A stretch of DNA of 64,000 nucleotides from Candidatus Thalassarchaeum betae. Lineage in GTDB: Archaea; Thermoplasmatota; Poseidoniia; Poseidoniales; Thalassarchaeaceae. The notes below the pieces were generated by a model that was not told where the DNA came from, searched no databases, and worked only from the letters and a program-made list of their open reading frames with translations. The DNA lies in contig PSPG01000001.1 of assembly GCA_003193925.1 (NCBI GenBank), positions 32,001 through 96,000 on the forward strand, written 5' to 3'. The translations under genes were made by a program, and so were the position numbers. Positions 1 through 64,000 of this stretch are shown here, piece after piece. How positions within the stretch are numbered: position 1 is the stretch's first letter; each line of letters opens with the position of its first letter.

Positions 1-444
1 ATGAGGACTCTGCACGCGAGGATGCCGATTCACGCTGCCAACGCCGCCGAGCTCGCGCGGAGGCTCGAGGCCCATCCCATGATCGAGAGAGTGAACCACA
101 CCTCGCTGCCGAGTTACGCCGACTACGAGGTCGCGCAGCGAATCATGCCAGCGGGCAGTGGCATGCTTTCCTACGTCGTTATGGGCGGCGACGAGGCCGC
201 CCTGCGATACATACGAACCCTCGAACTCATCTTCGAGGCCACTAGCCTTGGAGGGGTCGAGAGCTTGGTAGAGTGCCCGTTCAACACGAGCCACATGTTC
301 GTGCCAGAGGAGGTCCGCAGGGAGGCCGGAGTCATACCCGGCTTCGTGAGGATGAGCGTCGGCATCGAAGACATCGAGGACCTGTGGGCCGATATGGAGC
401 AGGCGCTCGTCGCTGCTAACGCCTTCCTCGAATCCCGAGCTTGA
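1..444 (+). CDS. PLP-dependent cystathionine gamma-synthase/lyase family protein, C-terminal part (runs off the window start)
   Basis: Cys/Met metabolism PLP C-terminal motifs: GMLSY, ATSLGGVESL, RMSVGIEDIEDLWADMEQAL. Confidence 0.9.
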   Translation: MRTLHARMPIHAANAAELARRLEAHPMIERVNHTSLPSYADYEVAQRIMPAGSGMLSYVVMGGDEAALRYIRTLELIFEATSLGGVESLVECPFNTSHMFVPEEVRREAGVIPGFVRMSVGIEDIEDLWADMEQALVAANAFLESRA

Positions 445-453
445 GGCTCCTTC

Positions 454-1053
454 ATGGACACCGAGTTGCTGGTGGCCACGCTCGTCTTCATCATACCAAT
501 GTGCTTCACACCCGGACCGAACAACGTACTGTGCGCGGCCCACGGCTCTCAGCATGGCCTGAGAGGAACCATGCCTCTGATAACTGGCATGGCGATAGGC
601 TGGTCCTCTCTAGGGCTTTTCGTCGGAGCTGCTACGGTCTTCATCGAGGAGAACGAGTCGTTCTTCAGCCTGCTCACATACGTCGGTGCCGCCTACATCG
701 CATATCTGGCATACAAGATCGCGACAGCCAAGCCGATTACCGACGAGGAACAGTCGAGTGAGCGTCTTGGTGTGATAACCGGAATCGTTCTACAGGTCGT
801 CAATGGCAAGGCATGGATCCACTTCCTCGTTCTTATGACGGCATTCGGAAGCCTGTTCGGGGCGGGCTTTGAGGGCAAGGTGGCCCTTGTTCTCCTCAAC
901 TTGCTCTTCGGTCTGCCCGCGGTGACGTGCTGGGCCGCCTTCGGCACTCTCTTGAGGCGCGCTTTCAGCAATCCCTCCTCAGCGAGGAATCTGAATCGTG
1001 CGATGGGGCTCTCCCTGTTCGCAGTGGCGGCCTGGATTGTCCTCTCGCATTAG
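454..1053 (+). CDS. LysE/RhtB family amino-acid exporter
   Basis: N-terminal TPGPNN motif, GAAYIAYLAYK, NGKAW, about 6 TM helices, 199 aa. Confidence 0.88.
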   Translation: MDTELLVATLVFIIPMCFTPGPNNVLCAAHGSQHGLRGTMPLITGMAIGWSSLGLFVGAATVFIEENESFFSLLTYVGAAYIAYLAYKIATAKPITDEEQSSERLGVITGIVLQVVNGKAWIHFLVLMTAFGSLFGAGFEGKVALVLLNLLFGLPAVTCWAAFGTLLRRAFSNPSSARNLNRAMGLSLFAVAAWIVLSH

Positions 1054-2754
1054 TCAGGGCATCGGGCCCGCACCGCTGGCTTCGGCGAGCCACCTCATGG
1101 CAGCCTCGTAGTCCTGAGCCGCATCGAGGTTATCCTTCAGCAACAGGTCCTCCGCTGCGTCCCACAGTGCTCGCATGGCCGGCACCCAGTCACCGCCCTT
1201 GTCCCGACTGGCTTCGTCGAAGCGCCAGGCATCCGACTCCGTCCTCTCGTGAACGTTGAGCCAAGCCCAGCCCATCGCCATCTCAAGGCCCTTGCCTTTG
1301 CGCGCTTTGGATACAGTCGCAGCGACTCCGTTCTCGACGGCATGGCGCACCAGAGCATCAGCGAAGTCGAGAGGCGAAGGCAAGGCCCCGATCTCCCATG
1401 GCAGCCTCTCTAGGCGCTTGGCTGTGGACAGGCTCTTGCCGAGTTCGCGCAGGAAGGCTCCGAAGCCCTGCTTGCGCTGCATTTGCTTGGCATGTATCGC
1501 TTCGGCTTCGCTTCCGGATATCCCGTAGATTTCATCCAGTATGGTCAGACCGTGGTCCGGCCACAACGCGACCAGATTGGGGTGACAGGCTGAATCCTCG
1601 AGACGAATCACATCCTCATCCAGTACCAGTACCAGTCCATCTGTCCTGATGTGGATCCCGGTGTTGAGTGAGTCCAGCACGCAGGCTATGCCCCTCCTCT
1701 CCTCCGAGTTCCCGGCCATGAGCTCTAGGAAACCGTCGCGTCCGTCTTCAGCGAACCAATGCGTGCCGAGGACGTAACCGTCGCTTATCGAGTTCAGTAT
1801 GCTGCTTCTGCAAGCCACTGCCAGAGCAGCGTCGTCGAAGGACATCCGAAGCCAAGCAGTGAGGACCTCCTCGAGATTCTCCTCGCCCTCCGCGGGTAGG
1901 GCGCGTCCCTCCGGCCACCCCTTTGGCTTCCACATCCACTCCGCTTCCGCCACATCGCTCAGGCGTGGCGGCATCATACCCATCGCCACGCTTTGGGCGA
2001 ACTGCTCCTCGCTCTTGGCCAGAGCAGCCGGCGTCAGGCCGACTACAGTGCCATTGAGAAATTCGAGGCGCAGCCACCCAGAGTCAGTCAACTCCCGTTC
2101 GAGGACAATAGACTCCTCGAGTCCCTTGCTCCACCTGACATCACCACCAGAGAGTTCTATGGAGGCATTGTCCAGACTCCAGTCGACCCACTCCTCTGGC
2201 GGATCCGGCTCACTGCCTGTGAATACGAAGCCACCCTCCCAGGAGAAGAACCACTGTCCTGATTTGGCGTGCTCGTCCCATACCAAGAGGCGCATCTTGG
2301 AGTGTGTGTGGTTCTGGATTCCAGCTAGGTGGCTCTGCTTCCCGTTGCCCCTGCGGATGTAACTAGATACACCGTAGAGCGGATTCTTGAACACGGCAAC
2401 AGTTGAACGGCCCTCCTCGCTGGCGGCCAGCAGACTGCCGGCCAGAGCGCGGCAGACGGGGTCCCCGCCTTTCTTCGCCATGCGCTTGCGAAGCCAACGG
2501 GGGTCGTTGCGCTTGGCAGCAACTGCGGGGAGTTCCTTCAGGGTCTTGCCCATCTTATCCTTCGAGAAGAAAGAACCGTCAATAGTACCCCTAATCTCAG
2601 GCACGAACACCTCGGGGTCGTCTAGGAGCTCCTGGAGATTTCTGCCCAGCCGCTGCTGGATTTCCTTGGAGGCCTGCTTGATACCGCGCACGCGGATTTT
2701 CTTGCGGCGGGTCCTATCCCCCGGGAAACGAACCTCTGCCGGTGGTTTCGCCAT
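1054..2754 (-). CDS. Hypothetical protein (~566 aa, soluble, basic N-terminus)
   Basis: Long ORF with host-like codon use; start moved to ATG 2754 (MAKPPAEVRF) to avoid overlapping dph5; no recognisable motif. Confidence 0.75.
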   Translation of the reverse strand: MAKPPAEVRFPGDRTRRKKIRVRGIKQASKEIQQRLGRNLQELLDDPEVFVPEIRGTIDGSFFSKDKMGKTLKELPAVAAKRNDPRWLRKRMAKKGGDPVCRALAGSLLAASEEGRSTVAVFKNPLYGVSSYIRRGNGKQSHLAGIQNHTHSKMRLLVWDEHAKSGQWFFSWEGGFVFTGSEPDPPEEWVDWSLDNASIELSGGDVRWSKGLEESIVLERELTDSGWLRLEFLNGTVVGLTPAALAKSEEQFAQSVAMGMMPPRLSDVAEAEWMWKPKGWPEGRALPAEGEENLEEVLTAWLRMSFDDAALAVACRSSILNSISDGYVLGTHWFAEDGRDGFLELMAGNSEERRGIACVLDSLNTGIHIRTDGLVLVLDEDVIRLEDSACHPNLVALWPDHGLTILDEIYGISGSEAEAIHAKQMQRKQGFGAFLRELGKSLSTAKRLERLPWEIGALPSPLDFADALVRHAVENGVAATVSKARKGKGLEMAMGWAWLNVHERTESDAWRFDEASRDKGGDWVPAMRALWDAAEDLLLKDNLDAAQDYEAAMRWLAEASGAGPMP

Positions 2755-2803
2755 CGTATCCCTGCCTTCGCGAGCCGTGGCCCCCGTTTGAGTGCGTCGA
2801 CCT

Positions 2804-3631
2804 TCACCCACCGATTCTGCGGCGCTCGAAGGCCTCTTCCTCCAATCCGTTGAACTCAGTTGGGAGTACGAACGCATGGACCGTCCCCCCCCTCAACTCG
2901 GCCAGATCCCCCAGATGCCCGGACAGCACGCGCTCCTGCTTTGTGCCTAGGTCACTGAGAAGAATCCCGCTCCACTCCCTGACGGGGCGCTCCAGACTGG
3001 CCCGGAGCCCGTCTTCTCCCCCCTCCAGCCGCTCGACCATCTTCTCGAGCAGCCCGACCGCTTCGGCCGGGCTCATGGGTCGGGGCCGCTCGACGCCCAT
3101 CCCAGTGGGGTCGAGATCGAGGAGCACGAGCGAGTGCAGACCACTCTCGAAGTTGTTGCACAGTATCTCCAGAGGCGATGTCGGCAGGTAGTCCCCGACT
3201 GCGAAGGGCAGCGTGACCTGCCTGCCGAAGCGATACGATTGCATTCCCGAGAGGGAGACCGCGAGAGCGGTCACACTCAATCCTGGAATGACATAGAAAC
3301 CGATGCCCTGCTCGGCACATCTGGCTTCCAGATCGATGTGCGTGGTGGCTTGCATCGGGTCACCGACGACGAGCAGTGCCACAGCCTTGCTGCGCGCGGA
3401 GGCAAGCAGCTCCGCAGGCTTCTCCACCTTATCTCGCATGAGTCTCTCCCAAGGGCCAATCACGGATTCGAGGCGCTCCTCCTCCCTCTGGGGCAGGACC
3501 GCTGTGTAACCCTCGAGGTATCGCTTGGAGCAGCCCCGAGCCACGCTGCGGGCACGCTCGGTCATGTGGTCGAGGTCACCCGGTCCGATGCCGATCAGCC
3601 AGAGGCCGGGAGCGGGCTCATCGTCCGTCAT
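2804..3631 (-). CDS. dph5: Diphthine synthase
   Basis: LWLIGIGPG, YLEGYT, LLVVGDPMQATTH, SGMQSYRFGRQVTLPF, GLHSLVLLD motifs; start at ATG 3631. Confidence 0.92.
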   Translation of the reverse strand: MTDDEPAPGLWLIGIGPGDLDHMTERARSVARGCSKRYLEGYTAVLPQREEERLESVIGPWERLMRDKVEKPAELLASARSKAVALLVVGDPMQATTHIDLEARCAEQGIGFYVIPGLSVTALAVSLSGMQSYRFGRQVTLPFAVGDYLPTSPLEILCNNFESGLHSLVLLDLDPTGMGVERPRPMSPAEAVGLLEKMVERLEGGEDGLRASLERPVREWSGILLSDLGTKQERVLSGHLGDLAELRGGTVHAFVLPTEFNGLEEEAFERRRIGG

Positions 3632-3659
3632 GGTGAAGCGGGCTGCCCCGCTGCCCGTC

Positions 3660-4841
3660 ATGAACGTGATGCGCCATCTGCTAGTCCCTAACCACCAAGT
3701 CGAGGATGCTCTCGGCCATATCCGCAGTCGAGGATGGCTCGCTCCGGGGATGAGGGTGTTCGCCTCAGAAGACGGCATTGCTCGACTGATTCCGCTCGAT
3801 CCAGGAGCGCCGCTAGAGCTTCCCCAAGCGCTTGCGTCATTCGATGTCACCAGTCATGAGGGGGAAATCGACGAGAGAGCGGACAGCGATTGGTGGGGCC
3901 ACCTATCCACACTCGTGGGCGATGAGGTGGTGGAGCGCCACCGGGAGGCATGGCCATCCTCTCACGAGTTCGTGGGTGACATGATGATTGTCAGAATCGA
4001 AGACGAGGTCGCCGGCTACGCTTCCCAAATCGCGCAGGCCAAGCTCCAGTCTCACCCCCATATCAGGCTGGTGCTCTCTGATGACGGCGTCCTCGGTGAA
4101 TTCAGAATCCGAGAGTTGTCTCCCATCGGAGCGAGGCGAGGTGATGAGATCCTCCTGCACGACATCCCAGCAGACCTCAGTGACACAAAAGTGCACGTCA
4201 GGGAGTCCGGTAGGAGCATACTCTGCGACCCGAGAAGGGCTTACTTCTCCACAAAGCTCCAGTCAGAGCGACTCGAGACTCTAGCACTTGCCAAGGAGCT
4301 CCGCTCCTTGCTCGGCAGACCGCTTCGCGTCTGCGACCCTTTCTGCGGGGTCGGCCCGGCTCTCGCGACACTGCTGGGCGAACCCGGCCTGGTGGGGGAT
4401 GCCCTAGCCTCTGATCTGAACCCCGACGCGGTAGAGATGCTGTTCGACAACCTGCGTCGCTGGGACCGCAGGGACTACCCGAGCGAGCCGAGCCCCCTCG
4501 CGCGGGTCCACGATGACATGATGGTTGGAGTGGCCGACGCCACTGAACTGGCAGGGGACACGACCATCGCAGGTAATTGGGACCTTGTCCTTGTCAATCT
4601 CCCTCATCGTTCCATCGAGTTCCTGCCGGTGCTCGCTCCCTTGCTTGACAGAACCTCCCCCTCCATGATCAGGGGCAGAGTGGTGGTTGCAGAATCTGAG
4701 ATCGACGCTGCAAACGCCGCCATTCGCTCCGCACTCCCAACTCGCCTGGAGGGCACGCCTGAGCCGGCGCTGCGAATCAAGCGCGACTACAGCAGCACGC
4801 TGCGACTCTGCTCCTTCGAGGCGTGGATTTCCCCCTCATAG
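3660..4841 (+). CDS. Trm5/Taw2-like SAM-dependent tRNA methyltransferase
   Basis: HEFVGD, GEFRIR, RAYFSTKLQSER, DPFCGVGP (SAM motif), DLNPDAV, VNLP. Confidence 0.82.
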   Translation: MNVMRHLLVPNHQVEDALGHIRSRGWLAPGMRVFASEDGIARLIPLDPGAPLELPQALASFDVTSHEGEIDERADSDWWGHLSTLVGDEVVERHREAWPSSHEFVGDMMIVRIEDEVAGYASQIAQAKLQSHPHIRLVLSDDGVLGEFRIRELSPIGARRGDEILLHDIPADLSDTKVHVRESGRSILCDPRRAYFSTKLQSERLETLALAKELRSLLGRPLRVCDPFCGVGPALATLLGEPGLVGDALASDLNPDAVEMLFDNLRRWDRRDYPSEPSPLARVHDDMMVGVADATELAGDTTIAGNWDLVLVNLPHRSIEFLPVLAPLLDRTSPSMIRGRVVVAESEIDAANAAIRSALPTRLEGTPEPALRIKRDYSSTLRLCSFEAWISPS

Positions 4842-4910
4842 GATGGAAAAGCATCGATGAACAGGGTGACGATTGGTGGGAGGCCGGCTACGACGCCGGT
4901 GCTGAGTGAG

Positions 4911-4986
4911 TGGCGCCCCGACCGGGATTTGAACCCGGGTCGCAGCCTCGACAGGGCTGCATGATAGGCCACTACACCATCAGGGC
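4911..4986 (-). tRNA. tRNA-Asp(GTC)
   Basis: Reverse complement gccctgatggtgtagtggcc...cagcc-ctGTCga-ggctg...ggttcaaatcc...ggggcgcca folds as a cloverleaf; CCA encoded. Confidence 0.96.
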
Positions 4987-5064
4987 TAGGGCTCCTCGAC
5001 ATCGACCCTCTTTTTCAATCTTTGATAGGGTATTGTTCATCACCCGCCCCCACTGGGGTTCGAC

Positions 5065-5658
5065 ATGGGTGAGCAGTCTCTCGTCATCGATGTCATCGAC
5101 AACGGCGGCCAGTGGACCCACCGCGAGTGGCGCATGCTGCGATATCTCGGAGTAGACACTCAGATTCTGCCCAACGACACCCCGCTGGACGACCTTCGGG
5201 AGATTGACGGACTGGTCCTCTCAGGCGGAGCAGCCCGCGTGGGTCTGACAGGCGAGTTGGGCAATTGCGCTGCCTACCTCGGCCTGTATGTGCCGATCTT
5301 AGGGATATGCGCCGGGCACCAGTTCATGGCTGGCCACTACGGCGGCCAGACCGCCGAGGCGCCCAAGCCAGAGTTCGGCCCCGCCTCGATTTCGCTGGTC
5401 GGTGGCGGCGGACAGTTGTTCGAGGGCACACCGGCGGAGCAGACGGTGTGGGAGAGCCACAACGACGAAGTCACGGAGGTGCCCTCCGGATTCAGCATCA
5501 CCGCTCACAGCCACTCGTGTAAGGTGCAGGGAATGGAGAAAGAGTCGGGAGACCGCTTCGGCCTGCAATTCCACCCCGAAGTCAACGATTCCGAGTACGG
5601 TGCGCGGATATTCGAGAACTTCGTCGCCATATGCGAACGGGCCCGAAGGGCCCGCTGA
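5065..5658 (+). CDS. guaAA: GMP synthase, glutamine amidotransferase subunit A
   Basis: IDNGGQWTHR, LSGG, PILGICAGHQ (catalytic Cys), SHND, GLQFHPEV (His-Glu). Confidence 0.93.
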   Translation: MGEQSLVIDVIDNGGQWTHREWRMLRYLGVDTQILPNDTPLDDLREIDGLVLSGGAARVGLTGELGNCAAYLGLYVPILGICAGHQFMAGHYGGQTAEAPKPEFGPASISLVGGGGQLFEGTPAEQTVWESHNDEVTEVPSGFSITAHSHSCKVQGMEKESGDRFGLQFHPEVNDSEYGARIFENFVAICERARRAR

Positions 5659-5701
5659 AGCATAGGACAGGTTGAAGAAGGCCTGCAAGGTCGCCGGCCC
5701 G

Positions 5702-5971
5702 ATGGCTAAGGAAGCAGACCGTATGATACTCCACAAGTGTAGGAACTGCAACCGTACTGACAAAAGGGCTTCGAGCTCCACCGAGCCGCCGAAATGCAGC
5801 CATTGCGAATCGTCGATGGATCCGCTCGAGATCCGCTACAAGTGCCTGCGCTGCGGACACCTGGCTTGGAACGAGGCGCAAACCACCGGGAGGTCCTGCC
5901 ACAAGTGCGGCTACCGCATCTTCGTAAAGCCCCGTAAGGAAGGCCGCCACAAGATCCTGAAGACCGAGTGA
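5702..5971 (+). CDS. rpoP: RNA polymerase subunit Rpo12 (RpoP)-like protein with an extra N-terminal zinc ribbon
   Basis: C-terminal YKCLRCG...CHKCGYRIFVKPR is the Rpo12 signature; it is preceded by an extra CRNC...CSHC; start 5702 or 5723. Confidence 0.78.
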   Translation: MAKEADRMILHKCRNCNRTDKRASSSTEPPKCSHCESSMDPLEIRYKCLRCGHLAWNEAQTTGRSCHKCGYRIFVKPRKEGRHKILKTE

Positions 5972-6011
5972 GCAGCGGGGTCTTCAAGTCCCGCCAATTC
6001 GACGACCCCTC

Positions 6012-7151
6012 GTGGCGGGCTGGCTCAACACTCACGCACCTCGGACATTCGACGAGTTGGCGGTGCCAGCTCAGCTCCGAGAGGCACTCGCCTCGGCCAG
6101 CCTGTCCGCAGACCCGCCTCACCTGTTGATCACCGGGCCGGCTGGGGTAGGCAAGACGGCTTCGTGGCGCCTAGTCGCTCGACAGGTCCTAGGCCCCGGA
6201 TGGAAATCCACCACCCACATTCTGCAGGCACGCGACCTAGTGCGCCAGCGCGGGGCGATGGCGCAGTTCGAGGCCTTCCTGCGCCCTGGAGGCCCGGGCT
6301 CCACTGACACTCTGGCGGGAAGGCTCAGCTTGGATGCCTTCGACAGGGGGATTGTGACCGGCTTGGCCGAGGATGTCGCCCCTGCCGGAAAAGAGGTCGA
6401 GTTGGCTCCCGGCGTGCTCCCAATCAGCCGTCTCATCGTGCTGGAGGACGCCGACTATCTAGGCTCTATCCGGCAGGCCTACCTTCGTAGGATGATGGAG
6501 ACTACCGGCTCGGCCTCGAGATTCGTCCTCGTGGCAAGAGCGCCTTCCCGCATCATCGACGCCCTGCGCTCCCGCACTCAGATGATACGAATCCCCTCGA
6601 CGAGCCGCGCAACCATGCTCGACAGGATGAGGACCGTCGCCGAGACTGAGGGGGTGGGGGCTGCTGACGGGGTCCTGGAGGATATAGCTTACATCTCGAA
6701 GGGCAATCTGCGCAAGGCCCTATTCACCCTCGAGATGCTGCACATCAGAGGCTTGGCCCACGACAGGTCAGCCGTCCATAGACTGGTGCAGGCGACGACT
6801 TTGCAGTCGGGCAGGCATCTGCTCGAGCTCGCACTGAGGGGTAGGGTGGTCGAGTGGAGATGGGAGAGCAGGGGCGGTCGCAAGAAGCGGATTCTGGCCG
6901 GCGCGCTCGCCGAGGTCGACCGCCTGATGAACGATCACGGTCTGGATTCGGATGATGTCGTCTCCCAACTCCATGACGTGCTGGTTGGCAGGAGACTCTC
7001 GTTGCCCGATGCCCTAAGGGAGGAGGTGCTGTCGGCATTGGCCGACTGCGACGCTCAACTGACGCGCTCGATGCACGCGCGAATCCCGTTCGAGAACTTC
7101 CTCCACAAGGTAGCTCGGGCAGGTCACACTCACGGCCTCGCTTTCGGCTGA
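6012..7151 (+). CDS. Replication factor C small subunit-like AAA+ protein (divergent)
   Basis: WLNTHAPRTFDEL, PHLLITGPAGVGKT (Walker A), LEDAD, LRRMME, IIDALRSR, GNLRKA. Confidence 0.85.
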   Translation: MAGWLNTHAPRTFDELAVPAQLREALASASLSADPPHLLITGPAGVGKTASWRLVARQVLGPGWKSTTHILQARDLVRQRGAMAQFEAFLRPGGPGSTDTLAGRLSLDAFDRGIVTGLAEDVAPAGKEVELAPGVLPISRLIVLEDADYLGSIRQAYLRRMMETTGSASRFVLVARAPSRIIDALRSRTQMIRIPSTSRATMLDRMRTVAETEGVGAADGVLEDIAYISKGNLRKALFTLEMLHIRGLAHDRSAVHRLVQATTLQSGRHLLELALRGRVVEWRWESRGGRKKRILAGALAEVDRLMNDHGLDSDDVVSQLHDVLVGRRLSLPDALREEVLSALADCDAQLTRSMHARIPFENFLHKVARAGHTHGLAFG

Positions 7152-7156
7152 GAGAG

Positions 7157-7234
7157 TGGCGGGCGCGGCAGGATTCGAACCCGCGGTCCCCGGCTTAGGA
7201 GGCCGGTGCATTATCCAGGCTGTGCTACGCGCCC
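7157..7234 (-). tRNA. tRNA-Arg(CCT)
   Basis: Reverse complement gggcgcgtagcacagcctggat...ccggc-ctCCTaa-gccgg...gggttcgaatcc...gcgcccgcca; CCA encoded. Confidence 0.95.
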
Positions 7235-7341
7235 GCTTGGCCCACGACGCCCCCTTCAAGAAAGGTGACGCTCGCAAAACCACGGCTCCGAAGGCGGAAT
7301 TAAGCCGATGCCATCAAACACACTTTGTCTTCCGGAGTTCC

Positions 7342-8793
7342 ATGGAGCCCCCCCGCTCCTCCCTTCCGACTCCCTACTCGGACTCGAGCAAGTTCGTTGA
7401 CAGCAGGCAGCGTGCCCTCCCTCGCAGAGTCGCAGCAAGAGACGCCGGCAGGCGTTTCTGGACCCGTCTGGCGACGATGCGCCCGGCCCCCGAACTCCGA
7501 CTCCTCCTCTCACTCATCGCGCCCGCGACAGCACTCCTCCTCCTGGCCGAGTGGGAGTTCGCCTCTTACCAGGCAGCCATCGCGGCCTTCTCAATCCTGG
7601 CCCTTCTCCTAGTCCCAACCAATATGGCCGCCGTCTTCGCTGGGATGTCTGCGCGAGACCGCCTCAAGCTCAGGGATGGTGGACAGAGGTCGATGGACGC
7701 CTACCCCGGGGTCGAGCGCATCCTCAACACGCTTCGTGAAAGGGTACTCAGAGAGAGAATCAGGCTCCTGTCAGCATTGCTCGGAACGCTATCGATCGTC
7801 GCGGTGTGGAACTTGGACACTGGTGAGTCGCTGGGCTCACTGCTGCTGGGGGCTTCCGCGGCCTTAGGAGTCCTGTGCCTGCTCAATTCGATGAGACTCG
7901 ATGAGTCCATACCAATGCGCTCGAACGCATTTCCACTCCTGTCCCTGCACGCACCCACCTTACATCACAGCGTTTTGGACAGACCACTGACCGACCTGAT
8001 GGTCGCCCACCTGGATCCGGAGACTGCGGGGGCTTGGGACGAGTGGGTGAGTTCGCTGGCCGAGAGCGTCAGGATAGATCAGACCGCCGACTCCGCCATA
8101 GAGCACCTCCTCCGTGCCCTGCATCTGAACGAGCAGCGATTGCTCGACGACGCGCGGCTGCTGACTGAGGCTAAGCGCGTCTTCAAGGTGGCAGCGATTG
8201 ACGGGCTCACGGACGACTCGAACAAGTTCAACCTGAAGTCGCTGAAGACCCTGCTGGCGCACACCAAAGCCTGGGAGCCGGGGCTCTTCCGCCTGATTGA
8301 CAGGCTGCAGGACTCGGCCATCAGGGTTGACCACACGCTGACCGAGGAGCTATGGAGGCTGGACCTCGACTTGCCACCTCGTTGCTCGCAGGGCCAAGCC
8401 GACTTGTTCGTACTGCTCCACAACAACACTGGCAGAACGACCAACGTGAAGGTGGATGTCGTCGTCGCCGAGGGTGAGCCCGCATTGCAGACCCTCAGGG
8501 TCGAGGCACCGCCCTCCCGACGCCTCGATAGGTCTCGAGTGGTGGATCAGGTGGATTCGCTCGGACGCCTCCTCGACGACGCGATCGTTCTGTGGATAGG
8601 CCTAGCTTGGCCCGATTCCGAGCTTGGCTCGCACCCCGTGCAAGTGACCCTTAGGGGGGAGGATGGCGAGACGCTGTCGTCGATAGTGGTCCAGACCACA
8701 CTCTCCTCGAAGGTGCAGCCGGAGAGCGTTGGACAGAGGATGTCGGACGCCGCATCCGCAGTTAGAAGGCTAACTCTCTCCATGACTGATTGA
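7342..8793 (+). CDS. Hypothetical membrane protein (about 4 TM helices, then a soluble domain)
   Basis: Hydrophobic segments in the N-terminal half; start trimmed to ATG 7342 (alternative 7477) because the longer ORF overlaps tRNA-Arg. Confidence 0.7.
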   Translation: MEPPRSSLPTPYSDSSKFVDSRQRALPRRVAARDAGRRFWTRLATMRPAPELRLLLSLIAPATALLLLAEWEFASYQAAIAAFSILALLLVPTNMAAVFAGMSARDRLKLRDGGQRSMDAYPGVERILNTLRERVLRERIRLLSALLGTLSIVAVWNLDTGESLGSLLLGASAALGVLCLLNSMRLDESIPMRSNAFPLLSLHAPTLHHSVLDRPLTDLMVAHLDPETAGAWDEWVSSLAESVRIDQTADSAIEHLLRALHLNEQRLLDDARLLTEAKRVFKVAAIDGLTDDSNKFNLKSLKTLLAHTKAWEPGLFRLIDRLQDSAIRVDHTLTEELWRLDLDLPPRCSQGQADLFVLLHNNTGRTTNVKVDVVVAEGEPALQTLRVEAPPSRRLDRSRVVDQVDSLGRLLDDAIVLWIGLAWPDSELGSHPVQVTLRGEDGETLSSIVVQTTLSSKVQPESVGQRMSDAASAVRRLTLSMTD

Positions 8794-8862
8794 GTGGAAT
8801 CGGGACACGGTCCCGAGCGTCACGTTCATGGCGCGATTGCGAGTGGCTCTGACCGAGTCACC

Positions 8863-10308
8863 ATGGAGTCGTGGGACATCGTGGTTGTTGGAAGCGGCCC
8901 CGCCGCGCTGCGTGCGGCAATTGCAGCCGCAGATGCCGGCACCATACCTCTGATGATCGACTCTTCCGGTGTCGGGGCCGCCTCGGGCGCCGCTCCCCTC
9001 TCCGGCCTCGCGGCTTCCATCGACGAGGTCGATTCTACCGCTCACAGGGATGATACCGTCTCGGCGGGTGGAGACTCGACGGACAGGGTCGCAGCGGCTC
9101 GGACCTGCGGCGAGGCCGTCTCGGTCCTCGCCGAACTGGAAAGGTGGGGCCTGGTCCTGCGGCGCAGGGACGGCGGCCTGCCACACGCCTCCGAGGCACC
9201 AGGGCACAGCCGGGCCCGTCTGACCGGCTGTGGTGATGGTACCATCAGAGAAGTTACTCGCATCCTCGAGGAACAGGCGATCAAGAGGGGCATCCCCCGC
9301 CGCTCCGACCTCGTCCCACTGTCTCTGGCCATGGACAACCAGCAGGTGCGCGGCATTATCTCTCTCGACCTTCTGAGCGGAGCAGTTTCAGCCATTCAGG
9401 CCAAGGCCGTCGTCCTAGCGACGGAAGGCCACCAGGGCCTCTGGTCTTCGCCATTGAACGGTGCTGGAACCGGTGCCGCCATTGCCGCCGCCGCAGGCGT
9501 CGGACTGTCCGGTATGGCACACTCCTCGATGCACCCTCTCACTGTGAGAGACACGGACATGCAACTGCCGATTGAGCTGTTGAGCTCGGGTGGCAGGCTG
9601 TGCAAGGAGAGCGGAGACGACGTGGGCCCCGAAGCAGTCCTAGAGGGCGAGGATTGCGTACTCGACCTGCGTGGCTTGGAATCCGACGCTGCTCCTTGGT
9701 TCGCCGAGACTGCTAGACGGGTGAGAGAAAGGACGGGCTTGGACACTTCCGTGGAAGTGATACCGGTCTCGCCCAGCATCGCTGCCACCACCGGTGGCGC
9801 GCCCGTCGGAGAGGAGGGCAGAGTCACTTTCGACGACGGCAAGATGTGGTTCACTGGACTCTATGCTGCTGGGCGCTCTGCTAACACAGGCGTCCACGGA
9901 GCTGGAATGCTCCCGGGCAACCTACTGCTAGACGACCTCGTGAGCGGCCAGAGCGCTGGATCACACGCAGGAAACTGGGCCAAGGACGCTTCGTTCGGCG
10001 GCTCTTCAGTCGTTGACGCCGCTTCGAGCGAGGCTTCCGATAGAATCGCTTCACTATCCGCTGGTGCCGGCCACCCGGTTGGCCAGGTCTCAGCCAGCAT
10101 CTGCTCAATCATGCAGAATGTCAACGGCAACGGCGACGAGAGATCACTCGCCGCCGCCGCCCTCGACGAGATACGGGGCACCGGAATCAAGGTGTCCGAC
10201 GCTTCCAGCGTCATGAACACCGAGTTGACCACGGCACTGCATCTCGAGGGCTTGATGTTACTGGCCGATGCCATAGTCAGATCAGAGGGTCAGCATGAGC
10301 GAGCCTGA
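8863..10308 (+). CDS. SdhA/FrdA/NadB-family flavoprotein, degenerate
   Basis: DIVVVGSGPAALRAA Rossmann motif, GHSRAR, AKAVVLATEG, GLYAAG, GVHGA; catalytic motifs are altered. Confidence 0.8.
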   Translation: MESWDIVVVGSGPAALRAAIAAADAGTIPLMIDSSGVGAASGAAPLSGLAASIDEVDSTAHRDDTVSAGGDSTDRVAAARTCGEAVSVLAELERWGLVLRRRDGGLPHASEAPGHSRARLTGCGDGTIREVTRILEEQAIKRGIPRRSDLVPLSLAMDNQQVRGIISLDLLSGAVSAIQAKAVVLATEGHQGLWSSPLNGAGTGAAIAAAAGVGLSGMAHSSMHPLTVRDTDMQLPIELLSSGGRLCKESGDDVGPEAVLEGEDCVLDLRGLESDAAPWFAETARRVRERTGLDTSVEVIPVSPSIAATTGGAPVGEEGRVTFDDGKMWFTGLYAAGRSANTGVHGAGMLPGNLLLDDLVSGQSAGSHAGNWAKDASFGGSSVVDAASSEASDRIASLSAGAGHPVGQVSASICSIMQNVNGNGDERSLAAAALDEIRGTGIKVSDASSVMNTELTTALHLEGLMLLADAIVRSEGQHERA

Positions 10309-10720
10309 GCCGAGCATCTTCACCCTCATCATCCGAGGCGAGATACCCTGTCACAAGGTGTACGAGGACGAGCACGTCTTCGCCTTCCTCGACATCAACC
10401 CGTTCAGCCCCGGGCACACCCTTGTGGTCCCCAAGGAGCAGGCCATCACACTCGACGCCCTCTCCGACGAGTCCTCTGCGGCTATCGGAAGGGTTCTGCC
10501 GCGCATCTCGCAGGCCGTGCTCGCTGTCAGCGGGACGGTGGACTTCAACGTCCTGCAGAACAACGGCGAGGCCGCCTTCCAGTCGGTCTCCCACGTCCAC
10601 TTCCACATCATACCAAAGTCCGAAGACGGTAGCGGCCTCGCTTGGCCGTTCAAGAGCACTCAACTCGACCCCGACGAGGGAGCCCGTATGGCCGAGCAGA
10701 TACGCAACTATCTGGAATAG
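10295..10720 (+). CDS. HIT family nucleotide hydrolase (HinT-like)
   Basis: IPCHKVYED, AFLDINP, GHTLVVPK, HVHFHII histidine triad. Confidence 0.95.
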   Translation: MSEPEPSIFTLIIRGEIPCHKVYEDEHVFAFLDINPFSPGHTLVVPKEQAITLDALSDESSAAIGRVLPRISQAVLAVSGTVDFNVLQNNGEAAFQSVSHVHFHIIPKSEDGSGLAWPFKSTQLDPDEGARMAEQIRNYLE

Positions 10721-10788
10721 CATCGGTGCGTTCTCAATCAACCCCCTACTCGGCGTTCTCAAATAGGGCGGGTGCTCCAACTCTCTCC

Positions 10789-11421
10789 GTGAACGCCCGC
10801 GATGCCGCTTCCGCAGTCCGCGAATGGCTCCGGAGCGAACGCCTCGAGGCCCGCGACGTCGCAGACCAGCAGGCCATGCTGCACCTGCACGTCCGCTACC
10901 CTCCCACCAAGCAGGGCCACGTGTTCAATGTCGTCATCCCAAAGAATCGAAACCTCGTCCTAATCTACTCCGTCACCCGGGTCGACAACGGCCAGCAGAA
11001 GGAGATGAACAGCCACTCGGTGAACGACCCCGGAGAGTGGGAGAAGTGGCTGCACGAGATTAGGATCCACCTGACTCAGGCAGACTTGGACTGGGTTCTG
11101 CACGTCGGCAAGAAGCAAGAGGGGGTTCCTGGACCCCTGCAGGCGTTCAATCTCTCGAGGCCGGTCTGGTTCGACGGCCTGACCCAGAACGAGTTCATGC
11201 ACAATATGCGTCACCTCTGGCTCACCAAGCTCGCTCTGATTCACAAGATCAAGTTCGGGTATGGCTCAGGAGAGGGCAAGCCGGGCCCCGTCGACGACTG
11301 GATCGCCAAGAAGACCCAGAGCAGAGGCAACCAACCGCAGACTCACTCCGAGCCGACCGAGATCCACACCGACGAGACTGGTGGGTTCGGTCGTGACTTC
11401 GATCCATCCGAATGGGCTTGA
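10789..11421 (+). CDS. Archaeal hypothetical protein, DUF2299-like
   Basis: VREWL...LHVRYPP...FNVVIPK...FDGLTQNEFM resembles DUF2299; GTG start assumed. Confidence 0.6.
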   Translation: MNARDAASAVREWLRSERLEARDVADQQAMLHLHVRYPPTKQGHVFNVVIPKNRNLVLIYSVTRVDNGQQKEMNSHSVNDPGEWEKWLHEIRIHLTQADLDWVLHVGKKQEGVPGPLQAFNLSRPVWFDGLTQNEFMHNMRHLWLTKLALIHKIKFGYGSGEGKPGPVDDWIAKKTQSRGNQPQTHSEPTEIHTDETGGFGRDFDPSEWA

Positions 11422-11550
11422 GCAAGCGTTCCACTGCACGCGCTCTCGCGTGCGCATGTGACGGCTGGGGGTCGAGGTTAAGTATCGCAGGAAGGCGAAC
11501 AAGGACGATACAGCGGCGTTGCCGGAGGCTATGAAATGGAAACTGGAAAG

Positions 11551-14500
11551 ATGAGAAACAGCATAACGATGGTTCTTCTGATGATGATGAGCACGTTCGC
11601 GGTGATGGAATTCCCAAAAGCCGAGGCGAGCGAGGTCGTGCTGACCGACGCCATACAGATCGTCAACGGCGGCTCCGCCAATGACAAAATGGTCACCGCA
11701 GATGCCGATTCCATGGGCAATGTGCACATCGTGTGGAGCCGCAACACCCAGCACCTCTGGTACCAGATGCACAATCCGAGAGGGGACGTGCTGATTCTAG
11801 AGACCCAGATCTCCAACCCCGGAGCGCACCGAGCATGGCATCCCGACATCAGAGTCGATCACGACGACAACGTACACATCACCTGGACGGACAAGGCCGG
11901 TCAGTGGACGATCTTCTACACCATGCTCGATCCCTCGCAGGACGACCAGGACGGTGATTCCGCTGTGGACGCAGTGATAACGATCATCGACGACTTCGAG
12001 GTCTCGGTGCATACCCAGAACAGGGACTGGCCCGCCATTGACGTCGATTCCGAGAACAACGCCCACATCGTCTGGGAGGATTCGTTCGAGCCATTGGACA
12101 AGTACTACCAGCAGCCTCAGATTTACTACTCGATGATCGAGCCAGACCTGCAGTCCCGCGAAGCAATCGTGGCTGTCGGCGAGACGCTACTCACCCCAAT
12201 CATCGGCCACAAGGGCCACCCCGACGTGGCCGTGGACGCCGATGACTTCGTCCAGATCGTCTGGGACGATACCAGAGGCGGAAAGGTCGAGATCGTGGCA
12301 CCTATCGACACCTCCGGCTCGATGAACACCGAGTGGGCCGACATGTGCGTCGTCTTCTATGGCGGCTACTTCGCCAGCGGCGGCTTCTTCGAGGGCCTCA
12401 AGCCGATGCTTTTGAGAGCCAACATGACAGTCTACGAGACCCTCTACGCTCTCAGCGGCAACTGGCCGGCCGCTGCCACCAGCGGCAATTGCGCCGCTGC
12501 TTACCAGACCGGAGGCTCCGGTGGCCAGGGACCGCGTTCGACCCCCCTCGGGCTGGTTCCCGGAGACGACTCCGGCGGAATCAGGGAGCTGACTGAGGTA
12601 GTCTACAACGGCGGCGCAGTCAATCTGCCTCAGGATGGTGGCTACTACAGCGAATTCTGGGGCCCCGGCTCCAATTGGGCTTGTTTGTCGTGGCGAGACG
12701 CCCAAGGCAACGTCCCAGGCAATCCTCCGACCCAGTTGGATCACCACTGGAATCCCAACGCGACCAAGATCGTCATCCCGATCTCCGACGAGGGCCCGTA
12801 CGGCGGCGACCCCGCGCAGCAGTCAGATGACACCCAGAGCATCAACGAGGCTCACGACGCCTGCGTCATCGCCGGCATCATCCCGGTCCCACTGCTCGCT
12901 GCCGGATTCGGGGCTGGCTCCACAAACGTCGGCTCCCACATGATGGACCTCGCCCAGTGCCCGAACGGCTTCATCAGCCTAGGCACGAGGACATGCCCCG
13001 GGACCAACACGCGTCTGACCGATGCCGAGGGGATGATGTACAGCTTCCCGACGTCCTCTTCGAACTCGGCCGAGTTGCAGCTGATGGTCGAAGCCATGGT
13101 CTACCTGTCCACGAACAACTCGCGAGAGATATTCATGACAGTTCTAGACCCCCTCTCCCTCCTGCAGAACCCGCCTCCGACTTGGCAGAAGGGCGACTCG
13201 GGAACCTTCGTCGACTACACTGCTGACAGGTACATCGAGGACATCGGCCCATCCATCGACGGCCTCGGCTACGGCAACCTGGTTGTTGTCAACGACACCA
13301 GAATCACCCTCAACGACGCCTACAGCCTCCATCCGGCGATTTCGGTCGACACCTCCGGCAACACCCACCTCGCTTGGATGGACGGGCGCGCCTACGGCTT
13401 CGACATCGACGTCAATTACGAAATCTACTACACCCGTCTGCGACTGAGGGGAGCGGGCGAGTGGGATGGCGCCCCGGACGGACTGCCTTCCTACGGAATC
13501 AAGCAGATTGTCGATTCGGCGGTCTCCGAAGTCGAGGGAATCGACGGGATCCCGACGGACCTGCCGTTCGGAGCCAATTCGCACATGCCTGCGATAATCA
13601 CGGACTCGTTCGACAACGTGCACCTCTCGTGGCTGGACAATTACAATGGGACTCAGGGTGAGACCGTCGTCTACACTAAGCTAAACCACACCAACGACGA
13701 CTACCCCGAAGGCTTCCCGCTGAACTCACTCGCAGCCGGCATCCTCGACCCGTGGGAGATCATCCCCATCACCGAGTGGCAGTCTGACAAACTGGGCCCG
13801 AACTCTCCGGCCGTCCCCGACCTCGGCCAGCCCCCGGCATTCGCCAATGACCTAGGCAGCGGGGCCCACATCGCTTGGTCAGACACCAACAAGTGCAGCG
13901 AAATAAGCAACGGCGGCTCCTACACGCTGTGCTACGTACACGTCCTGACCGGTCTCGTCGAGGTCGCCCTCGACGAGACCGAGACCTACTACCACACTAT
14001 CGAGCCCGGCGAGCAGACTCTGTACAACATGACGATCTCGAACCCGACCCCCGGGCCGGCAGAACTGGTCGCCGACACGTTCACCGTGACCCTGGAGGGG
14101 GTCCCTAACAACTGGACCGCTACTCTGTTCTTCACCACGAATCACACACCGATATTCGACTCTACTCCGGTATTCCTCCGAGGAGGTGACGTGGTTCCGA
14201 TGTACATGCGTGTCCGCGCTCCGTCAATCTATCAGGCGCACGGCGACGAGTTGGCAACGATTACGGTGTCTGCAGTGTCCTACAAGGACCCAGCCATACG
14301 AGACGAGAGGCTCACGCTGACGCTGATGGACGTGGTACATGGCATCAACCTCGATACCAGCCACTTCCAGGTCGATGTCGAACAGGGGCAGTCCGCGATA
14401 TTCTCGATTACGGTGACGAATACAGGGAACGTGTACGATACCTTCGCCTTCTACGATCCATCCACTTTAGAGGGTCAGGTCGAATGGGCCCTGCCATTCG

Positions 14501-16617
14501 GTTGGGGGATCTCCTTCCCGACCTCGTTATCTTTAGACCCGGGTCAGTCGATAACACGCAACCTGCAGATCAGTGTACCCACCTCCCAGGAGCCGGGGAC
14601 CTTCGTAATCTACCTGAAGGGATGGTCCACTGGAGAGCCTGTGCTGTCCATCGACCAAGGGACCTTCGACGTCCTCGAGCTGTGGATCAATGTCTCGATC
14701 AAGAGCACCGGCAACATCGTGTTCCAACTGGGTGACACCACCCAGTACGTTTTGCCTGGCGACTGCTCGGAATTCGATATACAAGTCACCAAGCACTTCA
14801 CTCCCGGTCACCTGATATTCACCACACCCGGAGGCCCTGAGGAAAGGCCTCCGGAGATCTCCGAGCAGACATGGAGATTCGACCACTGGACCGTCGACTT
14901 GGACTTCTCCGAAGCACCGGGAGGCAATGGGATACCCGATTACTCACCTCGTTACTGGTCCATAATCGACACACCGTTCACGGTCACGGCAATCATGTGC
15001 GCGCCGTACAACGCCACTGCCGGCTTGGGTGACTCGGTCTCTGTGAAGGCCCATCTCCAAGGCGCGCCACGCGTACGCGACTCCGTGGTCCTGCTGACGA
15101 ACGTGGTTCAGGAGTACATCCTCGAGGCGAGCGTCCCCGAGACCATACTCGCATTGCACCCAGGGCAGTCCTATCAGCTGGATACCACCGTCGAGAACAA
15201 GGGCAACGGGGCCGACAGATACGACATCACCGTGGCCTCGATTACCGATTCGTTCGGAGGCTCGCACGTCTGGGACGTAGAAATCCCAAGGATACTGTTC
15301 CAAGAGCTGGATCGTGACGAATCGCAGACCGTCCCAATCCTCCTCAACGTTCCCGAGATGACCCATGCAGGCCAGTACACTGTGATTCTGAATGTCCTCA
15401 GCGAGGAGGCCTACGAGGGCACTAAACTGCGTGACACCATCGAGTTGCAAGTCGAGGTCGTGGAGTTCCACGACATGAGGATCGAAGTCGATCCGTTGGT
15501 CGAGAGTCGAATCAAGACGACTGCTCCCGGTAGAATCGTCAGATTCACCATGAACGTCACCAATTTCGGCAACATGCCCGACCAGCCCACTCTGCACAAC
15601 CACACGATAGTCATCGGCGCGGGCTGGGACACCGTGCCCGGCATGAACACGCTGAGCGACTGGCAGATTTCCTTCGCACTGCTCGAGGACTTCAACACGG
15701 AGTACCCGACCGAGAAGCCCTGCGTCGCTCTGATGCTGGGCGATCAGGTACCTACCGAGGGTTGCTACCTCGATGCGACTACCAACGCTGTCACCCTGCC
15801 AATGATGGAGGCATACTCCACTCTGCAAATCGTCGTGATAATCGCAATCGACCCAACCGCGTCTCTGTCTAACAGGGAGATTGGAATCAAAGTCCTCTCG
15901 TCATTCGGCTCGGCTGAAGCCGGAGGAGACTACGACGAGACCGCGGTGTGGGACGACTCCTGCACACTCGACGAGAACAAGGACGGACTCCCGGACAACT
16001 ACCCCCCGAACTGCGATACCAACGAGCAAATCGTCGAGTTGCGCCTGCGAGCGCCGGATTTGAAGATACTCGATGTTGATGTGGTGACCTATACCGGCGA
16101 TGTCGGAGAGATGCTATCGGTGAACGTACAAGTCGTCAACGTTGGCAACGCGCACGCCACAAACGTCAACATAATCCTCTGCGTCGACCAGTCTAAGTCC
16201 GACATCAAGAAGAACGGATGTGACGAGGGGAACATCGTCTACCGCCAGATCGTCCAAGCTATCATGCCTGCAAATGATGAGGATCCACCTCTAATCGCCC
16301 TACTGTACATGGTCCAGGCCGGCAGGCACGATGTCGTCGTCGTGGTCGACCCAGACAATGTGATCGTTGAGACCGACGAGACCAACAACATTCAGAAGGT
16401 CTCTAAGAAGATGGGCTCCAATCTGGGCATTCTGGATGTCGGCATCGAAGTCATTGCTCAGTACTCCGTACCGGCCATCATCCTCGGTGCCACCTTCGCC
16501 CTGATTGGCGTTGTCGGCGTGGTGATGTACGGACGCAGGATAGAGGCTCTCACTAGGTTCGCCGAGAAGAGCAGCCTAATCGCCAACCTCGACGACGACG
16601 ATGACATGGTCTTCTGA
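11551..16617 (+). CDS. Large secreted, C-terminally anchored surface protein: propeller-like repeats, vWA domain, COG1470/NEW3 Ig-like repeats, CARDB, TM helix
   Basis: Signal peptide; seven D-x3-N-x-H-[IL]-x-W-type repeats; IDTSGS MIDAS with IVIPISDE; TNTGNVYDTF/ENKGNGADRY repeats; VDPDNVIVETDETNN (CARDB); TM helix then an acidic tail. Confidence 0.88.
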   Translation: MRNSITMVLLMMMSTFAVMEFPKAEASEVVLTDAIQIVNGGSANDKMVTADADSMGNVHIVWSRNTQHLWYQMHNPRGDVLILETQISNPGAHRAWHPDIRVDHDDNVHITWTDKAGQWTIFYTMLDPSQDDQDGDSAVDAVITIIDDFEVSVHTQNRDWPAIDVDSENNAHIVWEDSFEPLDKYYQQPQIYYSMIEPDLQSREAIVAVGETLLTPIIGHKGHPDVAVDADDFVQIVWDDTRGGKVEIVAPIDTSGSMNTEWADMCVVFYGGYFASGGFFEGLKPMLLRANMTVYETLYALSGNWPAAATSGNCAAAYQTGGSGGQGPRSTPLGLVPGDDSGGIRELTEVVYNGGAVNLPQDGGYYSEFWGPGSNWACLSWRDAQGNVPGNPPTQLDHHWNPNATKIVIPISDEGPYGGDPAQQSDDTQSINEAHDACVIAGIIPVPLLAAGFGAGSTNVGSHMMDLAQCPNGFISLGTRTCPGTNTRLTDAEGMMYSFPTSSSNSAELQLMVEAMVYLSTNNSREIFMTVLDPLSLLQNPPPTWQKGDSGTFVDYTADRYIEDIGPSIDGLGYGNLVVVNDTRITLNDAYSLHPAISVDTSGNTHLAWMDGRAYGFDIDVNYEIYYTRLRLRGAGEWDGAPDGLPSYGIKQIVDSAVSEVEGIDGIPTDLPFGANSHMPAIITDSFDNVHLSWLDNYNGTQGETVVYTKLNHTNDDYPEGFPLNSLAAGILDPWEIIPITEWQSDKLGPNSPAVPDLGQPPAFANDLGSGAHIAWSDTNKCSEISNGGSYTLCYVHVLTGLVEVALDETETYYHTIEPGEQTLYNMTISNPTPGPAELVADTFTVTLEGVPNNWTATLFFTTNHTPIFDSTPVFLRGGDVVPMYMRVRAPSIYQAHGDELATITVSAVSYKDPAIRDERLTLTLMDVVHGINLDTSHFQVDVEQGQSAIFSITVTNTGNVYDTFAFYDPSTLEGQVEWALPFGWGISFPTSLSLDPGQSITRNLQISVPTSQEPGTFVIYLKGWSTGEPVLSIDQGTFDVLELWINVSIKSTGNIVFQLGDTTQYVLPGDCSEFDIQVTKHFTPGHLIFTTPGGPEERPPEISEQTWRFDHWTVDLDFSEAPGGNGIPDYSPRYWSIIDTPFTVTAIMCAPYNATAGLGDSVSVKAHLQGAPRVRDSVVLLTNVVQEYILEASVPETILALHPGQSYQLDTTVENKGNGADRYDITVASITDSFGGSHVWDVEIPRILFQELDRDESQTVPILLNVPEMTHAGQYTVILNVLSEEAYEGTKLRDTIELQVEVVEFHDMRIEVDPLVESRIKTTAPGRIVRFTMNVTNFGNMPDQPTLHNHTIVIGAGWDTVPGMNTLSDWQISFALLEDFNTEYPTEKPCVALMLGDQVPTEGCYLDATTNAVTLPMMEAYSTLQIVVIIAIDPTASLSNREIGIKVLSSFGSAEAGGDYDETAVWDDSCTLDENKDGLPDNYPPNCDTNEQIVELRLRAPDLKILDVDVVTYTGDVGEMLSVNVQVVNVGNAHATNVNIILCVDQSKSDIKKNGCDEGNIVYRQIVQAIMPANDEDPPLIALLYMVQAGRHDVVVVVDPDNVIVETDETNNIQKVSKKMGSNLGILDVGIEVIAQYSVPAIILGATFALIGVVGVVMYGRRIEALTRFAEKSSLIANLDDDDDMVF

Positions 16618-16620
16618 GAC

Positions 16621-17358
16621 TCAGCGCGCCAGCCACCAAGGCAGCGGCGTGCCCTCGCGGGCCGCCACGAGCCTGCCTTGGCTGGCTGCGAAGTCGCGCA
16701 TCAGTCGCTCGCGCAGGCTCTCCATCATCTCCTCGGCGCGCATCGACTGGATGCGGAGCCTCTGGGAGAATATGTCCAGGTCCAAGGGTCTGCGAGGTTG
16801 GTTCATGATGGCATGCGCAAGCTGCCTCTCCTCGTAAGACTCCGAGTGCTCCGAAATGCTCGGCGAGACCTTGCGCATGACCTGCTGGTGCAGAGCGATC
16901 ACAGCATCCCTATGCTCGTCTATGCGCTCTAGGGCCGAATCAAGCTCGGCTAGGATCCCGATAGCCTCGACCATAGGCAGTTTACGCCGGGTGCCTAGTC
17001 GGTCAACGACGCTGTCCAATTCCCTCGGAAGCCTGTGAGACAGGCGCATTGGACCTCCGGCTGGTATCTTCCTGTGCTCTGCGCGGAACAAGTCGGGACC
17101 GAGGTCAAGGCGCAGGGAGAACGATTGGTCGACCTTGTACATCTTCTTCGGAGGCCCTCCCTTCTCAGAGGGAACACGCTCGGAATCGACGAATTCGGAT
17201 TCCTCCAAGACTTTGAGGTGCTTGACGACCGCCTGCTGGCTCACATCCAGCAACTCGGAGAGTTGTAGGGGGTAGTGAGGCTCCTTCACCAATCGTCTCA
17301 GAATCTGGCGACGAGTCGGGTTCTCCAGTATCGTGAGTGCCTCGTCGAAACTGACCAC
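16621..17358 (-). CDS. ArsR-family winged-HTH transcriptional regulator
   Basis: LENPTRRQILRRL...YPLQLS...VSQQAVVKHLKVLE...GPPKKMY, followed by a coiled-coil-like segment. Confidence 0.88.
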   Translation of the reverse strand: MVSFDEALTILENPTRRQILRRLVKEPHYPLQLSELLDVSQQAVVKHLKVLEESEFVDSERVPSEKGGPPKKMYKVDQSFSLRLDLGPDLFRAEHRKIPAGGPMRLSHRLPRELDSVVDRLGTRRKLPMVEAIGILAELDSALERIDEHRDAVIALHQQVMRKVSPSISEHSESYEERQLAHAIMNQPRRPLDLDIFSQRLRIQSMRAEEMMESLRERLMRDFAASQGRLVAAREGTPLPWWLAR

Positions 17359-17447
17359 TGGCTTCCCAACCTAAGGTTGGGTAGTCGAAGGCCATTAAAA
17401 ACCCAACTTGAGCATAGGATAATATCTGACGAACTAGTAAAACTGCC

Positions 17448-17741
17448 ATGGGAACCGGGAAGACGGTAATAGTCACAGTACTAGTCATCGCAGGATTGCT
17501 GATGCTGGCTTTGTCCTTTGTTGCTTCAATAATAGTTGATAACATTGATCAGAGGATTGCAGATGGATGCGAAGACGAGGCAGGCACAATTGGAGAAGCT
17601 CTCAATCTTGATGAGGGCCAGTGTCAAGACGGTCGCGACATGAGAGACAAAATTGATCCCTTTGGTCAGATGATTGGCTATCTAGGCGCGGCAGTTCTTG
17701 TGATATCAGTGATCATGGTCGCAATCAGGAAGAAGCAGTAA
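17448..17741 (+). CDS. Small 2-TM membrane protein with low GC
   Basis: 97-aa ORF with two hydrophobic helices around an acidic loop containing two Cys; AT-rich relative to its flanks. Confidence 0.7.
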   Translation: MGTGKTVIVTVLVIAGLLMLALSFVASIIVDNIDQRIADGCEDEAGTIGEALNLDEGQCQDGRDMRDKIDPFGQMIGYLGAAVLVISVIMVAIRKKQ

Positions 17742-18473
17742 TCAGCCTTCGTCCCAGCCGCGCCAGTCTGATTTCTCTTCCTCTCGCTGAGGCTCATCAG
17801 CGACCGGAACCTGACCCACGAATGGATCGGGAACGTCCCGCTCTACCTCGCTTTGGGGCAGGCCGCGATACTCCCGGTACAGCTCGTCTGTGGTGGGAAG
17901 CCTGCCTTCGGAGGGGATGATTACCGGAGAGCCGCCCTTCTTGGCGCGCCTCCAATCGATGATGGCCAGAAAGAGAGCCACCCCTGCAAGTGGCAGCCCC
18001 AAGGAGCAGCCGAGAAACATCAACACGAACCAACGATCCTTGAACAGCGCGGCTCCCGCCGAAACGTCGTCTACCAGCCACAGGGTGGAATCACCGTCAT
18101 TATGCAGTGTGTATGTACCCGCCTCAATTGCTGTGAATACTCTGACTGGCATGTAACTGGTCCCGTTCTCAGTGACACGCTTTGCTTCCCAGACACCCGG
18201 AGTCGCACCCTCCTCTTCCTCTCCGGTGCTGTTGAGTAGCCTTAGCTCAGCCTCACCACCTCCCTCGATTCGCAGAGCGACATACTTCCCAGTCTCAGTC
18301 AGAGACACCTCACCGCTCTGCCCAGCCTCCAACTCCAAGAGGTGATTTTGCCCTGGATCCAGATTGTCATAGATCGAAGCCTCCGCTTGCCAGAGGGATA
18401 TGACACCGATTAACAGCAGAAGGAAGGAAGCCCCAGCGAGACGCTTCGCCCAACGCATCGCTCCCCCGGTCAC
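17742..18473 (-). CDS. Hypothetical membrane protein
   Basis: N-terminal signal/TM helix, beta-rich external domain, second TM helix, acidic tail. Confidence 0.72.
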   Translation of the reverse strand: MTGGAMRWAKRLAGASFLLLLIGVISLWQAEASIYDNLDPGQNHLLELEAGQSGEVSLTETGKYVALRIEGGGEAELRLLNSTGEEEEGATPGVWEAKRVTENGTSYMPVRVFTAIEAGTYTLHNDGDSTLWLVDDVSAGAALFKDRWFVLMFLGCSLGLPLAGVALFLAIIDWRRAKKGGSPVIIPSEGRLPTTDELYREYRGLPQSEVERDVPDPFVGQVPVADEPQREEEKSDWRGWDEG

Positions 18474-18511
18474 GTAGCGAGGTGATGGCGTTGCGCTATC
18501 AGGCTTCTCAA

Positions 18512-19627
18512 TCAGTATCCAAGCCCCACATCCGGATGAGCGAGCTTCTCAGGCAGATAGGTGTCAGTGACGAAGTCCAGACCATACTTCGCAAGTGACT
18601 GCTGCTCGGCCTTCTTCCCCATCTCCTGCATCATCTCAATCTGCTGCTGCCACCATCCGGTCGAGAATCGGGGATCGCTCAGTTCGGCCTTGAGCGCCCC
18701 AAGATCCTGCTTCGACAAGTCGTCACTCGGCAGGTCGTAGGCGAGTATGTCGTCCGCGGTAATCCCTAGGTAGGTCGCGCCCTTTGTCGCGAGGTACTCT
18801 GAGATGTGCGCAGTCTTGATGGCGCCGTATGCTATGCTCGCATAGATGCGGAACGACCACGGGTCGCAGTCGGTGAACACGATGATCGGCTTCTTCCACT
18901 CGTCACTCATTCGCCGCATTATTCGACGGGTCGAGCGCGCAGGCTGACCCTTCAGATGAATCAGTGCACACCGAGCCTCCTCGTCGAAACCGTTCTCGAT
19001 GAGTCGGTCGAACATACCACCGGTCTCTATGGCCATGACGAAGTCGATATCCTGCTCGATCAGCCTGAGCTTCTTCGACTCGACATTGTATGGAACGCCG
19101 TAGCCGGAATCCCCGACGTCGTCGCGGCAGTTGATGCGCATCCAGTCCCCACGGCGGTTTCGCTCCTCGAAGGTCACGTTACCTATGATTCTGGCACCGT
19201 CCTCCTCAGGCCTGAGTCGGAAGTCCTCGCGCAGGCACTTGGTGACGATCTCCAAGTCCTCGGCGAGGTTGTTGCTCTCATTCTGAGAGTGGAACTTCCC
19301 ATTACCCCAGCCCTCGGAGATGTAGTACATCTCCCTGAGAGTCGAGGACTTGCCGGCATGAATCATCTCTTCGATGAACTCTGTGACATGCAGTGAACGG
19401 AGAAGCTGCCTAGCGGAGCCGAGACTGGTTGCGTCTCGCACGGTCTTCTTCTTGCCGTACTTGTAGACTCCGAGCTTCTGATCGAAGGCGATGTTGCTCT
19501 TCGAGCGCACGGGCAGCGTCATGGTCGGGGGTTTCCCCTTGACCATCCTGTCATGCATCTCGGAGGCGACGCCGTGCAGCGCCTGAATCACCTCCTCCTT
19601 CGACTTCTCTGGGCTGGAGATGCTCAC
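18512..19627 (-). CDS. top6A: DNA topoisomerase VI subunit A
   Basis: STLREMYY (catalytic Tyr), IETGGMF, FTDCDPW (TOPRIM DxD), KAEQQ; 4-nt overlap with top6B. Confidence 0.97.
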   Translation of the reverse strand: MSISSPEKSKEEVIQALHGVASEMHDRMVKGKPPTMTLPVRSKSNIAFDQKLGVYKYGKKKTVRDATSLGSARQLLRSLHVTEFIEEMIHAGKSSTLREMYYISEGWGNGKFHSQNESNNLAEDLEIVTKCLREDFRLRPEEDGARIIGNVTFEERNRRGDWMRINCRDDVGDSGYGVPYNVESKKLRLIEQDIDFVMAIETGGMFDRLIENGFDEEARCALIHLKGQPARSTRRIMRRMSDEWKKPIIVFTDCDPWSFRIYASIAYGAIKTAHISEYLATKGATYLGITADDILAYDLPSDDLSKQDLGALKAELSDPRFSTGWWQQQIEMMQEMGKKAEQQSLAKYGLDFVTDTYLPEKLAHPDVGLGY

Positions 19628-21705
19628 TCACCCCCCTCCTGATTAGGGACCCAGTCCAATGATCCTGGATCCACTGGTGTGGATTCTTGTTCTGGATCAT
19701 CCCGGAGGTTCTCCTCAGCTCTCTCGGCCAGTGGGCCGATTCCAGATTCTGCCTTGCGCACCTCCTCCTCAGCAGCACTCAGAGCCTCCCTGTTCCTCAT
19801 CTCCTCCAGCAGTTTCTCGTCAATTTTAGTGGCTCCGATGATATCCCCGTTTCCTCGGAAGAAGATGTCAGTATCACTCCATTGTCCCTTGCTGAGCCCT
19901 GAAAGTGAGAATGAGATGGTGGCCGAGGTGCCCGGATTCAGCGTGTCGAGCCTCCAGGCCCACAGCCCATGAGCCTCCTTTCTACCCCCTAGGGGATTGT
20001 TCTCCATCGCCACGTAATCCGATTCGGGCCACTTGGCCAGTATGGTGTATGCCCGGGCTCTGGCTGTGTAGTTGAGCACGGTTATGTCGCAGGTAGCGAG
20101 CCTTCGCTCTTTGTCCCAGCCGAGCTCCTCCTCGCAGAACACTGCGTTCATAATCTGGGTGATGATGGGTGCAAGGTTTGGCTCCTCTCTGTTGAGGAGT
20201 TGCGAGGATTTCCGGGAGATCTCGGGCAGAATGACGTTAATCAACTCGAACTTCTCCTGTGCCTTCTTGCGCTGCGAACTCTTCTTCAGGTGACTCTTCA
20301 GTCCGCGTCCGACCTCTAATAGAGCCCTCCTGATTTCCTCTAGGACCTCCTCGTTAACGGCCACGGCCTCCTTGGCTTCGCTGGTGAACTGCACATTGGT
20401 CGAAGCCAAGTGGATGAGCACCGCGGCCGGCCCCTTCGGGATTCCACGGCCACCCGGCTGTTCCAGCCCATAGCGCTTCCAGTCTATCGATTCCAGCGCT
20501 TTGGTCAGCAGGCAGCCGCCCTGTTGGTACATCAGGGGAACCCGATTGGCGAATCTGAGAATCTCAATCGGGCTGTCAGCGGCGAGGTCACCGCCGAAAA
20601 CCAAACCAATCTCGACTTGGAACGGGTTCCCCTGAGTGACTTGTGGATCTCTTGTGACTGTAGAGGCGAAGCGGGAGTCGATCGCCTTGGATAGGCTCTT
20701 TTTAATCAGGAGGTCCTCGATAGGAGAGAGGCAATCCGTGGGCGGGTTGAGGAGTTTCACCTTCTGGAAGCAATCCAGGATGAGTTGAGCCTCCTCGGCT
20801 CTGATTCTGCGAGGCTGCCGACTCTCGTCCAGTCCAGCCTTCTCGAGTATCTCCCTCGCGGCCCTCATGCTGACGCCCGAGAAGTTGTGCCTCAGGAATG
20901 AGGTCATCTTCCTCTCCTCAGCCTCGCGGAGCATTCTCTGGAGGGTTCCGAGATGTATTCCGTGTGGGTGCGGCTTGATCTCCGTGACCACCCTGGGGAG
21001 CTTGTCAGTGGTCCTGGGCCAGTTTCCTGCGTCGATGATCCCGCCGTCCCTGTCTCGAACCGTTAGCGTGATTGTCGCGTGCGGGTTCACAATCGAAGTC
21101 ATTCTGAGGTACTGATGCACGGATTGTCGGCCCCGTTGGTACTTGGCGTTCATCACAGTCTGCAGTCGCAGACCGTGACTGACCTCCTCCCCCGTGACGT
21201 CGTCGATCCAGATGTCCCTGATCTCCCCGGACTTGATCGCCCTGTTCTTCTTAGTGTCTATCCCCAAGTCGACGAAGACCGCCGAGGAGTCGCCCTCCAC
21301 CTTCGAGACCACGCGTGTCTTCGCGCCGGTCGTAAGTTGGCTGTACATCACAACGCCCGTGATGCCGATTCCCTGCTGCCCTCGTGTCTGCCGGATGGCA
21401 TGGAATCTTGAGCCGAGCAGGAACTTGCCGAACACATGCTCGATGGAACTTCTCGGGATGCCCGGACCGTTGTCCTGAGCGATTAATTCGATCCGGTCGC
21501 CCTTGAGACGACTTACCTCGATTCTGATCTCGGGGAGGATTCGCTCCTCCTCGCAAGCGTCGAGTGAGTTGTCCACCGATTCCTTAACTGCGGTGATGAT
21601 GGCTCGGTGTAAGGAATCAAAGCCCAGAAAGTGTTTGTTCTTCTCGAAGAATTCGCTAATCGCAATCTGCCTCTGTTTTCCAGTTGATGGTTTTCCTTCG
21701 CTCAT
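19624..21705 (-). CDS. top6B: DNA topoisomerase VI subunit B
   Basis: ISEFFEKN, KESVDNSLDA, DNGPGI, RGQQGIG (GHKL), KPHPHG, RFANRVPL; start ATG 21705. Confidence 0.97.
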   Translation of the reverse strand: MSEGKPSTGKQRQIAISEFFEKNKHFLGFDSLHRAIITAVKESVDNSLDACEEERILPEIRIEVSRLKGDRIELIAQDNGPGIPRSSIEHVFGKFLLGSRFHAIRQTRGQQGIGITGVVMYSQLTTGAKTRVVSKVEGDSSAVFVDLGIDTKKNRAIKSGEIRDIWIDDVTGEEVSHGLRLQTVMNAKYQRGRQSVHQYLRMTSIVNPHATITLTVRDRDGGIIDAGNWPRTTDKLPRVVTEIKPHPHGIHLGTLQRMLREAEERKMTSFLRHNFSGVSMRAAREILEKAGLDESRQPRRIRAEEAQLILDCFQKVKLLNPPTDCLSPIEDLLIKKSLSKAIDSRFASTVTRDPQVTQGNPFQVEIGLVFGGDLAADSPIEILRFANRVPLMYQQGGCLLTKALESIDWKRYGLEQPGGRGIPKGPAAVLIHLASTNVQFTSEAKEAVAVNEEVLEEIRRALLEVGRGLKSHLKKSSQRKKAQEKFELINVILPEISRKSSQLLNREEPNLAPIITQIMNAVFCEEELGWDKERRLATCDITVLNYTARARAYTILAKWPESDYVAMENNPLGGRKEAHGLWAWRLDTLNPGTSATISFSLSGLSKGQWSDTDIFFRGNGDIIGATKIDEKLLEEMRNREALSAAEEEVRKAESGIGPLAERAEENLRDDPEQESTPVDPGSLDWVPNQEGGE

Positions 21706-21850
21706 CCGCAACCCTCCACCAGGTCCTCCCAATACCCGAATGGCACGGGGCCTGCTTGTGGTAAGTCGTAGCGGCCACGGCTGTCTATTCAATCTACTCG
21801 TTCGGAGGGGGGTGTTGCACTCGCAAAGTGAAGGCCATCCCATGATTCGC

Positions 21851-23899
21851 CTAGGAGAAGATGTCGGGGTGCCACGCTACGATCTTCCCGGTGAAGGCGC
21901 TGGCCATCACCGTCAACGGGCTTGCGAGGTAGAGCCTGCCCGGGCCTGAGCGGCCCTGGTAGTTGCGGTTAATCGCCGATATGGTGACCTGCTCAGCATC
22001 ATCACTGATTCCCGGACCGGCGCCTATGCAGGCGCCGCAGCCCGGGTCGATGAGCTTGACACCAGCGCGCTCGAACATCTCGGTCCAACCATTGCGCGCT
22101 GACAGGTCCTTGACCGTCTTCGAGCCGAACTGGATGTAGCAGTCGACGTCCTCGGGTATGGTCAGGCCGGCCTCGAGGGCGGCCTCGGTCACCCGCGCGT
22201 AGTAAGCGAAATCATCCTCCTTGCCCGCAGTGCACGAGCCAGCGTAGGCGATGTCGATGCTTACCTCACCCAGCTCGTGGACGTAGGCGCCGTTGGTCGG
22301 GTCCGACGGAATTCCCTTGTCGGGATCCCCGGGATGAGCTACCATCGGCATGATCTCAGAGAGGTCGATGGTGTGGACCCCGCCATCGTATCTCGCGCCC
22401 TCGTCAGGCATAATGAAGTCGGCACGGATATCCTCCTCGCTCACACCTGATCTGCGTCGCATCAGCCACTCGACTGTCGCGTCGTCAGGCTCGCATATCC
22501 CGGTCTTGGCGCTGCACTCGGTAGCCATGTTGCATAGAGTGGCTCGCTCGTCCATCGACAGGCCAGCCAGTCCCGGCCCGCCGAACTCCATGCTCCTGTC
22601 GAGGGTCTCGGAGTTCGCGGCGTACTTCCAGAGGATATGCAGGATGACGTCCTTCGCGGTGCATCCCGGGTCGAGAGTGCCCATCAGCTCGAAGCGTATG
22701 CTCTCGGGTACTTGTACGAAGGCGAATTGGTTGTGGATGAGGTTGGCGTACTCGGTTGAACCCACTCCGTAGGCCAAGGCGTTGGTGGCACCGCCCATGC
22801 AAGTGTGCGAGTCAGTCGACTGGATGAAGTCACCAACATCGATGAACTCCTCCCGTGCGACCTGATGGCAGATGCCCGGGCTGATGCCGTCCTCGGCCGA
22901 GTAGTCGCGCACTCCAGTGCGCTTCTGAAACATCTCCTGCATGTCGCGCAGCGTCTGTATCTTCTCGGTGAACCTACCGTACTTGGGCACGCCGGTGGCG
23001 TACAAGAGGTGGTCTTCGAAAACCGCGTATTTCGATGGGTTTGGGATCTTGTAGTCATCACCATACTCCAACTTCAGGAACTCGTGAACCTGAGCTGTCG
23101 TGAACTCGTGGGAATAGCCTCCGTCGACCTGAGCCAGCACCGCGTCGCCCGGCTTAACGTAGCGAGACGCTCCGTTCTGACTCAGCAACTTGCCCGCAAT
23201 CATCTTCTCAACCATGGTCATCGGGCGAGCCCCCGTCGTCAATTCCGGAATTCGGAGCTCTCCCGCTTTGAGTTTCTTGGCGAAGGGGAAGATCCCTCCG
23301 TTCTCGATGATTAGCCTGGTCACAGGATCGTACTTCGAGGTGAACTCGTCCAGCGAGATGCTCTCTCCGTCCTGCAGGCGCTCAAGCATCGAGTAGTCGC
23401 CCATCAACTGGCCGAGGTTGATGTTGTTGCGCTCGTGGATGGGTGCGAAGGAGGCAGCGATGACGATCCTGACTCCCGACCAGCGTTCGCACTGGGCTGC
23501 CGTCTCGCGACTCGATCCAGTGCCCTTTCGATGCCCGGAGACGATGACCTCGAAGTCGCCGTCGAGCAAGGCCCGCGGCTCGAACACCCGCCTGCCCTCG
23601 TGTACCAAGCCAGCGTAGGCGTTCTCCGCGATTATCGCCGGTTCGTGGTCGAAGCAGACCCACGCCGGGGTCATCACATCGGTGTTGATGTCATCGAGAA
23701 AATCGCTGACATCGAGGTCCTCCATGCGCAGGTCCACGCCCTCGTAGAGTTGCTTGCGAATCAACTCGAGATCTTTGGTCAGGAAGAGCACCCTCTTGCC
23801 TGCCGTCAGCCCTATTCGCTCCGGGGGCCATTGCTCCGACAAGGTTACACCACCTTCCTCGATGCTAGCCAAGGTTGCCGTGTATTTCACCGTTCTCAA
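21851..23899 (-). CDS. Aconitase-superfamily dehydratase with a LeuD-like domain fused N-terminal to a LeuC-like domain
   Basis: DINTDVMTP, GTGSSRE, SFAPIHERNNINLG; then EDH, GICHQ, TDSHTC, GSCT, GCGACIG (Fe-S Cys), NRNYQGR, YLASP. Confidence 0.9.
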   Translation of the reverse strand: MRTVKYTATLASIEEGGVTLSEQWPPERIGLTAGKRVLFLTKDLELIRKQLYEGVDLRMEDLDVSDFLDDINTDVMTPAWVCFDHEPAIIAENAYAGLVHEGRRVFEPRALLDGDFEVIVSGHRKGTGSSRETAAQCERWSGVRIVIAASFAPIHERNNINLGQLMGDYSMLERLQDGESISLDEFTSKYDPVTRLIIENGGIFPFAKKLKAGELRIPELTTGARPMTMVEKMIAGKLLSQNGASRYVKPGDAVLAQVDGGYSHEFTTAQVHEFLKLEYGDDYKIPNPSKYAVFEDHLLYATGVPKYGRFTEKIQTLRDMQEMFQKRTGVRDYSAEDGISPGICHQVAREEFIDVGDFIQSTDSHTCMGGATNALAYGVGSTEYANLIHNQFAFVQVPESIRFELMGTLDPGCTAKDVILHILWKYAANSETLDRSMEFGGPGLAGLSMDERATLCNMATECSAKTGICEPDDATVEWLMRRRSGVSEEDIRADFIMPDEGARYDGGVHTIDLSEIMPMVAHPGDPDKGIPSDPTNGAYVHELGEVSIDIAYAGSCTAGKEDDFAYYARVTEAALEAGLTIPEDVDCYIQFGSKTVKDLSARNGWTEMFERAGVKLIDPGCGACIGAGPGISDDAEQVTISAINRNYQGRSGPGRLYLASPLTVMASAFTGKIVAWHPDIFS

Positions 23900-23961
23900 T
23901 CGTTCGATTACAGTGTGCAGCCTCTCAGCACAACGGTAATGCTGGGTTTTCTTATACTGTC

Positions 23962-23974
23962 ACTCTTAAATAAG
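23962..23974 (+). promoter_or_regulatory. Putative TATA box of tfb
   Basis: cttaaataag in an AT-rich divergent intergenic region about 50 nt upstream of the tfb ATG. Confidence 0.5.
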
Positions 23975-24023
23975 ATGGTCCGTCGGGATTCATTATCTTT
24001 GCTTGCAAAGGTGGAGTGAGGGA

Positions 24024-24950
24024 ATGGCAGATTATCTGGTTGAAGACACTGTGAAGTGCAGTGAGTGCGGAAGTAGGAGCCTGAACAGAGATGAGACCAG
24101 GGGCGAGGTCGTATGCGAGGATTGCGGCCTCGTGCTGGAAGACAACGTGATCGACCAAGGCGCCGAGTGGCGTGTGTTCAGCCCCGAGCAGGGAGACCAG
24201 CGCGCGCGTACAGGCGCGCCGATGACGGTGATGCTGCACGACAAGGGACTGTCTACCGACATCGACTGGCAGAACAAGGACTACTCCGGCAAGGCCATCT
24301 CGAGCAGATATCGGAGCCAGTTCTACCGAATGAGGAAGTGGCAGAAGCGCTCGCGTGTCAGTAACGCGACCGAGCGAAACCTAGCCATGGCTCTGGCCGA
24401 GCTAGACCGCATGGCCAGCCGTCTTGACCTTCCCAAGTCGATTCGCGAGGCGGCTGCTGTGAATTACAAGAAGGCCGTCGAGGCGAGGCTCATCCGTGGG
24501 CGCTCGATCGAGGGAGTGGCCGCTGCCAGCCTCTACGCTGCTTGCAGGCAGTGCAACAACCCCAGAACCCTAGACGAGATTGGCGAGGCCAGCAGGACCG
24601 GACGCAAGGAGATCGGTCGGACCTACCGATTCATGGTCCGTGAACTCAAGATGAAGATCCCGCCGACCAAGCCCGAGGACTACATACCCCGATTCTGCTC
24701 CGGCCTCCACTTGGACGCCGAAGTCCAGTCGAAGGCATACGAGCTGATTGCGGCCGCGCAGGAGAAGGAACTCACGAGCGGGCGCGGCCCCACTGGAATC
24801 GCAGCCTCGATCATCTACATCGCGAGCGTGCTGTGCGGTAAGCGCAGGACCCAGCGCGAGGTCGCCGAGGTCGCAGGTGTGACCGAGGTCACGATTCGCA
24901 ACCGATACAAGGAACTGATTCAGAACCTCAATATCGAACTCGAGATCTGA
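24024..24950 (+). CDS. tfb: Transcription initiation factor IIB
   Basis: CSECG...CEDCG zinc ribbon, [22 protein letters not shown], two cyclin repeats, [16 protein letters not shown]. Confidence 0.98.
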
Positions 24951-24958
24951 GCCCCGAA

Positions 24959-27900
24959 TCAGGAGCATCCTGTGGTAGCGCCACAGGAGTTGCACCTCAG
25001 ACAGGTCCCGTTCCTAGTCATCTGGCTGCTGCCGCACTCGGTGCAGATATCTCCAGTGAAGCCACGCTCCCGAGCGGCTTGGCGCACCCGCGCCTCGAGA
25101 TCCTCCAGGGGAGCGACAGCGGCCTCCAGAGTCATCTGGAGATCGCGCTTCTCTCCTTGAGTGCGGCTGATGCCTTCTTCGGTGATGGCGGGCTTGCTAA
25201 TCGACGTCTTGTCCAGATCCTCCTCAGTGACATGAGCTAGGTCATCCCGATTGAGATAGTGAATCCCCAGTTCCCTGAAGATGTAGTCGACGATGCTAGT
25301 CGACATCTTGACCCGACCGCTCCCTCCGGTGACCATCCCACTGGGCTCGAACTTCTGGAACGTGAACGACTTCACGAAGGCGTCCAACGGCACCCCGTAC
25401 TGCAGGCCGATGGATACGGCTATGGCGAACTGGTTGAGCATCGAGCGCCAAGCCGCACCCTCTTTCGAGGTGGTGATCATGATCTCGCCTAAGCGACCGT
25501 CATCGTATGTGCTTGATGTCAGGTACACGGTGTGCCCGCCGACCCGAGCCTTCAGGCCTCGCTGTTCCTTCACATTAGGCAGTGGTCTCCTACTGGTGAT
25601 ATAATCCTGAACGAAGGACTCGGCCAGCGGCTTGGCTTCCTGCTCTGGCACAGGCAGCACCCTGACGGTCTCCTCAACCATCTTCTCTACCATCTCTTCC
25701 TCTTCGCGCTCCTCTGCGTACTCGGCCGTGTCCACGAGTTGGTTCATCAGCGGCTGTGACAACTTGGAGCAGTCGCGGTATACGGCGCACGCCTTGTTCA
25801 TCGTGGTGTGACTGAGGTTGTAGGCCTCTCTGATGTCATCCACGGTGGAGTCGGATGGCATGTTGATCGTCTTGGAGATAGCTCCTGAGATGAACGGTTG
25901 CGCCGCAGCCATCATCCTGACGTGAGCAGGCCAGTCGATCGACCTCTTGCCGTACTTGCCGCAGGGGGTGGCGCAGTCGAAGACCGCCAGATGTTCGTCC
26001 TTCAAACCGGGCGCGCCCTCTATCGTGCCGTAGCCGAAGATATGTTCGTCGGCTGCGTCTATCTCAGTCGTGGTGAAGCCAAGGTATCCGAGGGTATCGA
26101 AGAACGAGTCTTCGTACTGGGCCTTCGACATCCCGAGCGTCCCGGTGCAGAACTGATCGCTGAGGATCGAAGGGGAGAAGGCGGAGCGGATGTCGAACAC
26201 GTCGCTCATCTTCTTTTCAATCCCCCTAACCCGCGCGGCGGTGAAGCCGAGATCCTTCAGGCGTTCGGCGGAGAGAGTGGGGCAACCGCTCAAGCGACCG
26301 GTCCCCACGATGAACTCCTCGATCGCCTCGGTCTCGCTGTTTGAGTAGCCGAGCCGACGTAGGGCGTTCGAAACGCTTCTGTTGATGATCCTCAGAGAGC
26401 CGCCGCCGGCCAGAGTCTTGTACTGGACGAGGGAGAATGCCGGCTCCACGCCGGTGGTGTCCGCGCCCATAACGAGCCCGATGGTGCCGGTGGGCGCGAT
26501 GACCGTGGTCTGCGCGTTGCGGTAACCATGCTCCTCGCCGACCCGAACGGCACGGTCCCAAGAGCTCCGGGCCGCATCGAGTAGATCCTTCGGACACTTC
26601 TTGGCATTGATTCCCATTGGAGGCACGGTGAGTCCCTCATATTCCTCCGCCGGTGCGTCGTAAGCGGCACGCCGGTGGTTGCGCATCACTCTCAGCATGT
26701 GCTTGGAGTTCCTCTCGTAGTCGGGGAACGCCCCTAGGATGGAAGCCATTTCGGCGCTCGTGGCATATGCCTCGCCGCACATGATGGAGGTGATGGCCCC
26801 GCAGATGGCGTAGGCCCGCTCGTCGTCGTAAGGGATTCCCATGTGCATCAGCAGCGAGCCGATGTTGCAGTAGCCGAGACCCAAGGTGCGGTAATCGTAC
26901 GATTTGCGGGCTATTTCCTCCGAGGGGAACTGGGCCATCAGAACGCTGATCTCAAGGGTGGTCGTCCACAGTCGGACGCTGTGGCGGAAGTCTTCAATCT
27001 GGAAGGTCTGCGTGCCCAAGTCGTAGTAGTGGAGGAGGTTGATGCTGGCTAGGTTGCAGGCTGTGTCATCGAGGAACATGTACTCCGAACACGGGTTCGA
27101 ACCGTTGATCCGACCGCCTTCGGGACAGGTGTGCCACTCGTTGATGGTGGTGTCGAACTGGACTCCAGGGTCAGCGCATGCCCAAGCGGTGTAGGCGATT
27201 TTCTCCCACAGTCCCCCGGCATCCACGGTCTTACACGGCTTGGGCTCCCTGCCTCGCTTGGTGGCTTTGTCCAGCTCGGTCCGCCAGTACAGGTTCCAAT
27301 CACCGCCGCCCCTTACCGCTTCCATGAACTCGTTGGGAACGCGGACCGAGTTGTTGCTGTTCTGACCGGAGACAGTCATGTAGGCCTCGCCCTGCCAGTC
27401 GGTGTCGAAGGACTCGAAGTCAACCCCTTTCCAACCTTGTCTAGCAAGATCGACGATCCTCTGTATGTGGGGGGGTGGGACATCATCCTTGATGGCACTG
27501 AGCATGGCTCTGCGAAGCCCGAGGTTAGTCCGCTGGTCGAATCTGCCTTCGTCGTCGCCATACTCCCAGATGGCGTCCATTAGGGTGTTGGCGTTCTTCT
27601 GCAGGATGCTGCTGCCGATTACGAGGGCGGAGACCTTCTCCTCCTCGCTGTGCTTCCAGTCGATGTACTCCTCGATATCCGGGTGATCGAGGTCCAGCGT
27701 GACCATTTTGGCAGCACGCCTCGTCGTCCCTCCCGACTTGATTGCTCCGGCAGCCCGATCTCCTATCTTAAGGAACGAGAGCAGCCCGCTCGAACTGCCG
27801 CCACCAGACAGGGGCTCGCCGGCACCGCGAACCCTAGAGAAGTTCGATCCGGTGCCTGACCCATACTTGAAGAGCAGGGCCTCGCGGCTCCACAGTCCCA

Positions 27901-28600
27901 TGATGGAGTCGGAGCCGCCGACCAGTGAGTCCGATACCGACTGGATGAAGCAGGCGTGTGGCTGGGGGCGCTCGTAGGCATTAGCAGAGTACTCCAGCGC
28001 GTTGGTAGCCGGGTTCACGAAAGAGTGTCCTTGGGCCGGCCCCTCGATACCGTATGCCCAGTGCAGACCAGTGTTGAACCACTGGGGGCTGTTAGGTGCC
28101 GAACGCTGACTCGCAATCAGGTAGCACATCTCATCGAAGTAGGCGCGGGCGTCGGCCTCACTTGCGAAGTAGTCGTACTTCCAGCCCCAGTAGGTCCAGG
28201 TTCCTGCGAGGCGTCGGAAAAGTTGCCTCCCATCATTTTCTCCACTTGTTCTATCGTCCACGTCAAGTGTCTGAAGCTTCTCATGATCCGGGACACTTCG
28301 CTGGAGCCAGACGGGCACACCGTCCTCCGGGACCTTCCGGAGGGCCTTGGGAACGCCGGCCTTGCGCAGGTACTTCTGGGCGCATACCTTCCCCGCAACC
28401 CCGGTAAAGCCGGGAGGCAACCTCACACCCTCGATGGCATCGGCCATCGAACCGTCCGGGTTCCTAATCTCCACATCCATCTCAATCCAGTCGAAGGCCT
28501 CGAACGGATTGTCCCCGGCCGTGGTGAAGCGACGCTCGATGACCATCCCGATCTCGGCTTCGCCGGTTTCGAGGTCACCACTGATTCTGGTCTCCATCAT
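24959..28600 (-). CDS. nrdJ: Class II (adenosylcobalamin-dependent) ribonucleotide reductase
   Basis: PNSPQWFNTG, PQPHACFI, GGTTRRAAKM, SNPCSE, TACNLAS, IAPTGTI, GAISKTIN; C-terminal TSCPD-like domain and CxxC-CxxC tail. Confidence 0.96.
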   Translation of the reverse strand: MMETRISGDLETGEAEIGMVIERRFTTAGDNPFEAFDWIEMDVEIRNPDGSMADAIEGVRLPPGFTGVAGKVCAQKYLRKAGVPKALRKVPEDGVPVWLQRSVPDHEKLQTLDVDDRTSGENDGRQLFRRLAGTWTYWGWKYDYFASEADARAYFDEMCYLIASQRSAPNSPQWFNTGLHWAYGIEGPAQGHSFVNPATNALEYSANAYERPQPHACFIQSVSDSLVGGSDSIMGLWSREALLFKYGSGTGSNFSRVRGAGEPLSGGGSSSGLLSFLKIGDRAAGAIKSGGTTRRAAKMVTLDLDHPDIEEYIDWKHSEEEKVSALVIGSSILQKNANTLMDAIWEYGDDEGRFDQRTNLGLRRAMLSAIKDDVPPPHIQRIVDLARQGWKGVDFESFDTDWQGEAYMTVSGQNSNNSVRVPNEFMEAVRGGGDWNLYWRTELDKATKRGREPKPCKTVDAGGLWEKIAYTAWACADPGVQFDTTINEWHTCPEGGRINGSNPCSEYMFLDDTACNLASINLLHYYDLGTQTFQIEDFRHSVRLWTTTLEISVLMAQFPSEEIARKSYDYRTLGLGYCNIGSLLMHMGIPYDDERAYAICGAITSIMCGEAYATSAEMASILGAFPDYERNSKHMLRVMRNHRRAAYDAPAEEYEGLTVPPMGINAKKCPKDLLDAARSSWDRAVRVGEEHGYRNAQTTVIAPTGTIGLVMGADTTGVEPAFSLVQYKTLAGGGSLRIINRSVSNALRRLGYSNSETEAIEEFIVGTGRLSGCPTLSAERLKDLGFTAARVRGIEKKMSDVFDIRSAFSPSILSDQFCTGTLGMSKAQYEDSFFDTLGYLGFTTTEIDAADEHIFGYGTIEGAPGLKDEHLAVFDCATPCGKYGKRSIDWPAHVRMMAAAQPFISGAISKTINMPSDSTVDDIREAYNLSHTTMNKACAVYRDCSKLSQPLMNQLVDTAEYAEEREEEEMVEKMVEETVRVLPVPEQEAKPLAESFVQDYITSRRPLPNVKEQRGLKARVGGHTVYLTSSTYDDGRLGEIMITTSKEGAAWRSMLNQFAIAVSIGLQYGVPLDAFVKSFTFQKFEPSGMVTGGSGRVKMSTSIVDYIFRELGIHYLNRDDLAHVTEEDLDKTSISKPAITEEGISRTQGEKRDLQMTLEAAVAPLEDLEARVRQAARERGFTGDICTECGSSQMTRNGTCLRCNSCGATTGCS

Positions 28601-28772
28601 GCATCCTCTCCTTCGTGATTACCGGGTCGGTTAGGGCGTCCCTCGCGCAAGAGTCGCCCTTCCGAATGGGGGGTGTTTAATGATTGAGGAAGTGAACCCG
28701 TCGGAGGAAGACGATTACAGAAATTCTACTCGGGTTCCGCCGTTGGAGAATTCTTACATTATCGGAAATACG

Positions 28773-29162
28773 TCATGCTCTGATGTCGACTGACCAGTCC
28801 AGTGCAACTCCTGCACCAGTCATCATCGCACCGACGGAACAGTACTTCTCATGACTCTGCTCGATGAGTCGATTGACCAGTTTCTCCGGGACGTCTCCCT
28901 CGATGACATACTTCATACGGACAGCCGTGAAGACACGCGGATGCTCATCTGCTCGATCCGCCTCGAGCTCGACCCATGCGGAGCGCACGTTGTCCATCCT
29001 GTCCTTCAGGCCCGCAATCACGTCGATGAACGAGCAAGCACCATGTGAGATGAGCACCATCTGCATCGGGCCGGCGTGTGCTTCACTGTGTATACCGAAA
29101 CTCTTGCCAGCGATCTCACCTACCATTTCCTCGCCCGTAATCCAATGCACTGTCCCTTGCAT
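28773..29162 (-). CDS. OsmC/YhfA family protein
   Basis: GPMQMVL...GACS...[16 protein letters not shown] (two conserved Cys); start ATG 29162. Confidence 0.88.
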
Positions 29163-29234
29163 GCTCTCGCACAATCGTCTCAGACCATGAGGGTTGGCTT
29201 CATGAAGGGGGGGTTGGTCGGCGCGCTGAGAGAC

Positions 29235-30464
<1,230 letters not shown>

Positions 30465-30473
30465 GTTGACCCC

Positions 30474-31823
30474 ATGGATTTCACTTCTCTCAACCTCTGT
30501 CAGCCCCTGCTGGATGCCCTTGACGAGATTGGTTACGTCTCGCCGACGCCGATTCAAGCCCAGGCCATCCCCTACCTCATTGAAGGCCGCGACATAATCG
30601 GTTGCGCCCAGACGGGCACAGGGAAGACCGCCGCATTCGCCCTACCAATCCTCGATGCGATGGCCAAAGATCCGTGGGTGGGCTCACGCCGCATCCGCGC
30701 TCTGATGCTGTGCCCAACACGCGAGCTTGCAACCCAGATTCACGACAATATCGAGCAATATGCTCGACACCTCGACATCCGTTCGATGGCTATGTTTGGC
30801 GGAGTATCGCAGCGCCCTCAGGAGAATATTCTGCGCCGCGGCGTTGACATCTTGGTCGCCACCCCCGGTCGCTTGCTTGACCTCATCTCACAGGGATACG
30901 TTGACCTGTCCTACGTGCAGTTCCTCGTTCTCGATGAGGCGGATCGCATGCTCGACATGGGTTTCATCCGAGACATCCGTAAAATTCTAGCACAAATTCC
31001 AAAGAACCGCCAGAGTCTGCTATTCAGTGCCACCATACCGCGCTCGATTGTCGATTTGTCCCGTGATATGCTCTATGATCCGGTAAGCGTCTCCATCACA
31101 CCCGAATCAGCCACCGTAGAGGCCATCGAACAATCTCTTATGTTCGTCATGAGGAGCGACAAGCGTGGCCTCTTGACTTACATTATCGAGGAGAAGCGAC
31201 CCGATAAGGTGCTTGTGTTCAGCCGCACCAAGCACGGTTGCAATCGCATCGTCAGACAACTTGGACAAGACGGTATCGAAGCCCTCCCAATCCACGGCAA
31301 CAAGAGTCAGGGCGCGCGTGAGAATGCCCTCCGCCGATTCCGCAATGGTACCCTCCAGGTACTAGTCGCCACCGACGTGGCGAGCCGCGGCATCGATGTC
31401 TCCGACATCAGTCACGTCATCAATCTGGATCTGCCTAACGAGCCCGAGGTCTATGTGCACCGCATCGGACGTACGGGACGTGCAGGCCAAGCGGGCATCA
31501 CCATTGCTTTCTGTGATGAGAACGAAGGCGAGTATCTGCGCGAAATCGAGAAGATGATTCGTCAGGACATCCCAGTCGATGAGGATCACCCTTTCCACTC
31601 CGAGAAGGCTCGGTCGCGCAAGGGCAACAAGGCGCCCAAGAAGCAGCAGAATCGGGGCCGCGGCCGTCACCAGCCTCGCAATGGCAAATCCGACGGCAAG
31701 CGCTCGAATGGCAAATCAAATCACCAGTCCAACGGTGGACGCAATGGCCGGCGTTCAGGCCGCGGCCGAAGCCGCAAGCAACGCAAGCAACGCAAGCAAC
31801 GCAAGCACCGGACCCGTTACTGA
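30474..31823 (+). CDS. rhlE: DEAD-box RNA helicase, RhlE-like
   Basis: Q motif, AQTGTGKT, PTRELA, TPGRL, DEAD, SAT, HRIGRTGR; Arg/Gly/Asn-rich tail. Confidence 0.9.
   Translation: MDFTSLNLCQPLLDALDEIGYVSPTPIQAQAIPYLIEGRDIIGCAQTGTGKTAAFALPILDAMAKDPWVGSRRIRALMLCPTRELATQIHDNIEQYARHLDIRSMAMFGGVSQRPQENILRRGVDILVATPGRLLDLISQGYVDLSYVQFLVLDEADRMLDMGFIRDIRKILAQIPKNRQSLLFSATIPRSIVDLSRDMLYDPVSVSITPESATVEAIEQSLMFVMRSDKRGLLTYIIEEKRPDKVLVFSRTKHGCNRIVRQLGQDGIEALPIHGNKSQGARENALRRFRNGTLQVLVATDVASRGIDVSDISHVINLDLPNEPEVYVHRIGRTGRAGQAGITIAFCDENEGEYLREIEKMIRQDIPVDEDHPFHSEKARSRKGNKAPKKQQNRGRGRHQPRNGKSDGKRSNGKSNHQSNGGRNGRRSGRGRSRKQRKQRKQRKHRTRY
31773..31807 (+). repeat. In-frame 9-bp tandem repeat (cgcaagcaa) x ~3.9 encoding RKQ repeats
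   Basis: cgcaagcaa cgcaagcaa cgcaagcaa cgcaagca at the helicase 3' end. Confidence 0.9.
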
Positions 31824-32155
31824 GTTAGCACGTACGCAGCTACTACTACGACAGCAGCAATTACGGCGTACTTGATCATGTCCGCACTGCCCTCGCCCGA
31901 GCCTGAGCTCACACGGAGAACACTGTCATTGGGTCGGACCCTCTCAGGGACCTTGATTCCGATATCATCTCCGGCTCCGGCCGAAGTAACTTGTTCCCTT
32001 TCTATCTCTATCGAATCTACCACAATCTCGAAGTCCGTGGTCGCTCCGACGAACCTGATCCTATCCCCAACGGAGAGGTCTGCGGTAAGCTCCAGCGCGG
32101 CGACCCCGACCTTTCGGAAATAACGGTCGACCCGGCCTACTTCTTCGTCTGACAC
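31817..32155 (-). CDS. EF-Tu domain II-like beta-barrel protein with a C-terminal TM helix
   Basis: VGRVDRYFRKVGVA...LSVGDRI...G.TTDF...SIEIE...AGAGDDIGIKV..RVR.ND; hydrophobic C-terminus. Confidence 0.72.
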   Translation of the reverse strand: MSDEEVGRVDRYFRKVGVAALELTADLSVGDRIRFVGATTDFEIVVDSIEIEREQVTSAGAGDDIGIKVPERVRPNDSVLRVSSGSGEGSADMIKYAVIAAVVVVAAYVLTQ

Positions 32156-32300
32156 ATTTTCACCTCGTCGACCGAGCAGGGCAATTGGTCATCAAGTTAC
32201 GGATTCACGGAAATTGGGTATTATTGAGGGAATCTCCCCGGTGATAATCGCACTCTCTGACTCTCGCAATAGCGTTCAAACACTGTTTCTCTCTCTCCTT

Positions 32301-32314
32301 GAAGTTTAATTATA
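32301..32314 (+). promoter_or_regulatory. Putative BRE/TATA promoter of the fatty-acid operon (probably leaderless transcript)
   Basis: gaag-tttaattata lies 19-32 nt upstream of the thiolase ATG. Confidence 0.6.
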
Positions 32315-32332
32315 GCACTGATTAGGCGGGCT

Positions 32333-33457
32333 ATGCCCGCCGTAATCGTCGGATACGCGCGTTCACCCTTCACACCCGCTAGAAGGGGCGCCCTCGCTCG
32401 AACGAGGCCCGATGACATCGCAGCAGCAGTCGTGAACCAACTCATCTCGGATGTCGGGGTCGATCCCTCTCTGGTCGAGGACCTCATCGTCGGGTGCGCC
32501 TTCCCAGAGGGCGAGCAAGGATACAACCTGGCTCGGGTCATCACCTTCCTTACCGACCTGCCTGAGACTGTGCCCGGAGTGACAATCAATCGTTTCTGCG
32601 GCTCGTCGATGCAGTCGATTCACGATGCCGCAGCCCGCATCGCCGCAGGTCAGGGTCACGCCTTCATCGCTGGGGGTGTCGAGTCTATGTCGCGAATCCC
32701 GATGACCGGGTTCAATCCGCTTCCCAACCCCACGCTAGACGAGGAGGCAATGACGTCGATGGGCACCACTGCCGAGAATCTCTCCAACATGCACGGCATC
32801 GACCGCGAGGCCCAAGAGGCATTCGCTGTTGAGAGCCAGGCGAGAGCCGCCGCCGCTCGTGAGTCCGGTGCGTTTGCTGACGAGATCGTCCCAATCGAGA
32901 CCAGTGATGGGATTGTGGACACCGATGGCTGCATCCGAGCTGGGACCGACGCAGAGACGCTAGCAGGACTTCGCCCTGCGTTCGATGCCAATGGGACGGT
33001 CACCGCCGGAACCTCGTCTCCGCTGACTGACGGGGCTGCATTCGTCTTCGTCTGCTCCGAGGAGTTCGCAGCAGAGCACGGGCTCGCCCCTATGGCCCGA
33101 ATCAAGAGCGCCGCCGTCTCCGGATGCGCGCCCGAGATCATGGGCATCGGACCCGTGCAGGCGACGAGGAAAGCCCTAGAGCGGGCCGGTCTGACTCTGG
33201 ACGACATCGACCTCATCGAACTCAACGAGGCCTTCGCCGCGCAGTCGCTGGCGGTGATAGGAGAGCTTGGCCTGGACAGGGACAAGGTCAACATCGAGGG
33301 CGGCGCCATCGCACTCGGCCATCCCCTAGGCGCCAGCGGAGCGAGGATTACCGGCAAGGCGGCTCAACTGATGCAGAAGAACGGGGCCGAGCTCGCTCTG
33401 GCCACTCTGTGCGTGGGAGGCGGGATGGGCATGGCCACCGTGCTCGAGAGGGTCTAG
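32333..33457 (+). CDS. fadA: 3-ketoacyl-CoA thiolase (acetyl-CoA C-acyltransferase)
   Basis: NRFCGSS (catalytic Cys), GGVESMS, NEAFA, GHPLGASG, CVGGGMG. Confidence 0.95.
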   Translation: MPAVIVGYARSPFTPARRGALARTRPDDIAAAVVNQLISDVGVDPSLVEDLIVGCAFPEGEQGYNLARVITFLTDLPETVPGVTINRFCGSSMQSIHDAAARIAAGQGHAFIAGGVESMSRIPMTGFNPLPNPTLDEEAMTSMGTTAENLSNMHGIDREAQEAFAVESQARAAAARESGAFADEIVPIETSDGIVDTDGCIRAGTDAETLAGLRPAFDANGTVTAGTSSPLTDGAAFVFVCSEEFAAEHGLAPMARIKSAAVSGCAPEIMGIGPVQATRKALERAGLTLDDIDLIELNEAFAAQSLAVIGELGLDRDKVNIEGGAIALGHPLGASGARITGKAAQLMQKNGAELALATLCVGGGMGMATVLERV

Positions 33458-33465
33458 GTGGTAAC

Positions 33466-35805
33466 TTGTCGAGCCCCATACAGCGAGTCGCCGTCATCGG
33501 CAGCGGCGTGATGGGTGCCGGGATAGCCGCCCATTGTGCCAACGCCGGCTGCGACGTACTTCTCCTCGACATCGTCCCGGACGGCGCAGAGGACCGCAGT
33601 GTAATCGCCAAGGGCGCGATTCAGCAGATGCTCAAGTCGAACCCCGAGATGCTGATGCACAAGCGAAACGTCAAGCGCATCAGCGCCGGGAATATCGAAG
33701 ACGACCTGTCAAGGTTGGGTGATTTCGACTGGGTGGTCGAGGTGATTATCGAGAACCTCGACATCAAGCGCAGCCTCTACGCTAACCTCGCAGAGCATAT
33801 CGGACCAGATACGATCGTATCGTCCAACACATCCACTCTGCCAAGGTCAGAATTGGTCGAAGGAATGCCAAAAGAGATGGCCTCTCGCTTCCTCATCACT
33901 CACTTCTTCAATCCCCCTCGATACCTGCCCCTGCTCGAGGTCGTCACAGCCGCTGAGGTAGACGAGTCAGCGACCGAGCGATTCAGCTCGTTCGCCGACG
34001 AGCGACTCGGCAAGAGAGTGATAATGTGCAACGACGAACCTGGCTTCATTGCCAACAGGCTCGGCGTCTATTTCATCCAAAGGGCGTTCAAGGCGACGAT
34101 CGACCACGGCTTCACCGTCGAGCAGGCAGACGCCATGCTGGGGCGGCCCATCGGGGTCCCCAAGACCGCGGTGTTCGGTCTGATCGACTTGGTCGGCGTA
34201 GACCTGTCCGGCCACGTGATAGAGAGCCTGCTCTCGCACCTCCCCCCGGATGACCCGTTCCACGACATCGTGGGTACTGGGGAAGACATCATTCAGGCAA
34301 TGATCGCGGACGGATACACCGGCCGCAAGGGCAAGGGCGGCTTCTACCGTCTCAACAAGGAGGGCGGCAAGCGCGTCAAGGAGGCTCGAAGCCTAACCAC
34401 AGGCGAGTACTCCCCGGCCGACCGCAAGGCCACGTTTCCCTCTGCCAAGATGGGCAAGCAGGGACTGGGCCCGCTGATGGACTACCCCGATGAGGGAGCC
34501 GCTTTCGTAACCGAAATCCTGCTCGACACGCTGTCCTACGCGGCGCACCTCGTGCCCGATGTCAGCGACGACGTCTATTCGATAGACAGCGCGATGAAGG
34601 TTGGCTACAACTGGAAGCGAGGCCCCTTCGAGATGATAGATTCGATTGGTGCTAGCAACTTTGTCGAGAGACTCAAGACAAGCGGACGCAGCGTGCCCGG
34701 CTTCCTCAAGACTGCCGCAGGCAATGGAGGCTTCTACTCGGTCGCGGACGGGGAGATCCAGCGACTCACCCCCGACGGCTCCATGGTCGCCGTCGAAAGG
34801 CCCGAATCCACTCTCACCGTGGCCGACCTCAAGCGCCGGGGCAAGGCGCTCAAGCGCAATGGCTCGGCAAGCATCTGGGACATGGGCGACGGAATCATGC
34901 TCGTCGAGTATCACTCAAAGATGAACGCAATGGACCCGATGAACATGGAGATGCTCGTCAACGCAGTCGACCTCGCTGAGTCCGAAGGCTGGGAAGGGAT
35001 AGTCATCGGCAACGACGCGCCCAACTTCTGCGCCGGAGCGAATCTCGGCTTGGTTCTATTCGCGGTTAATCTCGCGGCATGGAAGGACGTCGAGGACTTC
35101 ATCGCCGCCGGACAGGACACCTATCAGGCTCTCAAGTACTGCGAGGTCCCCGTGGTCGCAGCTTCAGCTGGACTGTGCTTAGGCGGTGGTGCCGAGGTGC
35201 TCATGCATTGCGATGCTGTTGTTGCCCATGGCGAATCTTACGTCGGACTCGTCGAGGTCGGGGTCGGCATCGTCCCGGCCTGGGGCGGCTGCAAGGAGCT
35301 GATGGGTCGCCTGCGCGATTTCGGCCTCGTCGAGGAGGGGCCCATGCCACCTGTGATGAAGGCGTTTGAGTATATCGGCACAGCTCAGGTCGCGAAGTCA
35401 GCAGAACAAGCGCGTGACATGGGTTTCATCGCACCTGACGACCGCATCACGATGAATCGCGACCGCCTGCTCGCAGACGCCAAGGCCCGCGCGCTCGAAC
35501 TCTCTGAGGATTACAAGCCTCCCGAGCCGCGAACCTACATTTTGCCCGGGCCATCGGGGAAGGCAGCACTAGATCTCGCGGTCAGAGATTTGGCTCTGTC
35601 TGGCCAGGCCACCGCTCACGATGTGGTAGTGACTGGCGAACTCGCTTGGGTTCTCTCAGGGGGCGAAACCGACTTGATCGAGTCTGTTGACGAAGACTAC
35701 ATCCTCGCCATGGAGAGGGAAGCGATAGGCAGACTCGGCCGGCTCGAGGCCTCGCTTGATCGCATGGAGCACATGCTAGAGACCGGCAAGCCATTGAGGA
35801 ACTGA
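33466..35805 (+). CDS. 3-hydroxyacyl-CoA dehydrogenase / enoyl-CoA hydratase, FadN-type order (HAD then ECH)
   Basis: VIGSGVMGAGIA, SSNTS, HFFNPPRY, PGFIANR; C-terminal FCAGANL, GGGAE, GLVEVGVG; TTG start after ggtggt RBS. Confidence 0.94.
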   Translation: MSSPIQRVAVIGSGVMGAGIAAHCANAGCDVLLLDIVPDGAEDRSVIAKGAIQQMLKSNPEMLMHKRNVKRISAGNIEDDLSRLGDFDWVVEVIIENLDIKRSLYANLAEHIGPDTIVSSNTSTLPRSELVEGMPKEMASRFLITHFFNPPRYLPLLEVVTAAEVDESATERFSSFADERLGKRVIMCNDEPGFIANRLGVYFIQRAFKATIDHGFTVEQADAMLGRPIGVPKTAVFGLIDLVGVDLSGHVIESLLSHLPPDDPFHDIVGTGEDIIQAMIADGYTGRKGKGGFYRLNKEGGKRVKEARSLTTGEYSPADRKATFPSAKMGKQGLGPLMDYPDEGAAFVTEILLDTLSYAAHLVPDVSDDVYSIDSAMKVGYNWKRGPFEMIDSIGASNFVERLKTSGRSVPGFLKTAAGNGGFYSVADGEIQRLTPDGSMVAVERPESTLTVADLKRRGKALKRNGSASIWDMGDGIMLVEYHSKMNAMDPMNMEMLVNAVDLAESEGWEGIVIGNDAPNFCAGANLGLVLFAVNLAAWKDVEDFIAAGQDTYQALKYCEVPVVAASAGLCLGGGAEVLMHCDAVVAHGESYVGLVEVGVGIVPAWGGCKELMGRLRDFGLVEEGPMPPVMKAFEYIGTAQVAKSAEQARDMGFIAPDDRITMNRDRLLADAKARALELSEDYKPPEPRTYILPGPSGKAALDLAVRDLALSGQATAHDVVVTGELAWVLSGGETDLIESVDEDYILAMEREAIGRLGRLEASLDRMEHMLETGKPLRN

Positions 35806-35814
35806 GGTGATTGA

Positions 35815-37620
35815 ATGGTAGTGTGGGATGCCCCGATACGCGATTACGAGTTCCTCTTCAACGAGGTGTTCGACTCCATCGAGACCGTGCAGCGCCTCGG
35901 CTACGACGACTTCGACGCAGACTACCTGAGCATGCTCATGGAGGGCTGGGCCGAGCACGCCAAGGAGGTATGGCTGCCCATCAACGCCCTCGGTGACCAC
36001 CGTGGGCTGAAGTTCGAGGATGGCAGGATCACCATGCCCCAAGAGTTCCGTGACGCATACCGCAAGGGCATCGACGAGGGCTGGCTTTCGACCTCATGCA
36101 GGCCAGAGCACGGCGGTATGGGCCTGCCGATATTCTTCCAAGCGGTGACTTGGGCCGAGTTCGGAACCTCTACCTGCATGGCGCTCAGCGTCCTCCCGGC
36201 GCTGACCATAGGCGTTTACGAAGTCCTCGCGGCGAACGGCAGGCAGGACCTCATCGACTACTTCGCGACCAACCTCGCCTCGGGCGAGTGGGCCGGCACG
36301 ATGTGCCTGACCGAGCCGCACGCGGGCACCGATCTCGGCATCATCACCACCAAGGCTACTCCTCAGGACGACGGCACCTACCGCGTCTCTGGCACTAAGA
36401 TATTCATCACCTACGGTGAGCATGACATGGCGGAAAACATCGTACATCTCGTCCTCGCCAAGGCACCGGACGCCCCCGAGGGGTCAAGGGGCATCTCACT
36501 TTTCCTCGTCCCGAAGCATCTCCCGAAGGAGTGGGAGTCAGGCGGCATGGGGGGAATTTCCCACGATCTCTCTGGCGAGCTCAATGGAATCACCTGTTCC
36601 GGGAGCGAGGGGAAGATGGGGCTCCACGCTTCGCCTACCTGTGTCATGAACTTCGACGACAGCGTCGGCTGGCTCGTCGGCCCGCTGCACGGTGGTATGC
36701 CATTGATGTTCCAGATGATGAATCGCGAGAGGGTCGCTACTGGAATGATGGGTCTAGGACTCGCTGAGATAGCCTACCAGAACGCGCTCGCGTGGGCGCG
36801 CGAGCGCCGTCAGGGCCGCGACATCAAGGGCATCCGCGAGCCGAACGAACGCGCAGACAACATCCTCGTCCACCCCGATGTCCGCCGAATGCTGCTCGAG
36901 GCCAAGGTCAACAACGAGGGCTGCAGAGCTCTGGCATCTTGGACCGGTCTGCTGCTCGACCAGATGCACAGCGACGACCCCGAAGAGGCCGAGCGGGCCA
37001 CTGCCCTAGTCGCTCTTTTCACACCTATCGTCAAGGCGCACTTCACCGATTTGGGCTGCGAGACCACCAGTACGTGCATGCAGGTCATGGGCGGTGCTGG
37101 ATATATCACCGAGTTCGGCGTTGAGCAGTTCTACCGCGATGTGCGTATCTCGAAGATATGGGAGGGCACTAACGGAATCCAAGCACTCGATTTGGCCGGG
37201 CGCAAAATCACCCAGAACATGGGGAAGAACCTCCGTCACCTGATGTGGCCACTGACAGAGTTCATCGAGGAGAACCGCGAGATTCCCGAGATGTCTGAGT
37301 TCAACAAACCCCTCCATCAGGGAGTGCGAGGACTCCAGCAGATCACACTCCTGATGATTGCCGAGGGCATGGCAAACCCTCACTTCCTCGCAGCCGGCGC
37401 CACCGACTACTGCCGCTACTTCGGCAACATCCTGCTCGGCTACATGTGGGCGAGGATGGCTAGGATCTCCCTCGAGAAGAAGGGCGAGCCGTTCTACGAC
37501 GCGAAACTGGCCAGCGCTCGCTTCTTCTTCACGCGGATATTCCCTGAGACCATCGGTCTCGCAGCCAAGATCCAGTCCGGTCCTAAGCCGCTCATGGACT
37601 ACCCAGCGGAGTTGTTCTGA
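35815..37620 (+). CDS. Acyl-CoA dehydrogenase (FadE5/MmgC-like)
   Basis: GTMCLTEPHAGTDLG, GTKIFIT, KMGLHASPTC, MNRER, IWEGTNGIQALDL; ggtga RBS. Confidence 0.95.
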   Translation: MVVWDAPIRDYEFLFNEVFDSIETVQRLGYDDFDADYLSMLMEGWAEHAKEVWLPINALGDHRGLKFEDGRITMPQEFRDAYRKGIDEGWLSTSCRPEHGGMGLPIFFQAVTWAEFGTSTCMALSVLPALTIGVYEVLAANGRQDLIDYFATNLASGEWAGTMCLTEPHAGTDLGIITTKATPQDDGTYRVSGTKIFITYGEHDMAENIVHLVLAKAPDAPEGSRGISLFLVPKHLPKEWESGGMGGISHDLSGELNGITCSGSEGKMGLHASPTCVMNFDDSVGWLVGPLHGGMPLMFQMMNRERVATGMMGLGLAEIAYQNALAWARERRQGRDIKGIREPNERADNILVHPDVRRMLLEAKVNNEGCRALASWTGLLLDQMHSDDPEEAERATALVALFTPIVKAHFTDLGCETTSTCMQVMGGAGYITEFGVEQFYRDVRISKIWEGTNGIQALDLAGRKITQNMGKNLRHLMWPLTEFIEENREIPEMSEFNKPLHQGVRGLQQITLLMIAEGMANPHFLAAGATDYCRYFGNILLGYMWARMARISLEKKGEPFYDAKLASARFFFTRIFPETIGLAAKIQSGPKPLMDYPAELF

Positions 37621-37889
37621 TGTCTGACGGCAAAGCGGGACGCAGCCTGAGGATGCGCTTCAAGCGCGCCACCAAACGCGTTTGGGAACTCCCGACCAGA
37701 CCGTCGAACAAGAAGTTACTCGAGATGTACGCGCTGTACAAGCAGGCGACTGAGGGAGACTGCGAGGGCAGGGCACGGGGGGGACTGAGGGACCGTGCCA
37801 AGTGGAAGGCTTGGAAGGGCGTTGCCGGAACTTCCGAGGCCGATGCCATGGAGCGATACTGCGAAATCGTCGACTCACTGATGGTGTAG
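37620..37889 (+). CDS. Acyl-CoA-binding protein (ACBP)
   Basis: LLEMYALYKQATEGD...AKWKAWK...AMERY signature, 89 aa; TGATG coupling to the upstream gene. Confidence 0.9.
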   Translation: MSDGKAGRSLRMRFKRATKRVWELPTRPSNKKLLEMYALYKQATEGDCEGRARGGLRDRAKWKAWKGVAGTSEADAMERYCEIVDSLMV

Positions 37890-37893
37890 TCCC

Positions 37894-38394
37894 ATGCCGA
37901 TAGACGAGACCAAACTGGTCGCTGAGTACCGAGTTCTTCTGGGTGCAGTCAAGTTCCGCCTTTTCTCGGCTCTCTCCATGCCCACTGCTAGGTTCGCAGG
38001 ACTTCGTATGAATCGCATCGACGATGAGGTCTGCGTGACCTCTATTCCCGGTGGATGGCGCTCCCAGAACCCGTTCAAGACGATGTACTGGGCCGTACAG
38101 GGCATGGGCGCAGAACTCGCAACAGGCGCAGCACCGTTCGCCATGTCGCGCGCCATGCCCGAAAAACTGCGCATGTTTGTAATCGACTGCAAGGGCACGT
38201 TCACCAAGCGCGCCAAGGGGCGCATCACCTTCACCTGCGACGGAGTCGCAGCCGCCCGCCAAGCCATCGAACAGAGCATGGCCACCGGCGAAGCGATTGA
38301 TTGCGAACTCAGATCGGTTGGGAAGGATGCATCGGGCGACATCGTCTCCGAATGGGTATTCAAGTGGAATTTCCGAGTGCTGGATGGCAGGTGA
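37894..38394 (+). CDS. DUF4442/PaaI-like hot-dog-fold thioesterase
   Basis: WRSQNPFKTMYWAVQGMGAELATG...FTKRAKGRITFTC. Confidence 0.78.
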   Translation: MPIDETKLVAEYRVLLGAVKFRLFSALSMPTARFAGLRMNRIDDEVCVTSIPGGWRSQNPFKTMYWAVQGMGAELATGAAPFAMSRAMPEKLRMFVIDCKGTFTKRAKGRITFTCDGVAAARQAIEQSMATGEAIDCELRSVGKDASGDIVSEWVFKWNFRVLDGR

Positions 38395-39397
38395 GTGGTT
38401 GGTAAGCACGAGGTTCACCGAGGACGCAGGGGTCGAGTACCCGATCATCTGTGGTGCGATGTACCCGTGCTCGAACCCGGAGTTAGTGGCCGCAGCAGCC
38501 GAGGGCGGCGGCCTCGCTATCATGCAACCAGTCTCCATGACCTACGTGCATGGTCATGACCTCAGGGAAGGCATCCGTTTCATGCGCACGCACACAGACA
38601 AGCCGATCGGCTTCAACGCCCTCATCGAGAAAGGCTCCAAGAAGTACTTCGAGAAGATGTCTGGCTGGATTGACATCGCCCTCGAGGAAGACATCCGTTT
38701 TTTCGTGACTTCTTTGGGCAAACCAGACTGGGTCTGCGACAAGGTCCACGCATTCGGAGGAGTGGTCTACCATGATGTCACCACCCGCAAATGGGCCGAG
38801 AAGGGCAAGGATTGCGGGGTCGATGGCCTGATTTGTGTTAACAACCGTGCCGGTGGGCACCTCGGCCCATCGACGCCGGAGGAGATGTACGAGGAGTTGT
38901 CCGACATGGGACTGCCTTTGATATGCGCCGGTGGAGTTGGTAGCGAGGCAGAACTCAACAGAGCGCTGGAGATCGGCTACGACGGCGTGCAGATGGGAAC
39001 GAGGTTCATCGCCACCACAGAGTGCAACACACCTGAGGACTACAAGGACGCCATCGTAGGTGCAGGAGAGGAGGACATCACTTGGACCAATAGGCTGACT
39101 GGAGTGCCGATTTCGGTAATCAAGTCGCCCGGCTTCAAGCAGGAGAACTCATGGCTGATGCGCAAACTCCTCAGTAGCAGATACAAGCACACGGCCCGAA
39201 TGATGCTGAACGCGAACTCGTTCATCCGCCTGAAGTACCTCTCGAGGAGCAAGAGCAAGAACACGGCGAAGAAGAAGAAGTTCTACTCCGCGGGCAAGAG
39301 CGTCGAGACGGTGCGTAGCATCGAGTCGGCCACCGTAATCATGCGCCGCCTAGGCGAGTCCCTGGACTCCAACCCGAAACTTGCGGAGGAGTGGTAG
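38384..39397 (+). CDS. Nitronate monooxygenase / FabK-like FMN-dependent TIM-barrel oxidoreductase
   Basis: YPIICGAM, ELVAAAAEGGGL, AGGH, PLICAGGVG, GVQMGTRFIATTE; alternative TTG start at 38399. Confidence 0.88.
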   Translation: MAGEWLVSTRFTEDAGVEYPIICGAMYPCSNPELVAAAAEGGGLAIMQPVSMTYVHGHDLREGIRFMRTHTDKPIGFNALIEKGSKKYFEKMSGWIDIALEEDIRFFVTSLGKPDWVCDKVHAFGGVVYHDVTTRKWAEKGKDCGVDGLICVNNRAGGHLGPSTPEEMYEELSDMGLPLICAGGVGSEAELNRALEIGYDGVQMGTRFIATTECNTPEDYKDAIVGAGEEDITWTNRLTGVPISVIKSPGFKQENSWLMRKLLSSRYKHTARMMLNANSFIRLKYLSRSKSKNTAKKKKFYSAGKSVETVRSIESATVIMRRLGESLDSNPKLAEEW

Positions 39398-42300
39398 TCA
39401 GAGGACGCGGCTGTTTAGCTGCTGGGCATCACCCACCACGCCGAACCCGTACTCCTCCTCGAGCGCGCGAGAGACCAGCCTGAAGTCGGAGTCGCGTGTG
39501 GCAACTAAGATGCTGCCGACGTCGTTGATGCTGGTCGAAGCGAGAAGTGCGGCATCGCACATGATGTCCCGATCCCCTCTTTCCGGGTAGATCTCCTCTC
39601 CGCCGATGGACGTCCTCTTCGGTGCTTTGCCACCTCTCCTCTTCTGCTCGTCGACCAGTTGGAAGACCTCACGGTGCCTGACGAGGAACTCGTCCAGCCC
39701 GACGTCGGTCTTGTTCCCCTCCGAGCCGGAGTGCTTCCAGTCACCGAAGGCCGTGCAAATCGCCTGCACCCTCTCCTGGAGGAACTCGGCAGTGATTTTC
39801 TCACCCCACATGCCCTTGTCGATGTACACGTCCTCGAACAGTCCCAAGACGGAGTCCGGGCTCTTCGCCCGATGCAGGAACTCGCCCTTGGCGGCAGGCG
39901 GTATGTGAAGATGAACACGATCTTCCCCTCTCCTGCGTCTCAGCATCCAGTGGAAGGCCCTCTCCACCGTCCAGTCCAGACTTCCTAGGCTATCCACTGA
40001 TATCTCCATCAGCAGGTCGTCTTTCAGCGCCCCGATCAGAATGTTGGTATCGACCAGTATCAGCGGTCTGAGGGACAGGTTCCTCAGCGTCCTCCTGTCC
40101 TTGACCGGTATGGTTCCGCTGTGGCTTCCGAAGAGAGCTCGTTGGGTCCTCTTCAGAGTATTCTTCTGCTTGGCATTGAGGCTGCCAGATTCGATGGCCT
40201 TCTCTAACATCCAGAGTCCACGAAGCGGGTCATCCTCTGTGACTTCCATGCAGATGAGTGTGATTTCCTGAGTGTCCTTCTCCCCCCTCATCTCAATCAG
40301 GAACCTCCTCTCCAAATCGGATTGACGACTAGTCTCGGAGCTCCTCAGCTCCTGAAGAGCGGCCCTGACTCTTCCTTGGAACGGGTCCAGGGGGAGGTCA
40401 TGCTCGTTGGGATACCTCTGCAGGGTCTCCAGAGCCTCGAGGCGCCTCGCCTTGACTCCGTTCCCAGCGCCGTTCCTCGTACGCTCCTCCTCTCGAGCGG
40501 CGAACTCTATCAGGCGACTGCTGGCAGCCTCCTTCTTGCCTTCTTCGTGGTCCCTGCAGATTCTGAGGTAGAGTTTGAATCGGTTCGTGACGGAGCTTGA
40601 GAGAACAGGATGGCCATCGATTAGGGCCACCGCTTCCCTCCACCCCGCGGCGTGAGCGAACTCGATGAGCGACTTGCGCAGTATCAGAGCCGAGCGCTCA
40701 AAGTCCAAGCGTAGTTTCATCGCAGCATCTTTGTAGGCCCGGGCCGCGTTCATACGATCGTCGTTGCCTCGCAGGATGGCGGCCCTGACTATCTGAAACT
40801 CCGCCCCTGACCTGTCGTGGTTGCTATACCACTTCTCCAGAGGCCCGACTCCTACATTGTGCTCGATAACCAGATTGGTCGCGCCACCGATGATGCGCAT
40901 CGACGAGTCTTTGCGACCACAGAGACGACCCAAGGACTCAGCCGCGCTCTCCTCGCGCTCCGTAACTCCACTCTGCAGGTCCATCGCAGCGCGGTTCAGT
41001 AGCAGCGCATCGATGAGAGCGTCGAACAGCCTACTCTCCAGACGGGTGAGTTCGGCGATTTCGATGGAATGTCTCAGATCCTCTATTCTAGCCTCTCTGA
41101 CGACCCCGTCACCTTCGGGAGACAGGGCCCGCCTGACCTCGTTGAGAGCCCTGAGTCCGTCCGAGTCGAGTTTCTTATGCACCGATTCGATGTCTTGCGG
41201 GATTCCGTCTAGCAGGGAGATCAGGGCGATAGAGGCATCCGAGAGGATTCCGTCGTCGACGGAGCCCTCGATCGACATCAGCGCTGACTTTCGCAGCGCT
41301 GACAGATTATCCTTGGAGCCGATGGCGTCCTTCCCACTTATCAGGTGCCAAGCCAGCAGGACCCGATGAGGGTAAGCACGAGCGAGTGACGGGTCTTCCT
41401 TGAGAACGCCAACCAGACCACCGATGTCAGCCGCACTAGTGAACATGTTGAGTATCTCGTCGGTGTGCCTGATGGAGTCCATTTCGGAGAGCCTCCTAGC
41501 GGCCTGCAGTCTGATTCGAATTGGGACGCCATCATGCCTCATCACGAGGAGGGCTCCATCCCCGTCCATGGTGGTCACCGCTTCGGTGACGGAATCGCCG
41601 AGAGCCTCCGAGTCTACCGTCACGAGGATGTCCAAAGCCGTGGAGACTTGCAAGGACCCCTCGATGCCAAGCTTCTCGATGTGCTGAAGCGCTTCGCTGG
41701 CCTTGCCTTCTGAAACCAGGCTCGAGGCGAGGCTCCACTTCAGCGCTTCCGGTATCACCTCACCAACTTCGGCGAGGACCGCGGATCCTGCGAGCAGGTC
41801 TTGCACCGATAACTCAACTCCAGAGTCTTCGACGCGCCGCCAGGCTGCGACTCTGAGTGCCCTAGACAAGCTACCGTCCCCGCTTCGCTTGGCGCAGGCC
41901 TCCCAGTCAGAGAGGTTCCCAGAGCGGATTCTGATCAGCATGGAGTGCCTGCCGGACAGTTCTCCCAATGCGCCGCCCTCCAGTACGTCAAATACTCCTA
42001 GAGCTTCGTCGCTCGAGGCGGATGCTAGCAGGATTCCCTCCAGAAGAGCCCCCTCCTCCCGGAGTCCCCTCAGCGATGGTCGCATAGAGCTGAGCCATCG
42101 ATTAGGCCTCACTCGACCCCCCGAGAGGTCGCGTTTGATGCTCTGCAGGACCGAAGCTTGCTCGGAACTGGTCTTGAACGGCAGATCCACCGAGAGCCAC
42201 ATCTTGAGCTCATTGTGGTCAAGCGGGTCGAAGCGGGCCGCTTGGACCCAGTCCGTGGAGTCGACGACGACAACTTCTGGCTCGACTACTGGGAAGCGCC

Positions 42301-42808
42301 CCATCTCTGCAAGTAGAGGCGCCTCTCTGGCCAACCGCTCCCATACAGGGTGGATACCCTGCTCGCATTCTGATCGGAGAGAGACCATTTCACCATCCCA
42401 CGATGAATCCCACGACGCGCCCATCCGCTGCTTCTGAGCTGCCAGCACAGCGAGTTTGTATGCGGGCGGCTCGCTTGAGCACAGGGCCTCGGCGGGGGTT
42501 GCTAATCGGTCCTCCATGCTCCTGATCTTCCCCCTGCCGCCGCGTCGGCCGAGCCTAGGGCGGCGTCTGCTTGTCGCACCGCTAGGACCAGAGGGGACCT
42601 CGATGCCAATCGCCTCGGGAGCCGCCTTGGTCGCGGCTAGGAAGGCCAACGCCTTCCATTCGAGTGGCAGCAGGGACCAAACCCGAGAATCCCGCACCTC
42701 CTTCCGGCGCCTGCCGAGATCGTCACCGGCTCTCTGAAGGAACTCGAGACACTCGTGAAGATAATCCTCCATCGGACCCCCCGGTAGGTCGGGTCCATGC
42801 ACTTCCAT
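39398..42808 (-). CDS. Large alpha-helical protein with a C-terminal PIN nuclease domain
   Basis: LILVDTNILI...AKGEF...GDRDI...LVATRDSDF in the last ~220 aa; the rest is Ala/Leu-rich and helical. Confidence 0.8.
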   Translation of the reverse strand: MEVHGPDLPGGPMEDYLHECLEFLQRAGDDLGRRRKEVRDSRVWSLLPLEWKALAFLAATKAAPEAIGIEVPSGPSGATSRRRPRLGRRGGRGKIRSMEDRLATPAEALCSSEPPAYKLAVLAAQKQRMGASWDSSWDGEMVSLRSECEQGIHPVWERLAREAPLLAEMGRFPVVEPEVVVVDSTDWVQAARFDPLDHNELKMWLSVDLPFKTSSEQASVLQSIKRDLSGGRVRPNRWLSSMRPSLRGLREEGALLEGILLASASSDEALGVFDVLEGGALGELSGRHSMLIRIRSGNLSDWEACAKRSGDGSLSRALRVAAWRRVEDSGVELSVQDLLAGSAVLAEVGEVIPEALKWSLASSLVSEGKASEALQHIEKLGIEGSLQVSTALDILVTVDSEALGDSVTEAVTTMDGDGALLVMRHDGVPIRIRLQAARRLSEMDSIRHTDEILNMFTSAADIGGLVGVLKEDPSLARAYPHRVLLAWHLISGKDAIGSKDNLSALRKSALMSIEGSVDDGILSDASIALISLLDGIPQDIESVHKKLDSDGLRALNEVRRALSPEGDGVVREARIEDLRHSIEIAELTRLESRLFDALIDALLLNRAAMDLQSGVTEREESAAESLGRLCGRKDSSMRIIGGATNLVIEHNVGVGPLEKWYSNHDRSGAEFQIVRAAILRGNDDRMNAARAYKDAAMKLRLDFERSALILRKSLIEFAHAAGWREAVALIDGHPVLSSSVTNRFKLYLRICRDHEEGKKEAASSRLIEFAAREEERTRNGAGNGVKARRLEALETLQRYPNEHDLPLDPFQGRVRAALQELRSSETSRQSDLERRFLIEMRGEKDTQEITLICMEVTEDDPLRGLWMLEKAIESGSLNAKQKNTLKRTQRALFGSHSGTIPVKDRRTLRNLSLRPLILVDTNILIGALKDDLLMEISVDSLGSLDWTVERAFHWMLRRRRGEDRVHLHIPPAAKGEFLHRAKSPDSVLGLFEDVYIDKGMWGEKITAEFLQERVQAICTAFGDWKHSGSEGNKTDVGLDEFLVRHREVFQLVDEQKRRGGKAPKRTSIGGEEIYPERGDRDIMCDAALLASTSINDVGSILVATRDSDFRLVSRALEEEYGFGVVGDAQQLNSRVL

Positions 42809-42881
42809 ACATCAACACATCGCCTTGCTCTGCAAGGCGCGGGGGGCGAGAACTCAAGGCTTCACAGCCGCAGCACCGGCT

Positions 42882-43349
42882 GTGGAAATCGCTCGCACGG
42901 CCGTGATGCTGCTACACCCGATTGCAGCGCTGACACTGATATGGCTGTTTGCCAAGCAGCGCCGCTGGAGGAAAGAGGGACGTTTACTGAAGGGGGCGGA
43001 GAGGTCCGCTGCACTGGAGTCACACCAGGTCACTGGTGACCGGATGATGGCAGCTGTCTTGGGGGTGATAGCACTGGCGTTCACTGCGCAGTTAGCCAGA
43101 GCCCAGTTCGACGGCGTCGATGCCACCGCCTACCTCGTTCCGGGGCACTTCCACGGCTGGGCGGGGTTGCTCGGCCTCGCCCTGATGCTGAACCTCTGGA
43201 GAATGGGACGCAAGACCCGTAACCAGAAGGCCGAGGGTCAGTCGTTCGCACGCAGCAAGGAGATGCACGGTAAAATCAGCGATCTGATGATGACACTGGT
43301 CTTCATCCACGCTTTCCTGGGCTTCCTCTACCTATTCGCGATCCTGTGA
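42882..43349 (+). CDS. 4-TM membrane protein with His residues (DUF4079/cytochrome b561-like)
   Basis: LLHP, ESHQ, GHFHGW, EMHG, FIHA within or near TM helices. Confidence 0.62.
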   Translation: MEIARTAVMLLHPIAALTLIWLFAKQRRWRKEGRLLKGAERSAALESHQVTGDRMMAAVLGVIALAFTAQLARAQFDGVDATAYLVPGHFHGWAGLLGLALMLNLWRMGRKTRNQKAEGQSFARSKEMHGKISDLMMTLVFIHAFLGFLYLFAIL

Positions 43350-44330
43350 TCAACGCTCCGCCCACATCTCGAGCCAGACCTCCAGATTCGCCTCGATGTC
43401 CCCGTGCTCCACCGGCCGCTTCACGCTGCCGCCTTCCTCCAGCGCCCGAATCCTGCAGCCACATGCATTGGCGTGTCCTCCGCCGTCGAGGTCGAACCTC
43501 GTGGCGAGCCTCGTCAGATCGTATATCCCGCCGGAGGTGTGCAGGAATGAGTTGGTGTAGAACGATGCCGAGACAGGGTATCGCCCCTCTTCTCCGAAGG
43601 AAGCACCGACATCTCCGTGGACCACTATGCAGGCATCGCAGTCGTCGCCGACAAGCGCAGTCACATGATAGCCGTTGGAGCGAACATCCCGGTCCTCCAA
43701 CCTGACGATTGCTAGACGGTCCACGACATAGGTGTTCTCGGCGATGACCGAATCCATCTCGGCCTGCTTTGCCCGCCTTTTCTCAAGTGCGGGCTCAACG
43801 ACTGTATCACTCAGTATCTTATCGACTGAAACGCCGTGCTGCAAGGCTTCGAGTATGTGATTTGCAATACCCGCCTCGATATCAATTACCCGTCCCAGCC
43901 AGATTACCGGGTGGTCGGAGAGGAACTCCTCGCGGTTGATCCCGCCTCCGTCCAGCTTGTCCACCCAGACCAAGAGGTCTTCGAGGTCGCTGAGATCCAC
44001 TTCACCGGCGAGCATATCGTACGCGATTCGAGCCGCGGACGGGGACTCCCTCCAAATGATGACGACACCATGGTCATCGCCCTCACTTGGAGCATTGGAC
44101 TGGTGGTGATCGATGCTCAGCCCGCAGTCCGGGTGTCGGGGCAAATCGCAGACTGCGGTGTGCCTGTCGATATGCTCGTCTAGCAGCCCGGCTCGCAATT
44201 CACCTGGGTGGCCGAAGACCACCTCGGCCTCAGGCCACCAGCGCCTCAGTATCGCTGCGGTGACGACTCCGTCGAGGTCGCTGTCAGTGACTATCCTGCG
44301 AATATCCAGTGCCAGCGCTTCGCGCTCCAT
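43350..44330 (-). CDS. DHH-family phosphoesterase (NrnA/exopolyphosphatase-like)
   Basis: DSDLDG, CDLP, SIDHH, SAAR, GGGHANACG. Confidence 0.9.
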   Translation of the reverse strand: MEREALALDIRRIVTDSDLDGVVTAAILRRWWPEAEVVFGHPGELRAGLLDEHIDRHTAVCDLPRHPDCGLSIDHHQSNAPSEGDDHGVVIIWRESPSAARIAYDMLAGEVDLSDLEDLLVWVDKLDGGGINREEFLSDHPVIWLGRVIDIEAGIANHILEALQHGVSVDKILSDTVVEPALEKRRAKQAEMDSVIAENTYVVDRLAIVRLEDRDVRSNGYHVTALVGDDCDACIVVHGDVGASFGEEGRYPVSASFYTNSFLHTSGGIYDLTRLATRFDLDGGGHANACGCRIRALEEGGSVKRPVEHGDIEANLEVWLEMWAER

Positions 44331-44450
44331 CTCCGCACCAGCCCTAGCCACCCCCCCATTGTGCTTTCGCAGTCGAATGCGGCGAACTCATCAGGATCCG
44401 ATGGGCGCCCTAGTGGCAATTGAGATATGCATGGCCCCTTTGCGAATCCC

Positions 44451-44864
44451 ATGGAGACTTCGTGCGGCTTCGTCCTCGTCAACTACGACAGCGTCCTTCT
44501 ACTGCAATATCCACAAGGCCACTGGAGCTTCCCGAAGGGGCACGTCGAGGCCGGTGAGACCAACCATCACATCACGGCCTCGCGCGAGCTCGCCGAGGAG
44601 ACTGGCATTAACGGGGTGGCGATTGACGACTCGTGGGGGTCGCGCACTCACTACACCTTCCGGAGGAAGGGCAGGGAGATCCCCAAGCAGGTCTACTGGT
44701 ACCTCGCTGAGACGAATGAGTTGGATGTCACCCTCTCCAAGGAGCACACCAACTACCTGTGGCTGGACTTCGAAGGGGCCGAGGCCCAACTTACCTTCGA
44801 CCAGGAGAAGGACCTCCTGCGCTCGGCGAGGGACCACCTGAGGTCAGTCGGAAGGTCGATTTGA
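44451..44864 (+). CDS. NUDIX hydrolase (Ap4A hydrolase-like)
   Basis: GHWSFPKGHVEAGE...ASRELAEETGI Nudix box, LSKEH. Confidence 0.93.
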   Translation: METSCGFVLVNYDSVLLLQYPQGHWSFPKGHVEAGETNHHITASRELAEETGINGVAIDDSWGSRTHYTFRRKGREIPKQVYWYLAETNELDVTLSKEHTNYLWLDFEGAEAQLTFDQEKDLLRSARDHLRSVGRSI

Positions 44865-45473
44865 TCACTCCTCGCGCTTGCCCAGAGGGGTCCATAGGAC
44901 CTCTTCCTCCCCTGTGTGGGAGGAAATCCAGCGCCCGAGGACGAACATCCAGTCCGAGAGCCTGTTGAGATAGGAAACGACCTCTGCCCGTATCGCCTCA
45001 TCTCCGTCCATCTCACGCATCGAACAGGCGTGCCGCTCGGCTCGGCGTGCCACTGTGCGGGCCACGTGGAGAGTCGCTACCGGCGGGGATCCTGTGGGCA
45101 TGATGAATGACTCCAATGGCTCGAGATCCTCCAGCCAAATGTCCATCTCTGCGACCAGCCTGTCGCATGCGTCAGAGCCGATGAGAACCATCTGCTCAGG
45201 CAGCCTGCCAGGCGTGCAGGAGCACTCCCCACCGATGTCGAAGAGCTCCTGCTGGACCCCGCCCATCGCTTCATCCGCGGCGTTGCGGACCTCGAGCGAG
45301 ATGCTTGGCATCCGGTTGAGCTCCATTCTGACGACGCCGATTTGCGAGTTGACCTCGTCAATGGTCCCAAAGAGCCTCACTCGGGGATGCTCCTTGCCGA
45401 CCTTGGTCCCATCGAGCAGACGGGTCTGGCCCGTGTCGCCGGCTCCGGTGTGGACCTTGGTTATTCTAACCAT
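44865..45473 (-). CDS. pduO: ATP:cob(I)alamin adenosyltransferase, PduO type
   Basis: TKVHTGAGDTGQT, GTIDEVNS, QQELFDIG, FIMP, ARTVARRAER, YLNRLSD. Confidence 0.94.
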   Translation of the reverse strand: MVRITKVHTGAGDTGQTRLLDGTKVGKEHPRVRLFGTIDEVNSQIGVVRMELNRMPSISLEVRNAADEAMGGVQQELFDIGGECSCTPGRLPEQMVLIGSDACDRLVAEMDIWLEDLEPLESFIMPTGSPPVATLHVARTVARRAERHACSMREMDGDEAIRAEVVSYLNRLSDWMFVLGRWISSHTGEEEVLWTPLGKREE

Positions 45474-45501
45474 GCTGATTCTCCGATTAGGTTCGGTGCT
45501 A

Positions 45502-46227
45502 TCAATCGTCCCGAAGTGAGGTCGGCTTCGTTTGACTCAGCGCCTTTTCCATGGCACCGATCCACGCTTCGTCGACGGATTCCCAGCCGCCTGCCTTCTC
45601 CAGTTCGAGAATGTGCTCGCGCTCCTCCTCCTGGTTGCCCGCATGGCGGTGAATCAGTGCGAGAGCGGCGTGGCTCATCGCGTTGATCCAGGGATTCTCC
45701 ATGTCCCACGAACGCTCGAAGTGCGAGATGGCTCCATTCGGGCCGTGAATCAGGCCACGCCGAACTTGTCTCAGACCCGATTTCGACCATGAGATGGCTT
45801 GGACACCGACCACGAGGCCTCTGAAAGCCAAGTAGATCTCCAACAGGACCAGGATCGAGGCCACAGTGAATGATCCGATCTGCTCCGTCTGGCCCATGTC
45901 TGCCCACATATCGCCCATGAGGCTGATTGCGCCCATGCACAGCAGGATTCCTCCGAAGGGCGCGACCACGACGTCGTCGCGAAGAACAGCCATGTGGATG
46001 ACCCCGATGACCACGGCTACGCCACCGATGAACGCGGCTACGATTGCCGGGACCGACTCGGTGGTCGGACGAGGTGCCGTGGTCGAGATCCAGAGGACGA
46101 TGCCGATTATGATCAGGACAGCAGCGAACCTGCCGCTGATCTCTGGGAATGGCTGATGACGAGAATAGTACAAGGTGATGACGCCGAGGGCGATGAAGAG
46201 CGCGATCCAGAACCACATGGGAATCAC
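45502..46227 (-). CDS. Hypothetical membrane protein (about 5 TM helices plus a TPR-like tail)
   Basis: Hydrophobic N-terminal two-thirds; 4-nt overlap with the upstream gene. Confidence 0.72.
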   Translation of the reverse strand: MIPMWFWIALFIALGVITLYYSRHQPFPEISGRFAAVLIIIGIVLWISTTAPRPTTESVPAIVAAFIGGVAVVIGVIHMAVLRDDVVVAPFGGILLCMGAISLMGDMWADMGQTEQIGSFTVASILVLLEIYLAFRGLVVGVQAISWSKSGLRQVRRGLIHGPNGAISHFERSWDMENPWINAMSHAALALIHRHAGNQEEEREHILELEKAGGWESVDEAWIGAMEKALSQTKPTSLRDD

Positions 46228-46547
46228 TCCTCCCTTGGTTCGTCACGCCATCCCGGCTTCCAGAAGTCCTCGTCGTCGAGCCACTTCAACCACTCGTCAG
46301 CATCGGCTCGCAATAGCCTGAACGCTCTGCGGTCCAGACCTTCCAGCAGCGACTCGTCAACCTCCCCCTTGCCGTGGGACTCGGCCCACTCTGCCTGAAT
46401 TTGCCTGACTTGGCGATGACCCTCAGCGGAATCGTCGAAGCAACGCTCGCAGACATCCCTGAGGTCCTGGATCCACATCCGGGCGCCTCGCATGTGTGGG
46501 TCTTCGACGAGGGGCTTCTCCCTGCGCTTGAACGGCCACCACCCCAT
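46224..46547 (-). CDS. Small Trp-rich hypothetical protein
   Basis: 107-aa ORF (MGWWPF...), ggtt/gtga RBS-like context, translationally coupled to the downstream gene. Confidence 0.68.
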   Translation of the reverse strand: MGWWPFKRREKPLVEDPHMRGARMWIQDLRDVCERCFDDSAEGHRQVRQIQAEWAESHGKGEVDESLLEGLDRRAFRLLRADADEWLKWLDDEDFWKPGWRDEPREE

Positions 46548-46726
46548 CTCTATCACTAACCCCCCCACAGCCGACTTTCTTGATGCTTTGCGAACCGCTC
46601 AAGTCGGTGGTCGGGCACCAAGCGGCCTATGATACCCGGATAGCGCTGGTGATACGCTTGCGCACGCGCGGGGGGTTCTGTTGATAAGCGGGGCGAATTT
46701 GACGGGCCACTTCGGTGGTCGGCACG

Positions 46727-49700
46727 ATGGACGAGACAAGCACTAGAACAATGAGAGACAGGAGGAAGAACAACTCTGCGATAGCGATGGTACTGCTCAT
46801 GCTGATGAGCGCGCAGCTGTACAGCTTCCAGGATTTCGAGAGGGATGATCCCGAGGAATCCGAATGGGGTGCCGTGCCTCAGAGGACGGCATACCAGCAG
46901 ATGAACCAGGCTTCGGGACCAATGTCAGGAGACTCCCAGGGTCAGCCAGCAGCGGGGTTCGCGTGGGACCAAGTCAGTTTCACCGATCCAAGGTACCACG
47001 ACCCCGCTTCGTTCTTCGGCAAGGTATCGGACCCCTCCATCCTCAACCTCGATGCCGGATACGGTTTCTTCCTCGAGCAGACTCGGACCCAGGACCACGA
47101 CAACGACGGTATCGACGACCTGAATGACCTCGATGACGACAACGACGGAATCAACGACCTCCTCGAGCGCTTCGACGGCTGCTACGGCACCGACCCGTTC
47201 GACCACGATAACGACGGCATCCTCGACGAGTTCGACTGGGACGACGACAGTGATGGCATCCTCGAGGGGCCGATCGACTACTCGCAGGGCACCGACCCGC
47301 GAAACGTCAGCGCCGACCGCTACGTCGAACCCTCCACCGTCCACCCGTGGACCGGGACTCCTGTCGGCACCGGCTACCTCGTCGACCAGAACCCGATGGA
47401 CCACGACAACGACGGGATAACCGATGAGGACACCGACGGCACCGGCCGCGGCTCCTACGACGAGGACGACGACAACGACGGTCGGATTGACCAGTTCAAG
47501 TGGCCCTGCGACTTCGACGGCGATGGCTTGCAGGACTACTTCGACCTCGATGATGACAATGATGGCGTGGCTGACCTGTGGGACGAGCACCCGTGGGACG
47601 CCACGAAGACCGGCAACATCACTGCCACGGCTCCCCTTTGGGAGGGCTGGGTGGTGTGGTCCGCAGGAGCCACTACTCACAACGTCAACATCGTGAGTGG
47701 GGGCTACATCTCGAGTACATTGAACATCAACGCAGGCGACACCGTGGTATGGACCAACACCGACACCGTCGATCATACGGTCACCCACTCCGGCACGACC
47801 TTCGACAGCAACCCGATTTCGCCCGGTGGCACCTTCAGCTACACATTCACCACTGCTGGGACTTACAACTACTCCTGTCTGCTACACCCCACGATGACCG
47901 GCCAAGTGGTCGTCACATCCTCGGGGACGACGGCTAATGTCTACTCGCACTTCGTCGGCGGCGTCGACTACGTGCAGCGCGAGACCATGTGGCACCCGCG
48001 AAACCAGAGCTTCACCATGATTATCGACGGCGACCTCGACGGTGACGGGATCCCTAACTTCCTCGACCCCGACGACGACAACGACGGCACGCCTGACTCA
48101 GCCGACACCGACGACGACAACGACGGCCTGTTGGACATGTACGACGTCGACGACGACAACGACGGCATCCCGGACACCTGCCATCAGATCGACACCAACA
48201 ACGACGGCGTAGGCGACTATCCGATTCCCTACACCAGAATAGAGGTCCCCGGCATCGACTGCGAGATGGATTACGACCGAGACCTCGACGATGACCGGTA
48301 CCGCCCCATAGACCAAGATTACGACTTGGTCTGGGACTGGTTGGACCCTGACATGGGGGGAACTGCTCTCCCAGACAATCCACTCGGTGGACCCGCCTTC
48401 GACGCCAGCGACATCCCATTCGACCTCGACAACGATGGCTTGTTGAACGAGGAGGACCCATTCATGATATCGACTTGGGACGAGGTACAGACTTGGAACT
48501 GCCCGAGCGTAGACAACCCGAACCCGGTCAACTCGCACGAGAACTGCGTGCTGATGCGCAAATCGTACACTGGCAACAACGACTGGGACGGTGATGGGAT
48601 CAACAACTGGGAGGACGTCGACGACGACAACGATGGCATCCTCGACTGGCTCGACCTCGACCCCGATTGCGACTTCGACGACGACAACGACCTCCACCAG
48701 CTGAACGGCTCCATGTACCGCGACGACGGTCCCAACGACATCGACACCGACATCGACGGTGACGGCCTGCCGAATGATGTGGACTGGGACGACGACAACG
48801 ACGGCATCCCCGACTACTACGACCCGGATGACGGCAACTGCGGGATAGTCGACTCAGACAGCACCGACCCGTTCAGCAGCTACTACTACTCACACGGAGA
48901 CGGCGATCCCATCGACGGCTCCGACGACAGTGACATGTACGCTGATGACACGGTGCACACTTTCTACTGGAACCAGAGTTGGATGTTCAATCCGTTCAAT
49001 CTGGAGAACAATTTCGTCCTCGACTACAACGGCTACGTCAACGACGCCACCGGTGTGGTAACCGGCAAGGTGCCCGAGATGTACTGGTACGTCATCATGA
49101 AGTGGAGTCCATACAACGGTGGCAACTACTTCGACATCGACATGGATGGCGACTCCTTAGTCAACGGCATAGACGTCGACCAAGACGGAGACGGCCTGCC
49201 TGACTGGTGGGACCAGGACGAGGGCAATGACGGAGTCCTCGATGTGGACGACATCAAGATGGGGGGCTCCTTCGACGAAGGGACCTGCGGCTCCACATTA
49301 TTCCTAGTCGTCTATCAGATTGCACTGTCCGATCACGCATGCGGCCTCGATTACGCCTGGCTGTACGGTTGGCCTCTCCAGAGGGCTACCCAGACCCAGC
49401 AGAACATCTACACCTCCCCTTACAGCTCCAGACCCGATCCGGAGCACGACGAAGGCGCTTACAACGGGAGCAATTCGCAGGGGCAGTGGACCTGCAACAA
49501 GAACTGCTTCTGGTTCGACTTCTTCGGCAATCAGGACATCGGCCCCAGCTCTGCTGTCACCTACAACCAGATCAAGGACAACCGCGACCTCTGGATTGCC
49601 TACGTCGGCATCAACTACGGCCTGTTCTCCTGGAACTCCGACGGCAACGGAAACATGTTCCCCGACGAGCGAGCCGACCTGTTGAACAACGACGTCGACC

Positions 49701-52700
49701 CGGACGACGACTGCGGCGCCCCCGTCGCGGGCAATATGGAACCGCAGTGCATGTTCAATGACACTGCTGACCTAGATGACGACTTCGATGGCATTTACGA
49801 CCATTGGGACATCGACGACGACAACGACGGCATCTGGGACTACTTCGAGGTCGACAGCAACGACGACTTCGACGACGACGCAAACACCGAGCCTCCGGGA
49901 GCGTTCTTCATCGGCTTCAATTGCGAAGATGGCGACGATGACGGTACCGACACCGACCCCGACGGAGACGGCTGGTATCAGGCGGTCTGGGACAAGGGCG
50001 TACTAGGACAGGCCATGCTGCATCCGAAGTACTACGACGTCGACAACGACAATGACGGCGTGCCCGACGGGGAGGACCCCGACGACGACAACAACGGCCT
50101 CGATGACGAGCAGCAGGAGCTCCTGTGCTTCGTCGGTGAAGAGCAGTCCCCGTGGGACCACGACAACGACGGCGTCCTCGATTGGGTCGATGACGACTGG
50201 GACGGCGACGGCATCGTCAATGTCCTTGAACTAGCCTCTGCGACACCGTGGATTACCCCTTGGGATCACGACAACGACGGACTGCGGGACGACGTCGACC
50301 TCGACGACGACTCTGATGGCATGTTGGACGTGGACGAGATCATGCTGTGGCCCTCGAGGTTCGGAAGCGAGTCGACCAACCCATGGGACCACGACGACTT
50401 CGGTGGCGGTGAGGGCATTGCCAACCCATCCGACCCCAACACCGGCCCGGATGCGATCGATCAGGATGATGACAGCGACAACCGCACCGACCTCGACTGG
50501 GACCACCTCGAGGAGGGCTGGACTTCGGACAACTGCACCAACGGAGCAGAGTCCAGCGACTGGGACCACGACAACGACTGCATCCTCGACGAGGATGACA
50601 AGATTCCGACTAGAATCTCCTTGACCGTCCCGCCTATCCTCTGGCTGGACAATCGGTACGCTGCCAGATTCAACGGGACCGTGAACTGGCTCGACCCCGA
50701 GCAAGGGGTGTTCACACCAGCCCCTGACCTCCCCGTGCAAGTGCACATCGAATGGGCGAGGAACGGTACCTCAGCTGTCGAGACCATCGACGTGCTGACG
50801 AATCAGGATGGGGTCTTCGTGGTCGGGCAGTTCCTGTTCCCCGAGGACATACACGTCGGTGACAACACGACATACATCGTGTACGCTGAAGTGACCGAGA
50901 TGTTCGTCCACGACGGCGCGTCGACGGAGCCAGTGCCCGTCGAAGTCCGTGCCAACACCACTATCGACTACGTCGCGTGGACCTACTTCCGAAGCGACGA
51001 GCAACCGCTCTTCGTAGATTACAAGGTCCACTACACGGCTGACTGGGAGCGCGGCATCTTCGGCAACAGACTGTCTCACGCCCCGGTCTCGTTCACCATC
51101 AGCGGAGGCCTCTTCGGCAACACCACCCACCCAACCGTGTTCGACGGCTACGGCTACGGCTACAGAGCCGATTCCGGTGGATGGGTATCACTCACCTTCG
51201 TCCAGAGCAGTGGCACTCAGGGAGTCTGGAAGCAGGTCCAATGGAACTCGTCGATGGACAACGGGCCGGGCAAGGTGCCTGGGGGCTACGAGGAGATCGT
51301 CTGGGACAACTTCTCCAAGACCCACAGCGTGTTAGACCGCTACAACTACACTAACACGAGCCTGCCGACCGGAGACTACGCCTTCGTCGGCTTCTCCCGT
51401 CCCGACTTGGGCGCCGAATGGCCCTGGCCTTTCCTCGAGGGAGAGAGGACCGACAGCTTCGGCATCCGCTCCATGCATCGGATGTACGTTGAGGCGGACA
51501 TCATCACGCCGTCCATCCGCCCGGTCTACTTCTGGGACAGCACGCAGTTCACAGGCTCCTCCTTCGGAGCGTGGCGAGCCATGTTCCACGGACCATCGCT
51601 GGTCAATGCCGGTCTCGACTACACAGACGTCAGCCTCGGCAAGCCGTACGCGATGCTTTGGGACGGGTCACCAGCCGGCCTGACTGGCGAGGCAGCCCGG
51701 CTCAGGCCGTTCATCAGCTCCAACGGCACACACTGGTTCATCTCGATGCAGAACGGAGGCGACTTCAACGTGCCACCGTGCGGGCCTGTCAACCCGTTGG
51801 ATCCTAACAGCGATGTGCGCTGCGAGATCGTCCCGGAGATGTTCACAGGTGAGACGTACCGTGTCATCGGCACCGTGTGGAACCGCACGATGACCGCTTG
51901 GCCGCACGACCCGATGGCCCTGCAGGTCGACGTCGACCACAACGGCGTTTTCGCCGGCTCCTCCGAGACCGGTTACGCCCGAGTGCCTCAGATGGTCAAT
52001 GGCGAGGCACGGTTCGACTACAACTGGACCTGGTACTCGCAGTACGCCGCCGGCGTCTTCGGCATCCGGGCCGACTTCACCAACTCGAACTACTACTTCA
52101 CTGGAAACCAGACATCAGTGCTGGCTCCGACAGGAGCATACGTCAACGTCTCAGTGATCGGGACCACCGACTTCCAGCTAAACAACATCCCGCGTCTCTA
52201 TCGCGGTCAGAACACGACCATCGAGGCGCGGCTAATCGACAACGCGTACCAACCGGTGCGCGACGCCCCGGTCAATTACACCTGGTCGGCGGATGGTACC
52301 AGCGACATCACCGTCACCGACCACAATGGCGTGTTCGCGGTCAACCTGACCATCGGCGAGCTGCACGATCTGGGCAACTTCACTCTGAGTTACTCGTATC
52401 CGGGAGACCCCTTCCACCAAGGCAGCTCCTCCGAGATCTACCTGTGGGTTGTCTCGAGGACGCTGATCTCGCTGCAGAGCGCGACCTCGGGCTCCATGTC
52501 GAGCGGTGACATCTGGGAGTTCTCGGCCCAAGTGACCGATGACAACCGGACCCCGAACCCCACAGTGTTCGACCCGGGTCAGGCCTTGGACGGCTGCGGT
52601 GAGAACGGTGGCGAGGTGCTCATCATCTTCGAGGGCACCGACTTCGAGGACCGCACCCATCGTCAGATAGTCGAGGCGACGTGTCCGAGCGCCGGCTCGA

Positions 52701-54709
52701 TACACCACGACATCACGCTCGACCCGCAGTTGTTGCGTGACGACCCCGAGTCCTTCCTGCCGGACGGCTTCGGACCGGTCAACGTGATTCTGAGATTTGG
52801 GGAGAACCTGCCCCACGAGGGATGCGAACTCCTGGATGACGACATGCTGCGGACTTCCGGGGCGTGGGACCCGTGTACCCAGATAATCAACAGCGAGCAC
52901 TATCGCAAGGTGCTGCAGTTCAACGCGCAGGGATTCTACCTCATAGGCCGCACCAACTTGGTCGTGGACGACCAAATCGTCTACACATCCGAGATTGACC
53001 CAACCACGGGTCAGCCAATCGAGAAGCCGATGATGGTCACCGGGCAGCTGCTCGACGAGCTGGGCAGCAACCTGTCTTACAGGGCCATCCGAGTCGAATA
53101 CCAGATGCTCAACATGGACATGGGCAGCCAGGTCTGCATACCCGGAACCACCAATGGCGACGGATTCTTCGAGATCATCTGCCCGCTCTCCGGTGTCGAA
53201 GCGGGACAGGCCATGGTGACGATATCGTACGACCCGTACGAGAGTCTCGACAACTGGCGTTACAGAGCAACGAACATCACCAAGATCTTCCCGGTGTTCT
53301 CGAACTCCACCATGCTGATCCAGGAGGTAGGTCCGTTCCGAACCGATGTGGACACCTACTCCTTCGCAAACGGCTCGATCTTCCCGGTCCTGTACCTCAA
53401 GGAGTCCTTCCACATCAACGCCTTGCTGACCCAGACCAACGGCAACCCGATTGGCGGCAAGTGCCTGAACATTTACCTCGACCCCATGACTAACACGCGC
53501 CCGATCGCCACTACGATCACGATGGATGGCACAGGTGAGGTCGGGTGGTTCTCGGGCGACCCCGAGGACAACCCGAGCCGGCGAGGGGTCGAGCCCAACG
53601 GCGAACAACTGGAAGGCTTCAGGACGGTGCGCGTGGCCTACGAGCCCAACAAGGAGCTGCCCGGAGGCTGCCGCGCCGAGACCACGCCAGTGGTCAACGG
53701 CTCGTTCATGGACATCGAGGTGCTCGTGCGCAGCCGCGTCGACATCCTGCTGAAGGACCACTGGGCCAGTTCTGTGGGCTACCAGCCAGGTGACTCGATC
53801 ACCGGCGCGGTTTCGATCCTGAGGGACCGTCTGGACCTGTCGGTCGAGGGCGAGACGGTGATATTCACCTTCCAGTACTGGAACGGCACAGGCTGGGTGA
53901 CCAACGATGTCGAGTACGCCGTGACCAACGAGCAGGGAACTGCCAACTTCAGTTACGAGTACTCGGGCGAGGACATACCTGGCGAAATCGAGTGCGATGC
54001 AGGAGGCCCCTGCGCGCAGAGCGGCAGATGGCGGGTACTGGTGCACTTCCAAGAGTCGTCATTCTTCCAAGAGGAGTTCCTCAACAGCACCCCGATCATC
54101 TTCCTCGGAGAGCCCATTGTCACTCAGAGGCAGAGTTTCTTCACCATGCGTGTGATGATTGTTTTGGGAGTCGCCCTGGCTTTCACCGCCCTCATCGGCG
54201 TCATCATGTACCGCAACTACACCGAGCGCCGGCGCATCGAGATCATCCGCGGGATACTGACGGACTCGCTGATGTCGCTCAAGGCCTCGAACGACTACAT
54301 CCAGACCATCTTCAACTGCTACAAGGACCTGGTGAGGTTCTTCAGGTCCAGAGGCGCCATGAAGAAGGTCTACGAGACCACTCGAGAGTTCGAGGACGCA
54401 ATCAACTCGATGCTGGGCGGAATCGCTCCGCCCGAGGACCTCGGCGAACTCTTCTCGATATTCGAGGAGGCGCGCTACTCCGACCATGAGATAGGTGCGG
54501 ACCAGCGTGACAGGGCCATCGTCGCTCTGCAGGCAATCGTCAACCACCTGACCTCTGCTCTGGGCGACAGCATGCTGAGCAGGTCGTACGTTGACGAGTC
54601 GACCCTGTACGGCGCCGTGATTAAGGCCGGAGAGTTCGTCGACTCGGAGGGCCAGACCAGGATTGCAGGCATCGACGAGGACAGCCCGGACGATGGCTTC
54701 CGAATCTGA
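46727..54709 (+). CDS. Giant surface protein: thrombospondin type-3-like Ca-binding repeats with an inserted cupredoxin, Ig-like stalk, TM helix, DUF4129-like cytoplasmic domain
   Basis: N-terminal hydrophobic helix; dozens of DxDNDG/DHDNDG repeats; HTVT...YSCLLHPTM; TM helix; YETTREF...FEEARYSDH. Confidence 0.9.
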   Translation: MDETSTRTMRDRRKNNSAIAMVLLMLMSAQLYSFQDFERDDPEESEWGAVPQRTAYQQMNQASGPMSGDSQGQPAAGFAWDQVSFTDPRYHDPASFFGKVSDPSILNLDAGYGFFLEQTRTQDHDNDGIDDLNDLDDDNDGINDLLERFDGCYGTDPFDHDNDGILDEFDWDDDSDGILEGPIDYSQGTDPRNVSADRYVEPSTVHPWTGTPVGTGYLVDQNPMDHDNDGITDEDTDGTGRGSYDEDDDNDGRIDQFKWPCDFDGDGLQDYFDLDDDNDGVADLWDEHPWDATKTGNITATAPLWEGWVVWSAGATTHNVNIVSGGYISSTLNINAGDTVVWTNTDTVDHTVTHSGTTFDSNPISPGGTFSYTFTTAGTYNYSCLLHPTMTGQVVVTSSGTTANVYSHFVGGVDYVQRETMWHPRNQSFTMIIDGDLDGDGIPNFLDPDDDNDGTPDSADTDDDNDGLLDMYDVDDDNDGIPDTCHQIDTNNDGVGDYPIPYTRIEVPGIDCEMDYDRDLDDDRYRPIDQDYDLVWDWLDPDMGGTALPDNPLGGPAFDASDIPFDLDNDGLLNEEDPFMISTWDEVQTWNCPSVDNPNPVNSHENCVLMRKSYTGNNDWDGDGINNWEDVDDDNDGILDWLDLDPDCDFDDDNDLHQLNGSMYRDDGPNDIDTDIDGDGLPNDVDWDDDNDGIPDYYDPDDGNCGIVDSDSTDPFSSYYYSHGDGDPIDGSDDSDMYADDTVHTFYWNQSWMFNPFNLENNFVLDYNGYVNDATGVVTGKVPEMYWYVIMKWSPYNGGNYFDIDMDGDSLVNGIDVDQDGDGLPDWWDQDEGNDGVLDVDDIKMGGSFDEGTCGSTLFLVVYQIALSDHACGLDYAWLYGWPLQRATQTQQNIYTSPYSSRPDPEHDEGAYNGSNSQGQWTCNKNCFWFDFFGNQDIGPSSAVTYNQIKDNRDLWIAYVGINYGLFSWNSDGNGNMFPDERADLLNNDVDPDDDCGAPVAGNMEPQCMFNDTADLDDDFDGIYDHWDIDDDNDGIWDYFEVDSNDDFDDDANTEPPGAFFIGFNCEDGDDDGTDTDPDGDGWYQAVWDKGVLGQAMLHPKYYDVDNDNDGVPDGEDPDDDNNGLDDEQQELLCFVGEEQSPWDHDNDGVLDWVDDDWDGDGIVNVLELASATPWITPWDHDNDGLRDDVDLDDDSDGMLDVDEIMLWPSRFGSESTNPWDHDDFGGGEGIANPSDPNTGPDAIDQDDDSDNRTDLDWDHLEEGWTSDNCTNGAESSDWDHDNDCILDEDDKIPTRISLTVPPILWLDNRYAARFNGTVNWLDPEQGVFTPAPDLPVQVHIEWARNGTSAVETIDVLTNQDGVFVVGQFLFPEDIHVGDNTTYIVYAEVTEMFVHDGASTEPVPVEVRANTTIDYVAWTYFRSDEQPLFVDYKVHYTADWERGIFGNRLSHAPVSFTISGGLFGNTTHPTVFDGYGYGYRADSGGWVSLTFVQSSGTQGVWKQVQWNSSMDNGPGKVPGGYEEIVWDNFSKTHSVLDRYNYTNTSLPTGDYAFVGFSRPDLGAEWPWPFLEGERTDSFGIRSMHRMYVEADIITPSIRPVYFWDSTQFTGSSFGAWRAMFHGPSLVNAGLDYTDVSLGKPYAMLWDGSPAGLTGEAARLRPFISSNGTHWFISMQNGGDFNVPPCGPVNPLDPNSDVRCEIVPEMFTGETYRVIGTVWNRTMTAWPHDPMALQVDVDHNGVFAGSSETGYARVPQMVNGEARFDYNWTWYSQYAAGVFGIRADFTNSNYYFTGNQTSVLAPTGAYVNVSVIGTTDFQLNNIPRLYRGQNTTIEARLIDNAYQPVRDAPVNYTWSADGTSDITVTDHNGVFAVNLTIGELHDLGNFTLSYSYPGDPFHQGSSSEIYLWVVSRTLISLQSATSGSMSSGDIWEFSAQVTDDNRTPNPTVFDPGQALDGCGENGGEVLIIFEGTDFEDRTHRQIVEATCPSAGSIHHDITLDPQLLRDDPESFLPDGFGPVNVILRFGENLPHEGCELLDDDMLRTSGAWDPCTQIINSEHYRKVLQFNAQGFYLIGRTNLVVDDQIVYTSEIDPTTGQPIEKPMMVTGQLLDELGSNLSYRAIRVEYQMLNMDMGSQVCIPGTTNGDGFFEIICPLSGVEAGQAMVTISYDPYESLDNWRYRATNITKIFPVFSNSTMLIQEVGPFRTDVDTYSFANGSIFPVLYLKESFHINALLTQTNGNPIGGKCLNIYLDPMTNTRPIATTITMDGTGEVGWFSGDPEDNPSRRGVEPNGEQLEGFRTVRVAYEPNKELPGGCRAETTPVVNGSFMDIEVLVRSRVDILLKDHWASSVGYQPGDSITGAVSILRDRLDLSVEGETVIFTFQYWNGTGWVTNDVEYAVTNEQGTANFSYEYSGEDIPGEIECDAGGPCAQSGRWRVLVHFQESSFFQEEFLNSTPIIFLGEPIVTQRQSFFTMRVMIVLGVALAFTALIGVIMYRNYTERRRIEIIRGILTDSLMSLKASNDYIQTIFNCYKDLVRFFRSRGAMKKVYETTREFEDAINSMLGGIAPPEDLGELFSIFEEARYSDHEIGADQRDRAIVALQAIVNHLTSALGDSMLSRSYVDESTLYGAVIKAGEFVDSEGQTRIAGIDEDSPDDGFRI

Positions 54710-54725
54710 TTCGGACCCATCCTGA

Positions 54726-54779
54726 TGGGAGGGCACTTCCCTGCATCCTCCCACCGCAGTGATTCGCCCCTTCGGGGCG
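54726..54779 (+). terminator. Hairpins downstream of the giant gene (possible terminator or 3' stabiliser)
   Basis: tgggagg...cctccca (54726-54753) and cgcccc-ttc-ggggcg (54765-54779). Confidence 0.35.
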
Positions 54780-54843
54780 CCCCGTAGCATTGATAACACC
54801 GCCTCGGGTGGCCGCGCTACCCGAGTAACGCCGAGGGAGTCAT

Positions 54844-55209
54844 ATGACTAAGAACAAGAGAAAGACCAATCAGGCCCTTGTCACTCTAATCGGTGAACTC
54901 AAGGACCAGAGCAGATCGACTGGTTCTGCGCTGTGGCGAGACGTTGCTATGCGGCTCGAGTCGAGCCGCAGCAACTGGGCTGAACCTAACCTGAGCCGTC
55001 TGTCGCGTCACGCCGCGAACGAGGACTTCGTACTGGTTCCCGGGAAGTTGCTAGGCAGCGGTGATGTCGTCGGCAAACCGAGCGTCGCAGCCTACAGGGT
55101 CAGTGCCGGCGCCCGCTCAAAGATAGAGGCAGCCGGTGGCCGAGTCATGACGATCCGCGAATTGATGGACGAGAATCCCAAGGGCAAGGGGGTGAGGATA
55201 CTTGGCTGA
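54844..55209 (+). CDS. rpl18e: 50S ribosomal protein eL18
   Basis: KTNQAL...ALWRDVA...NLSRL...VPGKLLGSG...KIEAAGG...NPKG. Confidence 0.95.
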   Translation: MTKNKRKTNQALVTLIGELKDQSRSTGSALWRDVAMRLESSRSNWAEPNLSRLSRHAANEDFVLVPGKLLGSGDVVGKPSVAAYRVSAGARSKIEAAGGRVMTIRELMDENPKGKGVRILG

Positions 55210-55687
55210 AGCTGGAACGCTGGTCTATGATGCCAAGGACAAGATCCTCGGACGCCTCGCGAGCCACGTGGCCAAGCAACTCATGGTGGCCCGCAAGTCC
55301 GGCCGAGAGCAGCGCGTAATCATCTACAACGCGGAGCACGCCGTAGTCTCCGGGCCGAAGACCAAGGTATTGGCCGATTACGACTTCAAGTACAAGCTCA
55401 ACCACCCGAGGAAGGGACCCTTCTTCCCGAGAATGCCGGACCAGATTCTCAAGAGAACCGTCCGCGGAATGCTTCCTTACCAGAAGAACAGCAGCGGCCG
55501 TGGGGCACTGCGCGACCTGAGGGTCGTGATAGGCCTGCCAGTCAACCTCTCCGGCGACGACCTGCCAGAGGGCCACGCCTGGGGGGACACCTCAGGCATC
55601 GAGAGGCCCCTGCCGCTGAAGTTCGTCCGCCTCGGGGAGATTAGTTCTTCACTCGGCGTCGACGCGAGTCGATGGGGTGGTGAGTGA
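55202..55687 (+). CDS. rpl13: 50S ribosomal protein uL13
   Basis: [43 protein letters not shown]. Confidence 0.96.
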
Positions 55688-55689
55688 AG

Positions 55690-56130
55690 ATGGCCAAGAA
55701 ACCGAAGAAGAAGACCGCCGTCAACATGAGCGGCAAGCGCAAGACGGCCATCGCCCGCGCCACCGTGCGCAAGGGCAAGGGGCGCGTTCGCATCAACAGC
55801 AAGCCGATTTACATCATGGAGCCCGAACTCGCTCGCCGCAAGGCACTGGAGCCGGTTCAGATCGCCGAGGCGATGAACCGCCTCACAGACGTCGATGTCG
55901 CAGTCAATGTCGAAGGCGGCGGACAGATGGGACAGGTCGACGCCATTCGCACCGCCATCGCCCGAGGGCTGGTCAAGTGGAACGGCGGAGCCGAGGGCGA
56001 TGACGAGGAACTCCGGGACGAGTACCTGCGCTTCGACCGCAGTCTGCTCGTGAACGACCCGCGCCGCAAGGAGCCCAAGCATCAAATGGGGCGCGGTGCT
56101 CGTGCGAAGTGGCAGAAGTCGTACAGGTGA
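55690..56130 (+). CDS. rps9: 30S ribosomal protein uS9
   Basis: [46 protein letters not shown]. Confidence 0.97.
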
Positions 56131-56138
56131 GTGAGGAT

Positions 56139-56345
56139 ATGTTGATTCCAGTAAGGTGTTGGAGTTGTGGCAAGGTCATCGCCCACGTCTACGAGCAATA
56201 CAAGCAATCGGTCGCTGATGGCGAGGATTCCCAGAAGGTCCTCGATGACCTCGGCATTGAGAGATACTGCTGCCGCAGGATGTTCGTCGGCCATGTCGAC
56301 CTCATTGATGACATAGGCCCTTTCAGCATAGCCAGAGAGTTCTGA
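56139..56345 (+). CDS. rpoN: RNA polymerase subunit Rpo10 (RpoN)
   Basis: [14 protein letters not shown]...[14 protein letters not shown]. Confidence 0.97.
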
Positions 56346-56398
56346 TTCCCCGCTCCGACAGGGCTTTGACGGTCTCCTGTCTCGCTCCGAGGGCCCAA

Positions 56399-56476
56399 GG
56401 GCCTGTAGGTTAGTTTGGCCTATACTTCGCGGCTGGGGGCCGCGCGACCCAGGTTCAAATCCTGGCAGGCCCACCA
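56399..56476 (+). tRNA. tRNA-Pro(GGG)
   Basis: gggcctgtag...cgcgg-ctGGGgg-ccgcg...ggttcaaatcc...caggcccacca; CCA encoded. Confidence 0.95.
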
Positions 56477-56532
56477 CTTTCGCTTCTGATCTTTCCATTT
56501 TTTGAAATTTAGGAGCCCTACGGGCTCCTAAA
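56477..56532 (+). terminator. T-rich tract plus a perfect 11-bp hairpin after tRNA-Pro
   Basis: ctttccatttttt, then tttaggagccc-tac-gggctcctaaa (56508-56532). Confidence 0.6.
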
Positions 56533-56568
56533 CCACAGGTTGAAGGGTGTGGGCCCACTTCGCTTACC

Positions 56569-58686
56569 ATGGTAGCGGAGCGGCCGAGCGAAGCCGGCGA
56601 GCAGGCTCTGGTAGAGTGGCTCGCCGGGCAGATATCACATCACTCACATCTCTACTACAACGAGGCGAGTCCGGAGATCTCCGATGCAGAGTTCGACGAG
56701 CTGTGGGATGAGCTGAGGAGCCTGTCTCCCGAGCACCCCCAACTGCTGAGGGTCGGCACAGACCCGCCTCCGGGCTCGGTCAAGGTGAATCACCTGTTTC
56801 CCATGCTCAGCCTCGACAAGGCGAACACCGAGGAAGAGGTAGCCCATTTCATCTCCGAGACCACGGCCCAAGGGAGGAGGTTCGTCTGCCAGCCTAAGGT
56901 AGACGGCTCCGCTCTCTCACTCGAGTATCGCCGGGGGCGCCTCATCAGGGCCGCGACTCGCGGTAGCGGAACCCGTGGTGAGGACATCACCGCGAACGTC
57001 CGCAGGATACCGAACGTCGCAGAGGCCATTGGCTGGGACGGGGATTGCCACGTTCGCGGCGAGGCTGTGATGCCCCTGGCCACTTTCCGAGAGAAGTACG
57101 CCGAGATCGCACCCAACCCCCGTAACCTAGCGGCAGGCTCACTCAGGCAGAAGCACGCAGAGGCCGGCAAGGGGCGCGCCGAGGACCTCGTGTTCCTCGC
57201 GTACGGAGCCGAGTTCCCAGCTGGTGCCTCGAGGCACCCAGACAGCCCCGAGCCTCCGGCTTTCGAATACGACTCGGAAGTGATATCATGGCTGCAGAGC
57301 ATAGGGGTGGAGGTCGCAGGCAACGAAGTCACCGGCGGTGCGGATGACGACTCCACCTGCTCCGCTGTCCTCTCGGTAGTCCAAAATTGGACTGATAGGC
57401 GCGAGAGCGCGAATTGGGAGATCGATGGCATAGTGGTCAAGTTGGACCGTCTCGACAAGCGCGAGCTCCTCGGTATGACCGCTCACCATCCGAGATGGGC
57501 TCTCGCCTGGAAGTTCCCTCCCGAGGAAGCGACGACCGTGCTGATGGACGTGGCCTGGCAGACCGGCAGGACGGGGAACGTGACCCCCGTCTCCAGAGTC
57601 GCTCCGGTGATGGTTTCCGGAGTAACGGTGGAGAACACCACCCTGCACAACAGGGGGGAGGTTGAACGGCTGGGGATTCAGGTCGGCGACAAGGTCAGAG
57701 TGGTTCGCAGGGGCGATGTCATCCCGAAGATAATCGAGGTTCTGGGACCCGCAGCAGCCTCGGATCTGGAGGGCAGGCGGCACTCCGACGGCACCCCTTT
57801 CGCAGAACTGCTACCAAGGAGGATGGAGGTGACTGTACCGACCGAGTGCCCACGCTGCGGGACCACACTGATCGAGGACGGCGCTTTCATCCGCTGCACC
57901 AACCTAGACTGCCCATCACGGCTCGAGAGAGCAATCCTCTACTGGTGCAGGTACCTAGAGATGGACGGCGTAGGTGAGAAGCTGGCCGAGCAGATGTGCG
58001 AAACAGGACTCGTGACGACGCTCGCCGATCTGTACAAGCTCGAGCGCGAGGACATCGAGGGCCTCGAGAGGATGGCTGAGAAGTCTGCGAGCAATGTGAT
58101 CGACCAACTGGAGGGCAGCAGGAGAATGCCACTGAGTACCTTCATCGCAGCGCTCGGACTTCCCAGGATAGGCCCTGAATTCGCTTCCGTGATAGCAACC
58201 GAGGCCGGCAGCCTCGACGAGCTCCTGGACCTGGTCTCGAAGATGGACGAGGACCCGGGAGTCGACGAGTCGGGCAAACCGAACAAGCACAATCCTTCGA
58301 TGAGCAGACTCATCGCGATCGAAGGCGTCGGCGAGACGGTAGCCCGACTGCTCTTGGAGGGACTCGCAACGCGCTCCGAGATTGTAGCGGAACTGAGCGA
58401 GGAACTCGATATCACAGAGGAGTCCCCCAAGCGGGAGGCAGGCCCGCTACAGGGACAGACCTTCTGCATCACAGGCACCCTGAGCCGCCCCAGGAAGGAG
58501 ACCGCTCTGTCGATTAAGGCCGAGGGCGGCAAGGTGGTCTCCTCCGTCTCAGGCAAGTTGGACTTCTTAGTCGCAGGGGCATCAGCGGGCTCCAAGCTGG
58601 AAAAGGCGAACAGGCTCGGCGTCGGTGTCCTGAACGAGGCCGAACTCGCCGAGATGTTGCGTCCTGAGCCCTCGGAGCAGCACTAG
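56569..58686 (+). CDS. ligA: NAD+-dependent DNA ligase
   Basis: YYN..PEISDAEFD, PMLSLD, KVDG adenylation motif, TRG.G..GEDIT, NPRN.AAGSLRQ, DGIVVK, TGRTG, C4 zinc finger, HhH, BRCT. Confidence 0.96.
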   Translation: MVAERPSEAGEQALVEWLAGQISHHSHLYYNEASPEISDAEFDELWDELRSLSPEHPQLLRVGTDPPPGSVKVNHLFPMLSLDKANTEEEVAHFISETTAQGRRFVCQPKVDGSALSLEYRRGRLIRAATRGSGTRGEDITANVRRIPNVAEAIGWDGDCHVRGEAVMPLATFREKYAEIAPNPRNLAAGSLRQKHAEAGKGRAEDLVFLAYGAEFPAGASRHPDSPEPPAFEYDSEVISWLQSIGVEVAGNEVTGGADDDSTCSAVLSVVQNWTDRRESANWEIDGIVVKLDRLDKRELLGMTAHHPRWALAWKFPPEEATTVLMDVAWQTGRTGNVTPVSRVAPVMVSGVTVENTTLHNRGEVERLGIQVGDKVRVVRRGDVIPKIIEVLGPAAASDLEGRRHSDGTPFAELLPRRMEVTVPTECPRCGTTLIEDGAFIRCTNLDCPSRLERAILYWCRYLEMDGVGEKLAEQMCETGLVTTLADLYKLEREDIEGLERMAEKSASNVIDQLEGSRRMPLSTFIAALGLPRIGPEFASVIATEAGSLDELLDLVSKMDEDPGVDESGKPNKHNPSMSRLIAIEGVGETVARLLLEGLATRSEIVAELSEELDITEESPKREAGPLQGQTFCITGTLSRPRKETALSIKAEGGKVVSSVSGKLDFLVAGASAGSKLEKANRLGVGVLNEAELAEMLRPEPSEQH

Positions 58687-58703
58687 AGTGTGCTCGCGGA
58701 GTT

Positions 58704-59504
58704 CTAGCCGTACATCGAACTGGGAGCGCCGCCGCTCTCACTCGGCGGATTGAGGTGCACTGCCATCATCTCGCGGATCTCTCCTTCTATCCTCTGGGCC
58801 TCGGCCAACAGTGGCTCGGGGTCAAGATGCACCGCAGGAAGCAGGTTGTCCAAGCACTCGATAATTCGAGCCGCCGCACGTGCGTCAGGAAGGCTGCCGC
58901 CGATATCGCCGTCCGATTCCGCTAGAATCGCCATGGCATCGATCTCTCTCCTTCTGCACTCTCCCATCATCACTCCGGTGATGCCCCCGACCACCCCCTG
59001 CTTGAGCAGAGGCACGCCGAGACCGGCCAGAGTCTCGTGCGAGGCGTCTGTCGAGCCTATTCCGAGCATCGTCTCCTCAGACTCGTCATCGTCGAAGATC
59101 GAGTGCTGTTGGCCGATTCCTTGGGCGTAGGAGTCGATTAGAATAATCGCGCCCACGCCGTTCTCCGAGCACCAGTCCAGCAGGGTGGTCGCGAGGGGCA
59201 GGTTCAGCTCTGGAATGACCTGTATCTCGGAGGCAATCAGAACAATCTTGTCGCAGCGCTCCATGTTGCAGAGCGGCTCGCCGGAGTAGAATCTCATCGG
59301 AGGAAGTGGCTTCCCATCCTGAACTAGGCAGACCGGGGGGAGCTTAGGGTGTCTGACGCCGCCCACCAGTTCCAAGTCCAGTTTGTCGACGAGGTAATGC
59401 GCCACGATACTGCTGACGAAGCCAATTGACGGGAAGCAACTGACGACCAGAGCGCCGGTGGCGTTCAAATCAGGGTCGACCTCTACCTTCGGTGGCTCCG
59501 ACAT
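58704..59504 (-). CDS. Proteasome assembly chaperone (PAC2/Pba family)
   Basis: FPSIGFVSSI...LVDKL, PMRFY, PDARAAA, L..EAQRIE; C-terminal HbYX motif (MYG). Confidence 0.9.
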   Translation of the reverse strand: MSEPPKVEVDPDLNATGALVVSCFPSIGFVSSIVAHYLVDKLDLELVGGVRHPKLPPVCLVQDGKPLPPMRFYSGEPLCNMERCDKIVLIASEIQVIPELNLPLATTLLDWCSENGVGAIILIDSYAQGIGQQHSIFDDDESEETMLGIGSTDASHETLAGLGVPLLKQGVVGGITGVMMGECRRREIDAMAILAESDGDIGGSLPDARAAARIIECLDNLLPAVHLDPEPLLAEAQRIEGEIREMMAVHLNPPSESGGAPSSMYG

Positions 59505-59575
59505 CGACGGGGAGTGTACCTACGATGCTGTTAACCGTTGTCACACCCGGTCCCTCCCTAGGGAGGGGAAGTAGG

Positions 59576-60730
59576 GTGGAAGACGGCTTCAAGGCTCATC
59601 AGTTGTCACCCTCTTCGTGGAATAGGTTCGAGGAGTGCCCACGCAAGTACTGGCTGTCCCGCCAACGGCTGCCGCGCAAGGCCAGCATGCCGGCTGCCAT
59701 GGGCACTGCCGTGCACAACTCGGTCGAGGACCTCTGTAATCTCGACCTCTCGGACAAGGACGACTCCGAGGACGGTTGGCTCCCTCCCACAGCCAAAGCA
59801 GTTCTCGACCGTCACTGGACACTCGAGCGCGACATCTTCCTCGCCACGCCCCGCCATCCTAGATGGAAGGACGAGATGATCACCAAGGCCCACGATGGAC
59901 TCGTCGGCGCACTCAACATCCTTTTCTCCAAGTCCAACATGGGCAAGGTGGGCCTTTCCGAGGTCTCCGTGGCTCAGTGGAAGCAGGTCCAGAGCATCGT
60001 CCTCGCCAACGAAGGCACACTGGTGTCCGAGTGCGGCCGTCTAATGGGTCGCTTGGACCTACTGGTAGCCGACCTCGACGAGAACGGCGACTCGAAGGGC
60101 TGGATTGTCGCCGACCTGAAGACCGGCAACCCACCGAAGCAGAAACTCAACGAGAAGGTGAGTCGCCAACTCAGGTTCTACCGCGACCTGCTGAAGGCAA
60201 TCAATCCCGACCACCCCCCGGTTTACGCCGAAGGCTGGTACTCCTCCAACCAGACCATCCACCGAGCCGATGGACCTTCGGTCCTCGACGAGGCCTTCGC
60301 AGCTTGGGAAGGCATGAGGCCCACCGAGGAGCCTCTCGAGGGCACCCCGGGGGATGTGCAGTGCGGCTTCTGCGAGTGGAAGGCCTGGTGTCCAATCTGG
60401 TGGGCTGCTCGCAGGGACGGCACCCTCTCGCCGGGCAGCATGTTCCGCGACGAGGTTGTGCGAGCAGTCAGGTTCGACCGGGAGTCGGGGGCTGCTCTGT
60501 TCGAGCGCATGCCACCCCTCGGCGACGAGGGCGAACTGGCCCATTCCGACCATCGCTTCGGTGCCATACTTCGCGATCAGGCGCTCGACCAGATGCGCGA
60601 ACTGATGGACTCCGGTTACGAGGGAGCCATTTTCCTCGGCAGCGTCCGAGTCGACGGCAAGATCGTGCATTTGGGGGACTGGTGCGAGGTCCTGCCGTGG
60701 ACGCCGCTACTCAAGTCAATACGAGAGTGA
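59576..60730 (+). CDS. PD-(D/E)XK nuclease, Cas4/AddB-like with Fe-S Cys motif and C-terminal extension
   Basis: LSPS...CPRKY, GTAVH, GRLDL, ADLKTG, QLRFY, CGFCEWKAWC. Confidence 0.87.
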   Translation: MEDGFKAHQLSPSSWNRFEECPRKYWLSRQRLPRKASMPAAMGTAVHNSVEDLCNLDLSDKDDSEDGWLPPTAKAVLDRHWTLERDIFLATPRHPRWKDEMITKAHDGLVGALNILFSKSNMGKVGLSEVSVAQWKQVQSIVLANEGTLVSECGRLMGRLDLLVADLDENGDSKGWIVADLKTGNPPKQKLNEKVSRQLRFYRDLLKAINPDHPPVYAEGWYSSNQTIHRADGPSVLDEAFAAWEGMRPTEEPLEGTPGDVQCGFCEWKAWCPIWWAARRDGTLSPGSMFRDEVVRAVRFDRESGAALFERMPPLGDEGELAHSDHRFGAILRDQALDQMRELMDSGYEGAIFLGSVRVDGKIVHLGDWCEVLPWTPLLKSIRE

Positions 60731-61294
60731 GTCGAGAAAGTCGTCAACAGGCCCCTTGAACTTCCTCGGATAAGCCTGCATGATCCTCCACAGGAGCAGC
60801 AGGGTCGCACCCGCGTCGACGTCGGCCTGGTGGCTTCTGTCCATTCCGATTCCGAAGCGCTCGCACAAGTGCCCCAACGTGTGCCGCCCGGGTATGCCGA
60901 GCCTCCTCGCCAGAACCAGCGTGTCGATGATGGCGCGCGGGCGCGGGGTTTCCACACCCGCGCGCATGCACTCCATCTCGAGGAACCTCCAGTCGAACTG
61001 CACGACGTTGTGCCCGACTATGACGGAGTCCTCCATCATCATCGCGATGTCTGCCACGTGCTGACTGAACTCACCCGCACCCCTCACGTCATCGTCGGTG
61101 ATGCCATGCACCCGCGTGGTGTTTGGATCGATGGGGACTCTGGGGTTGACCAACGACTGCAGATTGATGTGACTCCCGTCCACATCACTACCGATCAGCG
61201 CGAACTGCACTATCCTGTCCGACCTGTGATCGAAACCCGTGGTCTCTAGGTCGAATCCGAGAACGCGATAACCACTCAGCATTCCTTCAGACAT
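60716..61294 (-). CDS. DEDDh 3'-5' exonuclease (DnaQ-like)
   Basis: FDLETTG, VHGIT, VGHNVVQFD, IDTL, HQADVDA. Confidence 0.93.
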   Translation of the reverse strand: MSEGMLSGYRVLGFDLETTGFDHRSDRIVQFALIGSDVDGSHINLQSLVNPRVPIDPNTTRVHGITDDDVRGAGEFSQHVADIAMMMEDSVIVGHNVVQFDWRFLEMECMRAGVETPRPRAIIDTLVLARRLGIPGRHTLGHLCERFGIGMDRSHQADVDAGATLLLLWRIMQAYPRKFKGPVDDFLDSLSY

Positions 61295-61366
61295 GGCCAC
61301 CCCTGCGTGGCACCGTCCATGAACTATCGTAAACCTCGCAGCACCGAGCCGGTTTCCAACAGCCCT

Positions 61367-62563
61367 ATGAGCGGTCAGTATCGCAGTGTCTCTGTGACCA
61401 AGCGCCCCAGAGGGATGTGCTGCGCAATCATCGTGATGCTGCTTGCAACCAGCCTAGTTGGCTGCTCGGGACTCAGCTCCACCACGCCCAACGCCCGAAT
61501 CAGTGCAGACAGGCAGGAGATCAACGTCGGCGAGACGGTGAATTTCGACGCCAGGGATTCGACCACTCCAGACCCCACCATCATTGACGAATACCGCTGG
61601 AATTTCGGTGACGGCGAGACTCGAGACACCAAGCAGGGAATCGTCGCCCACACCTATGAGATTGCAGGCTACCACGAAGCAGAGGTCATGGTGGTCAATG
61701 ACAACGGTGAGAGCGATACCGCTTCGCTTGCCATCTTCGTGAACTCGCCTCCTACTATCGAGCTTGAGATGCCCACCTACATCCGGGCCGGGGACACGGC
61801 GAGGCTGGACGCGAGCGGCTCGATTGACCCCGAGGGAGGCACTGTTGAGTTCATCTGGGACTTCGACTTGGGCTCGGACTCGGACGGCGATGGCGACCAG
61901 GCCAACGACGCCGATGCGACTTCTGCTTTCGTCGACCTGACGATTGAAAGTTCGGGCAATCGCACCGGCTCCGTCTCGGTAATCGATGACAAGGGAGCCG
62001 TGGACACTATGGTGTGGAGCCTGATGGTCATATCACGCACCTTCAACGTGGTCTGGGAGGAGCAGCACATCAGGGTCGAGTGGTCGGGCTACCTCGAGCA
62101 GGGGCAGAGTTACGAAATCAGCCACGAGCCTAGCGCGGGTGCGAGGATGATACAGGTCAACGCGACCCTCATACTCGCTCGTGACATTCTCCCGATCATG
62201 TGGCCCGAGGACAACTTCACCCTCTCACTCAACGTCCCCGAGACGGGTTGGAGCATATTCGCATCGACTCACCACGACAACCTCACCGAGAACGCGAGCG
62301 CATCCATCGACAGGGGAGACATGAACTCGCACCCCGAGAGTGACTACACCATCACCGCAGACTCGTCAGAGGGCTTGGTCGAGAACCTGCTCAACGAGCC
62401 CGGGGAGCGCTTCGGACAAGGCACCTGGTATTGGACGATAACCGCAGACCAATGCGACCCGGACCTGCCCGTGGACGATGTCGACCCGGACCAGGGCAAT
62501 GACTGGAAGCTCGTGGTCGAGTTCGTCATCCTGATTCCGAGGGTCAGCGAGATTGGCGTGTGA
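61367..62563 (+). CDS. PKD-domain lipoprotein
   Basis: Lipobox LVGC; two PKD repeats (FDARDS...YRWNFGDG; LDASGSIDPEG...WDFD). Confidence 0.85.
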   Translation: MSGQYRSVSVTKRPRGMCCAIIVMLLATSLVGCSGLSSTTPNARISADRQEINVGETVNFDARDSTTPDPTIIDEYRWNFGDGETRDTKQGIVAHTYEIAGYHEAEVMVVNDNGESDTASLAIFVNSPPTIELEMPTYIRAGDTARLDASGSIDPEGGTVEFIWDFDLGSDSDGDGDQANDADATSAFVDLTIESSGNRTGSVSVIDDKGAVDTMVWSLMVISRTFNVVWEEQHIRVEWSGYLEQGQSYEISHEPSAGARMIQVNATLILARDILPIMWPEDNFTLSLNVPETGWSIFASTHHDNLTENASASIDRGDMNSHPESDYTITADSSEGLVENLLNEPGERFGQGTWYWTITADQCDPDLPVDDVDPDQGNDWKLVVEFVILIPRVSEIGV

Positions 62564-62615
62564 TGCGCTCGCGGTCGTTGGCGAAGGGCTTTGAACTCGC
62601 CCCCGATGGCGATGC

Positions 62616-62969
62616 ATGGTCAAGTCCATGGAGATAACCAAGGTCTCCCTGCGCAAACGACTGATCGTCGACGCCGAGGTCTGGATGAACGACCCGAAGG
62701 ACTACGACTTCTCCCCTAGAGTAGACATCGAGGGCAACACTCTGAGCCTGAGGAACGAGGGTGACGAAGGTGCCTCGACCAGCATCGTGCTGGACTCTGA
62801 GCAGATGAACGTAGCCGAGCGAGACCGCATGCTGGAGCTGCGCGTCAAGTTCGCGGTCGAGGGCATGCACGGTGTGCTGACTCACAAGATCAAGAACACC
62901 AGAATCGCCCCCAACGCCAAGAAGCTGGCCGAGCCGAGGTGGAAGACCGTGCTCCCGCTGAGCATGTGA
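62616..62969 (+). CDS. Hypothetical protein (117 aa)
   Basis: Clean ORF with strongly host-like codon use; no recognisable motif. Confidence 0.72.
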   Translation: MVKSMEITKVSLRKRLIVDAEVWMNDPKDYDFSPRVDIEGNTLSLRNEGDEGASTSIVLDSEQMNVAERDRMLELRVKFAVEGMHGVLTHKIKNTRIAPNAKKLAEPRWKTVLPLSM

Positions 62970-63022
62970 TTGCCGCCCGATACCGTCGGGGTTAAACAGA
63001 GGCCGCCGGTGGAAAACGCGCT

Positions 63023-63099
63023 GGACCCATAGTGTAGCCTGGATATCACATGAGCTTGCGGAGCTCGTAACCCGTGTTCGAATCGCGGTGGGTCCGCCA
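63023..63099 (+). tRNA. tRNA-Arg(GCG)
   Basis: ggacccatagtgtagcctggat...tgagc-ttGCGga-gctcg...gtgttcgaatc...gggtccgcca. Confidence 0.95.
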
Positions 63100-63162
63100 C
63101 CCCGCACTCAGCGCATAGCATAGCGACCGATTCAATTAGGTGAGGTCCTTGGCCGCGTCACT

Positions 63163-63239
63163 GGACCCATAGTGTAGCCTGGATATCACTCCAGCCTCCG
63201 GAGCTGGAAACCCGTGTTCGAATCGCGGTGGGTCCGCCA
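63163..63239 (+). tRNA. tRNA-Arg(CCG)
   Basis: Same body as the upstream tRNA; anticodon arm ccagc-ctCCGga-gctgg. Confidence 0.95.
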
Positions 63240-63282
63240 CTCCGCTCACAGCGTTCAAGCACCTGATGCCCGACCCGGCTGC

Positions 63283-63699
63283 ATGACCTTCACCTCGGCG
63301 CGCCGGGTCGACTTCCCGATGATCGACATGGCTGGCATCATCTACTACCCCCAGTTCTGGGATTTAGCGCACAGGTTCTACGAGGAATCCTGGGAGCACT
63401 CCTGCGGGATGCACTACGACGTCATCCTGAACGAGCACAGGATTGGCTTCCCCCTGGTTCACAGCGATGCCCAGTTCCTCCATCCGCTGAGTTACGGCGA
63501 CACCGTTCATTGCACGATCACCGTGCCACGCATCGGCAACACCTCGGTGACGTGGCGCTACGAGTTCCGCAACCAGGACGACGTTCTGTGCTGGACCTCG
63601 GACCAGGTCACCGTCTGCGTGGACATGGAGGACGTCAAGCAGAAGATTCCAGTCCCAGATTGGATGCGCGAGGGACTCGCGAAACTCGCACCCCAGTGA
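63283..63699 (+). CDS. 4HBT/YbgC-like acyl-CoA thioesterase
   Basis: IDMAGIIYYPQF, PLVH..AQFLHPLSYGD, IGNTS. Confidence 0.9.
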   Translation: MTFTSARRVDFPMIDMAGIIYYPQFWDLAHRFYEESWEHSCGMHYDVILNEHRIGFPLVHSDAQFLHPLSYGDTVHCTITVPRIGNTSVTWRYEFRNQDDVLCWTSDQVTVCVDMEDVKQKIPVPDWMREGLAKLAPQ

Positions 63700-64000
63700 C
63701 TACCGCCTCGGCCAATTCTTGGCGAGCGCCTTGCGAAGCGAGTCATCCATCTTGGCATCCCACCAGTTCGCATCGCGCCAGACCGCGTACTTGCCGCGGA
63801 TTCCCCGCATGTCAGCACCGTCGAGGCGCGCTCCTTGCAGGTTGGAGAACGATAGCTTCGCCTTGACCATCCTAGCCCCACGCAGGTCAGCACCGTCTAG
63901 AGCCGCCTTCATCAGATTCGCACCCCTCAATGACGCATTTCGCAGGTCCGCACCTGAGAGGTTCGCTGCCTCAAGGTCAGATCCGTCGAGCACCGCCCTG
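63700..64000 (-). CDS. Pentapeptide repeat protein (5' end outside the window)
   Basis: Tandem A[DN]LxG pentapeptides: ANLSG ADLRN ASLRG ANLMK AALDG ADLRG. Confidence 0.92.
   Translation of the reverse strand, partial: RAVLDGSDLEAANLSGADLRNASLRGANLMKAALDGADLRGARMVKAKLSFSNLQGARLDGADMRGIRGKYAVWRDANWWDAKMDDSLRKALAKNWPRR

Follow-up and report, generated by a model that had tools for sequence, protein, structure and literature searches.

Convergent genes in a 64,000-nucleotide stretch of archaeal DNA (hereafter, the window) often meet stop codon to stop codon with no nucleotide between them, which raises the question of how such junctions come about and how transcription ends there. The window contains 11 convergent junctions. 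In agreement with a sequence-only reading of it, the sequence, the list of open reading frames (ORFs), and our own Markov gene caller place six of these at a gap of exactly 0 bp and the other five at +3, +8, +17, -7, and -15. The zero-gap junctions are TAG/TCA at 1051..1056, between a LysE-type translocator gene (454-1053, +) and a 607-aa ORF (1054-2877, -); TAA/TCA at 17739..17744, between a 97-aa ORF (17448-17741, +) and an ORF at 17742-18473 (-); TAG/TCA at 39395..39400, between an NMO-family gene (38297-39397, +) and a 1136-aa ORF (39398-42808, -); TGA/TCA at 43347..43352, between ORFs at 42825-43349 (+) and 43350-44351 (-); TGA/TCA at 44862..44867, between a NUDIX gene (44427-44864, +) and a cobalamin adenosyltransferase gene (44865-45473, -); and TGA/CTA at 63697..63702, between a thioesterase gene (63214-63699, +) and a pentapeptide-repeat gene that starts from 63700 (-) and continues past the window end. 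At the +3 junction (TGA-GAC-TCA, 16615..16623), the gene for a 1693-aa CARDB-domain protein (11536-16617, +) faces an ArsR-type HTH gene (16621-17358, -), and the palindrome reported there is borne out, since TGAGACTCA at 16615-16623 forms a 4+1+4 inverted repeat. The +8 junction (24948..24961) separates 24024-24950 (+) from a 1213-aa ORF (24959-28600, -), and the +17 junction (58684..58706) separates the NAD-dependent DNA ligase gene (56569-58686, +) from 58704-59504 (-). The two overlaps, of 7 nt (31817..31823) and 15 nt (60716..60730), join 30474-31823 (+) with 31817-32155 (-) and 59492-60730 (+) with 60716-61300 (-), respectively.

Several observations bear on the reality of these genes. 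(i) Fifteen proteins were scanned against Pfam, namely, the products of the 14 ORFs beside the 0-bp and +3 junctions, together with the DNA ligase; 8 of the 14 ORFs gave matches, and the matches to LysE, NMO, Cob_adeno_trans, and 4HBT_2 extend to within 20 residues of the C-terminus. (ii) Our gene caller recovered 10 of the 11 junctions; the 97-aa ORF at 17448-17741 scored below the threshold. This ORF had been singled out as a compositionally foreign gene that obeys the pattern all the same, and its low score fits an odd composition. Since its frame is open in 18 of 20 genomes of the same genus, we consider it a real gene. (iii) The junctions at 39395..39400 and 43347..43352 are covered without indels by contigs from other sequencing runs.

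The pattern extends to the whole genome, a metagenome-assembled genome (MAG) of 1.48 Mb in 23 contigs that is 91.8% complete. All gap counts were obtained with our own gene caller, not with Prodigal; convergent gaps are set solely by the choice of ORFs, and start codons are irrelevant to them. The histogram of the 211 convergent pairs shows the excess at 0 expected from the window, with 60 pairs at 0, 31 at -4, 10 at +1, 1 at +2, and 4 at +3, so that the classes 0 and -4 together account for 43% of the pairs and the median gap is 0. The 60 pairs at 0 compare with a mean of 2.6 per bin over +1..+10 (Poisson P ~7e-59). A gap of 0 or less was found for 129 pairs (61%), including 38 with overlaps of at least 6 nt. 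The spike is also present when the window is left out (55 of 201 pairs) and when only high-scoring genes are considered (42 of 136 pairs with both genes scoring at least 25 and 20 of 78 with both scoring at least 40). Each of the other orientations halts at a minimum set by function. The median divergent gap is 129 nt, only 4 of 215 being 10 nt or shorter, and the distribution of co-directional gaps has maxima at -4, -1, and +9; the 35 co-directional +9 spacers mostly read TGA-GGTGA-nnnn-ATG, in which the stop codon doubles as part of a Shine-Dalgarno-like motif.

The identity of the stop codons partitions the two main classes completely. All 60 junctions at 0 contain TGA, the commonest stop codon in the genome, and all 31 at -4 combine two TAA or TAG (TAR) stops, 24 of them as CTAG; none of the 211 pairs is at -1, -2, -3, or -5. 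Two stop codons do not fit into an overlap of 1, 2, 3, or 5 nt, a 4-nt overlap (YTAR, that is, CTAG, CTAA, TTAG, or TTAA) requires two TAA/TAG stops, and a pair bearing TGA cannot drop below 0 except by a longer overlap. Stop-codon geometry thus fixes the end state, which is 0 with TGA and -4 with two TAA/TAG stops. TAR stops amount to 41% at convergent genes versus 21% at co-directional upstream genes (Fisher P 4e-13), as expected if the -4 state locks TAR stops in place.

These data lead us to regard the zero-gap junctions, with high probability, as the end point of genome compaction, so that the spike needs no new mechanism. The genome has the features of streamlining: it is small, its spacers are short, and spacers remain just where a cis element requires them. 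The genome belongs to the Ca. Thalassarchaeum lineage (Poseidoniales, MGIIb), and in what appears to be a streamlined marine archaeon, convergent spacers would be deleted because convergent intergenic DNA would hold nothing that the organism needs. Deletions, driven by mutational bias or by selection for a small genome, would strip the spacer until more loss would harm a protein; TGA pairs would stop at exactly 0, and TAA/TAG pairs may proceed to -4. The spike was tested against a toy simulation of deletion bias in which the proteins were held fixed and the deletion:insertion ratio was varied, and every qualitative feature was reproduced. At ratios of 5 to 25, a spike at 0 appeared in which nearly all pairs contained TGA (e.g., 132 of 133), along with a growing -4 class of TAR/TAR pairs, a shoulder at +1, and a raised share of TAR stops; no collapse occurred at a ratio of 1. 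Because ratio, time, and tolerated C-terminal extension could be chosen freely, the simulation demonstrates sufficiency rather than a fit. The simulated 0:+1 ratio was ~2.5-3 to 1 at a deletion:insertion ratio of 5 versus 6 to 1 observed (60:10), and a match to the latter would take a ratio of about 12 or, on top of deletion bias, selection for compactness. At its true equilibrium, the modeled -4 class exceeds that at 0, the opposite of the 60 and 31 pairs found in the genome.

Relatives named Ca. Thalassarchaeum or Poseidoniales behave alike, and the names of the nearest relatives bear out the order Poseidoniales mentioned in the sequence-only reading. The comparison covered eight other genomes, each sampled in part (200-400 kb) and mutually related, so that they do not count as independent cases. 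Small-genome relatives have collapsed junctions as well: G017, of the same genus, has a gap of 0 in 10 and of -4 in 8 of its 34 convergent pairs, and G077 (1.3 Mb) has these gaps in 6 and 5 of 23. Larger or looser genomes are weak at 0 (3 of 52 pairs in G021, 7 of 57 in G026, and 5 of 55 in G081), and two low-GC, 1.5-Mb Thermoplasmatota, G076 and G088, gather at -4 (15 of 71 and 14 of 78 pairs) and at longer overlaps (20 and 23). The split between the gap states varies: in G082, which belongs to the same family and is also small, just 2 of 28 pairs are at 0, and 10 have longer overlaps. Of 26 orthologous pairs kept with G017, 7 are at 0 in both genomes, with different stops in 4 of these, and 4 are at -4 in both. 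Four junctions that are at -4 with TAR/TAR in G077 are at 0 with TGA here, and one shows the reverse. The 2.1-Mb sister genus G021 has not collapsed, and in 11 of 11 orthologous pairs the gap is smaller in the present genome. The explanation that had been put forward as the null, a deletion process that halts when two stop codons touch, is thus upheld by the demonstrated spike, its full partition by stop type, the recurrence and persistence of the states in relatives, the collapse in compact relatives, and the sufficiency of the deletion-bias model.

The sequence-only reading had drawn a further conclusion, namely, that no intergenic terminator can exist at such junctions and that the abutment points to factor-dependent termination (aCPSF1/FttA) or polymerase collision, with overlapping antisense 3' UTRs. 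Its deletion null is supported, and the logical corollary survives as an inference, while the mechanisms named are candidates; the spike itself does not look like the sign of a new mechanism. For the 129 of 211 pairs with a gap of 0 or less there is no spacer, and RNA polymerase must therefore stop inside the opposite gene. In support of this corollary, T5 tracts are nearly absent and excess RNA structure is lacking. Within 50 nt past the stop, T5 occurs at 1 of 258 gene ends in these pairs (background 0.001) and T4 at 2%; among 453 spacers of at least 40 nt, T5 occurs in 2%, and A5 is equally rare, so that no T/A asymmetry is seen. The oligo-U signature of archaeal intrinsic terminators, a tract of T5 or longer soon after the stop, hence does not characterize the gene ends of this genome, and RNA structure at the junctions shows no excess (MFE P 0.40). 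The genome encodes an FttA/aCPSF1 orthologue with KH, MBL, and beta-CASP domains (TIGR03675; G000:C19:121217-123112; 783.6 bits versus a cut-off of 580.2). To our knowledge, the archaeon lacks Rho, and the FttA family is universal in archaea, so that the presence of the orthologue does not discriminate. Transcripts would end within the opposite gene without a U-tract signal, most likely because FttA/aCPSF1, a factor general to archaea, acts on RNA left uncovered by ribosomes past the stop codon, and the outcome would be overlapping antisense 3' ends; we give this reading of termination about an even chance. According to the account of Methanococcus in PMC8716108, aCPSF1 cooperates with U-tracts, and the lack here of the tracts that aid it there is a point against this reading.

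Terminators may instead have been relocated into coding sequence, where a cis signal other than a U-tract in the last codons of the partner would make spacers dispensable. We consider this improbable. CT-rich words are mildly enriched downstream of stops (102 occurrences of CTTC versus 58.5 expected), and in the 80 nt past the stops of collapsed pairs CTTC, TCCTC, and TCTTCC are enriched 1.7- to 4-fold over the antisense of gene interiors; these words are, however, the reverse complement of GAG/GAA-rich C-termini and may mirror protein composition only. We provisionally attribute the enrichment to the Glu-rich C-termini of the partner gene, although it may also hold a signal. In G076 and G088, T5 follows collapsed junctions at 0.34 and 0.45 versus antisense-interior backgrounds of 0.16 and 0.19 (~2-fold), and rho-independent terminators within convergent overlaps are described for E. 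coli in the relevant part of Lillo and Krakauer (PMC2174442), but the scarcity of T5 and T4 and the lack of excess structure at the junctions of the present genome speak against such a signal here.

Selection of exact abutment for a function, be it excludon-like mutual antisense control by way of 3' ends that overlap or a head-on polymerase collision that works best without a spacer, is less probable still, and we regard it as very unlikely. In its support, 80 loci of the 3' junction of the FttA gene were retrieved; among the 77 species that could be evaluated, 62 have it at 0, and in the FttA tree this state persists through at least 15 changes of each stop codon and at least 7 gap changes; the observed 0:+1 ratio, steeper than that simulated at a ratio of 5, also favors it. 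However, 7 gap changes versus 30 stop-codon changes do not suggest a strong constraint on the gap, orthologous junctions sit at -4 where both stops are TAR, and one junction was found at 0, +1, +2, +6, +25, or +39 among close relatives. The 3' end of the cobalamin adenosyltransferase gene is at gap 0 in 13 of 30 loci of relatives. Moreover, no functional connection is evident between partners at zero gap (e.g., LysE and an unknown protein; NUDIX and cobalamin adenosyltransferase), and a model without selection on the gap yields the same pattern. An artefactual spike, produced by ORF choice or by assembly, can practically be dismissed: the gene caller is home-made and the genome is a MAG, but stop positions are fixed by the sequence, and the idea failed against the high-scoring subset, the Pfam matches, the same states at orthologous junctions of other assemblies, and the contigs of other runs.

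The defining feature of an excludon is mutually exclusive expression. The junctions described here share with excludon-type 3' overlaps (ExcludonFinder, PMC12288877) adjacent stops on opposite strands, with each mRNA having to end inside its neighbor; they differ in that, throughout this archaeal genome, where no U-tracts are visible, abutment is the commonest arrangement of convergent genes. Compaction of this type also has precedents. In the portion of Lillo and Krakauer (2007; PMC2174442) that deals with short tail-to-tail overlaps, 4-nt overlaps of CTAA, TTAA, CTAG, or TTAG are described, to which our -4 class is identical; convergent overlaps are reported there to be commoner in Archaea, stop-codon usage to differ in convergently overlapping genes, and their terminators to lie necessarily within coding sequence. 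That portion covers overlaps and not the 0-nt class, it states no rule that assigns TGA pairs to 0 and TAR/TAR pairs to -4, and the frequency in the present genome is far higher. Similarly, Palleja et al. (2009; PMC2784483) describe, for co-directional pairs, spacers compacted onto the Shine-Dalgarno motif; in our +9 spacers, too, shrinkage has reached a functional minimum, and the stop forms part of the element that follows, whereas the convergent minimum is no spacer at all. As to termination, the genome resembles the FttA/aCPSF1-dependent systems in encoding the orthologue. In the data presented for Methanococcus, 45% of the read-through transcripts that follow aCPSF1 depletion enter oppositely encoded units (PMC7515710 and PMC8716108), which indicates that the factor normally guards convergent neighbors. 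Termination sites of the model species bear U-tracts in intergenic DNA, whereas the collapsed junctions studied here have neither spacer nor U-tract.

Taken together, the zero-gap junctions look like an extreme instance of ordinary genome compaction, of a known kind. They show in clear numbers how far compaction runs once a spacer is functionless, with stop identity deciding between 0 and -4, and the stop-codon rule can help annotators of compact MAGs to assess small ORFs and the 3' ends of genes. A wider proposition, which we put forward tentatively and consider rather unlikely, is that the Thalassarchaeaceae, perhaps all Poseidoniales, have dispensed with cis-encoded terminators of any kind. 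FttA, with Spt4/5, would attack ribosome-free RNA past the stop codon, which would be the sole boundary of both translation and transcription; the requirement for a U-tract would have been lost first, letting more than 60% of convergent spacers vanish, and short antisense 3' overlaps would be pervasive. If 3' ends indeed lie within the opposite gene at most convergent pairs, FttA-type termination would be able to dispense with the U-tract, its presumed aid in model methanogens.

The genome under study, that of Candidatus Thalassarchaeum betae (G000), comprises 1.48 Mb in 23 contigs with a GC content of approximately 61%. Genes were called with a self-trained, 3-periodic Markov caller that was written for this analysis and is not a standard caller. 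Within the window it retrieved 10 convergent pairs, for which the gaps between the facing stop codons were 0, +3, +8, -7, 0, 0, 0, +17, -15, and 0 nt. Junctions at which the two stop codons abut were located, from the ORF list and by direct reading, at 1051-1056 (TAG|TCA), 17739-17744 (TAA|TCA), 39395-39400 (TAG|TCA), 43347-43352 (TGA|TCA), 44862-44867 (TGA|TCA), and 63697-63702 (TGA|CTA); the +3 junction, TGAGACTCA, is at 16615-16623. All coordinates agree with those of the sequence-only reading, which had counted six zero gaps among 11 junctions. The partner in the eleventh junction is a 97-aa ORF (17448-17741) that scored below the threshold of the Markov caller. Its frame is free of stop codons in 18 of 20 genomes of the same genus and in 1 of 4 from other genera of the family; as judged from this conservation, it is a real gene, and the count of 6 out of 11 stands. 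The six 0-bp junctions and the +3 junction are bordered by 14 ORFs, 8 of which had Pfam matches; in four cases (LysE, NMO, Cob_adeno_trans, and 4HBT_2) the match ended within 20 residues of the C terminus. Two of the window junctions were spanned without indels by contigs from other sequencing runs (four runs examined). The window also contains four very large ORFs, namely, 11536-16617 (1693 aa), 24959-28600 (1213 aa), 39398-42808 (1136 aa), and 46715-54709 (2664 aa); Pfam scans of two of them gave CARDB and Ig-like matches for the 1693-aa ORF and no match for the 1136-aa ORF. In addition, the plus-strand gene at 56569-58686 of this archaeon specifies a complete NAD-dependent DNA ligase of bacterial type, which comprises adenylation, OB, zinc-finger, HhH, and BRCT domains.

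The genome-wide histogram of convergent gaps, which the sequence-only reading had proposed, shows the same spike. The 211 convergent pairs called in G000 were distributed as follows: 38 overlapped by at least 6 nt, 31 had a gap of -4, 60 a gap of 0, 10 a gap of +1, a single pair a gap of +2, and 71 a gap of +3 or more (4 at exactly +3). The median gap was thus 0, and 129 pairs had no spacer. The 60 pairs at 0 compare with a mean of 2.6 per bin for gaps from +1 to +10 (Poisson P of about 7e-59). Zero gaps accounted for 55 of the 201 pairs outside the window and, when only high-scoring genes were considered, for 42 of 136 and 20 of 78 pairs at two score cutoffs. Divergent gaps had a median of 129 nt and measured 10 nt or less in 4 of 215 cases. 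Junctions on contig C19 (175 kb), whose GC content is lower at 56.8%, follow this pattern as well: 12 of its 28 convergent pairs were at 0. Three short contigs (C2, C15, and C22; 4 to 7 kb each) have a GC content of 45 to 46%, as opposed to about 61% for the genome, and could represent contamination from binning, mobile DNA, or fragments of rRNA loci. Among the convergent overlaps, 18 pairs, found, for example, on contigs C4, C19, and C20, form a secondary cluster at 7 to 10 nt, including 7 pairs at -9 (e.g., TCA-nnn-TGA). In this cluster the stop codons lie past each other, 1 to 4 nt apart, and the final one or two residues of each protein are encoded opposite the stop codon of the partner.

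The positions at which gaps accumulate follow from the stop codons themselves. A forward stop codon (TAA, TAG, or TGA) and a reverse-complemented one (TTA, CTA, or TCA) cannot share 1, 2, 3, or 5 bases; sharing of 4 bases is feasible only as YTAR, which requires two TAA or TAG (TAR) stops. In accordance, one or both stops were TGA at each of the 60 zero-gap junctions, the 31 junctions at -4 were without exception TAR/TAR (CTAG in 24), and no pair among the 211 had a gap of -1, -2, -3, or -5. Since TGA makes up 72% of all stop codons in G000, 0 is the commonest floor. The TAR share of stops was 41% at convergent ends versus 21% at co-directional ends (P of 4e-13), as expected if the -4 state locks both stops as TAR, because a change in one destroys the other. 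A preference for the palindrome TGATCA was dismissed, since TGA|TCA occurred at 28 of the 60 zero-gap junctions versus about 34 expected from overall stop usage.

We then compared orthologous junctions. Between G000 and G017, a genome of the same genus, 26 convergent pairs were conserved; 7 were at 0 in both, 4 of these with differing stop codons, and 4 were at -4 in both, always as TAG/TAG. Relative to G077, of the same family, four junctions that are at 0 with a TGA in G000 were at -4 with TAR/TAR in G077, and one showed the reverse. For the looser genome G021, of a sister genus, the smaller gap was in G000 for 11 of 11 pairs. In G000 the cobalamin adenosyltransferase gene faces a NUDIX gene; among 30 loci from relatives, the gap between its 3' end and the facing ORF was 0 in 13, -4 in 2, +1 in 2, +2, +4, and +6 in one each, and 25 to 116 in 7, with 3 loci not evaluable. 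Outside the window, the termination factor FttA/aCPSF1 is encoded by a gene (C19:121208-123112) whose own 3' end forms a zero-gap junction, TAA|TCA, at C19:121210. From 80 loci, 77 species could be evaluated for this junction, and its gap was 0 in 62 of them; by parsimony on the FttA tree, both of its stop codons changed at least 15 times each and the gap at least 7 times. In 15 cases it was TAR/TAR at 0, and the last FttA codon ended in a purine in all of them; a purine before the stop blocks the YTAR overlap. Taken together, these comparisons show that gap 0 is a long-lived and repeatedly reached state, neither one frozen ancestral accident nor tightly held.

The FttA genes closest to that of G000, with 92% identity, were from records named Candidatus Thalassarchaeum, Thalassarchaeaceae, and Poseidoniales, which bears out the taxon assumed in the sequence-only reading. 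On contig PBPC01000068.1, titled "Gemmatimonadetes bacterium", the FttA gene shares 88% identity with that of G000; given this archaeal-like gene, the corresponding MAG is probably mislabelled or mixed. Genes were also called on 200- to 400-kb samples of eight other genomes. The numbers of pairs at 0, at -4, and overlapping by at least 6 nt were 10, 8, and 5 of 34 in G017; 6, 5, and 4 of 23 in G077 (1.3 Mb); 2, 2, and 10 of 28 in G082 (same family, 1.5 Mb); 3, 1, and 1 of 52 in G021 (2.1 Mb); and 7, 2, and 6 of 57 in G026 (another family of the order, 2.06 Mb). For members of the same phylum they were 5, 0, and 5 of 55 in G081 (55% GC); 5, 15, and 20 of 71 in G076 (1.5 Mb, 39% GC); and 5, 14, and 23 of 78 in G088 (1.5 Mb, 36% GC). 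Median gaps were 42 nt in G021 and 46 nt in G081. In these few and mutually related genomes, the collapse of convergent spacers was general in the small ones and visible at 0 or at -4 according to stop-codon usage, which represents a trend rather than a test.

The sequence-only reading had proposed termination inside the opposite gene and had named deletion bias as its null explanation. We simulated the latter with a toy model in which random sequences underwent substitutions and short indels, while proteins stayed unchanged; co-directional genes supplied the stop-codon preferences. Deletion-to-insertion ratios of 5, 12, or 25 reproduced the spike at 0, composed almost entirely of pairs containing TGA (e.g., 132 of 133), together with a -4 class that increased over time, a shoulder at +1, and an elevated TAR share; no collapse was observed in this model at a ratio of 1. 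When proteins could be extended freely by up to 8 residues at the C terminus, everything moved into overlaps, and when one extra residue was tolerated, early time points gave proportions resembling those observed. The observed 6:1 ratio of pairs at 0 to pairs at +1 requires a deletion-to-insertion ratio near 12 or, alternatively, some selection for compactness. Since the model has free parameters, it shows that deletion bias is sufficient to give the junction pattern, and nothing more. For the spike itself, the null explanation is thus upheld by the TGA/TAR partition, the relatives, and this sufficiency, and the spike is best explained as compaction that halts at stop-codon geometry.

Co-directional gaps in G000 peaked at -4 (45 pairs), +9 (35 pairs), and -1 (27 pairs), with 18 pairs at +8. 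Spacers of +9 were mostly TGA-GGTGA-nnnn-ATG and those of +8 TAG-GTGA-nnnn-ATG; the GGTGA-type motif is what we take to be a Shine-Dalgarno sequence, and the stop codon also supplies the initial bases of this Shine-Dalgarno-like motif. Among the 600 co-directional pairs spaced by at least 3 nt, G was the base after the stop codon in 276. The pair 37620-37889/37894-38394 is an example of co-directional genes in the window. Compaction has reached a separate minimum in each gene orientation: a cis element where one is needed, and no spacer at all between convergent genes.

The 129 pairs without spacer leave no room for an intergenic terminator. Terminators embedded as T-tracts were not apparent either: within 50 nt after the stop, T5 occurred at 1 of 258 ends of pairs with a gap of 0 or less (background, 0.001) and T4 at 2%. 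In spacers of at least 40 nt, T5 was present in 2% of 453, with a T/A ratio of 0.99. No excess of RNA structure or hairpins was found at junctions (minimum free energy in 60-nt windows, -16.5 versus -17.2 in gene interiors; P of 0.40). CTTC, TCCTC, and similar words were mildly enriched downstream of stops and are the reverse complement of GAG/GAA-rich C termini. G000 encodes an FttA/aCPSF1 orthologue (783.6 bits). The archaeal intrinsic signal is described as a U-tract assisted by aCPSF1 (PMC8716108), and in Methanococcus, depletion of aCPSF1 gives read-through transcripts that enter oppositely encoded units (PMC7515710). We infer that FttA, with no U-tract involved, terminates G000 transcripts within the gene on the other strand. 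A limited search retrieved no literature on transcription termination in Poseidoniales. In the low-GC genomes G076 and G088 (loci L051 to L070 and L131 to L150), the T5 frequencies after collapsed junctions were 0.34 and 0.45, versus 0.16 and 0.19 in antisense gene interiors; this excess could reflect terminators embedded in the coding end of the partner or merely Lys-rich C termini. A contrast of T-tract use in G081, G076, and G088 with that in Poseidoniales was dropped, since AT-rich promoter DNA and Lys-rich C termini confound it and T-tracts were about as frequent as A-tracts.

As an arrangement, these junctions belong to a known kind. Lillo and Krakauer (PMC2174442) describe convergent overlaps of 4 nt with the four tetramers that form them, and report that convergent overlaps are more frequent in Archaea, that convergently overlapping genes differ in their stop usage, and that the terminators of such genes have to be located within coding sequence. 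In a limited search of the literature on convergent-gene spacing and stop codons and on Marine Group II coding density, which does not prove unpublished status, we found no description of a 0-nt spike. The stop-to-stop pattern is real and strong and reaches the genome, the genus, and the family. New in G000 are how extremely frequent the pattern is, a clean rule that sets TGA against TAR junctions, and an almost complete lack of U-tracts; this lack makes the lineage a good place for testing termination without cis signals.

Follow-up and report, generated by a model that had tools for sequence, protein, structure and literature searches.

The window analysed here, a stretch of 64,000 nucleotides from Candidatus Thalassarchaeum betae, contains at positions 11536–16617 of the forward strand a single unbroken ORF of 1693 aa. 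The original prediction quoted the start as 11551, which is the in-frame Met6 of this ORF. From N to C terminus the product is laid out as a seven-repeat head with an insert of ~283 aa after repeat 4, CARDB/Ig-like modules, one TM helix, and a 27-aa tail. Computation supplied the ORF, the order of its domains, the closure of the modelled propeller, the vWA fold, motif conservation, distribution, and synteny. The features of the locus are as follows, with the basis of each in parentheses.

10789..11421, +, DUF2299 protein, conserved neighbour upstream (synteny)
11536..16617, +, whole ORF (P0001), 1693 aa plus stop, with an alternative in-frame start, Met6, at 11551
11536..11628, +, probable Sec signal peptide, aa 1–31: K5/R7, hydrophobic run aa 10–24, AEA|SE (inferred from sequence)
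11629..12273, +, predicted propeller part 1, aa 32–246: closing strand aa 31–36, blades 1–3, strands A and B of blade 4 (model, motifs)
11707..11736, +, repeat 1, DSMGNVHIVW, aa 58 (motif)
11857..11886, +, repeat 2, DHDDNVHITW, aa 108 (motif)
12046..12075, +, repeat 3, DSENNAHIVW, aa 171 (motif)
12235..12264, +, repeat 4, DADDFVQIVW, aa 234 (motif)
12274..13122, +, inserted predicted vWA-fold domain, aa 247–529, with six conserved Cys and lineage-specific loops (models, structure search, hhalign)
12307..12321, +, putative MIDAS loop 1, D258-T-S260-G-S262, at the beta1/alpha1 junction (hhalign, model)
12652..12654, +, E373 in S-E-x-W-G-P, candidate third MIDAS ligand (topology, co-loss, conservation)
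12784..12792, +, putative MIDAS loop 3, S417-D418-E419, right after beta4 (KIVIPI) (hhalign)
13123..13965, +, predicted propeller part 2: remainder of blade 4, blades 5–7 (model, motifs)
13348..13377, +, repeat 5, DTSGNTHLAW, aa 605 (motif)
13603..13632, +, repeat 6, DSFDNVHLSW, aa 690 (motif)
13849..13878, +, repeat 7, DLGSGAHIAW, aa 772 (motif)
13966..16464, +, stalk of beta-sandwich modules, aa 811–1643 (domain matches)
14383..14610, +, NPCBM_assoc (aa 950–1025) / DUF7507 (HMM match)
14992..15423, +, Ig_VWA7 (aa 1206–1287) / choice-of-anchor-T (HMM match)
16051..16392, +, CARDB, aa 1506–1619 (PF07705, E 2e-12, 47.6 bits vs a cut-off of 22.7)
16465..16533, +, single predicted C-terminal TM helix, about aa 1644–1666 (Kyte-Doolittle scan)
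16534..16614, +, 27-aa predicted cytoplasmic tail, RRIEALTRFAEKSSLIANLDDDDDMVF (sequence)
16621..17358, −, ArsR/HTH_20-type regulator, 245 aa, conserved convergent neighbour (synteny)

The CARDB domain and Ig-like repeats named in the original prediction were both present, the former above its cut-off and the latter as Pfam NPCBM_assoc and Ig_VWA7 matches. The choice-of-anchor T model NF041740 scored 71 bits against a cut-off of 70, with only model positions 99–246 of 259 covered. Four N.GN motifs lie in the stalk, at aa 962, 1221, 1343, and 1535. The one TM helix that had been claimed corresponds to the single hydrophobic helix predicted by the scan, and a C-terminal hydrophobic run was found in 118 of the 120 listed homologs. 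For the tail, described earlier as acidic and ~25 aa long, the acidic end was borne out (RR...DDDDDMVF) but the length is 27 aa. Tail residues R1667, R1668, E1677, and S1680 were invariant in 13 orthologs, and both large families share the pattern RR..EAL.R..E[KQ]SS[LM] followed by an acidic end. The whole protein is acidic (13.6% D+E vs 4.8% K+R), and its N-glycosylation sequons are not enriched (13 observed vs 12.1 ± 3.1 expected). The leader, the cysteines of the insert, the acidic composition, the CARDB/Ig-like modules, and the C-terminal TM helix point to a surface location, with export and topology predicted from the sequence.

At least 120 full-length homologs of 1660–1750 aa were found (120 listed of 550 matches), and their source annotations read only 'CARDB domain-containing', 'hypothetical', or 'uncharacterized membrane protein'. 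A sequence search with the whole protein against PDB chains gave no match at E≤1, and the profile of alignment A1 found nothing in the PDB beyond a CARDB-like NMR structure at E 0.37. Long antisense ORFs occur within the gene, for example 14944–15828 on the − strand (294 aa), and were taken as by-products of a coding region with 60% GC.

Predicted propeller and its vWA-fold insert

All seven of the repeats originally quoted were found. The motif D..GN.H[ILV].W occurs in 7 copies, whereas 0.006 were expected and at most one was seen in 5000 shuffles of the protein. The fold predictions were built on alignments of 27–31 sequences only. The AlphaFold2 model of the head had a pLDDT of 84.2 and a pTM of 0.84. 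Complete seven-bladed propellers superposed on this model across the insert: CylK (7ron) with Z 32.9 and rmsd 2.7 Å over 350 residues (model 8..778), and WDR5 (2h13_A) with Z 27.9 and rmsd 2.5 Å over 291 of 303 residues (model 2..778). The AlphaFold model and structure search proposed along with the original prediction gave a confident model with a closed seven-bladed propeller and a vWA insert; in it, the repeats close as one propeller around the insert, as had been suggested. After the insert, blade 4 resumes in the model with strand C at aa 530–537 (REIFMTVL), an excursion at aa 538–582, and strand D at aa 583–589. Blades 5–7 occupy aa 596–808, with low-confidence loops at aa 636–680 and 720–740.

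None of the propeller HMMs, including PF06739 (SBBP) and PF15892 (BNR_4), was reached by the protein itself. BNR_4 matched 3 of 27 homolog heads, and among ten repeat relatives scanned, BNR_4 was present in seven and SBBP in four. By sequence, the blades appear to be of the SBBP/BNR_4 type and not FG-GAP.

The original prediction placed a vWA domain at about 12280–13110, between repeats 4 and 5. The core in the model, aa 250–526, corresponds to nucleotides 12283–13113 and does follow repeat 4; however, it is predicted to lie within blade 4, between strands 2 and 3, and not between two blades. In terms of strands, the vWA domain would interrupt blade 4 at its B-C loop. When modelled alone, the insert had a pLDDT of 83.9 and the order beta1-alpha1...beta4-alpha5-beta5-alpha6-beta6-alpha7. 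In a comparison of the insert with 48,161 PDB chains by VIA, which is independent of Foldseek, the best 50 rows were all vWA domains (Z 9.4–12.2, 152–194 residues aligned), among them CMG2 (12.2), BatB (12.1), vWF-A1 (11.9), and alphaM (10.6), in agreement with the vWA domain originally named for this region. Z scores of 9–12 on this scale are moderate.

Alignment of the insert profile by hhalign with 12 canonical PF00092 domains gave P 2.5e-5 and a probability of 75% over 163 columns, which became P 7.8e-6 and 84% when distant relatives were added to the profile; the controls gave P 0.13 for a reversed template and P 0.47 for an unrelated profile. The alignment was found in local mode only, and global mode gave nothing. 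Pfam VWA had no match in the head even at E≤10, reached threshold in 0 of 21 ortholog inserts (with one weak match, best E 0.022), and the insert profile (A3) found no vWA among PDB sequences. Because Pfam VWA does not match, the assignment as vWA comes from fold prediction, profile-profile alignment, and motifs. A match of the insert profile to actinohivin (E 0.85, 27 residues of a beta-meander loop) was not significant, and the viral CobT VWA of PMC11706807 is irrelevant here.

A canonical MIDAS consists of DxSxS after beta1, a Thr before alpha4, and an Asp after beta4, in coordinating geometry. Two of the motifs quoted earlier, DTSGS (aa 258–262, nucleotide 12307) and IVIPISDE (aa 412–419, nucleotide 12769), are present, and hhalign paired DTSGS with DRSGS and ISDEGP with LTDGIT of the canonical domains. 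No canonical Thr could be assigned, and hhalign gave no confident placement of the Thr region. In the model topology, E373 lies just before helix 375–384, which precedes beta4. The DxSxS motif, E373, and SDE occur together in 117 of the 120 listed homologs; they are also kept in all four paralogs of the present genome and in distant vWA relatives from three genomes of other Thermoplasmatota families. Where DxSxS or D was lost (7 of 28 rows), E373 was changed in four of the seven, compared with none of the 21 intact rows. From the topology and this co-loss, we infer that E373 probably replaces the MIDAS Thr as third ligand. Of the three loops of the MIDAS originally named, two are canonical by sequence, but the third ligand is probably Glu373 and not Thr. 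Strictly conserved residues are concentrated in the vWA motifs. Loss of the motif in some paralogs indicates that metal binding is not essential for every member of the family.

Distribution, locus, and transcription

Of 151 Poseidoniales genomes, 149 carry the insert, as do 22 of 22 genera. In the family of the present protein, each genome has 1–4 diverged paralogs, of which some lack the MIDAS motif; the present 1.48-Mb genome has four. In the second large family a single match per genome is the rule. Between the families, conservation was highest in the vWA domain and adjoining stalk (61–67%), lower in the membrane-proximal part (36–47%), and lowest in the TM and tail region (36–40%). One divergent representative, P0137 (of P0122–P0142), has the same motif stretch as the G015 paralog.

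The gene order FAD-oxidoreductase, HIT, DUF2299, the present gene, ArsR, membrane protein, TopoVI A/B was kept in 3 of 4 other genomes examined, and a DUF2299 gene also lies upstream of the paralog on contig C14. A complex prediction for DUF2299 with the tail (aa 1660–1693) scored 0.00; with the partner fold uncertain and no controls, this is evidence neither way. Short contigs lying on the gene came from three RNA-library runs of three studies, which is compatible with transcription but is no proof of it. The four runs searched consist of contigs, so depth cannot rank genes and uncovered parts mean nothing; one of them, X2, is probably DNA, and the share of index words covered was small (0.07–0.15 for the RNA runs), too small for a claim about habitat.

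Integrins and other surface proteins

The head resembles that of the I-domain integrin alpha chains (alphaL, alphaM, alphaE), whose features are taken here from PMC12422189, in that a vWA domain interrupts a propeller of seven blades. The likeness extends to legs of beta-sandwich modules, one TM helix with a short tail behind it, and a metal site that bears DxSxS. In a Foldseek search with the head, five of the first 11 rows were I-domain integrin alpha chains. The best match was the integrin alphaL headpiece (5e6s_E, E 1.2e-8), for which a TM score of 0.22 and an rmsd of 21 Å indicate that the domain composition alone agrees and not the arrangement.

The differences are several. Integrin blades are of the FG-GAP type, whereas those here appear to be SBBP/BNR_4-like. 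FG-GAP (PF01839) gave no match at E≤10 in the head or in either propeller half, and none in the whole protein. A passage in PMC12422189 places the integrin I domain between blades 2 and 3, whereas the present insert is predicted inside blade 4; the MIDAS Thr of integrins is probably a Glu in the archaeal model. GFFKR is absent from the tail, whose orthologs share RR..EAL..E[KQ]SS. No candidate beta subunit was found among the neighbours, which are housekeeping genes, the DUF2299 and ArsR-type genes, and a gene for a small membrane protein, and a PF00092 search of the whole genome gave no matches. The absence of FG-GAP and GFFKR had been noted at the outset, and with SBBP/BNR_4-like blades the original prediction was right not to claim homology with integrins. 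The resemblance appears to be convergent, that is, independently evolved and not homologous.

The isolated insert also resembles the beta-I domain of integrins. Throughout the matches listed, Foldseek returned integrin beta chains (best E 3.6e-5, TM 0.29–0.36), and a language-model search, whose results serve as leads only, listed clusters that carry PF00362 Integrin_beta at scores of 0.86–0.88. In beta-I domains a Glu serves as MIDAS ligand, and extra loops enlarge the vWA domain. However, generic vWA domains outscored beta-I in the Foldseek-independent search, and hybrid, PSI, and EGF domains are absent from the archaeal protein.

Several of the insert's better structural matches were extracellular MIDAS vWA domains that serve adhesion: CMG2/ANTXR2, TEM8/ANTXR1, the pilus-tip vWA domains of Gram-positive bacteria (SpaC, PitA), Mfa5, and S. 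sanguinis PilB (9doc_A, the best, Z 12.2; 7b7p_A, 11.5; 3n2n_F, 11.4; 6m48_A, 10.4; 7w6b_A, 10.4; 6tnj_A, 10.3). CMG2 and TEM8 are type I membrane proteins. None of these domains is embedded in a propeller, however, and their sequence identity to the insert is 11–15%. The blade repeat 'PDIAVD..GN.HVVW' is common to the present protein and the extracellular SBBP/BNR_4 propeller proteins of bacteria and archaea, in which it occurs fused to CARDB, PKD, laminin-G, subtilase, lipase, PGF-CTERM, or T9SS tails; unlike the present head, 0 of 10 such relatives examined had a VWA domain, as judged by Pfam. The NCBIfam model 'PDIAV motif-containing lipoprotein' matched the present protein below threshold. 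A prokaryotic parallel, described in PMC11525922, is PilY1, the type IV pilus tip adhesin of Pseudomonas aeruginosa, in which a surface adhesin likewise has both a vWA-like domain with a MIDAS and a propeller of seven blades. The two domains of PilY1 follow one another, the vWA N-terminal and the propeller C-terminal, and the protein is pilus-borne, whereas the archaeal vWA is predicted to sit inside the propeller of a protein TM-anchored on its own stalk.

Proposed function and alternatives

The reading that we favour, with a probability of about 0.55, is that the protein is a metal-dependent surface adhesin or receptor of a Marine Group II (MGII; Poseidoniales) archaeon, anchored in the membrane as a type I protein and of convergent integrin-alpha-like layout. 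After Sec export it would be anchored by the C-terminal TM helix with its short conserved tail, and the ~830-aa stalk of CARDB/Ig-like beta-sandwich modules would raise the head, predicted to be a closed seven-bladed SBBP/BNR_4-type propeller with a divergent vWA domain in the B-C loop of blade 4. The MIDAS-like site (D258, S260, S262, probably E373, and D418) may hold Mg2+, Mn2+, or Ca2+, and an acidic group of the ligand would complete the coordination of the cation; it is this predicted completion by the ligand that leads to the proposal of a metal-dependent adhesin or receptor. Such a protein could be relevant to particle attachment, as originally suggested. Counting against an adhesin, niche-specific adhesins are not typically encoded by genes that are near-universal, syntenic, and, in one family, present as a single copy, and a passage in PMC6864105 describes coastal MGII populations as mostly free-living. 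The near-universal presence of the gene at a housekeeping locus agrees equally well with a core role in the envelope or as a receptor and with an adhesin specific to particles.

The main rival is an S-layer-like canopy in which this would be the main envelope protein, its stalk anchored in the membrane, its heads tiling the surface, and the MIDAS cation making head-to-head lattice contacts instead of binding foreign ligands. We regard this as possible but doubtful. It would suit the presence of the gene in nearly all genomes, its conserved housekeeping locus, and the mostly single matches per genome seen in the second large family, as well as a large, acidic, C-terminally TM-anchored protein made up mostly of Ig-like modules; many archaeal S-layer proteins are large, acidic, TM-anchored, Ig-like, and dependent on divalent cations. 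The distal head is also the conserved part, as expected for lattice contacts. On the other side, sequons are not enriched, the family of the present protein has diverged paralogs that partly lack the MIDAS motif, and we know of no S-layer protein with a propeller-vWA head; our searches found no literature on the MGII envelope. A transmembrane receptor, in which ligand binding by the vWA domain would be relayed through propeller and stalk to the tail and recruit a cytoplasmic partner in an integrin-like outside-in manner, seems unlikely. Both large families conserve the tail, the vWA domain is joined to its blade by both ends, an arrangement that in I-domain integrins couples the alpha7 helix to the propeller, and the conserved neighbours include a cytoplasmic DUF2299 protein, duplicated with the C14 paralog, and an ArsR-type regulator. 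However, conservation between families is lowest in the TM and tail region, the tail is just 27 residues long and lacks any known motif, and a neighbourhood inside a housekeeping block is weak evidence.

We consider it highly improbable that the protein is a surface-anchored enzyme with a catalytic propeller (sialidase, glycosidase, or CylK-like) and an accessory vWA domain, even though CylK was the top VIA match of the head, NanB/NanC sialidases (E 7e-8 to 5e-5) and GH43 enzymes were among its Foldseek matches, BNR_4 was detected in 3 of 27 homolog heads, and relatives of the propeller occur joined to subtilase or lipase domains. The propellers of these sialidases and GH43 enzymes have six or five blades, their alignments were globally poor (rmsd about 21–22 Å) or confined to ~210–250 columns, and no catalytic-family HMM matched. 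In such relatives the propeller stands beside a catalytic domain of its own standing, which suggests a binding module; the strictly conserved residues, moreover, sit in the vWA motifs. A true convergent integrin-type machine, in which the blade-wired vWA domain would act as an allosteric, cation-gated sensor relayed through the stalk to the tail and a cytoplasmic partner, is quite improbable. If it were true, it would imply regulated, reversible attachment in planktonic archaea under inside-out or outside-in control, and would be the first such machine outside eukaryotes and the second, convergent propeller/I-domain insertion after that of chordate integrins.

A ~1700-aa component found nearly throughout the order gains a recognised head, a predicted propeller with an embedded putative MIDAS vWA domain. 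D258, S260, S262, E373, and D418 form a concrete, mutable candidate binding site, and a soluble head construct could serve to fish for ligands and to raise antibodies or make probes with which MGII cells might be sorted or enriched. The protein would also be a natural case of convergent integrin I-domain insertion, which allows one to ask why this topology recurs. According to PMC6461757 and PMC6864105, MGII are uncultured, and no other planktonic archaea are as abundant in the surface ocean; topics taken up in MGII papers include genes for flagella, thrombospondin, and flotillin as well as 'adhesion domains' that are not named. In the main texts of the literature searched, no description of a propeller-vWA architecture in MGII or other archaea was found. 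MGII proteins with adhesion domains are tabulated in Supplementary Table S4 of PMC4511931, and homologs of the present one may be among them.

Architecture of the large, probable surface protein

The large gene is a single unbroken ORF at window positions 11536–16617 (+), encoding 1693 aa in a region with a GC-content of ~60%; antisense ORFs within it look like by-products. The start originally placed at 11551 is in frame and corresponds to Met6, the ORF itself opening at 11536. By eye, the N-terminus (K5, R7, a hydrophobic run at aa 10–24, and AEA/SE) reads as a predicted Sec signal peptide. All seven repeats quoted in the original prediction were found, at aa 58, 108, 171, 234, 605, 690, and 772, and the pattern D.{2,3}[GDNSF].[HQ][ILV][ATVS]W occurred 7 times in the protein; 5000 shuffles averaged 0.006 occurrences and never exceeded 1. 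The DTSGS and IVIPISDE motifs were likewise located, at aa 258–262 and 412–419, respectively.

Pfam matches on the protein were confined to C-terminal modules and bore out the Ig-like stalk and CARDB domain that had been proposed. The proposed transmembrane helix corresponds to a hydrophobic helix, and the tail, put at ~25 aa, is 27 residues long.

C-terminal features of the protein
aa 950–1025, NPCBM_assoc (Pfam)
aa 1206–1287, Ig_VWA7 (Pfam)
aa 1506–1619, CARDB (Pfam, E 2e-12)
~aa 1644–1666, hydrophobic helix, followed by the 27-residue tail RRIEALTRFAEKSSLIANLDDDDDMVF

Searches of Pfam with both propeller halves and the insert (the vWA-fold domain, aa 247–529) gave zero matches even at E≤10, and the protein had no match among PDB sequences. 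In NCBIfam, a choice-of-anchor-T match was marginal (71 bits vs. a cut-off of 70), and 'PDIAV motif lipoprotein' matched the repeats below threshold.

The stalk (aa 811–1643) contained CARDB, NPCBM_assoc/DUF7507, and Ig_VWA7 matches together with four N.GN motifs, and its atlas neighbors were CARDB/NPCBM_assoc/FixG_C Ig-like clusters of Thermoplasmatota. Over 27 homologs, Pfam matched CARDB in 15, NPCBM_assoc in 13, DUF7507 in 10, and Ig_VWA7 in 5. From its length, the stalk is estimated to hold about seven or eight beta-sandwich modules. The whole protein is acidic (D+E 13.6% vs. K+R 4.8%), its sequons are not enriched, and six cysteines are conserved in the insert. In comparisons of one large family of the order with the other, the vWA domain (61–63% identity) and first stalk segment (60–67%) were the most conserved, and the membrane-proximal stalk (38–47%) and transmembrane helix plus tail (36–40%) the least; within the tail, RR, E1677, and S1680 were kept in 13 orthologs.

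The head (propeller plus insert) was folded using an alignment of aa 30–830 with 26 homologs (29–86% identity), which gave a mean pLDDT of 84.2 and a pTM of 0.84; this and all other structural statements are predictions from shallow alignments. When Foldseek's best chains were re-aligned onto the model, complete seven-bladed propellers superposed on residues ~2–778, spanning the insert: CylK (7ron; Z 32.9, rmsd 2.7 Å, 350 residues), WDR5 (2h13_A; Z 27.9, rmsd 2.5 Å, 291 of 303 WDR5 residues), and PLL lectins (Z 26–28). In the model, therefore, the repeats close into one ring around the insert, as originally proposed. Comparison of the DSSP string with the sequence gave four strands per blade, A ('hPDIxV'), B ('xHIxW'), C ('xIYYxxL'), and D.

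Elements of blade 4 from DSSP
aa 226–233, strand A
aa 239–245, strand B, after which the insert comes
aa 530–537, REIFMTVL, following the insert and fitting the pattern seen for strand C elsewhere in the propeller
aa 538–582, excursion, then strand D at aa 583–589

Because REIFMTVL resumes the blade as strand C, the vWA domain is predicted to occupy the B–C loop of blade 4; its original placement after repeat 4 stands, but not its position between two blades. Judging from the strand count, the N-terminal strand at aa 31–36 probably completes blade 7.

The insert and its putative metal site

Folded alone (aa 247–579, with the insert alignment), the insert gave a pLDDT of 83.9, a pTM of 0.79, and alternating beta and alpha elements. 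In a Foldseek-independent search of 48,161 PDB representatives, all 50 of the best matches listed were vWA domains, in agreement with the fold originally assigned. CMG2 matched with Z 12.2 (rmsd 3.3 Å, 164 residues), BatB with Z 12.1, and vWF-A1 with Z 11.9; collagen VI, TEM8, and pilus adhesins also matched, as did the integrin I domains of alphaM (Z 10.6) and alphaL (Z 9.9). With Foldseek, every match listed was an integrin beta chain (E from 3.6e-5, TM ~0.3). VWA, VWA_4, and Integrin_beta clusters lay near the insert in a language-model atlas at 0.85–0.89, values that serve as leads only. The insert, as modeled, represents a divergent vWA domain.

PF00092 touched 1 of 21 insert orthologs (E 0.022) and had no match anywhere in the 1.48-Mb genome, and an insert-only profile searched against PDB sequences found no vWA domain. 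Compared with 12 canonical PF00092 domains from other Thermoplasmatota genomes, the insert profile yielded P 2.5e-5 across 163 columns, and P 7.8e-6 with three distant relatives added, vs. control values of 0.13 (template reversed) and 0.47 (unrelated profile). The direct sequence link is thus weak, and the favorable profile–profile comparison supports distant homology to vWA. A beta-meander loop in the domain (LTEVVYNGGAVNLPQDGGYYSEFWGPG; window 12571–12654, aa 346–373) weakly resembles repeats of the lectin actinohivin, with three repeats and a nonsignificant E of 0.85.

In hhalign, IVAPIDTSGSM paired with the canonical xxFVLDRSGSM and KIVIPISDEGP with xxILLTDGxxx, and the model places DTSGS at the beta1/alpha1 junction and SDE immediately after beta4, so that two of the three MIDAS loops follow the canonical form. 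For the Thr loop hhalign gave no confident alignment. By topology, the Thr equivalent (the residue ahead of the helix preceding beta4) falls in S-E373-F-W-G-P, ahead of helix 375–384. Three observations point to E373 as a candidate third MIDAS ligand. E373, DxSxS, and SDE occurred together in 117 of the 120 homologs listed; two of the others lacked the WGP anchor on which the script relied, and in one the span scanned contained no DxSxS. After removal of three fragment rows from the 31 in the insert alignment, 21 of 28 kept D-S-S-D, all 21 with E373, and 7 had lost part of the motif, with E373 replaced in 4; since the motif defined the groups and the rows share ancestry, this is a hint rather than a statistical test. 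M263 and S417 also co-varied. Distant vWA relatives from three genomes of other Thermoplasmatota families kept DTSGSM, SE.WG, and ISDE without the Poseidoniales-specific loops. Integrin beta-I domains have a Glu at the E373-equivalent position (E220 in beta3), in agreement with the Foldseek ranking of integrin beta chains. Metal binding by this putative MIDAS-like site is inferred.

In a diverged paralog from the window's own family (L031, G015:C10:56234–57178) and in P0130, P0134, P0136, P0137, and P0140, DxSxS (e.g., PTDGS) and the Asp of SDE (e.g., GRY) were lost jointly, which suggests a metal-independent subfamily. At least one genome of that family (G015) carries a MIDAS-less paralog.

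Distribution and gene neighborhood

The insert was present in 149 of 151 sampled Poseidoniales genomes (families 72/74, 2/2, and 74/74; genera 22/22); the two genomes lacking a match were 94% and 84% complete. A phylum-wide sample of 251 genomes had it in the window's own genome and 46 of 47 other Poseidoniales genomes, in none of the 7 genomes from the sister family (same class), and outside the order as only three weak, partial matches in 203 genomes. Named homologs among the matches listed were Candidatus Poseidoniales, Thalassarchaeaceae, or Poseidonia, labeled 'CARDB domain-containing', 'hypothetical', or 'uncharacterized membrane protein'; Thalassarchaeaceae was the nearest name at the level of family (78% identity), which points to a Thalassarchaeaceae-like source for the window.

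Loci from other Thermoplasmatota families sharing the DTSGSM ... SE.WG ... ISDE vWA subtype
L051, G204:C19:3–2300 (+), divergent subtype in a 766-aa protein with Big_7/Y_Y_Y matches, without repeats
L052, G241:C86:1264–5946 (−), subtype N-terminal in a 1561-aa protein with a C-terminal dockerin, without repeats
L053, G285:C454:3–1427 (−), frame ended by the contig end; a propeller repeat, then DTSGS, SEDWGP, and SDE

L053 aligned to head aa 103–443 (24% identity, E 1e-19) and may be a propeller-embedded form outside the order, contamination being possible. A search of all-versus-all representatives gave 995 matches at E≤1e-3, the majority to the blades only. Among ten blade-only relatives scanned, 7 had BNR_4 and 4 had SBBP, accompanied by laminin-G, subtilase, lipase, CARDB, PKD, PGF-CTERM, and T9SS tails; blades of this type are thus widespread as extracellular modules in prokaryotes, and it is the insertion of the vWA domain that is derived.

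Four paralogs (100, 68, 53, and ~48% identity) occur in the window's own genome (1.48 Mb, 92% complete), all of them with DxSxS, SE.WGP, and SDE; the second large family mostly has one insert match per genome.

Further paralogs in the window's own genome
C14:2499–4883, head identity 68%
C13:2106–4226, head identity 53%
C4:109622–112399, head identity ~48%

The paralog tails differ from each other, and in the C4 paralog an additional stretch is inserted after the vWA domain, ahead of the second propeller half.

The genes run in the order FAD-oxidoreductase, HIT, DUF2299, the large gene, and then, all on the minus strand, an ArsR-type regulator, a small membrane protein, TopoVI-A, and TopoVI-B. 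Three of the four further genomes compared, one of them from the other large family, share this order, and the sole genome from the small family does not; we concluded that the window carries the ancestral ortholog, situated at a housekeeping locus.

Neighbors of the large gene
10789–11421 (+), cytoplasmic DUF2299 protein whose C-terminal FDP.EW motif is invariant, directly upstream of the large gene in 3 of 4 other genomes
16621–17358 (−), ArsR/HTH_20-type regulator, 245 aa with a long C-terminal extension, convergent to the large gene and adjacent in 3 of 4 other genomes
17742–18473 (−), 243-aa protein with an N-terminal hydrophobic leader and a second TM helix, no Pfam match
C14:5077–5685 (−; L048, G000), DUF2299 copy, 57% identical, upstream of the C14 paralog

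From this last copy, the DUF2299 and large-gene pair seems to have been duplicated together. The 243-aa protein is a conserved neighbor with weak similarity in G027, G003, and G015. Contigs from three RNA-library runs (three studies) covered parts of the large gene at at least 90% likeness; they give no gene rank and are compatible with, rather than proof of, its transcription.

Elsewhere in the window, a giant ORF at 46715–54709 (+; 2664 aa) had only a C-terminal DUF4129 match and a weak cupredoxin-like match, and another at 39398–42808 (−; 1136 aa) had no Pfam match at E≤1e-5. At 24959–28600 (−) lies a class II ribonucleotide reductase of exceptional length (1213 aa). Two separate stretches match its barrel domain, with a TSCPD domain after them, and it may contain an intein or another insertion.

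Possible functions

MIDAS vWA adhesins work by binding an acidic ligand group through a cation, in part as described in PMC12422189 and PMC11525922. In the reading we favor, with a probability of roughly 0.55, the product would be exported by Sec and anchored C-terminally at the cell surface, where the stalk would hold up the propeller–vWA head and the conserved MIDAS-like site would bind a divalent cation and, via it, an acidic ligand group. Near-universality, synteny, size, and anchoring agree equally well with an envelope or S-layer-like protein of the order whose cation site would serve lattice contacts, the main rival reading, which we regard as less likely. An enzyme is very improbable.

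The overall layout of the favored surface protein is common to integrin alpha, from which it differs in having no known beta subunit; a receptor signaling in integrin style is improbable. Membership in the integrin alpha family was rejected, because neither FG-GAP nor GFFKR was found and the insertion point is not between blades 2 and 3; the original prediction had claimed no such homology. The top Foldseek match of the head was the alphaL headpiece (E 1.2e-8), with a poor global fit (TM 0.22, rmsd 21 Å), so domain composition is shared with integrin alpha and arrangement is not.

A literature search covering the main texts of articles found no description of the propeller-inserted vWA architecture; Table S4 of PMC4511931 may list homologs. 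Parts of PMC6461757, PMC4511931, PMC6864105, and PMC6741140 refer to flagella, thrombospondin, flotillin, and unnamed adhesion domains, and the words integrin, von Willebrand, and propeller are absent from the main texts of PMC6461757 and PMC4511931. We read the protein as a probable vWA surface adhesin or receptor with a predicted, convergent propeller-insertion topology. The nearest prokaryotic analogue is PilY1 (PMC11525922), in which a vWA domain and a seven-bladed propeller stand in tandem.
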